A DNA stretch of 41,927 nt from an uncultured Methanosarcinales archaeon (GTDB taxonomy: Archaea; Nanobdellota; Nanobdellia; Woesearchaeales; JAGVZT01). The position numbers and the translations under genes are program-made. The number at the start of each line of letters is the position of its first letter. Position 1 is the first letter of the stretch. Location of the stretch: the NCBI GenBank assembly GCA_964419615.1, contig CAYQPU010000011.1, forward strand, positions 1 to 41,927, given 5' to 3'. Below the pieces are notes generated by a model. The model did not search any database, was not told where the DNA came from, and saw only the letters and a program-made list of their open reading frames with translations. Positions 1 to 41,927 of the stretch are shown here, piece by piece.

Positions 1-2123
1 AGGGGACTTTTCCCTGAATTACGCCTTCCTGCCTTTTTACCCTTTTGTGATGCGATATCACAGCCTGATCCGTAAATTGTGTAAACATCTGTCTTTGGAA
101 TATAATGATTAAGCCTCTTCATAAAAACACTATCCTTATACATATCCTCACATTCTTTGTCATTTCCAAGAGCAGCACAAAACTGTTTAGCTCTACCTGA
201 AATACCTTGATTTGGAGTCCCTATCACAATTAATTTATCAACATCATCCTCCCCAAACAGCAGCATGTACTCACGTGCAACCAGTCCACCCATAGAATGT
301 GCAACAATAACTATTTTTTCAGCTCCAGTGTTCTCTTTAACAGTATCAACAATTTCTTTCAATCTAATTGCATAGTTTTCAATACTAAGTGATTTCTTAA
401 CAATAGCTGAAAAACCAGCATCATAATAAATAGTATAATAATAGCTTCCCTTAACAGCAACCGGATAATTCATTCCATACCAATCAACTTTCAATGTATC
501 AATGTCAATATCTCCCATATTAACAAAACCCTCATGACCCATCCTAATCTGCATCTTTGATAAAGAAATATAAGAATTCTCTACCGGGGTTTTTTCAAAA
601 GAGGAGTGACCATGCACAAAAATAACAGGATAAAGCTCAGGATTTAGCTTGCATTTAGAACAATTCCCAAATATGCAGCATTCTGGCTCACTAATATTAA
701 ACTCAACCTCGGTAAATGACTTGGTTTCATACTCACTAACATTAATGTATTCAAAAGATCCGAAATCAATATCTAAAGTTGTATTACTGCATGCCGCACT
801 TTCAAAGTCTTCAACATTTGAATAATCAAACTCTAAAATAGAGTAATAATTCTTAGCAGTCAAGTTTAATGAGTTGTTGTAAAAAGTATTATTAATGATA
901 AAACCTGGCTCAACAGTTAAATTAAAAACAACAGCCTTCAAAAATGCATCTTTATTTGTGGTAAATTGAGTACTATTGAAATATTCACTATAATTAACCA
1001 AGGACAAGTTCGCATTAGTATTAATCTGCTCATAATTCTCAATTAAATTCTTGGTTTTTTCACAACCATCTCCTTTTAGGGAGTAATCTGTACTTAACTC
1101 ATTGTTAACTCGTGACTGAATCCTTGAATGTTTAGAAATAATATCTTGTTCTTTTTGGTCATAATCAAATTTCTCCAACACATTAAAGAATGTTTGGTTA
1201 AGATTCACAAAACTCTCTGATAGATTATAAGAATCCTCAAAATCACTCTCATTAAAAACAAAAATCCTTGCCTTAACAGTATCAGCAACATCCCTAACTT
1301 CTCTATTGCTAAGCTTGTATGCCTTGTTGAGATAATCCCAATTGTCTTCAAAGCCATCAATAATGTTAACAATAAGATTAAATGATTCAATGTTTCTTGT
1401 GCCTACACTCTTCTGATTCTCCAAGTCTTTAATAGTATCATTTATCTCCCCATCCAGAACAATTTTCCCATATTGACTCTGTGTCCAAAGATCATGTATG
1501 TAGTTAAGCCTAATAACAAACTTATTCAGGTTATTACTCTTGCCAGTCAGCTCCTCAATTTCATTGGCAAGGTTTTGTGCATAATCTACTTGTTTAGCAT
1601 AACTTTTAAGTTTTGGTCTCAAATCATCTCTTAATTGGGCAATCTCTTCATCCAGAGCATAATTTACCCTTGTATAGGCAGATCTGTGAATTTCTTTCTC
1701 GCTAGTCTGGCAAACCTGAGTCTTAACATTATTACATACAACCTCAAAATAAAAAACTCTCTGCCCTTCATCACTCTCTTTCAAATTAAGCAAATAATTT
1801 TTTTCAAACTCACTATTAGACTTTAGCTCAACAGTTTTGGTCTCAACATACTCCTCTTTATATGGATCATAAAGCTTTAGTTCACATTCTGTATTGCAAA
1901 ACCAGAAATTATTATTTGTAACCGTAAAATTCAACTCAAAAGGTTTGTTATTAACAACCTTCAGATTTGTTTGCAATGGATCAATTCCAATATGTAATTC
2001 ATCTTTTGCTAGAAAATTTACTTTTATACCTAGATTAACTAATACTGCAATAATAATGACTGCAATTATACCAAGAATCCAAATTCTTTGTTTGCTAGTC
2101 TTCTTTTTGCTTTTTTTCTTCAT
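1..2123 (-). CDS. Large membrane-anchored alpha/beta-hydrolase (lipase/PGAP1-like), runs off the window start (3'-partial)
   Basis: Not in the ORF track because there is no stop in the window. Hand translation from ATG 2123: MKKKSKKKTSKQRIWILGIIAVIIIAVLV (basic N-terminus plus TM helix); later YPVIFVHG (oxyanion motif) and IVIVAHSMGGLVAR (nucleophile elbow, in frame at 293). Confidence 0.85.
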   Translation of the reverse strand, partial: MKKKSKKKTSKQRIWILGIIAVIIIAVLVNLGIKVNFLAKDELHIGIDPLQTNLKVVNNKPFELNFTVTNNNFWFCNTECELKLYDPYKEEYVETKTVELKSNSEFEKNYLLNLKESDEGQRVFYFEVVCNNVKTQVCQTSEKEIHRSAYTRVNYALDEEIAQLRDDLRPKLKSYAKQVDYAQNLANEIEELTGKSNNLNKFVIRLNYIHDLWTQSQYGKIVLDGEINDTIKDLENQKSVGTRNIESFNLIVNIIDGFEDNWDYLNKAYKLSNREVRDVADTVKARIFVFNESDFEDSYNLSESFVNLNQTFFNVLEKFDYDQKEQDIISKHSRIQSRVNNELSTDYSLKGDGCEKTKNLIENYEQINTNANLSLVNYSEYFNSTQFTTNKDAFLKAVVFNLTVEPGFIINNTFYNNSLNLTAKNYYSILEFDYSNVEDFESAACSNTTLDIDFGSFEYINVSEYETKSFTEVEFNISEPECCIFGNCSKCKLNPELYPVIFVHGHSSFEKTPVENSYISLSKMQIRMGHEGFVNMGDIDIDTLKVDWYGMNYPVAVKGSYYYTIYYDAGFSAIVKKSLSIENYAIRLKEIVDTVKENTGAEKIVIVAHSMGGLVAREYMLLFGEDDVDKLIVIGTPNQGISGRAKQFCAALGNDKECEDMYKDSVFMKRLNHYIPKTDVYTIYGSGCDIASQKGKKAGRRNSGKSP

Positions 2124-2160
2124 TAAGCAATATTTTGGAATAGTCTGCTTTTAAACATTT

Positions 2161-2997
2161 CTACACCCAGGTCTCTTCAACAATGTCTCCTTTGATTCCA
2201 ACAACAATCTTCTTAATTGGAATCTTTTTACTTGCTTTATCAAGAGCTTGTTCAGCTAATCTTAATAAACCTTGACAACAGGGGACTTGCATTATCATAA
2301 CAGTCAATGTGTTAATCTTTGCTTCATCAATTAGACTTACAATCTTTTCTATGTACGTATCCTGCCCTTGATCAAGTTTTGGACATGCAATTGCTATAGC
2401 TTTTCCTTTCATAAATTCTTTATGAAAATCAGCGTAGGCAAAAGCAACACAATCAGCTGCTAGCACAACATCTGCTTTTTGAAAATAAGGAGCCATTGTT
2501 GAAATCAAATGCATTTGAATAGGCCATTGTCTTAATTGAGACGATCTCTTTCCCGATTCATCTGAACCTTTTTGTTTATCATCAACAAAATCCATCATTT
2601 TGGATCCAGGACAACCGCAAGGAACATCTCCAGGTTCAGCAAGTTTTGGAACAGGAATATCATTCTCTTTTAGATAACTAATTGCTTCATCAAAAAACTC
2701 ATTTTGATTATGCTCTTTAAGATGCTGAAGATGAGCTTTGATTGTATTCTCGCCTTGCTTTACAATAATTTCCATAACTTTTCTTTCATCATATGGCTCA
2801 GCTTCTCTCTTCTCAACAGTAATTGCACCCTCTGGACAGTGTCCAATACAAGCACCTAATCCATCGCAAAGCAAATCACTAATCAATCTTGCCTTACCAT
2901 CAATAATCTGAAGTGCACCCTCAGGACAACCAGGCACACAATCCCCACAACCAGTACATTTATCTTCATCAATTGTAATAATATCTCTTAATACCAT
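2161..2997 (-). CDS. 4Fe-4S dicluster (ferredoxin-type) domain protein
   Basis: CTGCGDCVPGCP and CDGLGAC motifs at the N-terminus; conserved Cys-rich C-terminal part (CGCPGS, QWPIQ, AADC, IACPKLD, MQVPCC). Confidence 0.85.
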   Translation of the reverse strand: MVLRDIITIDEDKCTGCGDCVPGCPEGALQIIDGKARLISDLLCDGLGACIGHCPEGAITVEKREAEPYDERKVMEIIVKQGENTIKAHLQHLKEHNQNEFFDEAISYLKENDIPVPKLAEPGDVPCGCPGSKMMDFVDDKQKGSDESGKRSSQLRQWPIQMHLISTMAPYFQKADVVLAADCVAFAYADFHKEFMKGKAIAIACPKLDQGQDTYIEKIVSLIDEAKINTLTVMIMQVPCCQGLLRLAEQALDKASKKIPIKKIVVGIKGDIVEETWV

Positions 2998-3077
2998 GTT
3001 TTTTACCTCATTAAACTTATTTACATACTATAGAAAAGATAGTTATATAAATAATAGTTGGTTTCAAAAACTATAGT

Positions 3078-3428
3078 ATGGACAACAATTGTGCAATTTA
3101 CAAAACAGCAGAAATCATTGGAAAAAAATGGACTTTATTAATCCTGTTGGAGCTATATAAGGGAACCAAGCGATACAGTGAACTAGAAGATAAAATCCCT
3201 AACATCACTCCTAAAATGCTATCATTAAGACTATCAGAATTAATTAAAGAAAACTTGGTTATTAAGAAAGTTGATAGATCTCAAGTTCCAATCAAATGTG
3301 AATACTCTCTAACTAAAAGTGGACTTGAATTTATTGAGATAATAAAAGAAATAAAAACCTGGGCCTTGCACTACAAAGACATAAACAAAACATGCACTAA
3401 AACAAATTGTATGGAATGTACTCTCTGA
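3078..3428 (+). CDS. HxlR/DUF24-family winged-helix transcriptional regulator
   Basis: CAIYKTAEIIGKKWTLLIL...RYSEL...ITPKMLSLRLSEL...VPIKCEYSLT signature; divergent from the Fe-S gene. Confidence 0.9.
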   Translation: MDNNCAIYKTAEIIGKKWTLLILLELYKGTKRYSELEDKIPNITPKMLSLRLSELIKENLVIKKVDRSQVPIKCEYSLTKSGLEFIEIIKEIKTWALHYKDINKTCTKTNCMECTL

Positions 3429-3432
3429 TTAA

Positions 3433-4134
3433 TTAAGAGTAAGGTATGGTTTTGGTTTCAAATTCATGTAAAGTTTTGTTGTAACCATCAATTAGAGCTC
3501 CACCTGTAGCTAAAGCGACAAAAACACCTCCAGCACCTGCAATCATCCATTTACGACTTTCTGTTCTTAACCAAGCTTGGTCAAGACTTTGTTCGTATAG
3601 TCCTTGATTTCTGAGAGTACCTTCAGCTAATTCCACCAAACCACCTAACCGCTCATCAACATCAGTTTTACTCAGATCAAGATCTTCCCCTCTCTCATAA
3701 AATCCTAGCATAACCTGAGCCCAATCCTCATACCAGTCAGCTTGACGTATTTGTCGATATATACCATTCATATCGTCAATTAATATATCTCCCGGTGAAA
3801 ACAAATGGTCAAATGCAGGTAAATCTCCTTCATCCTGATCCATATACATAAAGCTCTCAGTTGCACCCATTAGTGACAAAGCAATTAAATCCATTTCTTC
3901 AATAGTGTAAATACCATCATCATCAAGCCCTTCAATAGTAGCTAAATGATCCATTCTTTTTTGAATTTCTTCAGCAACTTCACTTTGCCAATAATTTGGA
4001 TTAAACATATCATACTGACCCATAATATATGCCGATCCATAAGTAAACATAACACCAGCAGCAAGTGCTGCTCCCAATAATATCCCTTTGCCAAACATTG
4101 GTTCTGGACTCATAGCCTGATTTCTTACATCCAT
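3433..4134 (-). CDS. Hypothetical protein with N- and C-terminal hydrophobic helices
   Basis: 233-aa ORF, acidic middle, two hydrophobic segments; TATA-like TTTAAATA upstream on the minus strand. Confidence 0.6.
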   Translation of the reverse strand: MDVRNQAMSPEPMFGKGILLGAALAAGVMFTYGSAYIMGQYDMFNPNYWQSEVAEEIQKRMDHLATIEGLDDDGIYTIEEMDLIALSLMGATESFMYMDQDEGDLPAFDHLFSPGDILIDDMNGIYRQIRQADWYEDWAQVMLGFYERGEDLDLSKTDVDERLGGLVELAEGTLRNQGLYEQSLDQAWLRTESRKWMIAGAGGVFVALATGGALIDGYNKTLHEFETKTIPYS

Positions 4135-4236
4135 TTGTACATCACATTCCTTAGAAATAAAGTAGTTTATTTAAATCTTATGTGGTTGTAACTATTTATA
4201 AATTAGGACAGTGAATACAGCTTAATTTCTTAAAGT

Positions 4237-4273
4237 CACTCATCAGTAGCAATTCATTCACAATATTTATAAA
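4237..4273 (+). promoter_or_regulatory. ACT-N4-AGT box plus TATA (TTTATAAA 4266-4273) of the 4289 gene
   Basis: CACTcatcAGT at 4237-4247, 18 nt upstream of the TATA; weakest copy of the five-member motif. Confidence 0.5.
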
Positions 4274-4288
4274 CCAATAAAATATCCT

Positions 4289-4870
4289 ATGAATATGCAA
4301 ATCACATCTCCACAATTAATTGGTGAAGTAAAATCATTAGAATGTGGACATTTTCTTTATTTTTGTGCTTTTTATCCTGAAATTGATAAGGATATATCTA
4401 AAGATATATTTCAAACTGCAATGACAGAAATTGGTGATGGTACTAGACAGATTGGATTATATAAAATCCTCCAAAAACAAAATCTATCTGATAAAGAGAT
4501 CAAATCATGGTTACCAACAAGAAGTATTCTCTTAAGTCAATCACTTTATCAAGAAGAAATAGATGAACTCAGTTATTTAGCACACCAAGGATTAGTTGAA
4601 AATGGACTCAATCCAGATCTAGTAGAATTACACTACTTTGAAGACTTTGGAAACAGAGCAAATTTTGCTGTGTATTTTGACCTACACAAAGACATCAAGC
4701 AGATCCTGGAAAAAATGGAAACTGTAATGGATATTGATGTTGTTAGAGTAGAAGAAACAGGAAGGTATTTTCAACACATATTCAAATGTTATGAATCAGT
4801 TTCACCAGGAATGTATTCTGAATTATTTGTAAAAGCAGCCTATAGAATTCCATGGGATTTGTATGAATAA
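4289..4870 (+). CDS. Hypothetical protein
   Basis: 193-aa ORF; ATG about 23 nt after the TATA start (likely leaderless); no family recognised. Confidence 0.6.
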   Translation: MNMQITSPQLIGEVKSLECGHFLYFCAFYPEIDKDISKDIFQTAMTEIGDGTRQIGLYKILQKQNLSDKEIKSWLPTRSILLSQSLYQEEIDELSYLAHQGLVENGLNPDLVELHYFEDFGNRANFAVYFDLHKDIKQILEKMETVMDIDVVRVEETGRYFQHIFKCYESVSPGMYSELFVKAAYRIPWDLYE

Positions 4871-4873
4871 AAA

Positions 4874-5022
4874 TCCCCTCTCCCAGAAATCCCCAGAAAT
4901 TGTGAACAACTTCTGTTTTGAACTGGGAACCTTTCGGTCACGGCTGGCAAGTTTTCATTGTTTCTTAATAGAACCTCAACTTGCACCTACAGCCGAACGC
5001 TCTGCCGTTGAGCTAAGAGGGG
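4874..5022 (-). tRNA. tRNA-Tyr: tRNA-Tyr(GTA) with two introns (4939-4986 at position 37/38; 4888-4916 at position 59/60); CCA not encoded
   Basis: Minus strand: acceptor CCCCTCT/AGAGGGG+A73 (C1:G72, archaeal Tyr identity), D-arm GCTC-AACGGCA-GAGC, anticodon arm TTCGG-CTGTAG|A-CCGAA, variable loop AGGTT, T-arm CCCAG-TTCAAA|T-CTGGG. Removing a 48-nt and a 29-nt insert gives a perfect cloverleaf. Confidence 0.93.
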
Positions 5023-5046
5023 CTAAGTAAAAGTATTAATAAACCA

Positions 5047-5054
5047 TATATAAA
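5047..5054 (-). promoter_or_regulatory. TATA box of tRNA-Tyr
   Basis: TTTATATA on the minus strand ending 25 nt upstream of tRNA position 1. Confidence 0.7.
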
Positions 5055-5072
5055 TATTATGGATAATAAGCA

Positions 5073-5225
5073 TGGTTAGCACTACCCTGGCCAGATAAGT
5101 GAGCGAGACCATAATCATCGTAAGAAACAATAAGGTGCAGTTTGTCAAATCTTAGGATAAATTTAGATTGGTTTTGCTAGTAAGCTAACAAAATGTCGAG
5201 TGAACAGGCCCGGCAGTGCTAACCA
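5073..5225 (-). ncRNA. Unassigned structured RNA candidate (~153 nt)
   Basis: Perfect 11-bp terminal helix TGGTTAGCACT/AGTGCTAACCA extended by a GC-rich helix, plus three internal hairpins that use G-U pairs only on the minus strand. No ORF. Confidence 0.6.
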
Positions 5226-5250
5226 AAGAACAAAGTAAAAAACCCAATTA

Positions 5251-5316
5251 AAAAGAAAACCTTAAATACGACTTAATTGATCCAAACAAAATTCTCATGA
5301 ATAACAGTGGGAGGTG
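5251..5316 (+). promoter_or_regulatory. BRE/TATA promoter and SD for the 14-aa micro-ORF
   Basis: AAAAGAAAAC-CTTAAATA (5251-5268) and GGGAGGTG (5309-5316), 5 nt before ATG 5322. Confidence 0.55.
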
Positions 5317-5321
5317 CACAA

Positions 5322-5366
5322 ATGAGCTTTGAAAACAAAGAAATGGATGATCTTGAGGAATGGTGA
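5322..5366 (+). CDS. 14-aa acidic micropeptide MSFENKEMDDLEEW
   Basis: Below the ORF-track cut-off; perfect SD, upstream TATA, downstream hairpin plus T-tract. Confidence 0.5.
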   Translation: MSFENKEMDDLEEW

Positions 5367-5377
5367 TTAAACCTTTT

Positions 5378-5398
5378 AATAAGTAACTTATTTTTTTT
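5378..5398 (+). terminator. Hairpin plus T-tract after the micro-ORF
   Basis: AATAAG-TAA-CTTATT followed by TTTTTT, between convergent genes. Confidence 0.4.
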
Positions 5399-5425
5399 AT
5401 TCTGTTTGTTCAAGTATTCTATCAA

Positions 5426-5695
5426 TTATAAACCAAAATCATCAATAAACTTATTTATCATCTCATACTTATCCAAAAACTGAAAACCTTTATCAGTAAG
5501 ACTAATACATTTCCCTTTTTTATCTTTAACTTCTCTAATAAATTCCTTTTCCTTTAACTCTTCAAAATACTTAGCAAAACCTTGAGAAGAAAGATTAGAA
5601 TATCTAAGTAAAGGTGTTGGTTTAATTGAATTCTTCTTATCTCTGATAATTCTTAAAATATCATAAATCACTTCTAGTCTTTGTCTTTTCCCCAT
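5426..5695 (-). CDS. Archaeal winged-helix protein (COG3432-like predicted regulator)
   Basis: RQRLEVIYDILRII...KPTPLLRYSNLS...YFEELKEKEFI...ISLTDKGFQFL pattern. Confidence 0.75.
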   Translation of the reverse strand: MGKRQRLEVIYDILRIIRDKKNSIKPTPLLRYSNLSSQGFAKYFEELKEKEFIREVKDKKGKCISLTDKGFQFLDKYEMINKFIDDFGL

Positions 5696-6327
5696 TTTAT
5701 AACTCTTAAGATCCTCATCACAATCAATCCAAACATACCAAGTGACAGTAAATTCAAAATAACTCTCACAAATAAGGTGAATCTCATATCTGACATACTC
5801 ACTACATTAAGTAGCCAAAAAACAAACAACAATACATAAACAATATACATTGAATTAAAAGGTTGTTTTCTTAAAACAGCTGCAAGTAAAATCAAAACAA
5901 AAAAGCCAAGTTGAGCTAAAATAAGCACAGTTGGATTATTAAAAAACAACACTAATAGTGCTAATAAAACTGCAAGTATATGTGGGCTAACAATCCCATC
6001 TAATTTTTTCCAAAGCACACTATAAAACAAAGACATAATAGCAACAGTGCTAAAGTAAGTTGTTAATAATAAACTAAAATGCATTAAATATCTGGGTGGA
6101 AATAATCTTAATCCAAAATTTAAGATTGAAATAGGTATGAACAAAAACCTACATAAATACGCAACTCCAAAAAACAAAAATGCATGCCTAAAATACTTAA
6201 TACCCTTGTGGCTTGATAAATCTTGTAGATCCTTTGTCTTTATGTAAATAAAAATACAAAGCACAATAACTGCTACAGAATACAAAGCTTCAAATCCAAT
6301 TAAGTGTAATGGCATAGGTGGCCGCAT
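5674..6327 (-). CDS. Multi-pass membrane protein
   Basis: About 7 hydrophobic segments; overlaps the wHTH start by 22 nt (operon, possible sensor/regulator pair). Confidence 0.7.
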   Translation of the reverse strand: MRPPMPLHLIGFEALYSVAVIVLCIFIYIKTKDLQDLSSHKGIKYFRHAFLFFGVAYLCRFLFIPISILNFGLRLFPPRYLMHFSLLLTTYFSTVAIMSLFYSVLWKKLDGIVSPHILAVLLALLVLFFNNPTVLILAQLGFFVLILLAAVLRKQPFNSMYIVYVLLFVFWLLNVVSMSDMRFTLFVRVILNLLSLGMFGLIVMRILRVIKWGKDKD

Positions 6328-6374
6328 AAAATATTTGCAGCTCCTTTTATTTATAAATTCTATGGATCTTTAGT

Positions 6375-8999
6375 CTATTTATCCTTTAAAGCAGCATGAG
6401 CCGCAGCCAATCTTGCAATTGGAACTCTGTACGGAGAACAACTCACGTAATCAAGACCAATCTTATGACTGAATTCAATGCTTGATGGTTCACCACCATG
6501 TTCTCCACAAATACCAAGCTCAATCTTAGGATTAGTTTTTCTACCCTTTTCAACAGCAATCTGCATAAACTTTCCAACACCTGCTTGATCAAGTGCTTGG
6601 AAAGGATCTCTTGGGTAAATTCCCTTTTCCACATACTCCTTTAGGAACTTACCAGCATCATCCCTTGAAAAACCACATGTCATCTGAGTTAAATCATTAG
6701 TTCCAAAACTAAAAAACTCAGCTTCCTTTGCAATTTCATCTGCAGTAATAGCAGCTCTTGGAATCTCAATCATGGTTCCAATCATAATGTGAAGATCCAT
6801 GTCATGATTTTTCAGTGTCTCATCAATTACTTGCTTTACAACTTGCTTTTGATCAGCTAATTCTTTGACATTTCCAACCAAAGGAATCATAATCTCTGCA
6901 GTAACCTTAGTCTTCTTTTCCTTTGACACTTCACAAGCAGCCTCAACAATAGCTCTTGCCTGTATCTCAGTGATTTCAGGATAAGTTATTCCTAACCTAC
7001 ATCCTCTATGACCAAGCATAGGATTAAACTCATGCAAATCAGAAATTGTAGCTTTAATTTTATCAATGGTCACTCCCATCTCATTTGCAATCAATTTAAT
7101 ATCTTCCTCACTGTGAGGCAAAAATTCATGTAAAGGTGGATCTAATGTTCTTATAACAACTGGTTTATCTTCCATAACCTCAAACAATCCCTTAAAATCA
7201 GCCTTTTGAAATGGAAGTAAATCATCTAAAGCTTTTTCTCTGGCTTCCTTATTATCAGCAAGAATCATCTTTCTAACATGTTTAATTCTCTCACCATCAA
7301 AAAACATATGTTCTGTTCTGCATAATCCAATACCTTCAGCACCAAAACCAATTGCAGCTTTAGCATCTCTTGGAACATCAGCATTAGCTCTCACACCAAT
7401 CTTCCTGAAAGAATCTGCCCACTCCATGATCGATGCAAAACTTCCACCAACTTCTGGATCTTTGACAGGAAGCTGACTCTTAAACAATTCTCCAGTACTT
7501 CCGTCAAGAGTAATATAATCTCCTTGTTTAATGGTTGTGCCACTAACTAGAAATTGTTCTTTGTCATAATCAATAGCAATATCACCACAACCAGCAACAC
7601 AGCATTTACCCATTCCACGTGCAACAACAGCAGCATGACTAGTCATACCACCTCTTGCAGTAAGAATTCCTTTGGCAGCATTCATTCCCTCAATATCCTC
7701 TGGGCTTGTCTCAATCCTAACCAAAACAACATCCTTTCCTTTCTGAGCCCAATCATAAGCAGTATCAGCATCAAAAACAACCTCACCAACAGCAGCACCT
7801 GGACTTGCTGGAAGACCTCTTGCTAAAACCTCATGCTTATTCTTAGCTAATGGATCAATCTGTTTGTGTAATAATTGATCTAATTGATTTGGATCAACCC
7901 TTAACACAGCCTCTTTTTTATCAATCAATCCTTCGTAAACCATATCAACAGCAATCTTTACTGCAGCTTGCGCAGTTCTCTTTCCAGACCTTGTCTGGAG
8001 AATGTAAAGTTTACCTTTTTGTATTGTAAACTCCATATCCTGCATCTCTTTATAGTGCAGCTCAACCTTTTTGTAATTATCAACAAGCTCGTCATATACT
8101 GGTTGATTAATCTTCTTCAACTCTTCAATATCAAGAGGAGTTCGAATTCCAGCAACAACATCTTCTCCCTGAGCATTCATTAAAAACTCTCCATAAAATT
8201 CATTAGTTCCTGTTGATGGATTTCTTGTAAACAAAACACCAGTTCCAGAACTCTCTCCCAGATTGCCATAAACCATAACTTGCACATTAACAGCAGTCCC
8301 TTTTAATCCAGTAATGTTATTAATTCTCCTGTAAGACACAGCTCTCTTATTTGACCAAGAATCAAACACAGCATCAACTGACATCTTTAGCTGCTTAATA
8401 GGATCATCTGGAAACTGTTTGCCAACATTATCAACAATAATCTCTTTGTATTTGTCGACCAATTTCTTTAAATCATCTGCATCAAGTTCTGTATCAAACT
8501 TAACACCTTTAGTTTCTTTGGCATAATCCAAAGCCTCTTCAAACTTATGATGATCAACACCCATCACCACATTACCAAACATCTGGATAAATCTTCTATA
8601 AGAATCCCAGGCAAACCTCTCATTACCCGACTTCTTAGCCAAACTTAAAACAGTCTTATCATTCATACCTAAATTTAGTACAGTATCCATCATCCCCGGC
8701 ATTGAGATTGCGGCTCCTGACCTGACAGACAAAAGTAAAGGATTTTCTTCATCCCCAAACTTTTGACCCATATCTTCTTCTAACTTTTTTATATTCTCTT
8801 CAATTTCTTTTTTCAAACCCTCTGGCCACTTGTTTTCTTTATTAATATAACCACAAGCTTTAGTTGTTAGAGTAAAACCAGGAGGAACAGGAATCCCAAT
8901 ATTTGTCATCTCACTTAAATTAGCACCCTTGCCACCAAGAAGTTCTTTCATCTCTTTTTTTCCATCACCAAAATAATAAACATATTTCATATAATACAC
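6375..8999 (-). CDS. ppdK: Pyruvate, phosphate dikinase
   Basis: LLGGKGANLSEM, PLLLSVRSGA, SMPGMMDTVLNLG, GGMTSHAAVVARG (catalytic His), GIGLCRTEHMF, FFSFGTNDLTQ, GICGEHGG; 874 aa. Confidence 0.98.
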   Translation of the reverse strand: MYYMKYVYYFGDGKKEMKELLGGKGANLSEMTNIGIPVPPGFTLTTKACGYINKENKWPEGLKKEIEENIKKLEEDMGQKFGDEENPLLLSVRSGAAISMPGMMDTVLNLGMNDKTVLSLAKKSGNERFAWDSYRRFIQMFGNVVMGVDHHKFEEALDYAKETKGVKFDTELDADDLKKLVDKYKEIIVDNVGKQFPDDPIKQLKMSVDAVFDSWSNKRAVSYRRINNITGLKGTAVNVQVMVYGNLGESSGTGVLFTRNPSTGTNEFYGEFLMNAQGEDVVAGIRTPLDIEELKKINQPVYDELVDNYKKVELHYKEMQDMEFTIQKGKLYILQTRSGKRTAQAAVKIAVDMVYEGLIDKKEAVLRVDPNQLDQLLHKQIDPLAKNKHEVLARGLPASPGAAVGEVVFDADTAYDWAQKGKDVVLVRIETSPEDIEGMNAAKGILTARGGMTSHAAVVARGMGKCCVAGCGDIAIDYDKEQFLVSGTTIKQGDYITLDGSTGELFKSQLPVKDPEVGGSFASIMEWADSFRKIGVRANADVPRDAKAAIGFGAEGIGLCRTEHMFFDGERIKHVRKMILADNKEAREKALDDLLPFQKADFKGLFEVMEDKPVVIRTLDPPLHEFLPHSEEDIKLIANEMGVTIDKIKATISDLHEFNPMLGHRGCRLGITYPEITEIQARAIVEAACEVSKEKKTKVTAEIMIPLVGNVKELADQKQVVKQVIDETLKNHDMDLHIMIGTMIEIPRAAITADEIAKEAEFFSFGTNDLTQMTCGFSRDDAGKFLKEYVEKGIYPRDPFQALDQAGVGKFMQIAVEKGRKTNPKIELGICGEHGGEPSSIEFSHKIGLDYVSCSPYRVPIARLAAAHAALKDK

Positions 9000-9137
9000 C
9001 TCAATATTGTTTTTATAAATACAAGTTTTAGATATGGTTTTATAAATATTGTTAGAAATAAAAACAACTGTTAAATAATCTAGATAAGATAGAGATTATT
9101 TCTAAGGCAGTTTCTAGCGATAATTTATTAAATATCT

Positions 9138-9914
9138 GTGTTTAACTCAAAAACACACATGGTATATCCGAACTTTATTAATAAGCATCTTGAAGAAGCA
9201 TTAATCAAACCTGATCACACAGGTGAGCAAAAAAGAAAATTCAAAAACAAAATTCCTGAAAAATGCATAATAACTTATCAAGAAGAGGTTTTCAATTTTA
9301 TTTACAAAAAACATCGTCACAAAGCAAAAAAACTTAGTGCAGAAACATTATGGGGATGCAAAGCATATTACACAGAAAAATTTGTTTTTGTATTGATGAA
9401 TGGGGTAGGAGCACCGCATGCAACAATTGTATTTGAAGAACTCATTGAACTTGGAATTAAAGAATTTTTAAACATTGGAATTGCAGGAGGTCTTGAAAAA
9501 CCCGGATTTTATATTTGTGAAAAAGCAATAAGAGATGAAGGAACAAGCCAGCACTATTTGCCTCATTCAAAATTTTCATATCCTGACAAAGAACTCACAG
9601 AAAAATTAGAGCAGTCGTTTAATAAACTGAATATAAAATATACAAAAGGAATAAACTGGACAATAGACGCTTTTTTTAGGGAGACAAAATCTGAAGTTGA
9701 GGAATACAAAAAACAAGGTGTTCTTACAGTTGAAATGGAGATATCTGCATTGTTTGTTGTGGCAAAAATCAGAAAAGTGAAAATTGCAGCAGCATTCTTC
9801 ACAAGTGATGTGTTTGCAGACAAATGGGAAAGCCTCTATAAAAAAGATCTTAAATTAGTGATCAACAGCTTGGACACACTAGCAAAAGTAGCAGTTGACT
9901 GTTTCAAAGGTTAA
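9138..9914 (+). CDS. Nucleoside phosphorylase (PNP/UDP family 1)
   Basis: GVGAPHATIVFEELIELG, NIGIAGG, AIRDEGTSQHY, WTIDAFFRET, VEMEISAL motifs; start may be ATG 9159. Confidence 0.9.
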   Translation: MFNSKTHMVYPNFINKHLEEALIKPDHTGEQKRKFKNKIPEKCIITYQEEVFNFIYKKHRHKAKKLSAETLWGCKAYYTEKFVFVLMNGVGAPHATIVFEELIELGIKEFLNIGIAGGLEKPGFYICEKAIRDEGTSQHYLPHSKFSYPDKELTEKLEQSFNKLNIKYTKGINWTIDAFFRETKSEVEEYKKQGVLTVEMEISALFVVAKIRKVKIAAAFFTSDVFADKWESLYKKDLKLVINSLDTLAKVAVDCFKG

Positions 9915-10012
9915 TACAATAAATAAAAATATGGATCTTAAGTGTACATTATCCCTTCTTCTTGCTTATAAATTAGCACATTCTTACTTTGCTTAATCAT
10001 GGAGGTGAAAAC

Positions 10013-10507
10013 ATGAAAAAACACTTAATTGGCTTGTTTGCTCTATTTGTATTAGGAATTGTGGCAACAGGCGCAGTATCTGCCTTTGGCGGATTGGGAA
10101 AACAAGTTAACAAAGAAGAAGTCATTGGGGCTTTAGAAGCTGATGACTTTGATGCTTGGAAACAAGCAATGCAAGCAGGTTTGAATGAAGAAAACTTTGA
10201 GCACATGAAAGAGATGCACTCAAACAGAGCTCAAAGAATGGAGCATAGAGAAGAAATCAATGCTGCATTAGAATCAGGAGACTATGAAGCTTGGAAACAA
10301 GTAATAGAAAGTCTTGACAAAGAACCAATAATTGCTGAAAAAATTCTTGATGAAGAAGACTTTGATACATTAGCTGAACTCCACCAAGCAAGGCAAGACA
10401 AAGACTTTGACACTGTCAAAGAGCTTGCAGATGAACTTGGCCTAGAAAAACCCCACAAAGGTTTTAGAAAAGCTAGATTCAGACAAAAAATGAGTGCTGA
10501 AAACTAG
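10013..10507 (+). CDS. Secreted or membrane-anchored helical hypothetical protein
   Basis: SD GGAGGTG before ATG 10013; signal-peptide-like N-terminus; repeated 'ALEADDFDAWKQA / ALESGDYEAWKQV' motif. Confidence 0.7.
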   Translation: MKKHLIGLFALFVLGIVATGAVSAFGGLGKQVNKEEVIGALEADDFDAWKQAMQAGLNEENFEHMKEMHSNRAQRMEHREEINAALESGDYEAWKQVIESLDKEPIIAEKILDEEDFDTLAELHQARQDKDFDTVKELADELGLEKPHKGFRKARFRQKMSAEN

Positions 10508-10515
10508 TTTTTTTG

Positions 10516-10544
10516 GAAGAGGAAACTCTTCTTTTTTATTTTTT
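10516..10544 (+). terminator. Hairpin with GAAA tetraloop plus T-tract
   Basis: GAAGAG-GAAA-CTCTTC followed by TTTTTTATTTTTT just after the 10507 stop. Confidence 0.6.
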
Positions 10545-10576
10545 AAAGTGGACGACACATCCACTTTCTTTATAAA
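10545..10576 (+). promoter_or_regulatory. Palindromic operator AAAGTGGA-N7-TCCACTTT abutting TATA (TTTATAAA 10569-10576)
   Basis: Perfect 8-bp inverted repeat over the BRE position of the 10600-14314 operon. Confidence 0.6.
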
Positions 10577-10599
10577 TACTCACCCTAGGAGGAACAAAT

Positions 10600-10914
10600 A
10601 TGAAAAAACAAAATATGATCTTATTTGGATTGATAATATGCTCTTTAATACTTATAGGATGTCAGGAGACAGAATCTGATTCCACAGAAAATACAGACCA
10701 TGATTGGAAAAACAGCCCTTCTGAGATCAATGACATTAATGAAGAACAAAGACAGAACATGTTAGAGGAAAGAGAACAGATCGCACAACAAGCTTGTGAT
10801 GAGAAAACAAAAGGAGATCTTTGTATTATTGAGAACCCAATGGGTGAAATGCAAGGAACCTGTTCAATTATAAACAATGATTTAACTTGTTTAGGAAAAA
10901 GACCCCAAAGATGA
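10600..10914 (+). CDS. Small lipoprotein-like protein with Cys-containing C-terminal domain
   Basis: MKKQNMILFGLIICSLILIGC (lipobox-like); ACDEKTKGDLC...GTC...LTC. Confidence 0.65.
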   Translation: MKKQNMILFGLIICSLILIGCQETESDSTENTDHDWKNSPSEINDINEEQRQNMLEEREQIAQQACDEKTKGDLCIIENPMGEMQGTCSIINNDLTCLGKRPQR

Positions 10915-11597
10915 AATCAAAACTCTTACACTTGGAAAATGTGTGGAAAATATACCAAATGGGTGAAATAGAAGTCCCTGCATTAAGAGGCGTAAGTCTT
11001 GATGTAAAAAAAGGAGATTTTGTAGCAATAATTGGTGCATCCGGTTCTGGTAAATCAACAATGATGAATTTAATAGGATGTTTAGACATCCCAACAAAAG
11101 GATCAATCTATCTTAAATCAAGAGAAATTAGTTCACTTACAGAATCAGATCTTGCATCATTAAGAGGACATACGATTGGATTTATATTCCAACAATATAA
11201 TCTGATACCCACAATAAGTGCATTTGATAATGTAATGCTGCCTTTAGAATTCTTAGAATATGGTGAAAATCAAGCTTCAAAAAGAACAAGTAAAGTTCTC
11301 AAAATGGTAGAATTAGAAGGAAGAATTCATCACCTTCCAACTCAATTATCTGGCGGGCAGCAACAGAGAGTAGCTATTGCCAGGGCACTAGTTCATGATC
11401 CTGAAATAATTCTTGCTGATGAACCAACAGGTAATCTTGATTCCAAATCTGGAAAAAAAATAATGGAATTTTTAAAGAAATTAAATAAAGATGGAAAAAC
11501 AATTGTCATGGTCACTCACGATCTAAAACTAGCAAATTATGCTAATAGTATAATTGAATTAAAAGATGGAAAAATTATCAAAACAATTGCGAGGTAA
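10911..11597 (+). CDS. ABC transporter ATP-binding protein (MacB/LolD family)
   Basis: Walker A GASGSGKST, signature LSGGQQQRVAIARAL, ILADEPTGNLDS, VTHD; ATG 10911 overlaps the upstream stop (ATGA). Confidence 0.95.
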   Translation: MKSKLLHLENVWKIYQMGEIEVPALRGVSLDVKKGDFVAIIGASGSGKSTMMNLIGCLDIPTKGSIYLKSREISSLTESDLASLRGHTIGFIFQQYNLIPTISAFDNVMLPLEFLEYGENQASKRTSKVLKMVELEGRIHHLPTQLSGGQQQRVAIARALVHDPEIILADEPTGNLDSKSGKKIMEFLKKLNKDGKTIVMVTHDLKLANYANSIIELKDGKIIKTIAR

Positions 11598-11604
11598 AAA
11601 CAAA

Positions 11605-13059
11605 ATGAAAAAAACGAATCTATTCACAATCATAATATTGCTGATTGTGTTAACTATGGCAGGAGTTGAGGCAGCGGTAACTAGTTCAAGCACATCTGGT
11701 ACACTAGATGATTCCTCTGCAATCTCAATAAGTCTCATTAATCAGGATCCAGATCCAGCAATAGCTGGAGATATAGTTGAAGTGAGACTGGGTATAGAAA
11801 ATATTGGTGGAGAAACTGTCAATGACTTAATAATTGAGCTTATCCCAGAATATCCTTTTAGTCTTGTTTCTGGTCAGAATGCTGAAATAAAGGTTGGTAC
11901 TATGAATGCTTACCAAAAGGGAGACAACATGAGAATCATAAAATATGAAGTGCGTGCTGATAGAGAAGCCACAGCTGGAAGCTATGAACTAAAAATAAAA
12001 TATTATGAAGAAGACTCGGTAATTGCAACTCAAAAAAGCTTATCAGTGGATATACAAAGTAGGGAAAGTGCTGAAGTTATTTACATTGACCAAGTAGAAT
12101 TAATTCCAGGTAAAATCACACCCCTAAAATTCACAATTAACAATGTTGGTTCAGCACCGCTAAGAGATTTATCTTTTCAATGGGAAAATGAGGATGATAT
12201 AATCCTACCTGTAGGATCAGACAACACAAAATACATCAAATACATAGAAGTTGGAGGAGACAAAGAACTTAATTTTGAAGTGATTGCAAGTGCTAATGCA
12301 GATCCAGATTTATACAAACTTGACCTTACTCTAACTTATGATGATCCTTTAACTGGAGAAGAAAAAGAAATTAACACAAAAGCAGGAGTGTATGTTGGAG
12401 GAGCAACTGATTTTGATGTTGCTTTCTCAGGTAACTCAGGGGGTGAATCTTCTTTTTCAATATCAAATATTGGAAGTGTTTCAGCAAGTTCTGTAACAGT
12501 AAAAATACCTGATCAAACTGGATGGAGAGTAAGTGGTAGCAATTCAGTGATAATTGGTAATCTAAATGAAGGTGATTATACAATTGCTAGTTTTAATCTG
12601 CAACAATCCAATTTTGGTCATGCAGATACACAAAAGGTTAGGGGGGAAGATGATAAATTTCAACTTCCTCAACAAGAAGATTCAAAAATTGTTTTAGAAG
12701 TAATATACACTGATTCCCGAGGAAATAGAATAACAGTTGAAAAAGAAGTTGAAGTGGATTCATCAGCGTTCATGACAACAAATGAGGATGGATCAAAAAA
12801 TACTCAGATGGTAGGCGCAAGAGGAGACAGAAAAAGTCCATCACAACAATTATGGGACACTGGAAGATGGGTATTGTTAGGAATAATAATACTTGTTACA
12901 TTTGTATTGTCTCACAAAAAATACAAAAAAGAACGATTGAAAGATCCAAACTATACTTCCAAAATGTTGGTAAAAGACATTCTAAGAAAATTCAGGCCAA
13001 AAAAGACAACAAATAACAAATCAAAGTTCAAGGTGAAAAAAATAACATCCAGAAAATAA
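11605..13059 (+). CDS. COG1361 S-layer-domain-like cell-surface protein
   Basis: Signal peptide, NQDPDPAIAGDIVEVR, repeated Ig-like 'INNVGS / SNIGS' units, C-terminal TM helix and basic tail; SD GAGGT before ATG 11605. Confidence 0.8.
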   Translation: MKKTNLFTIIILLIVLTMAGVEAAVTSSSTSGTLDDSSAISISLINQDPDPAIAGDIVEVRLGIENIGGETVNDLIIELIPEYPFSLVSGQNAEIKVGTMNAYQKGDNMRIIKYEVRADREATAGSYELKIKYYEEDSVIATQKSLSVDIQSRESAEVIYIDQVELIPGKITPLKFTINNVGSAPLRDLSFQWENEDDIILPVGSDNTKYIKYIEVGGDKELNFEVIASANADPDLYKLDLTLTYDDPLTGEEKEINTKAGVYVGGATDFDVAFSGNSGGESSFSISNIGSVSASSVTVKIPDQTGWRVSGSNSVIIGNLNEGDYTIASFNLQQSNFGHADTQKVRGEDDKFQLPQQEDSKIVLEVIYTDSRGNRITVEKEVEVDSSAFMTTNEDGSKNTQMVGARGDRKSPSQQLWDTGRWVLLGIIILVTFVLSHKKYKKERLKDPNYTSKMLVKDILRKFRPKKTTNNKSKFKVKKITSRK

Positions 13060-13069
13060 GGTAACATAG

Positions 13070-14314
13070 ATGAAACTTAGTAAAGCACTAAAACATGCCA
13101 TAAATATGGTAATACATGCACAGCTTAGAAGCTGGCTTACCATACTAGGTATTGTGATCGGAGTTGCAGCAGTAATCTCAATAGTGTCACTAGGAGAAGG
13201 ACTCCAAGAAGATATGGATTCACAACTTGGTAACTTAGGTGGAGATATACTAACTCTTTCAGCAGGATATTCCAGTGCTCAAGGATTTGGACCTGGCAGA
13301 GGACATGGGGGAGGAGGAGAATCTTCTACAGCAACAGAAGAGGATGTAGAAATTGATAATACTGATCTTCAAGTCTTAAAGGGGATAAGTGATATAAAAT
13401 TATTAGATACACAAATTAGTGGGAGCGCTGAAATTTACTATGTGGCTGAGAAAGGAACAGTAAGTGTTACCGGTGTTGATCCAGCAACCTGGTCTCAGAT
13501 AACTACATCTGAAATAGCTGAAGGAAGAATGCTTGGACCATCAGATACAAATGTCATTGTAATTGGTGGACGCTTGGCTAATGATTTTTTTGACAAACAA
13601 TTAGGAATAAATCAACTTGTAACAATAGAAGATAAACTATTTAGAATAGTTGGTATATTGGATGACACATCAACTTCAGTTTATATGCCCATCAATAGTG
13701 CTTATGAAGTTTTGGAAGATAAAGAAAAAGGAGTGTATGATTCTATTGTTATACAAATAAAAAATGAAGATGAGCTGGATCTAGCAATTGAAAACATTGA
13801 ACATAAGTTAATGATCTCCAGGCACGTGACAGTTAATACAAAAGATTTTACATTAAGCTCAAACCAGGCATCAAATGAAGCAAGAGCTGAAATGATGAAT
13901 TCAATGACAACATTCTTAACAGCAATTGCAGCTGTAGCCTTACTTGTTGGTGCAGTAGGTATTGCTAACACAATGTTCACGTCTGTTCTTGAAAAAACAA
14001 AAGAAATAGGTATTATGAAAGCCATAGGTGCAAGAAACAAAGATATCTTAACAATATTCTTACTAAATGCAGCTCTAATTGGTCTAATCGGTGGATTATT
14101 AGGTGTGATATTTGGTGTAATCCTATCTGGATTTTTACCCATATTAATGGGATCTTCTGGTGGAATTATGAGCCGATTTGGTTCATCAGTTGTAAGTATG
14201 AAAAGCATAGTGATGGCTATGGGGATCTCTGTCTTTATTGGAATATCATCTGGTGTAATACCTGCTCACCAAGCCTCAAAACTAAAACCTGTGGATGCTC
14301 TAAGGTATGAGTGA
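13070..14314 (+). CDS. ABC transporter permease (MacB/FtsX family)
   Basis: RSWLTILGIVIGVAAVI, GAVGIANTMFTSVLEKTKEIGIMKAIGA, PAHQASKLKPVDALRYE. Confidence 0.95.
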   Translation: MKLSKALKHAINMVIHAQLRSWLTILGIVIGVAAVISIVSLGEGLQEDMDSQLGNLGGDILTLSAGYSSAQGFGPGRGHGGGGESSTATEEDVEIDNTDLQVLKGISDIKLLDTQISGSAEIYYVAEKGTVSVTGVDPATWSQITTSEIAEGRMLGPSDTNVIVIGGRLANDFFDKQLGINQLVTIEDKLFRIVGILDDTSTSVYMPINSAYEVLEDKEKGVYDSIVIQIKNEDELDLAIENIEHKLMISRHVTVNTKDFTLSSNQASNEARAEMMNSMTTFLTAIAAVALLVGAVGIANTMFTSVLEKTKEIGIMKAIGARNKDILTIFLLNAALIGLIGGLLGVIFGVILSGFLPILMGSSGGIMSRFGSSVVSMKSIVMAMGISVFIGISSGVIPAHQASKLKPVDALRYE

Positions 14315-14421
14315 TCTGTTAGGTAATACTTAAAATAGGAGAATACACCTCTTGTTAATTTGGGTAAACTGGTTGAGCAGAATTAGAAACACATATGAAT
14401 AACCTGTAAATTCTTTGCCGT

Positions 14422-14775
14422 ATGAGAATTCCCAAAAAATATGGTCATTCTAGAATAGATTCCTGTCCTTTTTGTGGAAAACAAGCTGTAATCAAGAATA
14501 AACAAGAAGTTCCAGTATGCCAAGCTCACAAAGAATCATTAATAGAGAACTTTCATTGTGTTTGTGGAGAATGGTTAGATGTAGTATCTGGCAAATGGGG
14601 GCCTTATTTTAAGTGCTTACATTGTGGCAATATCAACTTTAGAAAAGGACTTGAGATGAATGAGGGTTTTAATGACAAAAAGCCGGAAACTAAGTCTACA
14701 GAGCCCCAAACACCCCAAAAAGACAAAAAACCAGTCACAGTAAGATCTGATGAAGTGGATTTCTTAGATTGGTAA
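14422..14775 (+). CDS. Zinc-finger hypothetical protein
   Basis: CPFC, CQAH, CVC, CLHC motifs; acidic/aromatic tail DEVDFLDW. Confidence 0.65.
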   Translation: MRIPKKYGHSRIDSCPFCGKQAVIKNKQEVPVCQAHKESLIENFHCVCGEWLDVVSGKWGPYFKCLHCGNINFRKGLEMNEGFNDKKPETKSTEPQTPQKDKKPVTVRSDEVDFLDW

Positions 14776-14793
14776 ATAAAACAATTACTCTAC

Positions 14794-14835
14794 TTTAACC
14801 ACTAATAAGTGATAAAAAACCGGAAGATTTATATA
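14794..14835 (+). promoter_or_regulatory. ACT-N4-AGT palindrome plus BRE/TATA of the 14858 gene
   Basis: TTTAACCACT-aata-AGTGATAAAA, then AAGA-TTTATATA (14828-14835); 17-nt gap from AGT to TATA. Confidence 0.7.
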
Positions 14836-14857
14836 GTTGTTTTACGCTATAGTATGT

Positions 14858-15289
14858 ATGAGTGCTACAAGTGCTAATACGGGAATAAAGTACCTAATTG
14901 GCAAACGACGTGTAGTTTGGCATTTCTCAGATGGTAATGGATCAAAATATGCTCATGTTGTTCCAATATCTTCATTAGATGAAGAAATACAAAAAAAGTT
15001 TGAAGATTGGGATTTTGTTCAAACTGGATATCATACTGTTGAAAAACTTATTCTACTAGCTTTGACAAGGGAAACTGATAATGATAAAGTATTAATTGGA
15101 ATGTATGATTCAAGTTATCTAGGAGCACATCCTACAGATCTTGGACTCATTTTTCAGCATGTAATTCCACTAGATACAGACCATACTCCTACAGGGGAAT
15201 ACCATCGAGTTATCGACCTATTATTAAGAAATGGATGTGCTGCATCATACGAAGAGAGTCACAATAGCAGCTTGGCGCATTGTCCCTAA
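14858..15289 (+). CDS. Hypothetical protein (paralog of 15367 gene)
   Basis: ORF track starts at TTG 14837 inside the promoter; ATG 14858 fits leaderless spacing from the TATA. Confidence 0.55.
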   Translation: MSATSANTGIKYLIGKRRVVWHFSDGNGSKYAHVVPISSLDEEIQKKFEDWDFVQTGYHTVEKLILLALTRETDNDKVLIGMYDSSYLGAHPTDLGLIFQHVIPLDTDHTPTGEYHRVIDLLLRNGCAASYEESHNSSLAHCP

Positions 15290-15366
15290 ACTATATATCT
15301 TTTCTTACTATTTTTAAATAATTAATCATAGCAAAATTTATATATTATTTTAATTCTTTTAAATTA

Positions 15367-15753
15367 ATGGCAAAAAACAGTTTACATCTACTAGCTGGTT
15401 GCGAAGATCATGCTTTAGTAACATCTGGATCTACCAAATGGTATGAAAATGAGTGGCATGATATTTCTAATAATCATACAGAAGTTTTTAATGGTTATAG
15501 CAGAGTGATGGTTGGATTCCATGGACGGCAAGATATATACGATGATGATTTAGTATTGTTGGCACTAGTTCCAAAAGATTGCTGTTCTCCAAAGTTATTA
15601 TTTGCAATGTATGGTGCTCAAGATTATAACTGTAGATCAATAAATTTTGGAAGTGTTGCAAAAGGTCTCTTAGCAGATAAAAAAGATTTTATTGATAACT
15701 TACTTGAACAATACATTAAACCACCTAAAGTATCAGAAGATATTGAACACTAA
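15367..15753 (+). CDS. Hypothetical protein (paralog of 14858 gene)
   Basis: 128 aa; own TATA TTTATATA near 15337; shares the LLAL...(G/A)MY motif with the upstream gene. Confidence 0.55.
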   Translation: MAKNSLHLLAGCEDHALVTSGSTKWYENEWHDISNNHTEVFNGYSRVMVGFHGRQDIYDDDLVLLALVPKDCCSPKLLFAMYGAQDYNCRSINFGSVAKGLLADKKDFIDNLLEQYIKPPKVSEDIEH

Positions 15754-15782
15754 AAAATAAAAAAACAAGAAAAAAATAAAAT

Positions 15783-16214
15783 CTAAGCGTTGATTTCTAC
15801 AACCTTTACTTTAAAATTCAATGTCTTGCCTGCTAGCGGATGATTAAGATCTAAAGTAACCTCTTGATCATTAACATCTTTTATTGTTGCTGGCATTTGT
15901 TGTCCATTAGGGAGAGTCATAACCAAAACCATACCTTTTTGAGGTTCTCGGTCAAGTGGCAATTGTGTTCTTGGGATCTTTCTTACAAGCTGTGGATTTG
16001 GATCTCCGTAAGCCAAACTTGGCTCAACTTTAACATCCTTTTCCTCATCTTTTTTCATCCCAACAATTGCTTTGTCCAGACCCTGAATAATCATGCCTGA
16101 ACCAACCCCAAACTCCAAAAGTTGACCATGCTTTTCAGAAGAATCAAACACAGTTCCATCTTCCAATGTACCTGTGTATTCAACTTTGACTTTATCTCCC
16201 TTTTTGACAGCCAT
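15783..16214 (-). CDS. slyD: FKBP-type peptidyl-prolyl isomerase (SlyD-like, short form)
   Basis: VKVEYTGTLEDGTVFDSS, MIIQGLDKAI, AYG, DLNHPLAGKTLNFKVKV. Confidence 0.95.
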   Translation of the reverse strand: MAVKKGDKVKVEYTGTLEDGTVFDSSEKHGQLLEFGVGSGMIIQGLDKAIVGMKKDEEKDVKVEPSLAYGDPNPQLVRKIPRTQLPLDREPQKGMVLVMTLPNGQQMPATIKDVNDQEVTLDLNHPLAGKTLNFKVKVVEINA

Positions 16215-16216
16215 GT

Positions 16217-16423
16217 TTATTCAGCTTTTCGAACATTAACAGCTTTAGGTCCTCTCTCGCCTTCTTCAACATCAAAGACAACAGTATCTCCTTCTGAAAT
16301 AGAGACTCCTTCTGCAAGACCAGTTTGATGTACAAAGTACTCTTGGTCTTCAGCTGCAATAAAGCCAAATCCTTTCATGTTGTTAAAGAACTTAACAGTT
16401 CCTTCCACATTCTCTTTAATCAT
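16217..16423 (-). CDS. cspA: Cold-shock domain protein
   Basis: GTVKFFNNMKGFGFI (RNP1), YFVHQT (RNP2), GERGPKAVNV; SD GGAGG before ATG 16423. Confidence 0.95.
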   Translation of the reverse strand: MIKENVEGTVKFFNNMKGFGFIAAEDQEYFVHQTGLAEGVSISEGDTVVFDVEEGERGPKAVNVRKAE

Positions 16424-16579
16424 ATTGTTTTCCTCCAATAAATTTTTCACTCAGAAACAGTTTTTGATATATTAACCAAGTTTAAGTTCCCGATTTTGAT
16501 CTGTAATGTTAATTATCTTTTAAATGCTTTGGTTTTTGCATATATAAAGCAACATTACAAGTAAAATTTGAGGCAAATT

Positions 16580-16816
16580 TTATGGATTCAATCTAGAAAT
16601 CATATCTTCACAGAATTCAATGTCTTTTTCTATAATCTCTGAAAGGTCTGAATCATATTGCCTTGCACCAGCCAGAGCTCTTTTGCATATATGAAATTGT
16701 TCAATAGCTCCTTGATAATCTCCTTCTTTTTCAAGATTTCTACCCCTATTAAATGCAGGCATTATCCTTTTTGCATAATAGTTAAAAGCGCTCGTTTCAA
16801 CAACAAAGATATTCAT
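16580..16816 (-). CDS. Small helical (TPR-like) hypothetical protein
   Basis: AFNRGRNLEKEGDYQGAIEQF looks like one TPR repeat; ATG 16816 preferred to the track start because of the shared TATA near 16872-16880. Confidence 0.45.
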   Translation of the reverse strand: MNIFVVETSAFNYYAKRIMPAFNRGRNLEKEGDYQGAIEQFHICKRALAGARQYDSDLSEIIEKDIEFCEDMISRLNP

Positions 16817-16901
16817 CTTATCTGCAGGAAACCAGAAAAGGTATATCAATATTTTGGAAAAATCAAATAAATTTATATATTTTAAAGACAAAAAACATCT
16901 T

Positions 16902-17495
16902 ATGTTGCCAATCCAGCTCAGTTTTCAAGAAGCAATAACATTTTTGGAACCATTAATATTATTCATAATTGGGATGGCAGTATATGCTATATTTATATTC
17001 CATTTTTACAAATTCATAGCAAAAAGAGATTTTGTCGACCTTGATCTAAACCAGTACAATGATTCAAAACATCCACTCTTTAACAAACTTAATGAAGTTC
17101 TGTTCTACATAATTGAGTATATTTTTTTAGTACCATTATTTACATTTATTTGGTTTGTTGTACTACTTGGACTATTAACATTCCTATCTGAGCAGTTGAT
17201 GGTACAGCATTTGATACTAACTTCAATGGCAGTTGTTGGAGCAATAAGAATAACATCATACTATAATGAAGATCTTTCATCTGATCTTGCAAAGTTATTA
17301 CCCTTAGCACTCCTTGGTGTGTACATTGTTGACTCAAAATTTATTTCATTGTCAGAATCATGGAACACATTAATGCAAGTTCCATCAGAATGGAAAATGT
17401 TAATGTATTATCTGTTATTCGCAATAGGCTTAGAATTTGTTATGAGAATACTGCATTTAGTTATAGATGGTTTTTCTGATGAAAAAGCTGAGTAG
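16902..17495 (+). CDS. Integral membrane protein
   Basis: About 5 hydrophobic segments; ATG 16902 follows TATA TTTATATA near 16872. Confidence 0.7.
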   Translation: MLPIQLSFQEAITFLEPLILFIIGMAVYAIFIFHFYKFIAKRDFVDLDLNQYNDSKHPLFNKLNEVLFYIIEYIFLVPLFTFIWFVVLLGLLTFLSEQLMVQHLILTSMAVVGAIRITSYYNEDLSSDLAKLLPLALLGVYIVDSKFISLSESWNTLMQVPSEWKMLMYYLLFAIGLEFVMRILHLVIDGFSDEKAE

Positions 17496-17566
17496 GATCT
17501 AGTTATTAGTTCACTGGACATGTATGCGTCAGCCATTTAAGAAACCTTTATATACTACAATATTTC

Positions 17567-18151
17567 ATGTATAAATACTCAATGAGATTTATCTCAAAAA
17601 ACATAATTAAATTGGATAAGGAACTTTCAGATCTAGATATTTTCACAATAGATTTTATTAAAATTCTTGGACATTACACCGACTATGTTCTCGTAAGTGG
17701 TTATGTCTCAATATTATTAGGTAGAGCAAGGTCAAGTGAAGATGTTGACATAACAATTCCAAAAATGAATTTTGATAAATTTGAAAAACTATTGACTAAC
17801 TTAAAAAAAGACTTTTATTGCTTAAATGCAGAAACTGATCAAGAAATATATAATTACATATCTGATAAAATTGCAGTAAGATTTGCAAAGAAAGGAAAAG
17901 TTATCCCAAATATGGAACTAAAATTTGCTAAAAATAGATCAGACATGTTAGCACTAAAAACCAAAATTATAATCCAACTGGGTACAATTGATTTATCAGT
18001 ATCACAACTAGAACTTCAAATTGCATTTAAAGAACAAGTATTGAAATCACCAAAAGACATTGAAGATGCTCACCATTTAAGACAAATTGCTAAGGGAAAA
18101 TTAGATGTGGAATTAATAGCCAAGCATAAGGGGATACTAAATGGGATTTAA
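17567..18151 (+). CDS. Nucleotidyltransferase-fold protein (DUF6036-like)
   Basis: VLVSGYVSILLGRARSSEDVDI (G...DxD), late K...SPKDIEDA motif. Confidence 0.6.
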   Translation: MYKYSMRFISKNIIKLDKELSDLDIFTIDFIKILGHYTDYVLVSGYVSILLGRARSSEDVDITIPKMNFDKFEKLLTNLKKDFYCLNAETDQEIYNYISDKIAVRFAKKGKVIPNMELKFAKNRSDMLALKTKIIIQLGTIDLSVSQLELQIAFKEQVLKSPKDIEDAHHLRQIAKGKLDVELIAKHKGILNGI

Positions 18152-18323
18152 TGAAGACAACAACAAAGAAAGATTAAAATTTGTTGACAAATGGGCAAAG
18201 TTTGTTAGAGAAAATGAAGATAAGGTATGGTCAAATCAACAAAATGTGATTATTAATTCTAATCTTAAATCAGCAAACATATCTAAAGAAGATTATTTAA
18301 AGATGAAACAAGAATTTGCTTAA
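18141..18323 (+). CDS. Small hypothetical protein coupled to the nucleotidyltransferase
   Basis: 60 aa; overlaps both neighbours; SD-like AGGGG upstream. Confidence 0.55.
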   Translation: MGFNEDNNKERLKFVDKWAKFVRENEDKVWSNQQNVIINSNLKSANISKEDYLKMKQEFA

Positions 18324-18897
18324 TATGAAAACATTAATCATAACAGCTGGACTTCCAGGAGTTGGCAAAAGCTATGCAATGAGAATATTAACTCACTTGT
18401 TGGAGCAGAAAGGTTATCATGTGCATTACTTTGATTCTGACTTATTTGCAAAGGAATATGTGAAAAAGCATCCTGATTACCTTGATAAATCTCAAGAAGA
18501 ACAAACAAAGATAAGACTTGAAACACATCAAGAAAAAATTATTGAAATGGATAGAAGGTTTAATAGCTTGTTTGGAAAAATAGATAAAAAAAGGATCATT
18601 CTGCTTGACACATGTTTTGATTTGCCTGATTCAAGAAAAATGTTTTACACCTATGCGAAAAAAGTAAACTTGTGGATACTTGAAATTACATGTCCCTCTG
18701 ATACTGTCAAAAAAAGAATCTTTGAAAATCCTCATGAAGTTGAAAGAATGGTTGGTGATAAACAATCAAGATGGGACATACACCAAAAAATGAAATCATG
18801 GTGGAAACCAATTAAATGGAAAAATCATATGAAAATTGATTCATCAAATGATTTAGAAGCGCAGTTGAAACTTTTCATTATAAAGTTAATATTATAA
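18316..18897 (+). CDS. P-loop kinase (AAA_33 / nucleotide-kinase-like)
   Basis: LIITAGLPGVGKS Walker A, FDSD, IILLDTCF, lid Arg in TVKKRI; true start probably ATG 18325. Confidence 0.75.
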   Translation: MLNMKTLIITAGLPGVGKSYAMRILTHLLEQKGYHVHYFDSDLFAKEYVKKHPDYLDKSQEEQTKIRLETHQEKIIEMDRRFNSLFGKIDKKRIILLDTCFDLPDSRKMFYTYAKKVNLWILEITCPSDTVKKRIFENPHEVERMVGDKQSRWDIHQKMKSWWKPIKWKNHMKIDSSNDLEAQLKLFIIKLIL

Positions 18898-18938
18898 CCT
18901 AACAATTAATTCTTTATCTGTCTCTAATACCTGAAGGG

Positions 18939-19334
18939 TTAATGTTGTCTTATAGAAAGGTTAGTATCTGATCTTAATACTGTGGGCCAGGGATTGCAAT
19001 AACCTTGTGAAACTGGTTTTTTCCTAACTAGATTGTCAGGAGAAAAATCATATAGTTTGGTTCCTAGTTCATCCCAATAGACTGTCACCCTTTCACCTGG
19101 ATCAATTCCTACTGCTTTACACTCATCATCAAGTCTTAAAAATATAATCTTGCCTTCTGGATCAAATCTATGAAGATAGGCTCCATTGCTATCATAGTCT
19201 AGTTGTGCTGTTGAGATTCTTACAGGTCCTAAATATTCTTCTCTTCTTTCTAAAGTAAGGCCGAACTTACATTTGACATAGTTCCAATACTGTTCAATTG
19301 CTTCTTCAAAATTGGATCCTGCTAATAGTTTCAT
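18939..19334 (-). CDS. Hypothetical protein
   Basis: ATG 19334 about 25 nt after TATA TTTATATA; no family recognised. Confidence 0.55.
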   Translation of the reverse strand: MKLLAGSNFEEAIEQYWNYVKCKFGLTLERREEYLGPVRISTAQLDYDSNGAYLHRFDPEGKIIFLRLDDECKAVGIDPGERVTVYWDELGTKLYDFSPDNLVRKKPVSQGYCNPWPTVLRSDTNLSIRQH

Positions 19335-19498
19335 AATTAATAAGAAACACATAAAATATATAAATTTTCTTGAATCATTTTGTTATCATTTCAGTGAATG
19401 AATTAGATATAGAATTAAATCTCTCTATTTTGAACTCTTTTCATAATTTTGTGTAAATTCTGAATATTATCTATTGTAATTACCAAAATATGTTTAGT

Positions 19499-20107
19499 TT
19501 ATTTCAGTCTGTAAAACTCATCAAAATCTTTTGATCTCTCAAACTCAAAACCAATCTCTGAAAACAACATTTCTACCTTACTAGAATCATATATCCATCC
19601 ATTCTTGTTTCTTAATAAATTCTGAACATGATCTGGATCAGCATACTTTGCCCATCTCATAACAAAATTACTGCAATCCCTTAGCGGAAGAGAAACTAAT
19701 AGCCCATTTCTTGAAACTCTTCTTGATTCTTCTAGTATATTCCTAACTCCTTTTTTTGTTGGAATATGTTCCAGAATCTGAGGTAGCAAGACAACATCAA
19801 AACTTTTTGAAGCATAAGGTAAAACACTTCCATCCCCAATACAAAATAATACTCTATCCTTAATACTTTTGCTAGTTCTTGCAACAGCTTCCTCCAACCT
19901 ACCTTGTGAAATATCATAACCTGCAGCATAAGAAATTGCTTTTTTTTCTAGCAAGGTTCTGAATATGTAGCCTTCAGCAGTTCCAACTTCAAGAATTGTA
20001 TCTGATTCATGAAAATAGCTTAGTTCTTTAATCACTTTTTCTGGAGTATTAAAAAACTCGGCCCATACTTCTGCTTCAAATAAATTATAGAAATTTTGAA
20101 AATTCAT
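19499..20107 (-). CDS. Class I SAM-dependent methyltransferase
   Basis: ILEVGTAEG (motif I), GYDIS, GDGSVLPYASKSFDVVLLPQILEHI. Confidence 0.9.
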   Translation of the reverse strand: MNFQNFYNLFEAEVWAEFFNTPEKVIKELSYFHESDTILEVGTAEGYIFRTLLEKKAISYAAGYDISQGRLEEAVARTSKSIKDRVLFCIGDGSVLPYASKSFDVVLLPQILEHIPTKKGVRNILEESRRVSRNGLLVSLPLRDCSNFVMRWAKYADPDHVQNLLRNKNGWIYDSSKVEMLFSEIGFEFERSKDFDEFYRLK

Positions 20108-20157
20108 CTTTATTATAGGGAATAATTATTAATATAAAAACCTTATTAGTTTAGTAA

Positions 20158-20547
20158 TTAATCAAGTTCTAAAGCTTCTAATATCAAATCAAGCTTTTTA
20201 TTAATCTCTTTTAATTCATTAGAGCCAGATCTGCCTCTGCCAGAGTCTCTGCTTGGTTTTTTAAAACAATCACTGCAATAAACAGGCTTGCTAGAAGTTG
20301 GTTTAAATGGCACTTCACATGTCTTTCCACACTTATCACAAGTTACCTCATGCATTTCAGGTGATCTTCCTCTGCCACCTCTTGAGTCTCTTCTAGGGCG
20401 TCTACCACCTGAGGATTCTCTTCTACCAAATCTAGGTGGTCTGGAATCTCTTCTTGAACCTCTGGAATCTCCACGAGAACCTCTATTATTTCCTCTGTCT
20501 GATCTGCCTCTTCCTCTCCCTGAACCTCTTCTCTCTCTGGGTGCCAT
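20158..20547 (-). CDS. Arg/Gly-rich protein with CxxC-x17-CxxC zinc ribbon
   Basis: MHEVTCDKCGKTCEVPFKPTSSKPVYCSDCF; RG/RS low-complexity flanks; C-terminal short coiled coil. Confidence 0.9.
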   Translation of the reverse strand: MAPRERRGSGRGRGRSDRGNNRGSRGDSRGSRRDSRPPRFGRRESSGGRRPRRDSRGGRGRSPEMHEVTCDKCGKTCEVPFKPTSSKPVYCSDCFKKPSRDSGRGRSGSNELKEINKKLDLILEALELD

Positions 20548-20638
20548 TGTATGCAAGTGGTTGCCTGTAAGTATATATATGTGTTTGCATTTGTATACTT
20601 CACAAGATTTATTATTGATTTTATATCTCCACTATACC

Positions 20639-21313
20639 ATGAGTGATGTAAAGTACTGGTGTATCCGTGGAGCATATAGGTTTTTCACTTTCTATAAAAA
20701 CAGGGAAATCATTGGCCTTGAAAACTTCCCAAAAAAAGGTCCAGTTGTTTTTGTTGCTAATCATATTAAAAGTAAAGGCCCAACAAACATTGTATCAACA
20801 CTACCAGTGAGATTTCATATCTGGGTGAAAGCAGAACCTGTTGATTATAAAACTGCACCAGCCTATGTAAGACAAGATTACTTGGAAAAAGAACTCAACT
20901 TACCAAGAATTCTGTCCTACCCTCTGTCCTATCCTATAGGCTTGGTAACTGCAGCTATGATGCATGGAATTGATGCTATCTCAGTCAATGACTCTGATGG
21001 ATCAATAATAAACACATTCATAAAAACACAGAATTTATTGGAACAAAAAAAGTATGTACTTATCTTTCCAGAAGACCCAAGTAAAGATCCTGTTGATGTA
21101 GAGTCTGGTACTAAACCTTTTCTATCTGGAATGTGTACAGTAGGAGAAGTTTATAAAAGGAGAACAGACAGTATCTTAGACTACATTCCAATAGGTGTTC
21201 ATGAAAAAGGAATACTAAACATTGGACAACCTATTCCATACATTGGTGATCATGATGTATTATGTGATCAACTTGAAAACAGAGTTATTGAATTGTATCA
21301 TGATCTTGTTTGA
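20639..21313 (+). CDS. Lysophospholipid/glycerol acyltransferase (PlsC superfamily)
   Basis: IIGLENFPKKGPVVFVANH (motif I, divergent after NH), VLIFPED (motif III), YIPIG. Track start 20288 is antisense overlap; ATG 20639 follows a TATA. Confidence 0.75.
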   Translation: MSDVKYWCIRGAYRFFTFYKNREIIGLENFPKKGPVVFVANHIKSKGPTNIVSTLPVRFHIWVKAEPVDYKTAPAYVRQDYLEKELNLPRILSYPLSYPIGLVTAAMMHGIDAISVNDSDGSIINTFIKTQNLLEQKKYVLIFPEDPSKDPVDVESGTKPFLSGMCTVGEVYKRRTDSILDYIPIGVHEKGILNIGQPIPYIGDHDVLCDQLENRVIELYHDLV

Positions 21314-21353
21314 AAAAATGTAGTGAAATATTGTATCTTTTGTACTGGTGGAT

Positions 21354-21641
21354 TTACATTCTTCTTTTAACATAAAGTGTTGATAATGCTTTGGTTACCA
21401 CCATAACTCCCAGTACAAAATAAACACTGTAATGTATTGCTGATGCATCATTAAGATTTGTGATCAGATCATACAAAGCAACTCCAATTAAAGCCGCAAT
21501 TGCAGCAAAAGAGCAATTTCTCTCAATAATCAGTTGATGCATTCTTTCTCTTTCATCATGGTGTTCATCAAGTTGCATTGAAATATGGATAGCATCAAGA
21601 GAGATCAATACTACAAATATAGCTAAGACTATTAATTTCAT
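21354..21641 (-). CDS. Small three-helix membrane protein
   Basis: Hydrophobic segments with HDERERMH linker (DERE-type motif). Confidence 0.55.
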   Translation of the reverse strand: MKLIVLAIFVVLISLDAIHISMQLDEHHDERERMHQLIIERNCSFAAIAALIGVALYDLITNLNDASAIHYSVYFVLGVMVVTKALSTLYVKRRM

Positions 21642-22245
21642 CCTTGTGATAATCAGTAATTAGTATTAAGCTCTCATCCCAAATATCAGAACCTTCACGG
21701 TTAAAACCAATAACCATTCCTGGCTGGATCTTATTGAGTTTTTCAAAATCAATCCCCTGTTCAATAATCCAATCTAATTGTGCATTATATAATTCTTCGT
21801 CCTCCGGATTGTCAAATCTACATCTTTCCATGTAAGCGCTTTTCATACCACTTGCAAAGATTTGCTCGTCTCTTTTCTCAGTCTTTGGAATCCTATGCTT
21901 TGCATTACTCATAAGATGAAAATATCCTTCTTGAAACTCTGGATCATATACACCCATCCCAGGAAATAGTTCTTCTGCTGTTGCTACAAAGAAATAATTT
22001 CTATCACTCATTAAATTACTTACACCATGCTTTTCTCTTAGTTCACCAGCAAAAAGCATAGCCCCAATACCTGAAGCACAAGCTGCATCAAAGAAAACAC
22101 TATCGTCAAATTCAACAGATTCATCAGCAGTATAAACCCTATCATCCTTAACATCCAGCATAACAACACCAGGCGGAAGAACACTCGCATCTTCCAAAGC
22201 AGCCTCAATCAAATCATCAACTAAATATTCTTTTGTAATATCCAT
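21595..22245 (-). CDS. Acidic hypothetical protein
   Basis: 216-aa ORF with own promoter; no family recognised. Confidence 0.6.
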   Translation of the reverse strand: MDITKEYLVDDLIEAALEDASVLPPGVVMLDVKDDRVYTADESVEFDDSVFFDAACASGIGAMLFAGELREKHGVSNLMSDRNYFFVATAEELFPGMGVYDPEFQEGYFHLMSNAKHRIPKTEKRDEQIFASGMKSAYMERCRFDNPEDEELYNAQLDWIIEQGIDFEKLNKIQPGMVIGFNREGSDIWDESLILITDYHKDEINSLSYICSIDLS

Positions 22246-22296
22246 TTTATTAACCTTAACAATATATGTGATTATATATGGTGGATAAGAATCTAA

Positions 22297-22333
22297 TATA
22301 TAAATCTTTCTATTTTTATCACTGCGAAGTACT
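22297..22333 (-). promoter_or_regulatory. ACT-N4-AGT palindrome plus BRE/TATA of the 22245 gene
   Basis: Minus strand: tACT-tcgc-AGTGATAAAAAtagAAAGA-TTTATATA; 16-nt gap. Confidence 0.7.
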
Positions 22334-22338
22334 GAAAA

Positions 22339-23850
22339 TCAGTATTTGTTACTAGTAACCAATCTCTTCTGTTTTTTCTTCTCACTATACTTATAAGGAA
22401 CATAGATCTTTTTCTTAGTCTTAGGATCCATCCCACAATAATACATACAAGTTGAAACACTCATGGGTGTTGGAGTAAACACCTGCACATGGTCTGTATT
22501 AGTCAACTTAGACAAAGCATCTGCTAACTCCCTTGACTCTTTTTCAGTTGAACCAGGATGAGCAGTAATAAAATAATAAGATAACTTTTCTTCAGGAGCA
22601 ATTTTTCTAAACTCATCCAGGAATTTTTTCAGATCCCCTTTTTTATTCATCAGCTCAAGCACTTTTTTATTAACATGTTCAGGCGCAATTCTCAATGTAT
22701 CAAAGGTATGATGATCAACCATCTCTTTCATCAGTTCAGCTGAAAATAACCTGTATCCTATACCACTCTTAATATTTACTTTATCAACATCTTTTATCTT
22801 CCTTGCCTTTTTTAGCAAAGACAACAGTTTGTTCTGAGATCTATCCAAAACCTTGCAATCCATACAATCCTTATCACACTTATCACAATCACTCCCATAC
22901 ATATTAACAGTCGGCCCTGTCAGATCATCAATCTGGCCCCTGAATTGAGGATGCTTAGTCAACTTTTTAATCTCATCAAGAATTGATTTTTCAGACCTTG
23001 AAACAATTCTCTCACCTTGCGTTAACTTAATAGAGCAAAAATTACATCCGCCATAACAGCCCCTATGAGTCACAACACTAAACTGAAAACCTCGCAAGCG
23101 CTTCGGAACATCCCTTGAATAATCAAAAGAATAGTAATAATCCAGATCTTTTGTTGAGTATACAAAAGACTTATACTGCAAAACATATCTTTTACCGATT
23201 CTCTCAGCAAGATTTTCTTTGTTGGAAAACATCATCTGCATATCACAAAACTTTTCTTTGGACTCGTTAACTTCTTCGTGACTTGGCATCAGCTTAAATT
23301 CATCCGGCAGTTCTCTTTTCACAACGCAGGTTCCATTTATATTATCCAAGTTTTTATTCTGTTTTAATTTAGAAGCAATCTCCAAAACCTGTTTTTCACC
23401 GCAGCCATAAACTAGAATGTCTGCTCTGGAATCAATCAATATAGGTTTTCTAAGCCTATTCTCCCAATAATCATAATGTGTAAACCTTCTAAGAGTAGCT
23501 TCCACCCCTCCGAGTACAATAACTGAATCATTAAAACTTTTCTTAATCCAATTGCTAAAAACAATATCAGCCCTATCAGGAACCAGTTGATCATAATCAA
23601 GATGCTTATCATCAACCCTTGACTTTTTCAAAGGTGTATAATTTCTAACCATAGAATCAACACTTCCCGAGCTGACACCAAAAAACAAATTAGGTTTTCC
23701 AAGTTTTTTAACATCTGCTTCTCTAGTTACTTTATCAATAACTCCAACAGAAAAACCCTTATCCTCCAATAGTCTCTTGATTATAGCAGCACCACATAAA
23801 GGATGATCAAAAAACTCATCACCCAAAACTAAAATTATATCATAATTCAT
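22339..23850 (-). CDS. ygiQ: YgiQ-family (UPF0313) radical SAM protein
   Basis: GDEFFDHP..G.AII, GGVEATLRRFTHYDYW, THRGCYGGCNFC (CxxxCxxC), IAPEH, YFITAHPG, QVFTPTPMSVSTCMYY. Confidence 0.93.
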   Translation of the reverse strand: MNYDIILVLGDEFFDHPLCGAAIIKRLLEDKGFSVGVIDKVTREADVKKLGKPNLFFGVSSGSVDSMVRNYTPLKKSRVDDKHLDYDQLVPDRADIVFSNWIKKSFNDSVIVLGGVEATLRRFTHYDYWENRLRKPILIDSRADILVYGCGEKQVLEIASKLKQNKNLDNINGTCVVKRELPDEFKLMPSHEEVNESKEKFCDMQMMFSNKENLAERIGKRYVLQYKSFVYSTKDLDYYYSFDYSRDVPKRLRGFQFSVVTHRGCYGGCNFCSIKLTQGERIVSRSEKSILDEIKKLTKHPQFRGQIDDLTGPTVNMYGSDCDKCDKDCMDCKVLDRSQNKLLSLLKKARKIKDVDKVNIKSGIGYRLFSAELMKEMVDHHTFDTLRIAPEHVNKKVLELMNKKGDLKKFLDEFRKIAPEEKLSYYFITAHPGSTEKESRELADALSKLTNTDHVQVFTPTPMSVSTCMYYCGMDPKTKKKIYVPYKYSEKKKQKRLVTSNKY

Positions 23851-24527
23851 TTGAAAATTAACTCCTTCTCCTTTTCTGTTAAATTCCTATACTTGCTTTC
23901 TCTTAGATCTCGCAATAAAAGCTTTCCAATCCCAATCCTTTTCAAATAAACAACATTGTATCCCAATACTTTCAGCATTCTCCTGACAATCCTTTTCTTG
24001 CCCTCATGAATGGAAATCTCTATCTTATTGCTTTTTAATCTCTTTACTTTCGCAGGATAAGTAGTATAATCTTCAACCCTAACTCCTTTCTCTAACTTTG
24101 AAATATCCTTCTCCCTAACCTCTTTGTCAAGCTCAACTAAATAAGTTTTATTTATTTCATACCTTGGATGCATGATCTTATTTGCAAAATCACCATCATT
24201 AGTCAATATCAACAATCCGGTTGTATCAATATCCAATCTTCCAACAGGAAAAACTCTCTCTCTTACATCAATATACTTCATAATAGTCTCATTATGAGGA
24301 GAACTAAGAGAAGTAACACAACCCATTGGCTTGTGAAATATTAAGTACACTAACTTTTGCTTTGTTACCAGTTTATCATCAACAAAAATTTTATCATTAT
24401 CTGAAGCTTTGTCACCAATCTTTGCCTTCTTGTCATTAACCCTTACTCTTCCTTTCCTTATCAATTCTTCAGCCTTTCTCCTGGAACAATGACCATACCT
24501 GCTCAAAAGCTTCTGTACACGGTGCAT
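23847..24527 (-). CDS. S4-domain pseudouridine synthase (RsuA/RluB family)
   Basis: RVQKLLSRYGHCSRRKAE (S4), HKPMG, PVGRLDIDTTGLLILTNDG (catalytic Asp), HEGKKRIVRRM. Confidence 0.95.
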   Translation of the reverse strand: MHRVQKLLSRYGHCSRRKAEELIRKGRVRVNDKKAKIGDKASDNDKIFVDDKLVTKQKLVYLIFHKPMGCVTSLSSPHNETIMKYIDVRERVFPVGRLDIDTTGLLILTNDGDFANKIMHPRYEINKTYLVELDKEVREKDISKLEKGVRVEDYTTYPAKVKRLKSNKIEISIHEGKKRIVRRMLKVLGYNVVYLKRIGIGKLLLRDLRESKYRNLTEKEKELIFK

Positions 24528-24574
24528 AAATAAAACTAGCTTGCTTTATAATATAAATTTAATGGAAAAAACCC

Positions 24575-25090
24575 TTAAACCAAAGAAGCTTTAATTATCT
24601 TCACTTCATCTAAGGGTTTGTCATTCCTGTCACTAGAGACCTTTGCAATCTTGTCCACAACATCCATTCCTTCAACCACTCTACCAAAAACTGGGTGCTT
24701 TCCATCAAGAAAATTGTTATCAACCAGGTTTATGAAAAACTGACTTCCCCCAGTATTAGGTCCAGCATTAGCCATAGAAATAGTTCCTCTATTGTTCTTA
24801 TCCAAATCAGTACCTGTGAACTCATCTTTGATAGAATAACCTGGATCTCCCATCCCTGTTCCTGTTGGATCTCCTCCTTGAATCATAAACCCATCAATAA
24901 TCCTGTGAAAAATCACCCCATCATAAAAACCATCTTCAACTAGATCTTTAAAATTACCTGCTGTAATTGGCATCTCTTCATATAATTCAATAATAACATC
25001 TCCATGATTAGTTTCAAGCTTAACTTTTGTAGTTTCCATTTGACATCCTCCTATCAAAATCATCAATAAAATGAAGATTATTTTTTTCAT
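24575..25090 (-). CDS. Cyclophilin-type peptidyl-prolyl isomerase with lipoprotein-like signal
   Basis: FHRIIDGFMIQGGDPTGTG, SMANAGPNTGGSQFFIN, HPVFGRV; start ATG 25090 (MKKIIFILLMILIGGC). Track start 25201 overlaps the next gene. Confidence 0.95.
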   Translation of the reverse strand: MKKIIFILLMILIGGCQMETTKVKLETNHGDVIIELYEEMPITAGNFKDLVEDGFYDGVIFHRIIDGFMIQGGDPTGTGMGDPGYSIKDEFTGTDLDKNNRGTISMANAGPNTGGSQFFINLVDNNFLDGKHPVFGRVVEGMDVVDKIAKVSSDRNDKPLDEVKIIKASLV

Positions 25091-25151
25091 AATAAAATCA
25101 AAATTAGAGTTGTTTTTAAACTTTGCTATTAAAAAAAACAAATAAAACAAA

Positions 25152-25394
25152 TCACTCACTTTGAGAATCATCCTGAAAAAAGCTTGAATAAGCTGCATCA
25201 TATTCTTCTTCTGAAATGATCTGTTTTTTAATTAGTAAATTAATTAGAACATCAACCTTATCATTGGCATGGTCAGCCAAATCTTCAGTACTCATTTCTT
25301 GTTCCTGAGTATCATCTAGATTTTCTGCACTTTCCATCTCTTGAGTTGCAGGTTCCACTTTCGGCACTTCATTGCTTGGACTAAATTCTTCCAT
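25152..25394 (-). CDS. Small acidic hypothetical protein
   Basis: SD GGAGG before ATG; C-terminal DVLINLLIKKQIISEEEY motif. Confidence 0.7.
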   Translation of the reverse strand: MEEFSPSNEVPKVEPATQEMESAENLDDTQEQEMSTEDLADHANDKVDVLINLLIKKQIISEEEYDAAYSSFFQDDSQSE

Positions 25395-25480
25395 TTTAAA
25401 CCTCCTGTTTTCAGAATTGGATGTTTATTTCAAGTATTTAAAGCTATCTTTTGAATTTGTGTAGAATAATTTACTGCCTT

Positions 25481-25522
25481 TTTTACCACTCTTTAGTTAA
25501 TATAAATCAAAAGATTTAAATA
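25481..25522 (+). promoter_or_regulatory. ACT-N4-AGT palindrome plus BRE/TATA of the 25569 gene
   Basis: TTTTACCACT-cttt-AGT, then AAGA-TTTAAATA (25515-25522); 17-nt gap. Confidence 0.7.
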
Positions 25523-25568
25523 TGAACAATATACATCAAAGCTGAATTCTGTTCCAAATTCACAATAT

Positions 25569-26033
25569 GTGGAGATGGATAGTGTTTTTGATTCCATAAT
25601 CAAATGTTTAGATTATCTTGACGAACATGGTGAAAATGAGACTCCTTCTGCAAGAGCTATTGTTCATGTGATGCAAGAAAAATTTTACTTGGGCGCAATT
25701 GATCTGTTTTTAGATAGAGCCAGAGCTTCAGCTCATAAACAAGATTATAAATCAGCTGAGCGTTTGATATCACAACTTATTGACATAGATGCTAGGACTG
25801 ATGATGATCATGGAGATTTATTTGACGAAATTAGAAAAAACTGTTATCCAATCTCAGTTGATGCATTATACAATGAAGCACTTTCTACAGTTTCAAGCGA
25901 GGAAGCTACTCCTCATGATAAAGATAATTATGTTTGCTATCTCTCACAATGGGGAAGATTGAATGACCAAGATGTAGTAGTTATGGTTGAAAATGTTGTG
26001 GCTGCATATGAAAATTCTTTGCTCGAAGATTAA
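25569..26033 (+). CDS. Helical hypothetical protein
   Basis: 154 aa, acidic; one TPR-like segment (ASAHKQDYKSAERLISQ). Confidence 0.6.
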   Translation: MEMDSVFDSIIKCLDYLDEHGENETPSARAIVHVMQEKFYLGAIDLFLDRARASAHKQDYKSAERLISQLIDIDARTDDDHGDLFDEIRKNCYPISVDALYNEALSTVSSEEATPHDKDNYVCYLSQWGRLNDQDVVVMVENVVAAYENSLLED

Positions 26034-26088
26034 TAATAACAAACTATAAAAACACAAATTCTTTTGAAAGCAGATTAGAGGTGATCTT

Positions 26089-26271
26089 ATGAAAAAGCGA
26101 GAAAAAGAAGCAATTGTAAAATTACTAGGGGGTCTAGGTTTAGTTGTATTACTAGCAGGATTGGTTACACCATTGTACGATTTCATGTATGGTCTGGTTG
26201 CAGCAATAGCAATATGGGTATTTTCAGGAGCAGTAGCCAAATACTTTGGTATTGAAGAAAAAAAGAAATAG
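26089..26271 (+). CDS. Small two-helix membrane protein
   Basis: SD GAGGTGA before ATG; two TM segments, basic termini. Confidence 0.7.
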   Translation: MKKREKEAIVKLLGGLGLVVLLAGLVTPLYDFMYGLVAAIAIWVFSGAVAKYFGIEEKKK

Positions 26272-26366
26272 TATATTCTATTTTTTTCCCCTTAATTTCT
26301 AGCCAAGTTGAATTTAGATATATTACAATAGAAAAAATTATATACCCTGTTTTTCTAAAATACATT

Positions 26367-28625
26367 ATGAAAAAAGAGGTTGTAGTATTATCACTAATCC
26401 TATTACTAATAATTGGCTGTGCTGATCAAAAAGCAAATGAGGAGATTTCCGAAGAAAGAACAGATGATTACATTGATAAAACAAAAGACTCTATTAACCA
26501 CCAAGATACAGTAGATTCCAATGAAATTGTACCTGCGCCGATTATCAATGAAAAAATCAAAGGATATTGGAGTTCTCGTTCTGGAATGGTCCTCTCAGAA
26601 CTAGATGATGCTGAACAAATGAAAGAAATTGGCATCAACACAATTACATTTTCTCCTTCACACACTCATTCTCAAGAGGGTAAAGTAACTGAACGACCCG
26701 GTTCAGAATCAATGATAAAAAAAGCAATTAACAAAGCACATAAAGCTGGATTTCGAGTAATGCTAGAAACAACTCCTATGAACGCAGGCATAGTTGCTCC
26801 GAAAGTTACAGATGTAAGTTTATTTGAAGCAGTTGACAGCATGGCACGATTGCGAGCTCAATGTATTGCTGAAACAGCACTACCTGAACAATTAGTTGAG
26901 GAATATTTTAACCTTTCGTGTTTTCTTGCAGACATCTTTTTTGAACTAGCTGACCAGCATACAATTAACAAATTGGAAGTACTTGTTGGTTACATGAACG
27001 AACATGAAGCTCTGATGAACTATGATTCTTGTCAAAGACCATTTTGGATGAAGCATTTACCTGAATTTGTTCAAACATTGGATGAAGTATTAATCCAATT
27101 GTATGGCGCTAGTTATGGATCACTTGACCAAGGGCACCACATTGTTTCTGCACTTAAAAACTTTTGTGCAAGAGCTGAGGGAGAGGAAGTGCAAGAGTTG
27201 ATATTTTCTTCAATATCCCCTTTAGGTGGTGTTGTACGCGGTATTGATGCACAAAATTATATGCTCTTTAATTCAGTGGAACAAGAAAATGGAGCAGATT
27301 TGGTTTTTGAGCAGGGTGACTATCTTGATGAACTCAAAAGAAAAATCAAACTTGCAAGAAGTATTGGGTATCAGGCAATAACTACAACAGTAAATGAAGA
27401 TCAGCTTAGTGAGATTTCCAAACTATACCCCCTTTATAGAAGAATTGGTCAAACAGGGGGGAGAAAAGGACGTCGTCATAAAGTACAAATCCCACTTAAT
27501 GAGCCACCAGAACACAATTATTCAGAACAAATGGCAGATAGGTTACTAGACGCCATCTCTGATCAACCCAACATTGGTTTACTAAAAAGATTATTTCCAA
27601 ATGACTATCTTAATACTTTATTCACCACAGATTTTAGTCGAGTTGAAAAAAAAGTACTAAAAGGACTAAAACACATGGACATTGATAGAGACGCAATAGA
27701 GTATGAAGGACTGGGTGATTTGTATGAGACTATTGCTGCATTTTTGGTATCATTAAGTGAATTTGAAGCTCAACATCAGCATCCGATTGGGAGTAAGGTG
27801 GTGGTAAATAATAATATTGATGATTTTCGTGTTGAAGATCTTTGGACAGGTAGTGTGGGTGAAATACTTGATATAAACTTATCTGTTCTTTCTTTAATTG
27901 TGACAATAGGGAAAAAAAGAGGGAGGGGAAAGCCTAAAAACGATTATTATTGGGAAGATGAGTATTCATGTTTGCAGTTAGAAAAACCTGGCCGGAACTT
28001 TGAATATGGTCATCTGTTTTCTGGAGATGCCTTAATGCCTGGAGATATTGTTGAAATAATTAAAGTATCTGATGATGATGAATTCAATCCAGATGTTGGT
28101 AGCATCGCAGAAGTAATAGGTCCAACCTATGTAGTTAAATTCAACAAGATTGTAGACAAACGTGGCAGAGAACTTGACTTTACCTCAACAGAAAGATGTG
28201 TGAATCACGCCGTTATTGATGTAATTGAATATGGAACAGTTCATGATGTCCATGAATCTGTTGATGACAGATTCAGAAAAGCAATAGATAAATCAGAACT
28301 TGCAGAATTTAAGTTTGAATCATTTAACTATCAGGATGTTTTGGGTATTGTCCACCAAGAAGTAATCCAAGGTTATGGAAAAAGAACAATTTGCTGTACA
28401 GATCCCAATAATCCCCAAGATAATTTTATATTACTGACATATGTTGAACCCTGTGAAAAAGAAGAAATGGCATCATTTTCTTTAGATCCTTTCCAAGATT
28501 TGGTTAATAATAATTTTTCTGATAGTGCATTTTCAGACTTTGCAGCTGAAGTAAATCCTGTTTACATAAATATGAGAGTAATTGAAAATGGAAGACAAAT
28601 TAATTATCTCGAAGGTAGAAGATAA
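26367..28625 (+). CDS. 752-aa ORF: lipoprotein signal plus truncated glycoside-hydrolase-like TIM-barrel start fused to an unrelated ~600-aa region
   Basis: LLIIGC lipobox; MKEIGINTITF and AINKAHKAGFRVML resemble the first strands of GH113/GH5-like barrels; this character stops after KVTDVSLF (~26820). Confidence 0.6.
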   Translation: MKKEVVVLSLILLLIIGCADQKANEEISEERTDDYIDKTKDSINHQDTVDSNEIVPAPIINEKIKGYWSSRSGMVLSELDDAEQMKEIGINTITFSPSHTHSQEGKVTERPGSESMIKKAINKAHKAGFRVMLETTPMNAGIVAPKVTDVSLFEAVDSMARLRAQCIAETALPEQLVEEYFNLSCFLADIFFELADQHTINKLEVLVGYMNEHEALMNYDSCQRPFWMKHLPEFVQTLDEVLIQLYGASYGSLDQGHHIVSALKNFCARAEGEEVQELIFSSISPLGGVVRGIDAQNYMLFNSVEQENGADLVFEQGDYLDELKRKIKLARSIGYQAITTTVNEDQLSEISKLYPLYRRIGQTGGRKGRRHKVQIPLNEPPEHNYSEQMADRLLDAISDQPNIGLLKRLFPNDYLNTLFTTDFSRVEKKVLKGLKHMDIDRDAIEYEGLGDLYETIAAFLVSLSEFEAQHQHPIGSKVVVNNNIDDFRVEDLWTGSVGEILDINLSVLSLIVTIGKKRGRGKPKNDYYWEDEYSCLQLEKPGRNFEYGHLFSGDALMPGDIVEIIKVSDDDEFNPDVGSIAEVIGPTYVVKFNKIVDKRGRELDFTSTERCVNHAVIDVIEYGTVHDVHESVDDRFRKAIDKSELAEFKFESFNYQDVLGIVHQEVIQGYGKRTICCTDPNNPQDNFILLTYVEPCEKEEMASFSLDPFQDLVNNNFSDSAFSDFAAEVNPVYINMRVIENGRQINYLEGRR

Positions 28626-29136
28626 ACTCTTTTCACTTCTTGAAACTAGACTTACCCAATTAGATATACCTCAACTATTGGTAAAGAAGATAAAAATATG
28701 GGATGTTCTTAAAATAGAACATATCGATGATAAAACCTTTGGAGAAAATACTTCTTATGGTCCAGAAGGAATCATTCAAGAAATTAGAAATGATTATTTT
28801 TTAGGATCAATAATTGGAATAGGTGATCCAGCAGGCATATATGTACCAATAGCTTATTTTATTGCTCAACTCCACATAGATGAAAAATTTACAATGGAGT
28901 TGGTTTCAGGAGCCACAGTTCCTGGTGAATATAGAAAACAAGGAATATTCACAATGTTCATGGATGCTTATGAAGAGATTGCAACTCAAATTGGATGTGA
29001 ATCACTAGTATGTGCAACAAATGAAAAAAATGGTTTGTTTAATTATCTTAGTGCAAGAGGTTTTGCAAAAGACTCAACAATACAAGATCATTATGGTGAA
29101 GGTGAACACGGATTTTTAATGAGTAAAGGACTATAA
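28588..29136 (+). CDS. GNAT-fold acetyltransferase-like protein
   Basis: ATVPGEYRKQGIFTMFM (motif A), LFNYLSARGF (motif B). Confidence 0.7.
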   Translation: MEDKLIISKVEDKLFSLLETRLTQLDIPQLLVKKIKIWDVLKIEHIDDKTFGENTSYGPEGIIQEIRNDYFLGSIIGIGDPAGIYVPIAYFIAQLHIDEKFTMELVSGATVPGEYRKQGIFTMFMDAYEEIATQIGCESLVCATNEKNGLFNYLSARGFAKDSTIQDHYGEGEHGFLMSKGL

Positions 29137-29150
29137 ACTCACCGTGTAAA

Positions 29151-29393
29151 TTACTTTACAGTATCATTCAAACACTTTGGAAAATAAGTAAACTTATGCT
29201 CACTAAGAATCATTGATAAATCATGTTGCTTTAAAGAATTACCCAAAATCTTCCTAATCTCCATTATAACTTCATTTGGCTCATCTCCAGTCTTAAGCCT
29301 GATCTCAAAACCAAAATCATGCTCAACAACCAGTTCATACAAATAAGTAACAAATTGATTTACTAAGAACAAAATTAGATGATCATTTTCCAA
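29151..29393 (-). CDS. Small hypothetical protein
   Basis: 80-aa ORF (TTG start) filling the gap between genes; no family recognised. Confidence 0.4.
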   Translation of the reverse strand: MENDHLILFLVNQFVTYLYELVVEHDFGFEIRLKTGDEPNEVIMEIRKILGNSLKQHDLSMILSEHKFTYFPKCLNDTVK

Positions 29394-29444
29394 CAGGATT
29401 ATGATTTTTTATTAAATTAAGCAATTTTTATATACTAGTATTAA

Positions 29445-30035
29445 TTGTTTATGCCTATGAAAATCACTGCAAACTTCATTACAACATTCAGACTAATATT
29501 GTTCTTTATTGGAGTTTCCTTTCTTTATATGAATAACAAAATCCTTCATCTACTGGTTGCACCAATTATCTTAATAGTTGTTTTACTAGATGCAGTTGAT
29601 GGGATTGTTGCAAGAAAACTAAAGTCAGAAACTCAATTTGGAGCTTTTTATGATATTGCAGCTGATCGTATAGTTGAACTCACAGTCTATGTGGTATTTG
29701 CACAATTGGGTTACATAAGTGTCTTAATTCCATTAATAGTAATGGTCAGAGGAATACTAACTGGAATGATGCGAAGTGTTGGTGCACTAAAAAAGAAAGC
29801 ACCATTTAAACTAAAATACACCAAAATAGGAAATTTCTTAGTGTCATCAAGATTTATGAGAGGAGGATATGGTGGGTTAAAGGTTGTAACCTTTGTGATG
29901 TTGGCATATTTATTCTATTTAACAAATCATGCTAATCCTGCAAACTGGTTTGTAATACTTGTAGATATACTGGTTTATTTGAGTGCATTAGTTTGCGTAT
30001 TAAGGGGTTTACCTGTTATAATAGAAGGAACTTAA
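29445..30035 (+). CDS. CDP-alcohol phosphatidyltransferase (PgsA-like)
   Basis: LDAVDGIVARKLKSETQFGAFYDIAADR matches the DG-x2-AR-x8-G-x3-D-x3-D signature; about 6 TM segments. Confidence 0.93.
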   Translation: MFMPMKITANFITTFRLILFFIGVSFLYMNNKILHLLVAPIILIVVLLDAVDGIVARKLKSETQFGAFYDIAADRIVELTVYVVFAQLGYISVLIPLIVMVRGILTGMMRSVGALKKKAPFKLKYTKIGNFLVSSRFMRGGYGGLKVVTFVMLAYLFYLTNHANPANWFVILVDILVYLSALVCVLRGLPVIIEGT

Positions 30036-30153
30036 TCTAGATCTCAAGCTTATCAAGTAAAATTAATATTAAGAAAGTGAAAGGAACAAAAGTTGTCTGT
30101 TATTTTTGCCTAATTACAAAAATATATTAATGAAATAATGTGTCAAAAGCTTT

Positions 30154-31293
30154 ATGAGATGGTTTAAATATATAATCATTATAGCATTCTTTATTATTGG
30201 GTGTAATAGTAATAGCCCTGCCTTTGATAGCATTACAACTTCTGGTACAATATACAAAGATGAGACCTGGTCAGGAGTCGTGAATATTACTGGAGATATC
30301 CATATCCCTTATGGGGTAACACTCACAATAAAACCCGGAACCCAAGTTATCATGAAAGCTAACTATGATGATACCAGAGTGGGTGGTGAACATATAATTG
30401 ATGAGGCAACAGATATAGATCCTTCTGCAACTCCAGAATATACAAAAACCCATATCAATTTTAATATACTCGGTGGTTTGTATGCTATAGGAGAACCAGA
30501 TAATCCAATTATTTTTACCTCAGATGCAAAAGAACCCAAACATACAGACTGGGATGGAATGACTTTTGAGAAGAACAGTGAAGGAATATTAAAATATGTA
30601 ATTGTTGAATACAGTCACACAGGCCCAGCACTACATGGAACGAACAAAGTTAACATATCACACAGTATAATAAGACACATATTCTGGGGTGGTCTACATG
30701 CATTTGAAAACTCACCTACTTTTGAATACAATGTCCTTTATGACATTGGCCATGAAGCATTTGATACTCACAAGGCAAGTCCAATAATTAGATTCAACAA
30801 CATTAGTAATGCTAGAACAGCATTTGTTTTTAATTATTATAACCATGCTTCAAAAAACCCCATACTGTTTGAGAACAACATTGTAAAAGATTCATCCTCC
30901 ATGGGTCAATTGCAAGAAAACGCATTTGTTATCATTAGAAAAAATACATTTATTGGTTCTGATAACACAGGAGGACCATGGCACTATAAAGGTTTTACAC
31001 TTGACTCTGAAGTGCATTCAAGATGTTTAGCTCTAGCAGACAATGTGAATGTGGAAATTGTGAACAATATATTTTCAAACTTTGAAGGATCAGCAATCTG
31101 CTATGAAAAAATTGGTCCAAACAAAGGTATAGGACACACAACAAATATACCAGAACCATTTGAAATAATTGGGCCAATAAAAATTTGGATAAAAAATAAT
31201 ATTTTTAATGGTTCTGATGATTTAGAATTCTTAAATGAGCTTACAGCATGGGAAAATGTTGAAGTAACAAATAATTATTATGCTCATATATAA
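30154..31293 (+). CDS. Right-handed parallel beta-helix protein, lipoprotein-like
   Basis: FFIIGC lipobox; ETWSGVVNITGDI.IP.GVTLTIKPGT, NPIIFTS, repeated I.(H/N)N.I units. Confidence 0.8.
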   Translation: MRWFKYIIIIAFFIIGCNSNSPAFDSITTSGTIYKDETWSGVVNITGDIHIPYGVTLTIKPGTQVIMKANYDDTRVGGEHIIDEATDIDPSATPEYTKTHINFNILGGLYAIGEPDNPIIFTSDAKEPKHTDWDGMTFEKNSEGILKYVIVEYSHTGPALHGTNKVNISHSIIRHIFWGGLHAFENSPTFEYNVLYDIGHEAFDTHKASPIIRFNNISNARTAFVFNYYNHASKNPILFENNIVKDSSSMGQLQENAFVIIRKNTFIGSDNTGGPWHYKGFTLDSEVHSRCLALADNVNVEIVNNIFSNFEGSAICYEKIGPNKGIGHTTNIPEPFEIIGPIKIWIKNNIFNGSDDLEFLNELTAWENVEVTNNYYAHI

Positions 31294-31324
31294 ATGAGTT
31301 TTTCTGATATTTAAATGTTTCTGT

Positions 31325-31366
31325 TTTTACCACTGTGGAGTCACTAAGATTCAAAAGATTATTATA
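31325..31366 (+). promoter_or_regulatory. ACT-N4-AGT palindrome plus BRE/TATA upstream of the CinA-like gene
   Basis: TTTTACCACT-gtgg-AGT, then AAGA-TTATTATA (31359-31366); 17-nt gap. Confidence 0.65.
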
Positions 31367-31452
31367 TGTTATTTTTTTACCCATAAATTATCTTCCACCT
31401 TCATTGATCACAACGTAAAAAACCAAATAAAACAAATAAACTTTGATACAAA

Positions 31453-32637
31453 ATGACCACAACAAATGATCATCTAAGGCAGTTTAGTCAGTACAATGTA
31501 TCAGAGCTCACTCAATTACTAGATATTATTGGGACTCAAGCTCATTCTGAGTTAATAAAAACAAATCACAAAATTCTTACAGTGGGTGGTATTGCTCTTG
31601 GAGCAGATGTTGCAGCTTTAGCTGGTAATGATGGTAGTTCAAGATACCTGTTGGGAAGTGGTTTTGTAAACTATAAAAAACAAGAGTCAATAGATAATGC
31701 TGAAATATTTGTTAAAGATGGCTTTAACTTTGCACAAAGATCAAACTTAGAGGAATGCTCAATAATTATGGGTGCTCATGGCTACACTTCTGGGACTTTA
31801 GCTGGAAAAGTACTTGTCTTTGCAGGTACTAAAGATCAAACATTTCAAGAATTAATTGACTTTAAATCAGCTCATGTTGATGCAACACCACTATATCGAC
31901 GATCAATACAATTAAATGCAGCATTAGCGACAATTGGTATAACACTCAAACTTATTGGTGTAAATTTACTTGAAATAGATTCAACCTCTAATGAAATTAA
32001 TGATTCATATGTAAGTCCCCAACTACATAAAATCCAGGTAGAAAACCAAGGGATCTGGGAAACAATAAGGTATCACTTAAACCAGAATAGTGATGATAAA
32101 AAAATAATCCTTGGTGAAAGTTTTACCGCTGGATTATTGGCACAACGAATAACATCATATGCAGGTGCAAGTAAAATCTTGGAAGGTTCCTTAATATGGT
32201 ATGATAGTCGACTAAAACAATATGTTGGAGTGCCCAAAGAAAGTTTAAGTGATGAACTCATTGCAAAACCAAGTACCATTGCACATGCAACAACTGGTTT
32301 ACTTGCAGAGTCAGAACAATCTGATCTGGCAATTGGGACAACTGGATGGGCAAACTTCTGGGAGCAGGGAGAACCTGATTTTTTCTCAATTGGGTGTAGT
32401 CAGTACTTGGATAAACTTTATGTAGAAACAGCAAAAGTAATTGTAACTCACACTCAACATGATCCATGCAGCAGGGATAGAAGACAAATAACTCGATACC
32501 TTGGGGAAACAACTGCTTGGTATTTGGCTACAAGAGCATTTCAAAGAAAATATCCCCAAGTTCAAGGATTTTCTCAATTAGCAGCAGGTATTGAAAAACT
32601 AATCAAAGGTTACGCCATTCTAGAGCTTAATAGTTGA
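31453..32637 (+). CDS. Tandem CinA/PncC (NMN deamidase-like) domain protein
   Basis: C-terminal copy: IILGESFTAGLLAQRITSYAGAS...WYDSRLK...AIGTTG. N-terminal degenerate copy: ILTVGGIALG...GSSRYLLG...IMGAHG. Confidence 0.75.
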   Translation: MTTTNDHLRQFSQYNVSELTQLLDIIGTQAHSELIKTNHKILTVGGIALGADVAALAGNDGSSRYLLGSGFVNYKKQESIDNAEIFVKDGFNFAQRSNLEECSIIMGAHGYTSGTLAGKVLVFAGTKDQTFQELIDFKSAHVDATPLYRRSIQLNAALATIGITLKLIGVNLLEIDSTSNEINDSYVSPQLHKIQVENQGIWETIRYHLNQNSDDKKIILGESFTAGLLAQRITSYAGASKILEGSLIWYDSRLKQYVGVPKESLSDELIAKPSTIAHATTGLLAESEQSDLAIGTTGWANFWEQGEPDFFSIGCSQYLDKLYVETAKVIVTHTQHDPCSRDRRQITRYLGETTAWYLATRAFQRKYPQVQGFSQLAAGIEKLIKGYAILELNS

Positions 32638-32702
32638 ATATAATTTAATTTACATACTATATTGACGAAGCAATTAAATACCAACAAACATCCCCTTTTC
32701 TT

Positions 32703-33881
32703 ATGAACATAGAGTTAGTAGCACCCGTAGGATCATTTGAAATGTTAGCTGCCGCAATAAACGCAGGTGCAGATGCAGTCTATTTGGGAATCAAAGGATT
32801 TAACATGCGAGCTGGAGCAAGGAATTTTTCAGTAGATGAACTTCAAACAGCAGTAAGTCAAGCACATAAAAATAATGTAAAAGTTTATTTGGTTCTCAAC
32901 ACAATCATCTTTGAAGATGAATTAGACAAAATTAAAACAATTCTAAAAACAGTAGAAGTTGATGCAATCATCGCTTGGGATCATGCAATAATTAAATTAG
33001 CAAATGAACTTGGAATAAAAGTTCATCTATCAACACAAGCATCAGTTTCAAACTCAATCGCAATCAATGAATATAAAAAACTAGGAATATCAAGGGTGGT
33101 GCTTGCAAGAGAATGTACACTAAAAGAAATAAAACAAATCTCAACCAAGACAGAGGTTGAGCTAGAAGCATTTTGCCATGGAGCAATGTGTGTTGCACAA
33201 TCAGGTAGATGTTTTATCTCAGAGCATTTGTATGGTAAGTCAGCTAACAGAGGAGAATGTGTGCAGCCATGCCGGAGAGAGTATAAGTTAGTTGATACTG
33301 AGTCTGGAAAAGAGCTTAGTATTGGTAATAATTATGTGATGTCTGCAAAAGATCTGTGCACTGTTAAATTCTTAGACAAATTAATAGACGCTGGGATTAC
33401 AGTATTAAAAATTGAAGGCAGAGCTCGATCTGCAGAATATGTAAGCACAGTAGTTAAAACATACAAGCAAGCATTACTATTCATAAAAGATGGAACTTAT
33501 GAAAAACACAAAAATAAACTTGCAGAAGAATTAAAAAATGTTTATAATCGTGATTTTTCAGATGGTTTTTACTTTGGAAGACCTATTGAAGATTTCTGGA
33601 ATTCAAGTGGTGGAAATGCTAAATTTCGAAAAGAATATATTGGAATAATTCTTAATTATTATCCTAAGGCAAAAGCACTACACGCAATAATTCATACCGG
33701 GAAACTTGACAATGGTGATGATATTTATATTATAGGACCAACAACAGGAGTTGTTGAATTAAAAATCAAATCCATACGTAATGAAGAAAATACTTTCACG
33801 GTTGCTTGTGAATCTAAAGTTAGAGAAGGAGATAAGGTTTATAAGAAAGTTAGAAATAAGATCATAGGTAATAATCATTAA
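32703..33881 (+). CDS. Peptidase U32 family protein (TrhP/YegQ-like RNA hydroxylation protein)
   Basis: ELVAPVGS, GADAVYLG, FCHGAMCVAQSGRC, NRGECVQPCR, LKIEGR; C-terminal beta-barrel. Confidence 0.92.
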   Translation: MNIELVAPVGSFEMLAAAINAGADAVYLGIKGFNMRAGARNFSVDELQTAVSQAHKNNVKVYLVLNTIIFEDELDKIKTILKTVEVDAIIAWDHAIIKLANELGIKVHLSTQASVSNSIAINEYKKLGISRVVLARECTLKEIKQISTKTEVELEAFCHGAMCVAQSGRCFISEHLYGKSANRGECVQPCRREYKLVDTESGKELSIGNNYVMSAKDLCTVKFLDKLIDAGITVLKIEGRARSAEYVSTVVKTYKQALLFIKDGTYEKHKNKLAEELKNVYNRDFSDGFYFGRPIEDFWNSSGGNAKFRKEYIGIILNYYPKAKALHAIIHTGKLDNGDDIYIIGPTTGVVELKIKSIRNEENTFTVACESKVREGDKVYKKVRNKIIGNNH

Positions 33882-33911
33882 ATACTGTATAATATTCCCT
33901 CGAAATATATA

Positions 33912-34289
33912 ATGGTGAACATATCAGACCCACTAACATCAATTGACCAAGCTATTGAGTTACTTAATGCAACTAAACTAATGATAGGATTAGTTCCTGA
34001 TGAAGACATTCCACTAGAGTATTGGAAATATTTTAGTAAGCTTGAGGCAGGTTGTGGATATTATGGATGGCCTACCATAGAAGAAGAACATATTACTATT
34101 CAGCAACCAGGTAAACTTACCAAGCTGAGTTTTCCATCAATACCTGATATAATGATTGGTGTTGCCTATGGGGTTGTTAATAGTGCTAAAGCTACTTATG
34201 AAAACAATAAATTAATCGATGAAGTTGAATCTTTTGTATTACCTCCTGAAAAAGAAGCTTATAATGAACCTTGGAGTTTAGGTAGTTAA
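33912..34289 (+). CDS. Hypothetical protein
   Basis: 125-aa ORF with upstream TATA-like sequence; no family recognised. Confidence 0.55.
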   Translation: MVNISDPLTSIDQAIELLNATKLMIGLVPDEDIPLEYWKYFSKLEAGCGYYGWPTIEEEHITIQQPGKLTKLSFPSIPDIMIGVAYGVVNSAKATYENNKLIDEVESFVLPPEKEAYNEPWSLGS

Positions 34290-34381
34290 TACCTACTCTT
34301 TTTATTTCTCTTTAGAATTTTGCAGCAAATATTTATTGGAGGATTAACTGCAATTTATACTAATAAAAAAAACAAAGGGGA

Positions 34382-34780
34382 TTACTCCCCCAATAATTCA
34401 ATAGTTCTTTGGTACACTCTGCAGTCATCTTTGCATCCAACCTTAGAATGGTTTGCTCCAGGTGTTATTAGATAACATACTGTTTCTGTTGTTACTGCAC
34501 ATCCAGTTGCATGTGAATCCAATTTAACACTTGGACCATACGCAGCAGGCACACTCCATTCACCATCCTTTTCCACTGTCATCCATACACATTGCAAATC
34601 TGTTTCTACTTCCAATTTTTCTTGCACTTCATCTCCACGTTCCTCTACTGCGTGATCAATGGTTGATTCATGCAATATGTAATCCGAATATCCCATTAGT
34701 TTATTTTTTAGTTTTCTTGATAATTCAAAGTTAGGTGACCAAAATAAACTAGTCAGAGCTACCCCCAATAAAGTTAACAT
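34382..34780 (-). CDS. Hypothetical protein with N-terminal hydrophobic segment and several Cys
   Basis: SD GGAGGT before ATG 34780. Confidence 0.55.
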   Translation of the reverse strand: MLTLLGVALTSLFWSPNFELSRKLKNKLMGYSDYILHESTIDHAVEERGDEVQEKLEVETDLQCVWMTVEKDGEWSVPAAYGPSVKLDSHATGCAVTTETVCYLITPGANHSKVGCKDDCRVYQRTIELLGE

Positions 34781-34940
34781 TTTGTTTACCTCCACATTTT
34801 AAAGTCTGTCGACTGTATTTTTATCATCAAATAATCTTTAGAAACTAACTTTTCACTTCAAAACAAACAGGTTTTTCAGACCATAAGAAATTGAAGTTTA
34901 TAGTTAGCAATACAACTATTAAAAACTAAACAGAAATACT

Positions 34941-35093
34941 TTATTTGACATAATATTTTTTGTCATTAACATTTGGTAAAGTGTACTTGTATTTAATAAT
35001 TTCTTTTATTAACCAAATAATAAAAGGAATAATTAGAATAATGACAAAAATGCAGAGACTAGAAGAGAATTCAGCAAATATTATTAAAATCAT
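34941..35093 (-). CDS. 50-aa single-pass membrane protein
   Basis: Hand translation MILIIFAEFSSSLCIFVIILIIPFIIWLIKEIIKYKYTLPNVNDKKYYVK; below the track cut-off. Confidence 0.4.
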   Translation of the reverse strand: MILIIFAEFSSSLCIFVIILIIPFIIWLIKEIIKYKYTLPNVNDKKYYVK

Positions 35094-35110
35094 GAACTCT
35101 GGGACTGGAA
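35094..35110. repeat. Intergenic GC-rich repeat copy 1 (GAACTCTGGGACTGGAA)
   Basis: Shares GGGACTGGAA with copies at 36756 and 37980; all copies co-oriented. Confidence 0.45.
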
Positions 35111-35214
35111 CAGTATTTTTAATTGTAATAATTCTTGAGTACAGTTTACGTAAGGTTAGCCAAAAGTATTATAAATCAATATAATCTTCTGATATTATAC
35201 GGAGGTAAAGTAAA

Positions 35215-35409
35215 ATGACAGAAGAAGAAACAAAACCAGAGGAAACACAGGAACCAGAAGCTACTCCAGAAGCACCAGCTGAAGAAACAACTGAAGAATC
35301 TCCTGAAGCAACAGAAGAGGCACCTGAGGAAGAAACTACTGAAGAACCAGAAGAATCCGCAGAGGAGCCAGAAGCTACAGAAGAAGCATGTGAAGAAAAG
35401 AGTGAATAA
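35215..35409 (+). CDS. 64-aa Glu/Pro/Thr/Ala-rich low-complexity acidic protein
   Basis: SD GGAGGT, TATA TTATAAAT near 35169; EE(A/T)(P/T)E repeats. Confidence 0.75.
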   Translation: MTEEETKPEETQEPEATPEAPAEETTEESPEATEEAPEEETTEEPEESAEEPEATEEACEEKSE

Positions 35410-35412
35410 ACT

Positions 35413-35450
35413 TTTATATGGGATAAAGTAAATGCTTTATCTCCTATAAA
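35413..35450 (+). terminator. Hairpin after the acidic protein gene
   Basis: GGGATAAAGT-AAAT-GCTTTATCTC flanked by TTTATA/TATAAA. Confidence 0.45.
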
Positions 35451-35628
35451 TTCTCTAATTAATAAAAAATTTTATGTTCAAAATTTACCAGAAGTTAGAC
35501 ATCAGGACTGGGAATCAGGTATTCAAGATGTATGTCATTTCCCAAACCTCCTTCTTGTTTAATAACATTAACTTAGTATATGGGGTTGGTATCTAAAAAG
35601 ATTTGGCTAATGGTAGCCCTGTTTTAAC

Positions 35629-36093
35629 CTATTTTAGAGAGGATAATTTATTTCTGATTTCCTCAATCTCTTTTTGCTCAAGCAAAATGTTTTTGCATTT
35701 GACAAGGAAAAGAGGTGTTTTCTTTATGATAAGGTTATAGTTTTGGTCTGACACTTTTCTGTTCACATAATACTGAGAGTCTATTCTTGCTGAGAATGCT
35801 TTATCGATCAACTCAAAATCTTCGGATGAAAAATTCTCCTTCAAAAATCTTCTAATGAATTCAATAGTGCATGAGTGAATCTCGCATTTTACTCCAATTT
35901 TAGTAAGTAAAGAATAAATCCCATGATAAATCGTATAGTAAGCAGCAGTTAACTGCCAATCTTTGCTTTTTGAAGTTCTTATGGTATCCAATGCTTCCTC
36001 TGCTTTCATGAGATAAGCTTCTCTGAGATTATCACTTGGGTCGATAAGTTCAATACCTTTCTTTTGCTGCATACACCACTTTATTTGATCCAT
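35629..36093 (-). CDS. HEPN-domain protein (toxin of HEPN/MNT pair)
   Basis: YLMKAEEAL, TAAYYTIYHG, HSCTI, ARIDSQYY (Rx4Y variant); overlaps the MNT gene. Confidence 0.88.
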   Translation of the reverse strand: MDQIKWCMQQKKGIELIDPSDNLREAYLMKAEEALDTIRTSKSKDWQLTAAYYTIYHGIYSLLTKIGVKCEIHSCTIEFIRRFLKENFSSEDFELIDKAFSARIDSQYYVNRKVSDQNYNLIIKKTPLFLVKCKNILLEQKEIEEIRNKLSSLK

Positions 36094-36668
36094 TTTGTAA
36101 TACTCCTCACAAATTTTTCAGCTCCTTTGATTATAATATGATTTTCTGCAATCTCCTTGAGTAAGAAGTCATCATGCATCTCATTCTTAAAAATATTCAT
36201 GGGATAACTCTTAATATTTATATCAATTCCATACATCTTACCCACTTTGGTAATCTTTTTTTCATTATATTTTCCAACAATAAGCAAATCTAGGTCAGAA
36301 TCCGCTTTGTCCATTCCTTTAGCATAACTTCCAAATATTATCAGTATTCCTTGTATGTCTTCATCTGATTTTTCAAGGATTTCCTTGACTAGATGATTTT
36401 TCTCCATAAATTGAATTTTCTTGTACTGTTCTGTTAAAAGAAAGAATTCTCGTGAAAGAGTTGATTTTTTTATTGAGTAGCTCTTGATTTTGCCTTTGAC
36501 TTTTGATACTAAAATGCTTTTCTTTTCAAGCTTAGCTAAAGTTACAAGGGCAGTTCGTGAGCTCACATTAAGAAGCTTCTCAACTTCCCTAATATAATAT
36601 TCTTTATCATAACCCTTTGTGAACAGGCTCAAAACTTTCAGATCCATATTGTTTACTTTAGTAATCAT
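36081..36668 (-). CDS. wHTH plus minimal nucleotidyltransferase (MNT antitoxin)
   Basis: N-terminal YYIREVEKLL..SSRTAL HTH; IIFGSYAKG, DSDLDLLIVG. Confidence 0.9.
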   Translation of the reverse strand: MITKVNNMDLKVLSLFTKGYDKEYYIREVEKLLNVSSRTALVTLAKLEKKSILVSKVKGKIKSYSIKKSTLSREFFLLTEQYKKIQFMEKNHLVKEILEKSDEDIQGILIIFGSYAKGMDKADSDLDLLIVGKYNEKKITKVGKMYGIDINIKSYPMNIFKNEMHDDFLLKEIAENHIIIKGAEKFVRSITKWIK

Positions 36669-36755
36669 ATGAGTGTTAAAGTAAACAATAATATTTAAAT
36701 GTTTTGTTTTTTTTATGGAATAAAATACTATTAAAGTAATATGTTGGAGGGGTAA

Positions 36756-36774
36756 GGACGCCGGGACTGGAAGA
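36756..36774. repeat. Intergenic GC-rich repeat copy (GGACGCCGGGACTGGAAGA)
   Basis: 14-nt exact match CCGGGACTGGAAGA with 37985-37998. Confidence 0.55.
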
Positions 36775-36782
36775 TTTGCATT

Positions 36783-37022
36783 TTAGGGTAGATTCTTGAG
36801 CTTCTTTGAATCAATATGCTTTTCAACATCCTCTTTTGTAACACCAAGAAGCTGCTCATAACTACTTATCTTCAGTTTCCTGATTAGAAACCTAAAAGTA
36901 TTTGCATGCGTTCTAAATATCCACCCCATTAGCTTATTCTTGTTAATACACTTGGAACATACGCATTCCTTGCCAATAAAATCTAGCCATTGGGTCTCTT
37001 TTTTACAGATGTTGCATTTCAA
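36783..37022 (-). CDS. Small zinc-finger hypothetical protein
   Basis: CNIC...CVCSKC; probable TTG start 37022 (track extension to 37109 looks non-coding); start uncertain. Confidence 0.45.
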   Translation of the reverse strand: MKCNICKKETQWLDFIGKECVCSKCINKNKLMGWIFRTHANTFRFLIRKLKISSYEQLLGVTKEDVEKHIDSKKLKNLP

Positions 37023-37164
37023 TAATGATTCACAACAATAAATGATGATAAAGAGTTTATAAGCTTTTGGTGAAGACAAAAGCCATATCCAAGGACGTAG
37101 GCACTGCACTGCAGGTCCAAAAGAAGAAAAAGATTATTAAATAAAGAAAATTTCTAGATCCTTT

Positions 37165-37977
37165 ATGAAACCATTCTTGGATTTTCACTTGCACAGCACT
37201 GGCTCTGATGGAAAATTCACTCCAAGACAAGTTATAGATGGGGCAATTAAAAAAGGCTTAAAATTTATATGTTTTACTGACCATTATCCTACACCTCCCG
37301 ACAAAAGAGATTGGGGACAAAATTATAACTTGGATTCTTACTATGGTGAAGTCCATAAACTAAAAAAACAATACAAAAATATTCAGATATTCTACGGGGC
37401 TGAATTTGATTGGTTTGACGATTCTGATTACATTAAAGAAGAGGTTAAAAAAAGAGATTATGATTATGTACTTGGATCTGTTCACCTTATCAAAGCAGAT
37501 TGCGTAGTTGATTTTTCCTTAGAAGAAATCAAGGAAATTGCTAAAAAATTTGGAAGTATGAAAAAACTAATCCTGGAATATTATAGACAAATTAGATTAA
37601 TGGTCAAGTCAAAGGCAATTGATACAGTTGCTCACTTTGACTTAATAAAAAAATTCAACAAAGATTCTTGCTTATTTTCTGAAAAGGAAAGTTGGTATAG
37701 GGAAGAGATATTTAAAACCCTGGATACCATTAAACAATGTGGTGTCTGTATGGAAGTAAACACTTCAGGATTAAGACATCCTGTGGATGAACAGCATCCC
37801 AGCACATGGATATTAAGGGAAATAAAAATTAGAAATATTCCTATCACAATTGGTTCTGATAGCCACGGAAAATTATTTCAGAAACTAGACCAAGCATATG
37901 AAATTGTCAAAGCAGTTGGTTTTAAATCAATAGTTAGATTTGATAATAGGAAGATGATTAGAATGAATTTAGATTAA
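37165..37977 (+). CDS. PHP-family phosphatase (histidinol-phosphatase HisJ-like)
   Basis: DFHLHS, FTDH, GAEFD, LGSVH, AHFDLIK, EVNTSG, IGSDSH. Confidence 0.9.
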   Translation: MKPFLDFHLHSTGSDGKFTPRQVIDGAIKKGLKFICFTDHYPTPPDKRDWGQNYNLDSYYGEVHKLKKQYKNIQIFYGAEFDWFDDSDYIKEEVKKRDYDYVLGSVHLIKADCVVDFSLEEIKEIAKKFGSMKKLILEYYRQIRLMVKSKAIDTVAHFDLIKKFNKDSCLFSEKESWYREEIFKTLDTIKQCGVCMEVNTSGLRHPVDEQHPSTWILREIKIRNIPITIGSDSHGKLFQKLDQAYEIVKAVGFKSIVRFDNRKMIRMNLD

Positions 37978-37979
37978 AA

Positions 37980-37998
37980 AAGCACCGGGACTGGAAGA
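37980..37998. repeat. Intergenic GC-rich repeat copy (AAGCACCGGGACTGGAAGA)
   Basis: 14-nt exact match with 36761-36774. Confidence 0.55.
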
Positions 37999-38057
37999 GT
38001 GTGCTCTTTCTCTTTTTATCAAAATTATTATAAACTAGTTCTAATAAATTGTGAATC

Positions 38058-38504
38058 ATGGCGAAAGAAAGACATAAAAATATCCCAGCATGTTACTTGG
38101 TATTATTCAAGGAGAATAAAGTATTACTTTTAAGACGTTTTAATACTGGATATGAAGATGGAAAATATTCAATGATTGCAGGACATGTTGATCCTGGAGA
38201 ATCATTTTCAAAATGCATGATTAGAGAAGCGGAAGAAGAAGCAGGAATAGTTGTGAAATCTGAAGATTTAGAATTTGCTCATTTAGTGCATAGAAAATCC
38301 AAAAAGTTTGATGAAGATAGAGTTGATGTTTTCTTTGTTGCTGAAAAATGGGAAGGAGAGTTAGTGAATAAAGAGTGCCATAAGTGTGATGATCTTTCTT
38401 GGTTTGATTTGGATGATCTGCCAGAGAATATACTTCCTTATCTTAATCAAGTACTTAATGGGATTAAGAATAAAGTATTTTATAGTGAGTATGATTGGGA
38501 GTAG
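38058..38504 (+). CDS. NUDIX hydrolase
   Basis: AGHVDPGESFSKCMIREAEEEAG Nudix box; LLLRRFNTGYEDG, NKECHKCDDLSWF. Confidence 0.95.
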   Translation: MAKERHKNIPACYLVLFKENKVLLLRRFNTGYEDGKYSMIAGHVDPGESFSKCMIREAEEEAGIVVKSEDLEFAHLVHRKSKKFDEDRVDVFFVAEKWEGELVNKECHKCDDLSWFDLDDLPENILPYLNQVLNGIKNKVFYSEYDWE

Positions 38505-38680
38505 TTCGAGTTTTCTCTTTTTTCCCCTGTAATATTGTTTTTGTAAGGTGTGAAGGAATTTTAGAAGCCAGCGCTCTACTTGATTGGAAGGTCAGTGATC
38601 AGAAGAATAGCATTTGTTTTCACCCCTTGGCTGTTGAGATGCACAAACAAGAAAAAAGGTATGATTTAATGGACACACAC

Positions 38681-39538
38681 TTAACCAATTTGTTGAGAAG
38701 GTTGTATGCTCTCAAGATCTCTAATCCTTTGCTTTGCTGGCATACCTGTTCTGAATAAATGCCAAAACACCTTTTGCAGCCAACTAATCCACGCCTCATC
38801 TAAGATCTCATAAAAAATTGCTAAATCGCCTTTTAGCTCATCAGGTTCATAAAGCTTTAAATCCTTTTCCTCTCTAAATCTTGCAGCTTTATCATCAATA
38901 ATAAACCCTCTAAGTGGCTGCTCACAATGTCTTATCTCTATTGCATCATATCCAACTCGCTCATTAATAGCACATAAAGTCTTAATATTATTAAGTCCAG
39001 GCAGTTCAACTCTTGAAACAACCTTAATACTCACTTTATTCCTTGCAAGCTCCTCTGCCACATCTATTAGTTTCTTATTATTCTCACTCATATTCACCCA
39101 GGACAAGTTACCAGAAAAGTGCAGTAACTGCTTTTGGGTCCCAGACAAAAAACCAATAATATTTTGCTTATAAGACTTAGTCTTGTCAGATCTATACTCC
39201 CAAAAAGCATGACGTTTTGAATCACAAATATGCTGATAGATATCAAAAGGGCTAAACTCCTGCTTAACCCTGCCAGTTTCAATTTGCTTAAACAACCTCT
39301 CCTGTGCCTGCGATCCATGTAGCTTCTCAATGCTGTTCCAGTAACAGATTTTTAGAGAGCCTCTTGTGCCCTCCCTAAACACCTTTATTGCAATAACACC
39401 TGACTCCTCACTGATTTTCTCAACATAACGATTAGCAGTTCTCCAGTTCTTACCAATGGTAAGAGCAATCTCCTGTACAGTGCGTGGCCTTTTATAAACA
39501 TATTCCTGGATTTTTTGTTTGGTTTTTGAATCAAGCAT
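38681..39538 (-). CDS. Winged-helix transcriptional regulator with TrmB-like/PLD-like C-terminal domain
   Basis: PRTVQEIALTIGKNWRTANRYVEKI (HTH); C-terminal LHFSGNLSW and LRGFIIDDK resemble the TrmB effector domain. Confidence 0.7.
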   Translation of the reverse strand: MLDSKTKQKIQEYVYKRPRTVQEIALTIGKNWRTANRYVEKISEESGVIAIKVFREGTRGSLKICYWNSIEKLHGSQAQERLFKQIETGRVKQEFSPFDIYQHICDSKRHAFWEYRSDKTKSYKQNIIGFLSGTQKQLLHFSGNLSWVNMSENNKKLIDVAEELARNKVSIKVVSRVELPGLNNIKTLCAINERVGYDAIEIRHCEQPLRGFIIDDKAARFREEKDLKLYEPDELKGDLAIFYEILDEAWISWLQKVFWHLFRTGMPAKQRIRDLESIQPSQQIG

Positions 39539-39572
39539 GAAACCAAAGAAATCATTCTGATATTTATGGGTT

Positions 39573-39623
39573 ATTGTGTTGTATAATATTTGTTAGTAAA
39601 TATTATTTTCAATACAACACAAT
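39573..39623. promoter_or_regulatory. Nested inverted repeat between divergent genes
   Basis: ATTGTGTTGTAT (39573-39584) / ATACAACACAAT (39612-39623) and ATAATATTT (39583-39591) / AAATATTAT (39598-39606). Confidence 0.6.
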
Positions 39624-39631
39624 GTAATTGT

Positions 39632-40285
39632 ATGGAACTAGAAGATATTTTGAAAAGAATAAGTAAGCTAATGGACAACGAAGATAGAACAGACCCAGAA
39701 TTTCGGGCACTCTTAGTCATGAGTGAGTTAGGTGATGTGGTAAAATATCTAACTCATGATCCAAAACTTAATCCAGGTGCAAGACCCCATGGAAGCAGCG
39801 AGGATGAAGTGCTGGCCTATGGCCAAACCCTTGCCATGCTGTTTGCAACAATGTATCTTAGAAATATTGATCCTGAGACTGCCATGGAATTAGGTCTTAG
39901 AAATTGGGAAGATGCAGACTGGAGGAAAATCGTAGCAAAAACTGATCTGGTTGAAGGAATGGTTGCTTATCCTGGTCACGTTGAAGCTCCAGCATATGTT
40001 GTTGGTATTGGCAATCCAATCTGTAAGGTAGCTCCAGGAAACATTCTTGTTGCACGTTTTCCAAGACCAGCTGACACACCATATCTTGTGCAAAGCTCAG
40101 GGCTAGTAACAGACCAAGGCGGAACAACAAGCCATGCAGCAATAATTGCCAAGCAATACAAAATCCCCTGTATTGTGGGAACAGGCAATGCAACTCGTAA
40201 GATTGAAAATGGAGCAGAGATAATTCTAAATGCCAGAGGTGACAAAGGAAGAGTTACACTAAAAATGGGGTCTGGTGATTTGTAG
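39632..40285 (+). CDS. MazG-like helical domain fused to a PEP-utilising phosphohistidine (swivelling) domain
   Basis: N-terminal LLVMSELGDVVKYL...DEVLAYGQTLAML...NID (MazG-like); C-terminal GMVAYPG, GNILVA, LVTDQGGTTSHAAIIAKQYKIPCIVGTGNAT. Confidence 0.8.
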   Translation: MELEDILKRISKLMDNEDRTDPEFRALLVMSELGDVVKYLTHDPKLNPGARPHGSSEDEVLAYGQTLAMLFATMYLRNIDPETAMELGLRNWEDADWRKIVAKTDLVEGMVAYPGHVEAPAYVVGIGNPICKVAPGNILVARFPRPADTPYLVQSSGLVTDQGGTTSHAAIIAKQYKIPCIVGTGNATRKIENGAEIILNARGDKGRVTLKMGSGDL

Positions 40286-40364
40286 TGTACGGGAAAAACT
40301 AAAAAATATTGGATAGAACATGGGGATTGGAAGGATACTTTTGAGTACAATAATTCTTGTGTAG

Positions 40365-41540
40365 TCATTTCCTATCTTTCAAAAGCAACAATAAAAACAC
40401 AGCTGAAAACATGAGGATAGCACTTATCATATATGCTGTATTTATTGTGTACAAATCAGCAAGATAACCAACAATGGGTGCAAATATTACAATACCTAAA
40501 CGCTGTACCAAACTGTTAATAGAAAGAATTGTTGCTCGATTTTTGGATTTTACTTCAAGGTTTAGCATGTGATCAACAACAGGATTACGAAGGCCATATA
40601 CTATTGAAGGAATTGCGATTAGAACTGCAGCACTTAATCCAAATGCTTGAGTGGCCAATAACATAAAAATGGGAAAAATTAGAGCATATAGAACAAGTGT
40701 CATTTTATTTCCAATCTTTTCAGATACATCATGGGAAAAGTAATGTCCCAAAGAGGATAAGCCAAATGTTAATCCAAATATATATCCAAAGTATGTGACT
40801 GGAATATGTTTAAACTCAAAAAAGATTGATTTAAGCAGATGTGTTGATTCTCCAAATGCAAATAAGATAAAACCTGATGTGAATAGGAGTAAGATTTGCT
40901 TGTTTCTTACAATATCAGTTAATGATTTACCTATGTGTTTGACCATACTTTTATGCTCTTCTTTTTCATAGTATGGTTCTTTGAGAAAAAAAGTTAAAAA
41001 TAATGCTAAGGATAGAGGCAGTAAAGTTAACAACACAGGAAGAGATAATGAAGTTTTTGCTAAATGTCCTCCTAGGACTGAACCAATGACTGCACCAAAG
41101 GGCCATAACGCATAAGAAATTCCGATTATTCTTTTGTAATACTTTTCTTTGTTCTCTTGTTTTAGTGTGTCGTAGATTAGAGCACTAGTTGATCCACTAT
41201 TAAGACTCATTGCAAGTGCACTAAATAAAGCGTATACCCCAAACATTATCATGCTCTTTCCTATGTAAAGAAACACAACTGCAAATATTGCTGAGAAATG
41301 AGCCAGGATAATTGTCCGTTTTCTCCCAAATAAATCCGCAATTGTACCTGTGGGAACTTCAAGAAGAACAATTGCAATAGATTCTATTGAGAATATTAAA
41401 GCTACGTTAGTAACAGAAAAAAGATTTTCTTGGAAATACAGTGCAAGAATAGGCAGGAAGAATAGCATACCTCCGATAACTCCTTTTGTCCATAGTATCA
41501 AGATATTCTTGCTTTTGATTCCACTTTTTCTGAGTAACAT
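40365..41540 (-). CDS. MFS transporter
   Basis: EVPTGTIADLFGRKRT (motif A), SGSTSALIYD, about 12 TM segments. Confidence 0.93.
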   Translation of the reverse strand: MLLRKSGIKSKNILILWTKGVIGGMLFFLPILALYFQENLFSVTNVALIFSIESIAIVLLEVPTGTIADLFGRKRTIILAHFSAIFAVVFLYIGKSMIMFGVYALFSALAMSLNSGSTSALIYDTLKQENKEKYYKRIIGISYALWPFGAVIGSVLGGHLAKTSLSLPVLLTLLPLSLALFLTFFLKEPYYEKEEHKSMVKHIGKSLTDIVRNKQILLLFTSGFILFAFGESTHLLKSIFFEFKHIPVTYFGYIFGLTFGLSSLGHYFSHDVSEKIGNKMTLVLYALIFPIFMLLATQAFGLSAAVLIAIPSIVYGLRNPVVDHMLNLEVKSKNRATILSINSLVQRLGIVIFAPIVGYLADLYTINTAYMISAILMFSAVFLLLLLKDRK

Positions 41541-41585
41541 AACAACCTCTGAGGAGGAGTGAGATATATAAAGTTATTGTGAATA

Positions 41586-41601
41586 GAACGCTGGGACTGT
41601 T
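41586..41601. repeat. Intergenic GC-rich repeat copy (GAACGCTGGGACTGTT)
   Basis: Matches copy 1 over GAAC.CTGGGACTG; same orientation. Confidence 0.4.
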
Positions 41602-41615
41602 CCTTAATACATGAA

Positions 41616-41927
41616 TTAAATTTTTCTGGCTAGTATTGAAAATCCCCCAGAGATGTACAATAAAGAATGACCGTAACTTCCAGGTTTGTCATCCTTACCT
41701 TGGTAAAGACCTTGGGGCATTTCCTCCACATGTTCAATTACAAATCCGCACTCAATTAATCCATTAAAAGCTTCACTTAGATAGTGACGATATTCAATGA
41801 CTTTTTCACTTTCTGATCTTTGTTTCTCTTTTACTGCATATGGTACTGTAATAGGATATCCTTTTCCATCCCATGATGATTCATCGATGAACTGAGATTG
41901 TGGATTTTGTGCGTCTACACGATATAA
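41616..41927 (-). CDS. C-terminal part of a probable class I SAM methyltransferase (5'-partial)
   Basis: Open frame from the window end to TAA 41616: ...WDGKGYPITVPY...IEYRHYLSEAFNGLIECGFVIEHVEE...FSILARKI; SAM-binding motif is outside the window. Confidence 0.55.
   Translation of the reverse strand, partial: LYRVDAQNPQSQFIDESSWDGKGYPITVPYAVKEKQRSESEKVIEYRHYLSEAFNGLIECGFVIEHVEEMPQGLYQGKDDKPGSYGHSLLYISGGFSILARKI

Follow-up and report, generated by a model that had tools for sequence, protein, structure and literature searches.

The window, by which we mean the whole stretch of 41,927 nt analysed here, belongs to the 1.48-Mb genome of a tiny marine archaeon (a Woesearchaeota-type DPANN MAG), about 93% of which is coding. 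A previous sequence-only reading had pointed to five sites of the form ACT-N4-AGT upstream of TATA boxes; all five (modules 1, 2, 4, 5, and 6 in Table 1) are present where it had placed them, with gaps of 16–18 nt; in four of them AAGA precedes the TATA box and one arm is extended (to TTTTAYCACT or AGTGRTAAAA), just as described. Its account of the genes behind them was equally accurate, four encoding proteins without a Pfam family and the fifth (31453–32637) a protein with a CinA domain. Overlooked was a sixth, degenerate site (ATT-N4-AAT), module 3 of Table 1.

Table 1. Operator-promoter modules, the genes behind them, and the candidate regulators
Feature	Coordinates	Strand	Elements or product	Gap (nt)	Matrix score	ATG (distance from TATA start)
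Module 1 (weakest)	4231–4273	+	core ACTCATCAGT 4238–4247; TATA TTTATAAA 4266–4273	18	13.7	4289 (23 nt)
Module 2 (best in window)	14794–14835	+	AACCACTAATAAGTGATAAAAAA, CCGGAAGA, TATA TTTATATA 14828–14835; site 14801	17	22.1	14858 (30 nt)
Module 3	15303–15344	+	degenerate core ATTTTTAAAT 15310–15319; TATA TTTATATA 15337–15344	17	14.5	15367 (30 nt)
Module 4	22297–22337	-	ACTTCGCAGTGATAAAAATAGAAAGA, then TATA TTTATATA 22304–22297; core 22321–22330	16	19.6	
Module 5	25481–25522	+	TTTTTTACCACTCTTTAGT, AAAAGA, TATA TTTAAATA 25515–25522; site 25488	17	16.0 (+ strand), 15.6 (- strand)	
Module 6 (two-sided)	31308–31366	.	core ACTGTGGAGT 31332–31341; plus side TATA TTATTATA 31359–31366; minus side TTTAAATA 31315–31308	17 (plus), 16 (minus)		
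Target gene 1	4289–4870	+	193 aa; no Pfam, no PHROG family			
Target gene 2 (ORFan)	14858–15289	+	143 aa; no Pfam, no PHROG family			
Target gene 3	15367–15753	+	128 aa; no Pfam, no PHROG family			
Target gene 4	21595–22245	-	216 aa; no known family			
Target gene 5	25575–26033	+	152 aa; no known family			
Target gene 6	31453–32637	+	394 aa; Pfam CinA, E 4e-15			
TrmBL2-like type A (outside window)	G000:C3:5568–6365		265 aa; Pfam PF01978, E 3.9e-21			
TrmBL2-like type B (outside window)	G000:C16:31581–32399		272 aa; Pfam PF01978, E 1.6e-18			

The modules differ in detail. Module 1 is without an AAGA-type BRE; in module 2 the start codon lies at exactly 30 nt, and the transcript is therefore leaderless; module 4 lies 9 nt beyond the 3′ end of a radical-SAM gene. 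The better arm of module 5 points toward the divergent gene 25152–25394, and in module 6 the minus side, which has the better BRE/TATA of the two, leads only to a leaderless ORF of 18 codons.

The targets are mostly unannotated and species-specific, and they turn over fast. Among 5.8 billion proteins target gene 2 matches only itself; target gene 4 lies inside a 3.5-kb stretch (18939–22245) that is absent from the syntenic region of a genome of the same genus; target genes 1, 2, 4, 5, and 6 lack homologues in the five same-family genomes compared. Family homologues are absent for seven of the eight targets tested, the eighth giving a weak partial match only. A Pfam family is assigned to 5 of 26 targets versus 17 of 34 non-targets in the window (p 0.017), but an enrichment of ORFans among the targets is not established, as five of nine unannotated non-target genes are likewise without family homologues. 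Behind target gene 6, and on its strand, come a gene for a U32 peptidase (32703–33881; Peptidase_U32, E 1.6e-78) and 33912–34289; the three possibly form one transcription unit. Further annotated targets include TFE, an RsmB-type methyltransferase, a HAD hydrolase, and a phosphoesterase; no function common to the targets was found, and genes of sugar metabolism are not among them. Such a lack of shared function, together with the non-conservation of the targets, is unusual for a classical regulon.

Position of the palindrome in the genome and in the class

The bare 10-mer ACT-N4-AGT occurs in the window no more often than expected by chance (11 versus 11.75); it is its position which is constrained, and genome-wide far beyond chance. 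At the 475 gene-proximal TATA boxes of the genome, taken as the promoter set, ACT-N4-AGT starts at -28 relative to the TATA start in 12 cases, at -27 in 7, and at -26 in 7 (26/475 promoters), while elsewhere between -60 and +60 a position has 0–1 (about 0.2 on average); at -28 to -26 a spacer of N3 gives 2 and one of N5 gives 0. The top signals of an unbiased positional 4-mer scan were CCAC/CACT around -29 and AGTG/AGTA around -20. The strong bias toward -28 to -26 favours the sequence-only reading, which had itself named a genome-wide scan for such a bias as its test, and the positional scans bear out its view of a single palindromic operator of the dimer type, repeated at a constant distance upstream of TATA. 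What did not survive is the idea of a small regulon made up of five orphan genes: a refined matrix (consensus TnTtAYCACT-N4-AGTRRTnAAAAA followed by CGAAAGATTTATATA, a near-consensus BRE/TATA) scores at least 8 bits at the right offsets in 57 of the 475 promoters (about 12%, or 1 in 8; 2–3 at shifted offsets), which gives no fewer than 57 promoters and some 100 sites for this genome alone, and the motif is class-wide. Of 103 unique core sites, 98 fall between genes, 60 have a strict TATA box 15–19 nt away, and five (C23:4597 and C4:54506, for example) have a TATA box on both sides; two divergent promoters can share one palindrome.

The palindrome is 20–24 bp long. Its centre precedes the first TATA base by 22 ± 1 bp and lies at about -52 from the start codon (the genes are mostly leaderless), and an A-tract links the palindrome to BRE/TATA. 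From the end of the AGT arm to the TATA box the distance is 16–18 nt in all positioned copies; BRE, TATA, and start site lie outside it in every case, and the scan from -60 to +60 revealed no positional peak downstream of TATA. The N4 spacer and the linker contain 0.03–0.25 bits of information and beyond the TATA box there is no conservation; the whole 45-bp module, A-tract and BRE included, is nevertheless so well conserved that BLAST matches of 83–96% arise between unrelated loci and genomes. The BRE score is higher at motif promoters than at the others (3.9 vs 1.7, p 2e-11), also if only leaderless promoters are compared (3.95 vs 2.62, p 0.005).

Of 41 relatives, 39 contain the composite pattern, and so do 140 of the 151 genomes sampled from the class, with thousands of sites across the class, related genomes being non-independent samples; a reversed-pattern control was near zero, mostly 0. 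No published description of the positioned palindrome was found.

The TrmBL2-like pair as candidate reader

The core of the matrix, tAYCACT-N4-AGTRRTa, is an inverted repeat with the half-site YACT/AGTR of the TrmB family, for which the published operators are TACT-N3-AGTA, TATCAC-N5-GTGATA, TACT-N7-8-GAGTA, and ATAATACT (PMC4158304). A TrmBL2-like regulator that is extremely conserved most likely docks at the palindrome. Homologues, at 52–60% identity and with an invariant recognition helix, are present in 150 of 151 class genomes, nearly always in two copies, and a phylogenetic tree separates two paralogue types with a clade support of 100. Types A and B of the host have an N-terminal TrmB winged helix (PF01978) and the identical recognition helix VPRSRSYDVLESLEKKGF with Tyr50/Asp51 of TrmB (...VPRSRSY50D51VLESLEKKGF), residues which are named in PMC4158304. 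Their match to the Regulator_TrmB domain covers profile positions 6–131 of 233 only; type A aligns end to end with TrmBL2 of P. furiosus (PDB 5BOX, 5BPD, 5BQT; E 1.5e-20, residues 13–262 to 12–260), and TrmB (3QPH) aligns with the candidate at the N-terminus only. The C-terminal domain of the pair is without the sugar-binding part, as in the approximately 264-aa TrmBL2.

The links from the site to this pair are circumstantial. In 22 of 23 relatives the type-A promoter has kept the palindrome at the canonical offset; counted strictly (19/29) it is far more frequent there than at promoters of neighbouring genes (3/48; Fisher p 3.5e-8), and promoters of TFE orthologues have it in 3 of 29 cases. 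In the host, type A likewise has the site at its own promoter, in a slightly weakened form, and is therefore probably autoregulated. In genomes without a composite match the TrmBL2-like proteins are more divergent (Mann-Whitney p 2e-5); there, however, the recognition helix is still conserved, and the association may therefore reflect phylogenetic distance and not cause. The host also has four to five further genes of the TrmB family plus other winged-helix proteins, any of which might be the reader instead. No RNA run was found to contain the locus.

Mode of action and alternative readings

With fair confidence we take the sites to be operators of one global dimeric winged-helix regulator, with a TrmBL2-like protein as the reader which most probably would aid recruitment from upstream. 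A dimer of type A and/or type B would dock at the palindrome upstream of BRE/TATA and, because the site leaves BRE, TATA, and start site free and the spacing is kept within one bp, would act on TBP/TFB from the upstream side. There it most probably would help to recruit them, like TrmBL1/Tgr at upstream TGM sites; TGM sites upstream of BRE/TATA activate (PMC4158304, PMC4706686), which in vitro applied to two of three templates (PMC4706686). Both the identity of the binder and its direction of action we infer; for the latter, activation has about an even chance, and gating or repression of intrinsically strong promoters is possible but less probable.

Alternatively, the same operator and the same TrmBL2-like reader would be a brake: the protein would nucleate at the palindrome and silence the strong promoters of accessory or new genes until a signal releases it, much as chromatin proteins silence genes outside the archaea. 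We consider this unlikely. The significantly better BRE scores at motif promoters, the largely unannotated targets (see the Pfam counts above), and the seven of eight tested ones without a family homologue would suit a brake, as would the fact that promoter-bound TrmBL2/TK0471 represses and acts as a chromosomal protein (PMC4158304). However, the archaeal repressors treated in PMC4158304 and PMC4706686 occlude the promoter or the start site, neither of which the palindrome overlaps, nor is there a second peak downstream of TATA; for a spreading silencer a spacing fixed to ±1 bp would be needless, and the argument from ORFans suffers from the five of nine non-targets mentioned.

Rather improbable is the view that the palindrome serves promoters of the class as a general upstream element, belonging to a standard cassette for strong promoters. 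The basal machinery, a TBP/TFB paralogue, or a constitutive architectural protein would then read it, and it would set promoter strength without there being a regulon. TFB contacts the BRE immediately adjoining the TATA box, not DNA some 20 bp further upstream, and dyad symmetry with a strict N4 spacer points to a dimeric sequence-specific protein. Class-wide spread with fast turnover of the genes behind, the missing common function, the BLAST matches of the 45-bp module across unrelated loci, and the enrichment at promoters with the best BRE/TATA all agree with such an element, but only about 12% of the promoters carry it, and that it is kept at the promoter of a TrmBL2-like paralogue and not at those of TFE or of neighbouring genes fits a regulator and its own gene. 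The same module matches in unrelated contigs and genomes, short and very similar, and the association with species-specific genes might also suggest remnants of a small, MITE-like mobile promoter cassette that spread by copying and without selection for binding. This is very improbable: the similarity is restricted to functional positions, with next to no information in spacer and linker and nothing past TATA, and persistence at one offset throughout the class, and at orthologous type-A promoters whose proteins are only 55–60% identical, needs purifying selection. Hardly credible, finally, is a private regulon of five genes under the winged-helix protein 38681–39538, which had been proposed as a candidate regulator. 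The five sites are real and alike, and the protein has an N-terminal winged-helix-like sequence, but it has no match to Pfam TrmB, only a weak one to DUF7342, and no PDB relative, and its own promoter contains no site (best score 5.0); found in only 7 of 81 sampled class genomes, it cannot read a motif which is present in 140 of 151. Nor do 57 to about 100 sites per genome, as counted here, and thousands in the class agree with a five-gene regulon.

Comparison with known systems

The operators, whose likely reader is TrmBL2-like, resemble the TGM of TrmBL1 (P. furiosus) and Tgr (T. kodakarensis) in the half-site letters TAYCAC/GTGRTA of a palindrome, in a global, non-local regulon, and in the placement upstream of BRE/TATA that exists in both. 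As had been recognized from the sequence, the spacer is one base longer than the N5 of the TGM; in TGM notation the site is TAYCAC-N6-GTGRTA, a form occurring 2 times in the genome, whereas TAYCAC-N5-GTGRTA occurs 0 times. TGM sites lie both upstream and downstream of the promoter and precede genes for sugar uptake, glycolysis, and gluconeogenesis, whereas here only the upstream position is used, mostly in front of unannotated proteins; TrmBL1 has a sugar-binding half, which the 265-aa candidate, aligning best with TrmBL2, lacks. Spacer, non-sugar targets, and the missing downstream peak rule out the TGM proper.

With TrmBL2/TK0471 (PDB 5BOX, 5BPD, 5BPI, 5BQT) the candidate reader shares its length, the truncated C-terminal domain, and Tyr50/Asp51, and within its own lineage each is better conserved than any other TrmB-type protein. 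Thermococcales TrmBL2 is described as a chromatin protein which represses and binds coding as well as intergenic regions (PMC4158304), whereas here the target would be a single sequence-specific site, always at the same place in the promoter; as a chromatin repressor it fits neither sequence-specific binding nor activation. TrmBL2 is single in Thermococcales; here two ancient paralogues exist. The operators of TrmB (TACT-N3-AGTA; P. furiosus/T. litoralis) and of VNG1451C from Halobacterium salinarum (TACT-N7-8-GAGTA), the latter protein activating from binding sites that precede the promoter (PMC4158304), share the YACT/AGTR core, but here the half-sites are exactly four bases apart and have longer, A/T-rich flanks, far more promoters are involved relative to genome size, and there is no evident sugar-binding domain.

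Ptr2 (M. jannaschii) and TFB-RF1 (P. furiosus), which bind upstream of BRE/TATA and aid the binding of TBP or TFB (PMC4158304, PMC4706686), belong to other protein families and serve few promoters with weak core elements, in contrast to the near-consensus BRE/TATA here; that motif promoters have better, not worse, BRE/TATA than others, unlike the weak promoters helped by these two, speaks against the classical case in which an activator assists a weak promoter. Like the regulator proposed here, they are dimers located just upstream of BRE/TATA at a constrained distance (16–18 nt in this case), and the placement of the palindrome is that of an upstream activating site of the Ptr2/TFB-RF1/TrmBL1 type.

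Position of the palindrome in promoters

The ACT-N4-AGT palindrome is a real element, probably a TrmB-family operator, used as a class-wide promoter element at a fixed position. The source genome (G000) is an archaeal MAG of 1.48 Mb with 33% GC and 99% completeness, the window being its contig C11; ORFs were called crudely over its whole length (1780 ORFs, 93% coding), and 475 gene-proximal TATA-like boxes from the whole genome served as the promoter set. The distance from the start of TATA to the ATG peaks sharply at 30–31 nt (150 of the 475 promoters), and as the commonest value is 30 nt, most transcripts are leaderless. The consensus BRE is CGAAAG. With aragorn, which missed intron-containing genes, five tRNAs were found, none with a usable upstream region. 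The genome is represented in five DNA sequencing runs from marine samples, and a search for RNA runs covering the window gave none.

The five palindromes described in the sequence-only reading were all confirmed, with their positions, gaps to TATA, AAGA boxes and extended arms, and a sixth, degenerate copy was found (see the table). Since the bare pattern occurs in the window at chance frequency (11 observed, 11.75 expected from shuffles), the case rests on position and not on number. The genome-wide positional test proposed in that reading was run: ACT-N4-AGT starts at −28, −27 and −26 from TATA in 12, 7 and 7 of the 475 promoters, at every other position between −60 and +60 in none or one, with no second preferred position in this range, and the N3 and N5 spacer forms occupy the canonical positions in two and zero promoters. 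When 4-mers were scanned by position, without bias, over the 50 nt preceding the 475 boxes, the top signals were AAAA at −14, AGTA/AAGT/AGTG between −21 and −19 and CCAC/CACT/ACTT between −30 and −27. An iterated weight matrix converged on nnTntTtAcCACTttnaAGTggTnAAaAAa and scored at least 8 bits at the right offsets in 57 of the 475 promoters, as against 2–3 at shifted offsets; its 24-nt core gave 171 strand hits over the genome versus 25–46 in shuffled genomes. These hits correspond to 103 unique sites, 98 of them intergenic, with a strict TATA 15–19 nt away on one side in 55 and on both sides in five. The palindrome is centred 22 ± 1 bp upstream of the TATA start (roughly −52 relative to the start codon) and never overlaps BRE, TATA or start site; it can also sit midway between two divergent TATA boxes.

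The palindrome at 31332 is two-sided. Its better BRE/TATA, CAGAAACATTTAAATA, is on the minus side, where the sole ORF behind it is leaderless and 18 codons long (MSIIIICYFNIFPCCKLI) and runs antisense to the 3′ end of a neighbouring gene; this ORF contains four Ile codons in a row, and no Ile-related gene lies downstream.

Coordinates of features discussed (G000, source genome; G001, same-genus genome; G034 and G053, genomes of the class without a composite match; C, contig)
Feature	Location	Remark
Window palindromes	4238; 14801; 22321-22330 (minus strand); 25488; 31332	
Sixth palindrome	window 15310	degenerate; before 15367-15753
Better BRE/TATA side of palindrome 31332	window 31234-31315, minus strand	ORF antisense to gene 30154-31293
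Accessory island	window 18939-22245	five ORFs including methyltransferase and target 21595-22245; absent from syntenic G001:C40:9225-9768
Winged-helix gene	window 38681-39538	paralogue at G000:C19:4243-5079
HTH_45 gene	window 5426-5695	
HxlR gene	window 3078-3428	
Type-A TrmBL2-like gene	G000:C3:5568-6365	265 aa
Type-B TrmBL2-like gene	G000:C16:31581-32399	272 aa
Type-B promoter	G000:C16:31390-31580	compared with loci L099-L118
First TFE-alpha paralogue	G000:C22:14861-15355	palindrome at promoter
Second TFE-alpha paralogue	G000:C15:33661-34149	
Third TFE-alpha paralogue	G000:C3:2853-3317	
Locus L124	G034:C1, upstream of 396587	TrmBL2-like promoter
Locus L122	G053:C4, upstream of 101456	

Spread and turnover of the targets

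The source genome contains 25 copies of the composite pattern ACTNNNNAGTRRT-N12-15-TTWAWAWA. Of 41 relatives belonging to 34 families of the order (a tally that includes the unpublished genome G006), 39 have it, as do 140 of 151 genomes taken from the phylum-level group, every one of them of the same class; the same pattern reversed, used as the control, mostly gave zero. Matches from distant genomes comprise the whole module, that is, AGT(A/G)GT(T/A)A, the A-tract, (C/T)(G/A)GAAAG and TTTATA(A/T)A, and this class-wide recurrence marks the module as an ancient cis element of the class under selection. Given 57 promoters and 140 genomes, the view that it is private to five genes was not borne out. 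Two genomes without a composite match show altered arrangements: ACT-N4-AGT is just 4 nt from TATA at L124, and at L122 some 9 nt separate the CACT arm from the AGTG arm; both may be rearrangements of this system that are specific to their lineages.

The Pfam cut-off was reached by 5 of 26 target proteins versus 17 of 34 other proteins of the window (Fisher p 0.017), the five being a CinA domain protein, a HAD hydrolase, a metallophosphoesterase, an RsmB/F methyltransferase and a TFE-alpha paralogue. In several targets the N-terminus resembles a lipoprotein signal peptide. A viral origin was rejected, as no PHROG family could be assigned to any of 10 targets. Searches for homologues, which took in a 99%-complete genome of the same genus (and G006 for the further targets and some non-targets), and had E 1e-5 as their cut-off, found none for the five window targets in five family genomes or for two of three further top targets in seven, where the third had a weak partial match only; the ORF behind the best window site matched solely itself among 5.8 billion proteins. 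As a control for orphan bias, non-target unannotated genes were searched likewise, and five of nine lacked a family-level homologue, so that the comparison with the targets (7 of 8, the eighth being the weak partial match) gives a Fisher p of about 0.08. Because those five non-targets are equally lineage-specific, the orphan bias of the targets is a lead and not a result, and ORFan enrichment is not claimed.

The gene set behind the palindrome turns over quickly. Since the five window targets had no homologues in the five family genomes, the universal gene TFE stood in for them in the comparison of orthologous promoters: at TFE promoters the palindrome is kept in 3 of 29, in the closest relatives only (G001, G188 and, weakly, G036). 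A 3.5-kb block of the window, missing between conserved neighbours in G001, is a small accessory island. The source genome has three TFE-alpha paralogues, the second and third 51% and 42% identical to the first, which alone carries the palindrome; G001 likewise has three.

Candidate readers of the palindrome

The winged-helix gene of the window, proposed earlier as the regulator, was ruled out as reader: its product has a sub-threshold DUF7342 match only, no Pfam TrmB domain and no PDB relative, and it occurs in just 7 of 81 class genomes. The palindrome is absent from its own promoter as well as from those of the HTH_45 and HxlR genes, the other two regulators named in the sequence-only reading. 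Its relatives in the class (44–46% identical) are scattered over six other genomes only, and its paralogue in the source genome is 40% identical with one in-frame TAA; it belongs to a patchy accessory regulator family.

TrmB-domain genes number five to six in the source genome and zero in the window. Two encode TrmBL2-like proteins, of which the type-A product can be aligned over its full length to P. furiosus TrmBL2 (E 1.5e-20). Such a protein is found in 150 of 151 class genomes, nearly always in two copies, with 52–60% identity over the full length; TFE, for comparison, has 39–58% identity within the order alone, and by this measure the TrmBL2-like protein is far more conserved. In a quick maximum-likelihood tree, the slow-evolving type B forms a clade with support 100, apart from a type A that evolves faster. 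In 22 of 23 relatives, drawn from many families, type-A promoters have ACT-N4-A(G/A)T at the canonical offset with the A-tract and BRE/TATA behind it, and the source genome itself has the same arrangement; on strict criteria, taking the best hits per genome, the site is found in 19 of 29, as against 3 of 48 neighbouring genes at the same loci. The type-A leaders are unusual (50–105 nt). Type-B genes share another promoter, AAAAAACGTAACATATTAATAGTAGTA, which hardly varies between many families; it retains only a proximal half-site-like stretch, AGTAGTA directly after TATA, is followed by a leader of 58–100 nt, and may represent a second, repressive control mode.

In the 11 genomes without a composite match the TrmBL2-like proteins are more divergent (Mann-Whitney p 2e-5, related genomes not being independent samples), and five of the eight genomes with the most divergent proteins lack a match. 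The recognition helix showed no co-variation, being essentially unchanged in the pattern-lacking genomes.

Probable mode of action and relation to the TrmB family

In the literature consulted (PMC4158304, PMC4706686), TrmBL1, Tgr and Halobacterium TrmB activate from sites upstream of the BRE; sites that lie over or after the promoter repress. Because the published upstream sites activate, the favoured reading is that a dimer bound to the palindrome would aid TBP/TFB from the upstream side, and it is by this analogy that we infer the sign of regulation. That the palindrome instead has a gating role is less likely, yet it has points in its favour: palindrome-bearing promoters have better BRE scores than the remaining promoters of the genome, TrmBL2 is a known repressor and chromatin protein (PMC4158304), and the targets resemble accessory genes. 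An element of the basal machinery, a mobile cassette and the five-gene regulon that the counts did not bear out are readings less likely still.

A speculative and rather unlikely extension would make the module a standard socket through which Woese-/Pacearchaeal DPANN archaea bring new genes, whether lineage-specific, newly arisen or newly acquired, into expression; the ancient TrmBL2-like pair would license or gate a fast-turning set including its own gene, and the regulon would be set by gene age, not function. If the link to species-specific genes were true, it would bear on how new genes gain expression.

DPANN archaea account for much of archaeal diversity, and almost none are cultured. 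Full-text literature searches turned up neither the palindrome element nor any TrmB-type mode of regulation for DPANN archaea, nor, in the searchable literature, any account of DPANN transcription control. New here are the genome-wide positional statistics, the two-paralogue split with the site conserved at the promoter of the type-A gene itself, the ruling-out of the regulator candidate encoded in the window, and the negative control on orphan bias. The palindrome offers a testable model of one short site, one fixed TATA offset and one extremely conserved candidate protein pair, covering about one-eighth of promoters in genomes across the whole class; it is a handle for promoter and start-site prediction in MAGs, and flags a large block of unannotated genes that are probably co-expressed. 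The TrmB family, with its sugar regulators and a chromatin protein, would gain a global promoter-proximal factor.

We infer that the TrmBL2-like protein reads the palindrome. Both proteins share Tyr50/Asp51 and a truncated C-terminal domain with TrmBL2, and the half-sites of the published TrmB-family operators (TACT-N3-AGTA, TATCAC-N5-GTGATA, TACT-N7-8-GAGTA and ATAATACT; PMC4158304) are all combined in the arms of the present palindrome.

Follow-up and report, generated by a model that had tools for sequence, protein, structure and literature searches.

[quoted passage not shown] The intergenic repeats Correia/NEMIS (Neisseria), ERIC, RUP and BOX measure ∼100–200 bp, and the whole body of each is a long imperfect hairpin. 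They are often mistaken for RNA genes, lie near promoters and can be co-transcribed, and effects at the RNA level have been shown for them (RNase III sites, promoters, terminators). The Sulfolobus MITEs SM3A and SMN1 are 164 and 320 bp long, respectively, and it is usual for MITEs to have no cognate transposase in their own genome (PMC3718332). IS1 leaves duplications of 8–9 bp and works in trans on DNA that has IS1 inverted repeats at its borders (PMC12903888); a preference of IS1 for AT-rich DNA is given in the title of a reference cited in the same paper.

Here we analyze a 153-nt segment of a Woesearchaeota genome that an earlier note had proposed, from the sequence, to be an orphan structured RNA, undescribed or highly diverged, encoded on the minus strand upstream of a tRNA-Tyr gene. 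The segment lies in the window, by which we mean the whole 41,927-nt stretch of DNA that was analyzed, and the window belongs to an assembly (G000) of 1.48 Mb in 64 contigs that is 99% complete. The only congener is Ca. Woesearchaeota SuakinDeep_MAG79_5 (G001). We find that the segment is quite probably a relic copy of a MITE family of one Woesearchaeota lineage that has a conserved foldback core and, in the sister species, IS1-like ends.

Fold of the Window Copy and Search for Known RNAs

On the plus strand, positions 5073–5083 (TGGTTAGCACT) are the exact reverse complement of positions 5215–5225 (AGTGCTAACCA), which is the perfect 11-bp terminal helix previously described, and the sequence also bears out its inward continuation, by way of a 1 × 2 internal loop, into GGCC/GGCC (5089–5092/5207–5210). 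The 153-mer folds with −48.4 kcal/mol (z = −5.31) as the minus strand and with −49.0 kcal/mol (z = −4.40) as the plus strand, and none of 200 shuffles matched the fold on either strand. The segment is without coding capacity, its sole overlapping open reading frame having 41 codons and a TTG start, and a conserved peptide is ruled out because the center of the family described below is hypervariable.

None of the 4227 Rfam families searched (release 15) matches the window copy, either at the gathering score or at E ≤ 1. A scan of positions 4750–5450 returned only noise (E ≥ 2, searched to E ≤ 10), and the whole window returned nothing at gathering scores. The SRP RNA, RNase P RNA and 5S rRNA genes of G000 are all present on other contigs, away from the window copy. 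On both counts the segment is without SRP, RNase P, 5S or tRNA identity, as had been supposed. A diverged form of a known RNA (SRP, RNase P, 5S, tRNA-like, riboswitch, C/D or H/ACA guide, TnpB omega-RNA, IS110 bridge RNA or an intron cut at a bulge-helix-bulge) is hardly credible. The terminal helix and a GAUGA that resembles part of a C box would fit such a class, but these searches speak against it, no TnpB was found in either species of the genus, neither a D box nor an ACA box is conserved, and the part that varies lies inside the element and lacks targets. As for individual motifs, an ACGAUGA is present that could belong to a K-turn, C/D or H/ACA RNA, but no conserved CUGA or ACA partner accompanies it. 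A bulge-helix-bulge intron was dropped since the unpaired 1 nt and 2 nt beside GGCC are on the same side, which is the wrong geometry.

A Rare and Patchy Repeat Family of One Order

The segment is not an orphan. BLAST against G000 returned diverged look-alikes, and rounds of nhmmer, repeated to convergence, gave 25 copies, of which 24 are full length; all are intergenic, and they are spread over 20 contigs; the window copy itself is hit with 133.3 bits (E = 1e-38) in the family searches with nhmmer and a covariance model (CM). The covariance model R1 detects the family in G000 and in the congener (∼30 good hits), and in none of 6 other genera of the taxonomic family and none of 33 other families of the order. 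A sample of 150 genomes of the order contains diverged relatives in G150 (8 copies, in another family) and G122 (a single GC-rich copy), and a broader model, R2, run over 150 genomes of the class, added one weak hit (G288, same order), so that three further genera in the order have diverged copies, 8, 1 and 1 in number. Outside the order there were none among the class-level genomes searched. Altogether the sampling covers about 240 genera, 143 of them in the order-level sample. An exact core pattern was also run against 185,579 species genomes, a scan that may not have included the genome of the window; it gave 14 hits in G001, the sole genome with multiple hits, and four single hits in unrelated bacterial genomes, which is about the chance rate. 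Eighteen matches to the core pattern in JGI metagenomes were all rejected as unrelated GC-richer repeats without a CM match. The family is rare and patchy within one order.

We note that the relative in the distant genus G122 (L120:201-344; G122:C33:8402-8545) has 64% GC and retains P2 (CCGTTTTCC/GGAAAACGG) and the TCTCACGAGG...GGCTCGCTCGC motifs despite its differing base composition. In two congener copies, L069 (G001:C50:∼82200-82510) and L068 (G001:C47:∼71350-71690), the loop encloses, or has given way to, a further structured element of higher GC content (...GGAACTTGCAAGATCCTTGCAAACACCAGTGGTTCAC...).

A Conserved Core Supported by Covariation

All copies share one architecture (Table 1), in which a closing helix of variable, covarying sequence (P1) is followed by the invariant GGCC/GGCC, a joining segment (J), a second helix (P2) with a loop of ∼40 nt, and a conserved unpaired 3′ region.

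Table 1. Positions in the window of the element, its parts and its neighbors
Feature	Position	Strand	Basis
Whole element, one copy of a ∼150-nt repeat family	5073–5225	− (orientation of the family model)	nhmmer and CM hits; fold z −5.3
P1, 5′ arm of closing helix; sequence differs among copies, pairing kept	5212–5225	−	alignment A1, columns 3–16
P1, 3′ arm of closing helix	5073–5086	−	alignment and pair counts
GGCC, 5′ half of invariant 4-bp helix	5207–5210	−	GC/GC/CG/CG in 22–24 of 24 copies
GGCC, 3′ half of invariant 4-bp helix	5089–5092	−	pair counts
J, conserved 11-nt joining segment nGTTCnnnnGn, two sequence classes	5196–5206	−	alignments A1, A2
P2, 5′ arm, CAUUUUGUU in window copy; family consensus CAGUUUGYU	5187–5195	−	97% of cells paired
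P2 loop, hypervariable, AT-rich, ∼40 nt; length kept, sequence not	5147–5186	−	pairwise identity
P2, 3′ arm, GACAAACUG in window copy	5138–5146	−	alignment and pair counts
Conserved unpaired 3′ region, ∼45 nt, GYWCC-UUAUUG..UCUUACGAUGA..GUCUCGCUCAC	5093–5137	−	conserved columns in A1, A2, A4
Neighbor: tRNA-Tyr(GTA) gene with two inserts	4874–5022	−	ARAGORN call after in-silico insert removal
Neighbor: TTTATATA box, likely tRNA-Tyr promoter, between element and tRNA	5047–5054	−	read from sequence
Flank: AAAAGAAAACCTTAAATAC box, opposite side of element, conserved	5252–5269	−	comparison with congener

P1 comprises ∼13 bp, and each of 13 pairs shows two-sided changes somewhere in the family. P2 is a 9-bp helix with the consensus CAGUUUGYU/RRCAAACUG and compensatory changes from A-U to U-A or C-G and from U-A to C-G; it covaries further across genera (CAGTTTG/CAAACTG, CAGTTTT/AAAACTG, CCGTTTT/AAAACGG). 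Taken together, P1, GGCC and P2 are supported by RNAalifold and by explicit pair counts, with 93.9% of cells paired and two-sided changes at 17 of the 26 core pairs; none of 500 shuffles reaches the observed pairing, and slid controls reach 28–48%. The family therefore has what is expected of a structured RNA, a conserved secondary structure with compensatory changes. Conservation is uneven along the element: pairwise identity is 0.96 in GGCC, 0.9 in P2 and 0.38 in the loop (0.32–0.44 between syntenic pairs), and the flanks and outer repeats have eroded to noise.

Neither J nor the 3′ region takes part in any further supported helix, and for J no consistent pairing partner was found. One candidate pairing between the two, GUGAG/CUCAC, fits only one of the two sequence classes of J and was dropped. 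The J classes, GTTCGCTCGAC-like and GTTCGTGAGCC-like, resemble a short inversion of each other (A1 columns 22–32; window 5196–5206) and correlate with CTCGCTCAC versus CTCACTCAC in the 3′ region (A1 columns 120–131; window ∼5101–5112).

The internal hairpins of the earlier note do not belong to this shared fold. All three exist in the window copy, but across 24 paralogues their positions are 52.8% paired, which 93 of 500 shuffles attain, against 51.6% after shuffling, and the first of them competes with P2; they are accidents of the window copy. The search for homologs and covariation found both, and the homologs make up a dispersed repeat family.

Terminal Repeats, Target Duplications and an IS1-Type Gene in Relatives

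Many copies in the congener have an additional, outer inverted repeat, GGCAAAGTCAAC...GTTGACTTTGCC, and the GGCAAAGTCAAC terminal repeat occurs at 28 sites there against ∼3 for a control, with only the background level in G000. Perfect 9-bp direct repeats flank six congener copies (CTATAACTT, CTTTGTAGG, AAAGTTCTC, TCTCAATAA, CATTCTAAA and TATTTTACA); further copies have duplications matching at 7 of 9 positions or truncated ends, and several sit at sites that are uninterrupted in G000. These mobile members have inserted with 9-bp target duplications into AT-rich, promoter-proximal intergenic DNA. In G150 the closing helix is formed by the terminal repeat itself, TTGTCAACTTAAGG, and a target duplication matching at 9 of 9 positions (CCGATTCGA) flanks one of the copies. 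The family as a whole has properties of a MITE, being short, non-coding, dispersed in many copies and present or absent at orthologous sites, and members in the congener and in G150 have terminal repeats with a target duplication of fixed length as well.

The end of the element, GGCAAAGTCAACTTAATGTTAGC, aligns with both ends of Escherichia coli IS1A as read from NC_000913; in one example CAACTTAATGTTAG aligns with IS1A CAACTTATTGATAG (shuffle p = 0.0015). Only in the mobile members of the congener are IS1-like ends combined with an 8–9 bp duplication. The E. coli IS1A copy used here (NC_000913, 19796–20563) shows no target duplication. A gene with a DDE_Tnp_IS1 domain (70.5 bits), preceded by an InsA-type zinc-ribbon open reading frame, is present in the congener and not in G000. 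At this locus (L125:1197-1911; G001:C10:∼45780-46490) the InsA (zinc ribbon) and InsB (DDE_Tnp_IS1) frames are separated by an A-run. The gene has no recognizable terminal repeats and no ends that match the element, and judging from the sequence the locus looks like a degraded IS1 copy between a 266-aa open reading frame and a DeoC aldolase gene. No IS1 gene was found in the G150 assembly, although its copies include the one with a target duplication, and no TnpB/IS605, IS256, IS1595 or MULE transposase was found in G000 or in the congener.

An intact autonomous element with matching ends was not found in any of the four genomes, all draft metagenome assemblies (MAGs). Such assemblies often miss IS copies. 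A PF01609 open reading frame was rejected as a partner, being single-copy, syntenic in both species, devoid of terminal repeats or matching ends, and absent from G150 and G122; an autonomous parent beside solo terminal repeats was rejected likewise, the neighbors there being housekeeping genes only (radical-SAM, ProRS, peptidase). We note a single-copy 220-aa open reading frame, L073:1297-1959 (G000:C2:∼50856-51518), with a DUF4190-like N-terminus and a DDE_Tnp_1 domain. It is conserved at 81% DNA identity in the congener, where it is interrupted by TGA, has no terminal repeats, and may be a domesticated or decaying transposase.

We infer that the family was mobilized by an IS1-type enzyme. 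The mobile members of the sister species would move in trans by means of an IS1-family InsAB′-type transposase, and the 25 copies of G000, the window copy included, would be stranded. The sister species offer a contrast between live and dead, with transposase and intact ends in one and neither in the other, and the family would be tied to IS1-type transposition.

The tRNA-Tyr Locus and the Worn Copies of the Window Genome

The tRNA-Tyr gene beside the window copy was missed by Rfam and by ARAGORN, which calls no tRNA anywhere in the native window; after removal of the two inserts in silico, ARAGORN most often calls it tRNA-Tyr(GTA). The inserts interrupt the anticodon loop and the T-loop, respectively. 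The tRNA 5′ end at position 5022 agrees with the 50-nt spacing to the element reported earlier, and the orthologue in the congener is 88% identical, with the inserts included at least in part. The likely promoter block of the tRNA gene, CATATATAAATATTATG (window 5045–5061), is conserved in the congener, and in G000 the element sits exactly between this block and the conserved promoter-like AAAAGAAAACCTTAAATAC box. At the orthologous tRNA-Tyr locus of the congener the site is unoccupied: the AAAAGAAAACCTTAAATAC box is 38 nt from the tRNA promoter block, and no element separates the two. With positions 5073–5225 taken out, the flanks in G000 exceed this empty site by just 2 nt, too little to hold decayed outer repeats together with a 9-bp duplication. 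The window copy is a clean P1-to-P1 gain or loss, and it may have arrived, or have been lost in the congener, by a route other than IS1-type transposition. Its place between two promoter-like boxes would simply reflect that such DNA tolerates or attracts insertion.

The window copy has the P1 inverted repeat only; the outer repeat has 6 mismatches in 12 positions on each side, which is noise. Its best target-duplication score, like those of the other G000 copies, equals that of controls with mismatched flanks. Outer repeats are at noise level in all G000 copies except C9, where the left repeat has 1 mismatch and the duplication matches at 7 of 9 positions. Nearly all G000 copies thus lack outer terminal repeats and a detectable target duplication, and this stands against reading them as MITE relics. 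At the site shared by G000 C7 and G001 C48:11454-11632, where the flanks are homologous up to the element, the congener has perfect outer repeats and a duplication matching at 6 of 9 positions, whereas in G000 the outer repeats are reduced to a short, decayed remnant and the core is intact. Syntenic copy pairs of the two species are no more alike than random pairs, and because of this their orthology is unsure and selection in place is inseparable from repeated insertion at favored sites.

The loop, the flanks and the outer repeats have changed far more than the helices and motifs of the core, and this differential retention is not predicted by simple neutral decay of dead copies. There is a small, though by no means negligible, chance that the inner module, made up of P1 with any sequence, GGCC/GGCC, J, P2 with its ∼40-nt loop and the conserved 3′ motifs, is a functional unit, preserved at more than 20 loci by the host or by the element itself through purifying selection that outlasted the transposon ends. 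If the inner module is functional, the family would consist of small structured RNAs or protein-binding DNA foldbacks that a transposon has spread beside promoters, including those of tRNA-Tyr and SRP RNA. For a MITE relic, which we prefer, the inner fold could have been kept by selection on the transposing master copies, by quasi-palindrome correction at the DNA level or by selection in place. Template-switch correction of quasi-palindromes is an established mechanism.

RNA Gene or DNA Foldback

The minus strand had been chosen on the grounds that A-C mismatches of one strand are G-U pairs of the other. Over 40 copies from both species, G-U pairs number 46 and A-C mismatches 28, but 25 of the G-U pairs come from one column at the end of P2. 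Without that column the counts are 21 and 28, with 6 columns favoring G-U and 8 favoring A-C, and the strand call therefore fails family-wide. In G000 alone there is a weak trend of G-U over A-C (∼15 versus 7 outside one edge column and column 41/85). Where the neighboring genes are in tandem, the element is oriented 6 versus 6. TATA-like boxes lie 26–46 nt upstream of most copies, outside the element and at variable distance, and the DNA around the copies carries such boxes on both sides. The P2 loops have no excess of identity or complementarity elsewhere in G000, the longest matches being 13–16 nt, equal to shuffles, plus one 19-mer; a guide-RNA role of the loop was rejected, as it has no target matches in G000 beyond shuffles and is not conserved between syntenic copies.

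These observations bear on whether the copies are a genuine family of small RNA genes, in which a ∼150-nt transcript, closed by P1, would start from the nearby TATA box and the transposon ends would be a mere vehicle. We judge this improbable, and no likelier the corollary that the conserved J, P2 and 3′ motifs bind a protein. Much in the data is nonetheless what such genes would produce: the strong covariation of P1 and P2, seen again across genera for P2; a closing helix that can have any sequence, even that of the terminal repeat itself in G150, as is usual in RNA-gene evolution; the TATA-like boxes upstream of most copies; the weak G-U trend within G000; and the C7 pair, in which the outer repeats decayed and the core did not. 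However, the strand bias vanishes over both species, the boxes are outside the element in promoter-rich DNA, the upstream box at the window locus is present in the congener too, which has no element there, the loop is without target complementarity or conservation between syntenic copies, and so patchy a distribution is what one would expect of a parasite rather than of a host gene. Covariation alone is not specific to RNA because a DNA palindrome yields the same signal, and given the strand tests, the TATA boxes outside the element and the loops without targets, it can be read equally well as the upkeep of a DNA palindrome.

That the palindrome serves the host as DNA is a slim chance. In this case a foldback or cruciform with repeated CTCnCTC, GGCC and CAGTTTG/CAAACTG motifs would be the binding site of a host protein, with an insulating or architectural role between promoters. 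Gene context lends this some color, since 12 of the 25 copies in G000 are between divergently transcribed neighbors (11 gene pairs and the SRP RNA copy described below), against a single copy between convergent genes, with copies directly upstream of the tRNA-Tyr and SRP RNA promoters; the symmetry of the complementarity between strands, with no G-U bias, and the conserved unpaired motifs in J and the 3′ region would also fit. Yet no binding protein is known, the tRNA-Tyr locus of the congener works without the element, and an enrichment near promoters is equally expected from tolerance of insertion and from the AT-rich preference of IS1 as worded in a title cited in PMC12903888. The SRP RNA copy (G000:C3:32773-32928; L023/L052) is ∼55 nt upstream of its gene (C3:32984-33257) and so mirrors the tRNA-Tyr arrangement; at that site the congener has a rearranged family member with an intact terminal repeat (G001:C47:∼71350-71683).

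What stands of the proposed new RNA is a real, non-random fold that is backed by covariation and belongs to no Rfam family; against it, the segment belongs to a dispersed repeat with the hallmarks of transposition in its relatives, and the case for an RNA discovery fails. The body of the family is a foldback made of the P1 inverted repeat, GGCC/GGCC and the P2 inverted repeat around a ∼40-nt AT-rich spacer, and with such a body any copy resembles a structured RNA. A more general caution follows, namely that covariation alone can make a foldback transposon resemble an RNA gene.

Comparison with Known Systems

The family documents a MITE of a familiar class in Woesearchaeota, and our literature search found no paper on MITEs in this group. 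Correia/NEMIS, ERIC, RUP and BOX have a similar hairpin body and no known sequence relation to the Woesearchaeota family. Like IS1, as represented by E. coli IS1A, the family has target duplications of 9 bp, a preference for AT-rich DNA and ends that follow the pattern GG....(T/C)CAACTTA.TG.TAG, and the species in which the MITE looks active has InsA zinc-ribbon and InsB DDE genes. Unlike IS1, the element has no transposase and an interior unrelated to IS1, and a full-length IS1 with the same ends was not found.

The Sulfolobus MITEs are likewise short and ORF-less, with terminal inverted repeats, short direct repeats and tens of copies, and their transposase is supplied in trans, often in genomes without a working cognate transposase (PMC3718332). 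They differ in having the ends of ISC1058 or ISC1733, where the ends here are IS1-like, and in belonging to another phylum than the DPANN Woesearchaeota. To our knowledge there is no report of Sulfolobus MITEs that retain a covarying inner fold after loss of the outer repeats. In the Woesearchaeota family, old copies keep the covarying inner fold without outer repeats, and this fold, common to all copies and retained in the probably stranded ones, is the odd point of the family.

What the first reader, a model, noticed from the sequence alone, without database searches (positions are those of the whole stretch)
39632..40285. MazG-like domain fused to a stand-alone phosphohistidine swivelling domain
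Seen: an ~90-aa all-helical N-terminus with SELGD and DEVLAYGQ motifs, joined to a complete PEP-utilising mobile domain that keeps the phospho-acceptor His and the preceding Thr (GGTTSHAA), with no nucleotide-binding or PEP-binding domain. Known: MazG NTP pyrophosphatases use ExxE...ExxD metal ligands (here degenerate to ExxD and ExxxxGQ); the His domain carries phosphate in PPDK, PEP synthase and Enzyme I and needs partner domains. Inference: a phospho-switch in which a partner (PPDK at 6375 is one candidate) phosphorylates this domain to control a nucleotide-hydrolysing or nucleotide-sensing module. I do not know of a described function for this architecture.
Basis: partly seen in the sequence, partly recalled or inferred. 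Interest (0 to 1): 0.72.

Follow-up and report, generated by a model that had tools for sequence, protein, structure and literature searches.

The report
MazG-fold domain fused to phosphohistidine carrier
This is a real, conserved but undescribed small protein of ultra-small archaea and bacteria that joins a nucleotide-binding (MazG-type) domain to a phosphate-carrying histidine domain, and its relatives often sit beside thymidine-nucleotide synthesis genes, so it probably moves phosphate to or from DNA building blocks.

Summary
Window 39632-40285(+) encodes a 217-aa protein. Residues 105-210 are a PEP-utiliser swivel domain (Pfam E 4e-23) with the acceptor His168 in GGTTSHAA. Residues 1-100 fold as an all-alpha MazG-type domain: every top PDB match belongs to that superfamily.

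The fusion is not an assembly artefact. About 180 sequence clusters share it, in DPANN archaea and CPR bacteria. It is patchy, found in 5 of 201 genomes of the phylum.

His168 is kept in 180 of 182 members. The canonical second MazG metal pair (ExxD) is replaced by A62/Q65. The invariant residues instead form a different constellation (R25, H42, D43, N47, R51, E59, G64, R77, D96, W97). Variants with a tandem N-domain keep complementary halves of it, which points to one composite site across a dimer.

A 282-aa wHTH protein is the commonest neighbour (21 of 52 loci, including this window). In 17 of 52 loci there are dTMP-pathway genes (dCTP deaminase/dUTPase, ThyA, DHFR, thymidine kinase, cytidylate kinase, DeoC), against 0 of 79 control loci.

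Best reading (confidence 0.4): a phosphohistidine-dependent phosphoryl or pyrophosphoryl transferase acting on pyrimidine deoxynucleotides. PPDK as a dedicated partner is unsupported. Two first-reader notes of this scan flagged the same fusion in other genomes.

The parts
39632..40285 (+). Gene for the 217-aa MazG-fold + swivel-His protein (stop codon included)
   Evidence: ORF and translation. Full-length homologues at 44-68% identity start at the same Met.
39632..39937 (+). N-terminal all-alpha MazG-fold domain (residues 1-102)
   Evidence: AlphaFold gives 4 helices, pLDDT >90. Foldseek and VIA-align top hits are all of the MazG superfamily. The profile finds 2gta at E 0.005.
39722..39736 (+). 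SELGD: remnant of the first MazG metal pair (E32, D35)
   Evidence: Aligns with EELGE of YpjD. E32 is kept in 81% of members (Q in 18%) and D35 in 88%.
39752..39793 (+). THDPKLNPGARPHG loop, the family signature (H42, D43, N47, R51 kept in 97-99%)
   Evidence: Conservation over 182 members. In tandem-domain variants only the second copy keeps it.
39803..39826 (+). DEVLAYGQ: the position of the second MazG pair (ExxD), here A62..Q65; E59 is 98% and G64 100% conserved
   Evidence: Alignment to YpjD EEEIGD; conservation.
39902..39928 (+). NWEDADWRK: conserved C-terminal helix of the N-domain (N91, W92, D96, W97, R98)
   Evidence: In tandem variants only the second copy keeps it.
39944..40261 (+). 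PEP-utiliser swivel (phosphohistidine) domain, residues 105-210
   Evidence: PF00391, E 4e-23. PDB sequence and fold matches to PEPS, RPH, EI and PPDK swivel domains.
40118..40141 (+). GGTTSHAA; the His168 codon is at 40133-40135 (predicted phospho-acceptor)
   Evidence: His is kept in 180 of 182 family members; the preceding residue is C or S; T166 is kept in 127 of 182.
38681..39538 (-). Divergently transcribed 285-aa wHTH protein, the commonest conserved neighbour of the family
   Evidence: Homologue within a few genes in 21 of 52 non-redundant loci and beside the gene in all 4 other genomes that carry it. Feature-based look-alikes are TrmB/HTH_5-type regulators, which is a lead only. Two members give weak PLDc_2 hits.
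39573..39623 (.). Nested perfect inverted repeats (12 nt and 9 nt arms) in the 93-bp divergent intergenic region; possibly an operator or a 5' hairpin
   Evidence: Not conserved in the homologous intergenic regions of 5 other loci.

Best explanation
The gene encodes a self-contained two-domain phosphotransfer protein of pyrimidine-deoxynucleotide (thymidylate) metabolism. The MazG-fold N-domain forms a dimer. Its composite pocket uses acidic and Arg residues of helices 1-3 of one chain, plus the THDPxLNPxARPHG loop and the NWEDADWRK helix of the other. The pocket holds a (deoxy)nucleotide by its phosphates. His168 on the flexibly linked swivel domain takes the place of the water nucleophile of MazG and dimeric dUTPase enzymes. 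It attacks, or donates to, the phosphate chain of the bound nucleotide, forming a phospho- or pyrophospho-histidine intermediate. The result is (pyro)phosphoryl transfer between nucleotides rather than plain hydrolysis. Shown here: both folds, conservation of His168, loss of the canonical ExxD pair, the complementary decay in tandem variants, and the synteny. Inferred: nucleotide binding, the dimer, the chemistry, and the identity of donor and acceptor. The neighbouring wHTH protein probably regulates the gene (inference from the divergent arrangement only).
For: (1) Both folds are secure.
(2) His168 is kept in 180 of 182 members and the GG-x-T-[CS]-H motif is intact, so the carrier function is under selection.
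(3) The N-domain is at least as conserved as the swivel domain. R25 and G64 are invariant; H42, D43 and R51 are kept in 99%; E59, N47 and R77 in 97-98%. That is the pattern of a ligand or catalytic site, not of a mere dimerisation helix bundle.
(4) Six clear variants with two N-domains in tandem keep EDRKDxEFR + TExGD + GQ only in copy 1, and the loop + NWEDADWRK only in copy 2. This is the pattern expected if one site is built from two protomers.
(5) The N-domain is almost never found without the swivel domain: 167 fused clusters against at most 9 short proteins, several of them probably fragments.
(6) Synteny: 17 of 52 non-redundant loci carry dTMP-pathway genes within 4 genes, in five different arrangements. 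These are DCD-DCD-ThyA-DHFR-X; SHMT-FolD-DCD-X-DeoC; TK-X; two divergent CMK genes next to X; and X-ThyA. None of 79 control loci has such a gene.
(7) Chemistry: in dimeric, MazG-superfamily dUTPases the nucleophile attacks the beta-phosphate (review PMC12524310). From my own knowledge of the PPDK and PEP synthase mechanism, the swivel His attacks the same atom of ATP.
(8) Precedent: the substrate-domain + swivel subunit HpeH alone catalyses phosphate exchange between substrates through its His (PMC12167813).
Against: No biochemical data exist. The canonical second metal pair is absent (A62/Q65). E32 is Q in 18% of members, and a subfamily with an N-terminal extension has SQLGS, so metal-assisted chemistry of the MazG type is not universally kept. 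Thymidylate kinase, NDK, trimeric dUTPase/DCD, and ThyA or ThyX are all present in the five high-quality genomes with the gene, so it fills no obvious pathway hole. The gene is rare, in 5 of 201 genomes, which suits an accessory or regulatory role as well as an enzymatic one. In this window the neighbours are a wHTH gene, a NUDIX gene and a PHP gene, not thymidylate genes. The inter-domain geometry of the model is uncertain (pTM 0.56) and I could not inspect coordinates. The control for synteny used queries drawn from family loci, which favours the family. Several type-A loci may come from related organisms.
Confidence: 0.4

Rival explanations
1. Phospho-switch. The N-domain is a hydrolytic dUTP/dCTP-type pyrophosphatase or house-cleaning enzyme that feeds dUMP to thymidylate synthase. 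The swivel domain is only a regulatory receiver, phosphorylated in trans by PEP synthase or PPDK, and tunes the hydrolase to energy status.
For: MazG fold. E32/D35 and E59 are kept in most members. The gene sits next to DCD, ThyA and DeoC, where a dUTPase-type step fits. Every genome with the gene has PEPS or PPDK. JGI names a stand-alone relative 'NTP pyrophosphatase'.
Against: The ExxD pair needed by characterised MazG enzymes is replaced by A62/Q65. Type-A operons already encode two DCD/dUTPase-family genes, and all five genomes have trimeric dUTPase-family genes. PEPS/PPDK occurs in 90% of the phylum's genomes, so co-occurrence is uninformative. From my own knowledge, trans-phosphorylation of a foreign swivel domain by PPDK has no precedent.
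Confidence: 0.2
2. Non-catalytic nucleotide sensor. The degenerate MazG-fold domain senses a pyrimidine nucleotide. Together with the swivel domain, it signals to the adjacent wHTH regulator, in the way dimeric dUTPases derepress Stl, and so controls nucleotide-salvage genes.
For: The wHTH protein is the single commonest neighbour (21 of 52 loci) and is in all five genomes with the gene, against 53 of 201 overall. The metal pair is lost outright in a subfamily that carries an extra N-terminal extension. Dimeric dUTPases are documented as signalling proteins (PMC5608427, listed). The gene has a patchy, accessory distribution.
Against: Near-absolute conservation of His168 and of the phosphocarrier motif is hard to explain without phosphoryl chemistry. 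The wHTH family is 10 times commoner than this gene and has unrelated neighbours elsewhere, such as topoisomerase I and DHH. The bacterial type-A and type-B loci have no wHTH gene. No palindrome is conserved between loci.
Confidence: 0.15
3. Carrier/acceptor subunit of a split dikinase (HpeH-like). A separate ATP-grasp protein loads His168 with phosphate, which is then passed to a substrate held by the N-domain. The loader could be the orphan 447-aa PPDK_N protein on contig 2 of this genome, or PEP synthase itself.
For: Two-component dikinases with a [substrate domain + swivel] subunit are known (PMC12167813). This genome has exactly one swivel-only protein (this one) and one PPDK_N-only protein with no swivel region, on contig 2. 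Earlier notes of this scan describe one-loader-many-carriers layouts in CPR and DPANN.
Against: No PPDK_N gene lies in any of the 52 family loci. Genome G179 (97% complete) and G167 (95% complete) show no PPDK_N match outside PEP synthase. Close relatives of the contig-2 protein occur in sister genomes that lack this gene. The N-domain is unrelated to the rifampin-binding or HpeH substrate domain.
Confidence: 0.12
4. Gene-calling or assembly artefact: two unrelated genes read as one.
For: None, beyond the unusual architecture.
Against: It is one uninterrupted frame. The same fusion appears in more than 150 clusters from many samples and in 5 high-quality genomes.
Confidence: 0.01

Closest known systems
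All-alpha NTP pyrophosphohydrolases (MazG, YpjD, dCTPase DCTPP1/RS21-C6, iMazG, HisE, dimeric dUTPase)
   Same: Four-helix fold of the N-domain (Z 8.4-10.1 and TM up to 0.76). The first acidic pair is on the equivalent helix (E32..D35 against EExxE). There is evidence for a dimer-built site. The family is associated with pyrimidine deoxynucleotide genes.
   Different: The second catalytic pair ExxD is A..Q. There is a family-specific invariant loop THDPxLNPxARPHG and an NWEDADWRK helix. The domain is obligately fused to a phosphohistidine domain. Pfam MazG models do not match.
HpeH / rifampin phosphotransferase-type [substrate-binding domain + swivel His] modules of small-molecule dikinases (PMC12167813)
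   Same: The layout is a substrate-binding domain followed by a C-terminal swivel domain with an essential His. The swivel domain's best structural matches are to RPH (E 9e-9). HpeH alone can shuttle phosphate between substrate molecules.
   Different: The substrate domain is a MazG fold, not the RPH/HpeH fold. No ATP-grasp partner gene lies nearby. The likely substrate class is nucleotides, not aromatics or antibiotics.
PEP synthase / pyruvate phosphate dikinase
   Same: The swivel domain is homologous: 34-40% identity over about 100 residues, with the GGxTSHAA motif.
   Different: It lacks both the ATP-grasp and the PEP/pyruvate TIM-barrel domains. Complete PEPS and PPDK genes exist separately in the same genome.
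Pyruvate kinase with an extra C-terminal PEP-utiliser domain (Geobacillus, Staphylococcus)
   Same: A swivel-type domain is appended to a nucleotide-handling enzyme that lacks the dikinase partner domains (PDB 2e28 and 3t05 are hits).
   Different: The partner domain is different, and the role of that extra domain is itself unsettled (my own knowledge).

Membership tests
PEP-utilising enzyme mobile (swivel) domain, PF00391 | Profile score above Pfam's gathering cut-off | tested here: met
   81.2 bits against a cut-off of 23.1, E 4.2e-23, residues 134-201.
PEP-utilising enzyme mobile (swivel) domain, PF00391 | Phospho-acceptor His in the G-G-x-T-S/C-H-A-A motif | tested here: met
   GGTTSHAA at residues 163-170. 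His is kept in 180 of 182 family members.
PEP-utilising enzyme mobile (swivel) domain, PF00391 | Swivel-domain fold | tested here: met
   Foldseek matches to RPH 5fbs (E 9e-9, rmsd 2.2 over 109 columns), PPDK, EI and the PK C-terminal domain.
PEP-utilising enzyme mobile (swivel) domain, PF00391 | The His is actually phosphorylated | not testable with these tools
   Needs biochemistry.
MazG / all-alpha NTP pyrophosphohydrolase superfamily | Four-helix all-alpha NTP-PPase fold | tested here: met
   Foldseek top hits are all of the superfamily, TM 0.58-0.76. VIA-align top 15 are all of the superfamily, Z 7.3-10.1, and the next unrelated chain scores 6.4.
MazG / all-alpha NTP pyrophosphohydrolase superfamily | Sequence-profile membership | tested here: inconclusive
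   The N-domain profile finds YpjD 2gta at E 0.005 and 5ie9 at E 0.14. No Pfam or NCBIfam MazG model matches at E<=1.
MazG / all-alpha NTP pyrophosphohydrolase superfamily | Catalytic acidic tetrad ExxE ... ExxD | tested here: not met
   The first pair is present as E32..D35 (81% and 88% conserved). The second pair is A62..Q65 in the window protein and in about 85% of members.
MazG / all-alpha NTP pyrophosphohydrolase superfamily | Homodimer (or tandem pseudo-dimer) forming the active unit | tested here: inconclusive
   Indirect only: tandem-domain variants retain complementary sets of motifs. No multimer model was possible.
MazG / all-alpha NTP pyrophosphohydrolase superfamily | NTP to NMP + PPi activity | not testable with these tools
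   Needs an enzyme assay.
Two-component small-molecule dikinase (HpeHI / CreHI / PpsAB type) | Subunit with a substrate-binding domain homologous to the RPH rifampin-binding domain, plus a swivel domain | tested here: not met
   The swivel part is met, but the N-domain is a MazG fold with no RPH-type match.
Two-component small-molecule dikinase (HpeHI / CreHI / PpsAB type) | Separate ATP-grasp (PPDK_N) subunit encoded with it | tested here: not met
   No PPDK_N homologue in any of the 52 family loci. Genome G179 has no PPDK_N match apart from PEP synthase.
PPDK / PEP synthase | Three-domain architecture: ATP-grasp + swivel + PEP/pyruvate TIM barrel | tested here: not met
   Only the swivel domain is present.

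The most novel reading that the evidence does not exclude
The protein is an energy-saving pyrophosphoryl shuttle of the thymidylate pathway. His168 attacks the beta-phosphate of dUTP (the dCTP deaminase product) held in the MazG-fold site, releasing dUMP for thymidylate synthase and forming His~PP. It then hands the pyrophosphate to dTMP in the same site, making dTTP. The net reaction is dUTP + dTMP <-> dUMP + dTTP. This would be a reversed-MazG nucleotide pyrophosphotransferase with a phosphohistidine intermediate, a reaction class I do not know to have been described, in organisms with minimal energy budgets.
Probability: 0.1. Interest if true: 0.9.

Novelty: new variant of a known kind. Interest (0 to 1): 0.66.

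Why it matters
Swivel phosphohistidine domains are known to work only between an ATP- or PEP-binding donor site and a substrate site. MazG-fold domains are known only as hydrolases. A conserved, obligate fusion of the two, embedded in dTMP-synthesis operons of CPR bacteria and DPANN archaea, suggests an undescribed way of handling nucleotide phosphates: transfer instead of hydrolysis. It could add a missing piece to nucleotide salvage in ultra-small symbionts. The protein is small, soluble-looking and directly testable, through autophosphorylation, nucleotide exchange and an H168A mutant. It also gives a first functional handle on a widespread, uncharacterised wHTH regulator family of Nanobdellota.

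Tried and rejected
1. PPDK or PEPS as a specific partner, tested by co-occurrence. The PEP-utilizers_C domain is in 180 of 201 genomes of the phylum, so the test is uninformative.

2. An orphan ATP-grasp loader. The contig-2 PPDK_N-only protein has close relatives only in sister genomes that lack this gene. Two of the four other genomes with the gene show no orphan PPDK_N. No PPDK_N gene is in any family locus.

3. Replacement of a missing canonical enzyme. Thymidylate kinase, NDK, dUTPase/DCD, and ThyA or ThyX are all found in the five genomes.

4. The ThyX adjacency reported by earlier scan notes. No ThyX or Tmk homologue turned up in my 52 loci using queries from G167 and G173. ThyA adjacency was found instead.

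5. Viral origin. No relative is present in IMG/VR.

6. A conserved operator in the divergent intergenic region. The window's nested palindrome is not shared by 5 other loci.

7. Identity of the wHTH neighbour's C-terminal domain. There is no PDB profile hit below E 0.1 and only weak Pfam hits. The ESM Atlas gives look-alikes only. The Atlas gave nothing for the N-domain.

8. The N-domain + Metallophos fusion P0123/L121. It keeps the first strands of the swivel domain and then switches family, on a 2.2-kb contig. It is probably a chimera or a truncation, and I did not use it as evidence.

9. Literature. Three searches found no description of this architecture.

Full report
**1. What is there**

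The frame 39590-40285(+) is open. Homologues begin at the ATG at 39632, giving a 217-aa protein.
- SELGD, 31-35
- DEVLAYGQ, 58-65
- GGTTSHAA, 163-170

Pfam finds one domain, PF00391 (PEP-utilising enzyme mobile domain), at E 4.2e-23 and 81 bits. NCBIfam models of PEP synthase, PRK08296-type proteins, rifampin phosphotransferase, Enzyme I and PPDK all match only this C-terminal part. The same holds for the PDB chains of those enzymes. No ATP-grasp (PPDK_N) or PEP-binding (PEP-utilizers_C) domain is present.

**2. The N-terminal domain**

AlphaFold, run with a 32-sequence alignment, gives a confident model (mean pLDDT 92.8). It has helices at residues 3-15, 22-41, 56-76 and 81-95, followed by the beta-rich swivel domain. 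A pTM of 0.56 shows that the relative placement of the two domains is uncertain.

A fold search with the whole model is dominated by the swivel domain (RPH, PK C-terminal domain, PPDK, EI). I therefore modelled residues 1-103 alone (pLDDT 90.9).
- Foldseek against the PDB returns only all-alpha NTP pyrophosphohydrolases at the top: YpjD 2gta, mouse dCTPase 2a3q/6sqz, iMazG, SsoMazG 1vmg, BcMazG 5ie9, HisE, DR2231 and dimeric dUTPases. TM scores reach 0.76, but the E-values are weak (>=0.02).
- VIA-align against 48,161 representative chains independently puts 15 members of that superfamily first (Z 10.1 to 7.3). Scores then drop to unrelated helical proteins at Z 6.4.
- A sequence profile of 15 N-domains finds YpjD at E 0.005.

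In the YpjD alignment, YpjD's EELGE matches SELGD, so the first metal pair survives as E32..D35. YpjD's EEEIGD matches (E59)VLAYGQ, so the second pair, ExxD, has become A62..Q65.

This is a MazG fold with a half-degenerate catalytic tetrad.

**3. A real family with its own conserved site**

The word-indexed search found 85 relatives, nearly all of 210-240 aa and covering both domains. The exhaustive HMMER search found 68 representatives at E<1e-30, a mix of full-length relatives and long multi-swivel proteins. Searching with the N-domain profile alone found 167 longer proteins. The 120 best are listed, and all but two of those carry PF00391. Only 9 short proteins turned up, several of them probably fragments; JGI names one of them 'NTP pyrophosphatase (non-canonical NTP hydrolase)'. 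The two domains are thus obligately linked.

Source names are Woesearchaeota, Nanoarchaeota, Pacearchaeota and Aenigmatarchaeota, plus several Patescibacteria.

Conservation over 182 full-length members:

| Residue(s) | Conservation |
|---|---|
| His168 | 180 of 182 |
| R25, G64 | 100% |
| H42, D43, R51 | 99% |
| E59 | 98% |
| N47, R77 | 97% |
| D96 | 96% |
| W97 | 94% |
| E32 | 81% (Q in 18%) |
| D35 | 88% |

The signature of the family is therefore not the MazG tetrad. It is made of three elements:
- EDRKDxEFR
- a loop, K-Y-x-T-H-D-P-x-L-N-P-x-A-R-P-H-G
- a helix, N-W-E-D-A-D-W-R-K

Fifteen members have more than one N-domain. In six of them with two clear copies, copy 1 keeps EDRKDxEFR, TExGD and G-Q but has lost the loop and the NWEDADWRK helix. 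Copy 2 shows the reverse. This complementary decay is what is expected if a homodimer forms two composite sites and a fused pseudo-dimer needs only one. I take it as indirect evidence for a functional, dimer-built pocket.

A subfamily with an N-terminal extension of about 100 aa has SQLGS instead of SELGD. The MazG-type metal pair is therefore dispensable in some members.

**4. Distribution**

Among 201 genomes of the window's phylum, all at least 90% complete, only 5 carry the N-domain. None of the same genus or family does. No copy was found in IMG/VR. It is an accessory gene of DPANN archaea and CPR bacteria.

**5. Genomic context**

I collected 52 non-redundant loci from genome and metagenome contigs.

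*The wHTH neighbour.* The commonest neighbour is a protein of about 282 aa with a winged-helix N-terminus. It occurs in 21 of 52 loci, usually divergent. In this window it is at 38681-39538(-). It lies beside the gene in all four other genomes that have the gene. That family is itself much commoner (53 of 201 genomes), and elsewhere it has unrelated neighbours such as topoisomerase I. Its look-alikes are TrmB/HTH_5-type archaeal regulators, and two members give weak PLD-like hits; both are leads only.

*Pyrimidine-deoxynucleotide genes.* The second theme is pyrimidine-deoxynucleotide metabolism, in five different arrangements:
- **A:** dCTP-deaminase/dUTPase-family gene (one or two copies) - ThyA - DHFR - X on one strand. 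Five loci, one with a further short ORF before X. A bacterial-type ribosomal protein S2 lies nearby, so these are CPR bacteria.
- **B:** DCD-like - X - DeoC in two loci, once preceded by SHMT and FolD. A third locus has X - DeoC with the DCD-like gene three genes upstream.
- **C:** thymidine kinase one or two genes upstream (4 loci).
- **D:** cytidylate kinase gene(s) (two copies in three loci, one in the fourth) upstream on the opposite strand (4 loci).
- **E:** X followed after 4 nt by a ThyA-like gene (1 locus).

In all, 17 of 52 loci have such a gene within four genes. None of 79 control loci (779 ORFs) does, using the same BLAST queries. The controls were other swivel-domain proteins and wHTH loci without X. 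The caveat is that the queries came from family loci, and that type-A loci may be kin.

*This window.* Here the neighbours beyond the wHTH gene are a NUDIX hydrolase and a PHP phosphoesterase. A second locus also has a NUDIX gene.

**6. Partners**

The window's genome (99% complete) contains:
- a PEP synthase
- the PPDK of this window
- two ATP-grasp proteins with their own swivel-like region, one recognised by Pfam and the other a degenerate one that I read by eye
- one PPDK_N-only protein of 447 aa on contig 2

That last protein looked like a candidate loader. However, its close relatives occur only in sister genomes without X. Two of the four other X-bearing genomes have no PPDK_N match outside PEP synthase. 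No family locus contains a PPDK_N gene. PEPS/PPDK-type TIM barrels occur in 180 of 201 genomes, so their presence alongside X says nothing.

Thymidylate kinase, NDK, trimeric dUTPase/DCD, and ThyA or ThyX are present in all five X-bearing genomes. X therefore does not obviously replace a missing enzyme.

**7. Mechanism proposed**

Shown here:
- a nucleotide-hydrolase fold that has lost half of its hydrolytic metal site but gained an invariant Arg/His/Asp-rich site
- an obligately attached, intact phosphohistidine carrier
- embedding in dTMP-pathway operons

Established knowledge:
- In dimeric, MazG-superfamily dUTPases the nucleophile attacks the beta-phosphate (Hemsworth 2013, as reviewed in PMC12524310).
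- In PPDK and PEP synthase the swivel His attacks the beta-phosphate of ATP to give a pyrophosphoryl-His (my own knowledge).
- The [substrate domain + swivel] subunit HpeH can by itself shuttle phosphate between substrate molecules through its His (PMC12167813).

Inference: His168 replaces water as the nucleophile at the phosphate chain of a pyrimidine (deoxy)nucleotide bound in the composite N-domain site. The protein would then transfer, rather than hydrolyse, a phosphoryl or pyrophosphoryl group. I put this at 0.4.

Its most specific and most novel form is dUTP + dTMP <-> dUMP + dTTP via His~PP, which I put at about 0.1.

The rivals are a hydrolase regulated by His phosphorylation (0.2), a non-catalytic nucleotide sensor working with the wHTH regulator (0.15), and a carrier subunit loaded by an ATP-grasp partner (0.12).

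**8. Comparison and novelty**

The swivel domain is a bona fide member of PF00391. The N-domain belongs to the MazG superfamily by fold but fails the catalytic-tetrad test, so I do not file it as a MazG enzyme. The closest working analogue is the substrate-plus-swivel module of RPH/HpeH-type dikinases, with a different substrate domain and no linked ATP-grasp.

I found no paper describing the architecture. Two first-reader notes of this scan flagged the same fusion in other genomes, next to thyX. I could not reproduce the thyX link in my loci, but I did find ThyA. Two follow-up reports on split dikinases led me to PMC12167813.

**Verdict:** This is a new variant of a known kind, of good interest, and directly testable.

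Noticed in passing
window 39573-39623: Nested perfect inverted repeats (12-nt arms ATTGTGTTGTAT/ATACAACACAAT enclosing 9-nt arms ATAATATTT/AAATATTAT) lie in the 93-bp divergent intergenic region between the wHTH gene and the fusion gene. They may be an operator or a 5' hairpin. They are not conserved in 5 homologous loci.
   Followed up: partly
window 38681-39538 (-); own genome contig 19, 4237-5085: The 285-aa wHTH protein belongs to an uncharacterised family present in 53 of 201 genomes of the phylum (mean column identity 68% among the 10 copies next to the fusion gene). The genome holds a second copy on contig 19 that is interrupted by a TAA.
   Followed up: partly
genome G173 contig 37, about 71500-82900 (not in the window); proteins P0088, P0089: A single open frame of about 4200 aa carries nine PEP-utiliser swivel domains followed by a PPDK_N domain. 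Giant proteins of 1800-2650 aa with 5-6 swivel-matching stretches also surfaced in the HMMER search.
   Followed up: no
own genome contig 2 (L086:1453-2796), contig 5 (L088:1333-2751), contig 19 (L089:766-1959): Three small PPDK_N (ATP-grasp) proteins exist besides PEPS and PPDK. One of 447 aa has no swivel domain and a long acidic tail. Two (472 and 397 aa) have their own, partly degenerate, swivel region. Stand-alone PPDK_N ORFs of about 310 aa are common in other genomes of the phylum.
   Followed up: partly
L121:945-2186 (protein P0123): A 413-aa ORF on a 2.2-kb metagenome contig joins an intact N-domain and the first strands of the swivel domain to a calcineurin-like phosphoesterase. It is either a chimeric assembly or a rare domain replacement.
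   Followed up: partly
window 35629-36668 (-): Adjacent HEPN (154 aa) and nucleotidyltransferase (195 aa) genes overlap by a few codons. This is a typical HEPN/MNT toxin-antitoxin-like pair.
   Followed up: no
genome G167 contig 43, about 4500-8630: PEP synthase domains are spread over a 1577-aa open frame, with the PPDK_N and swivel matches split apart. This suggests one or more inteins or insertions.
   Followed up: no
window 5674-6327 (-): A 217-aa ORF next to PPDK has the same length as the fusion protein but is an unrelated, very hydrophobic (multi-pass membrane-like) protein with no Pfam match.
   Followed up: partly
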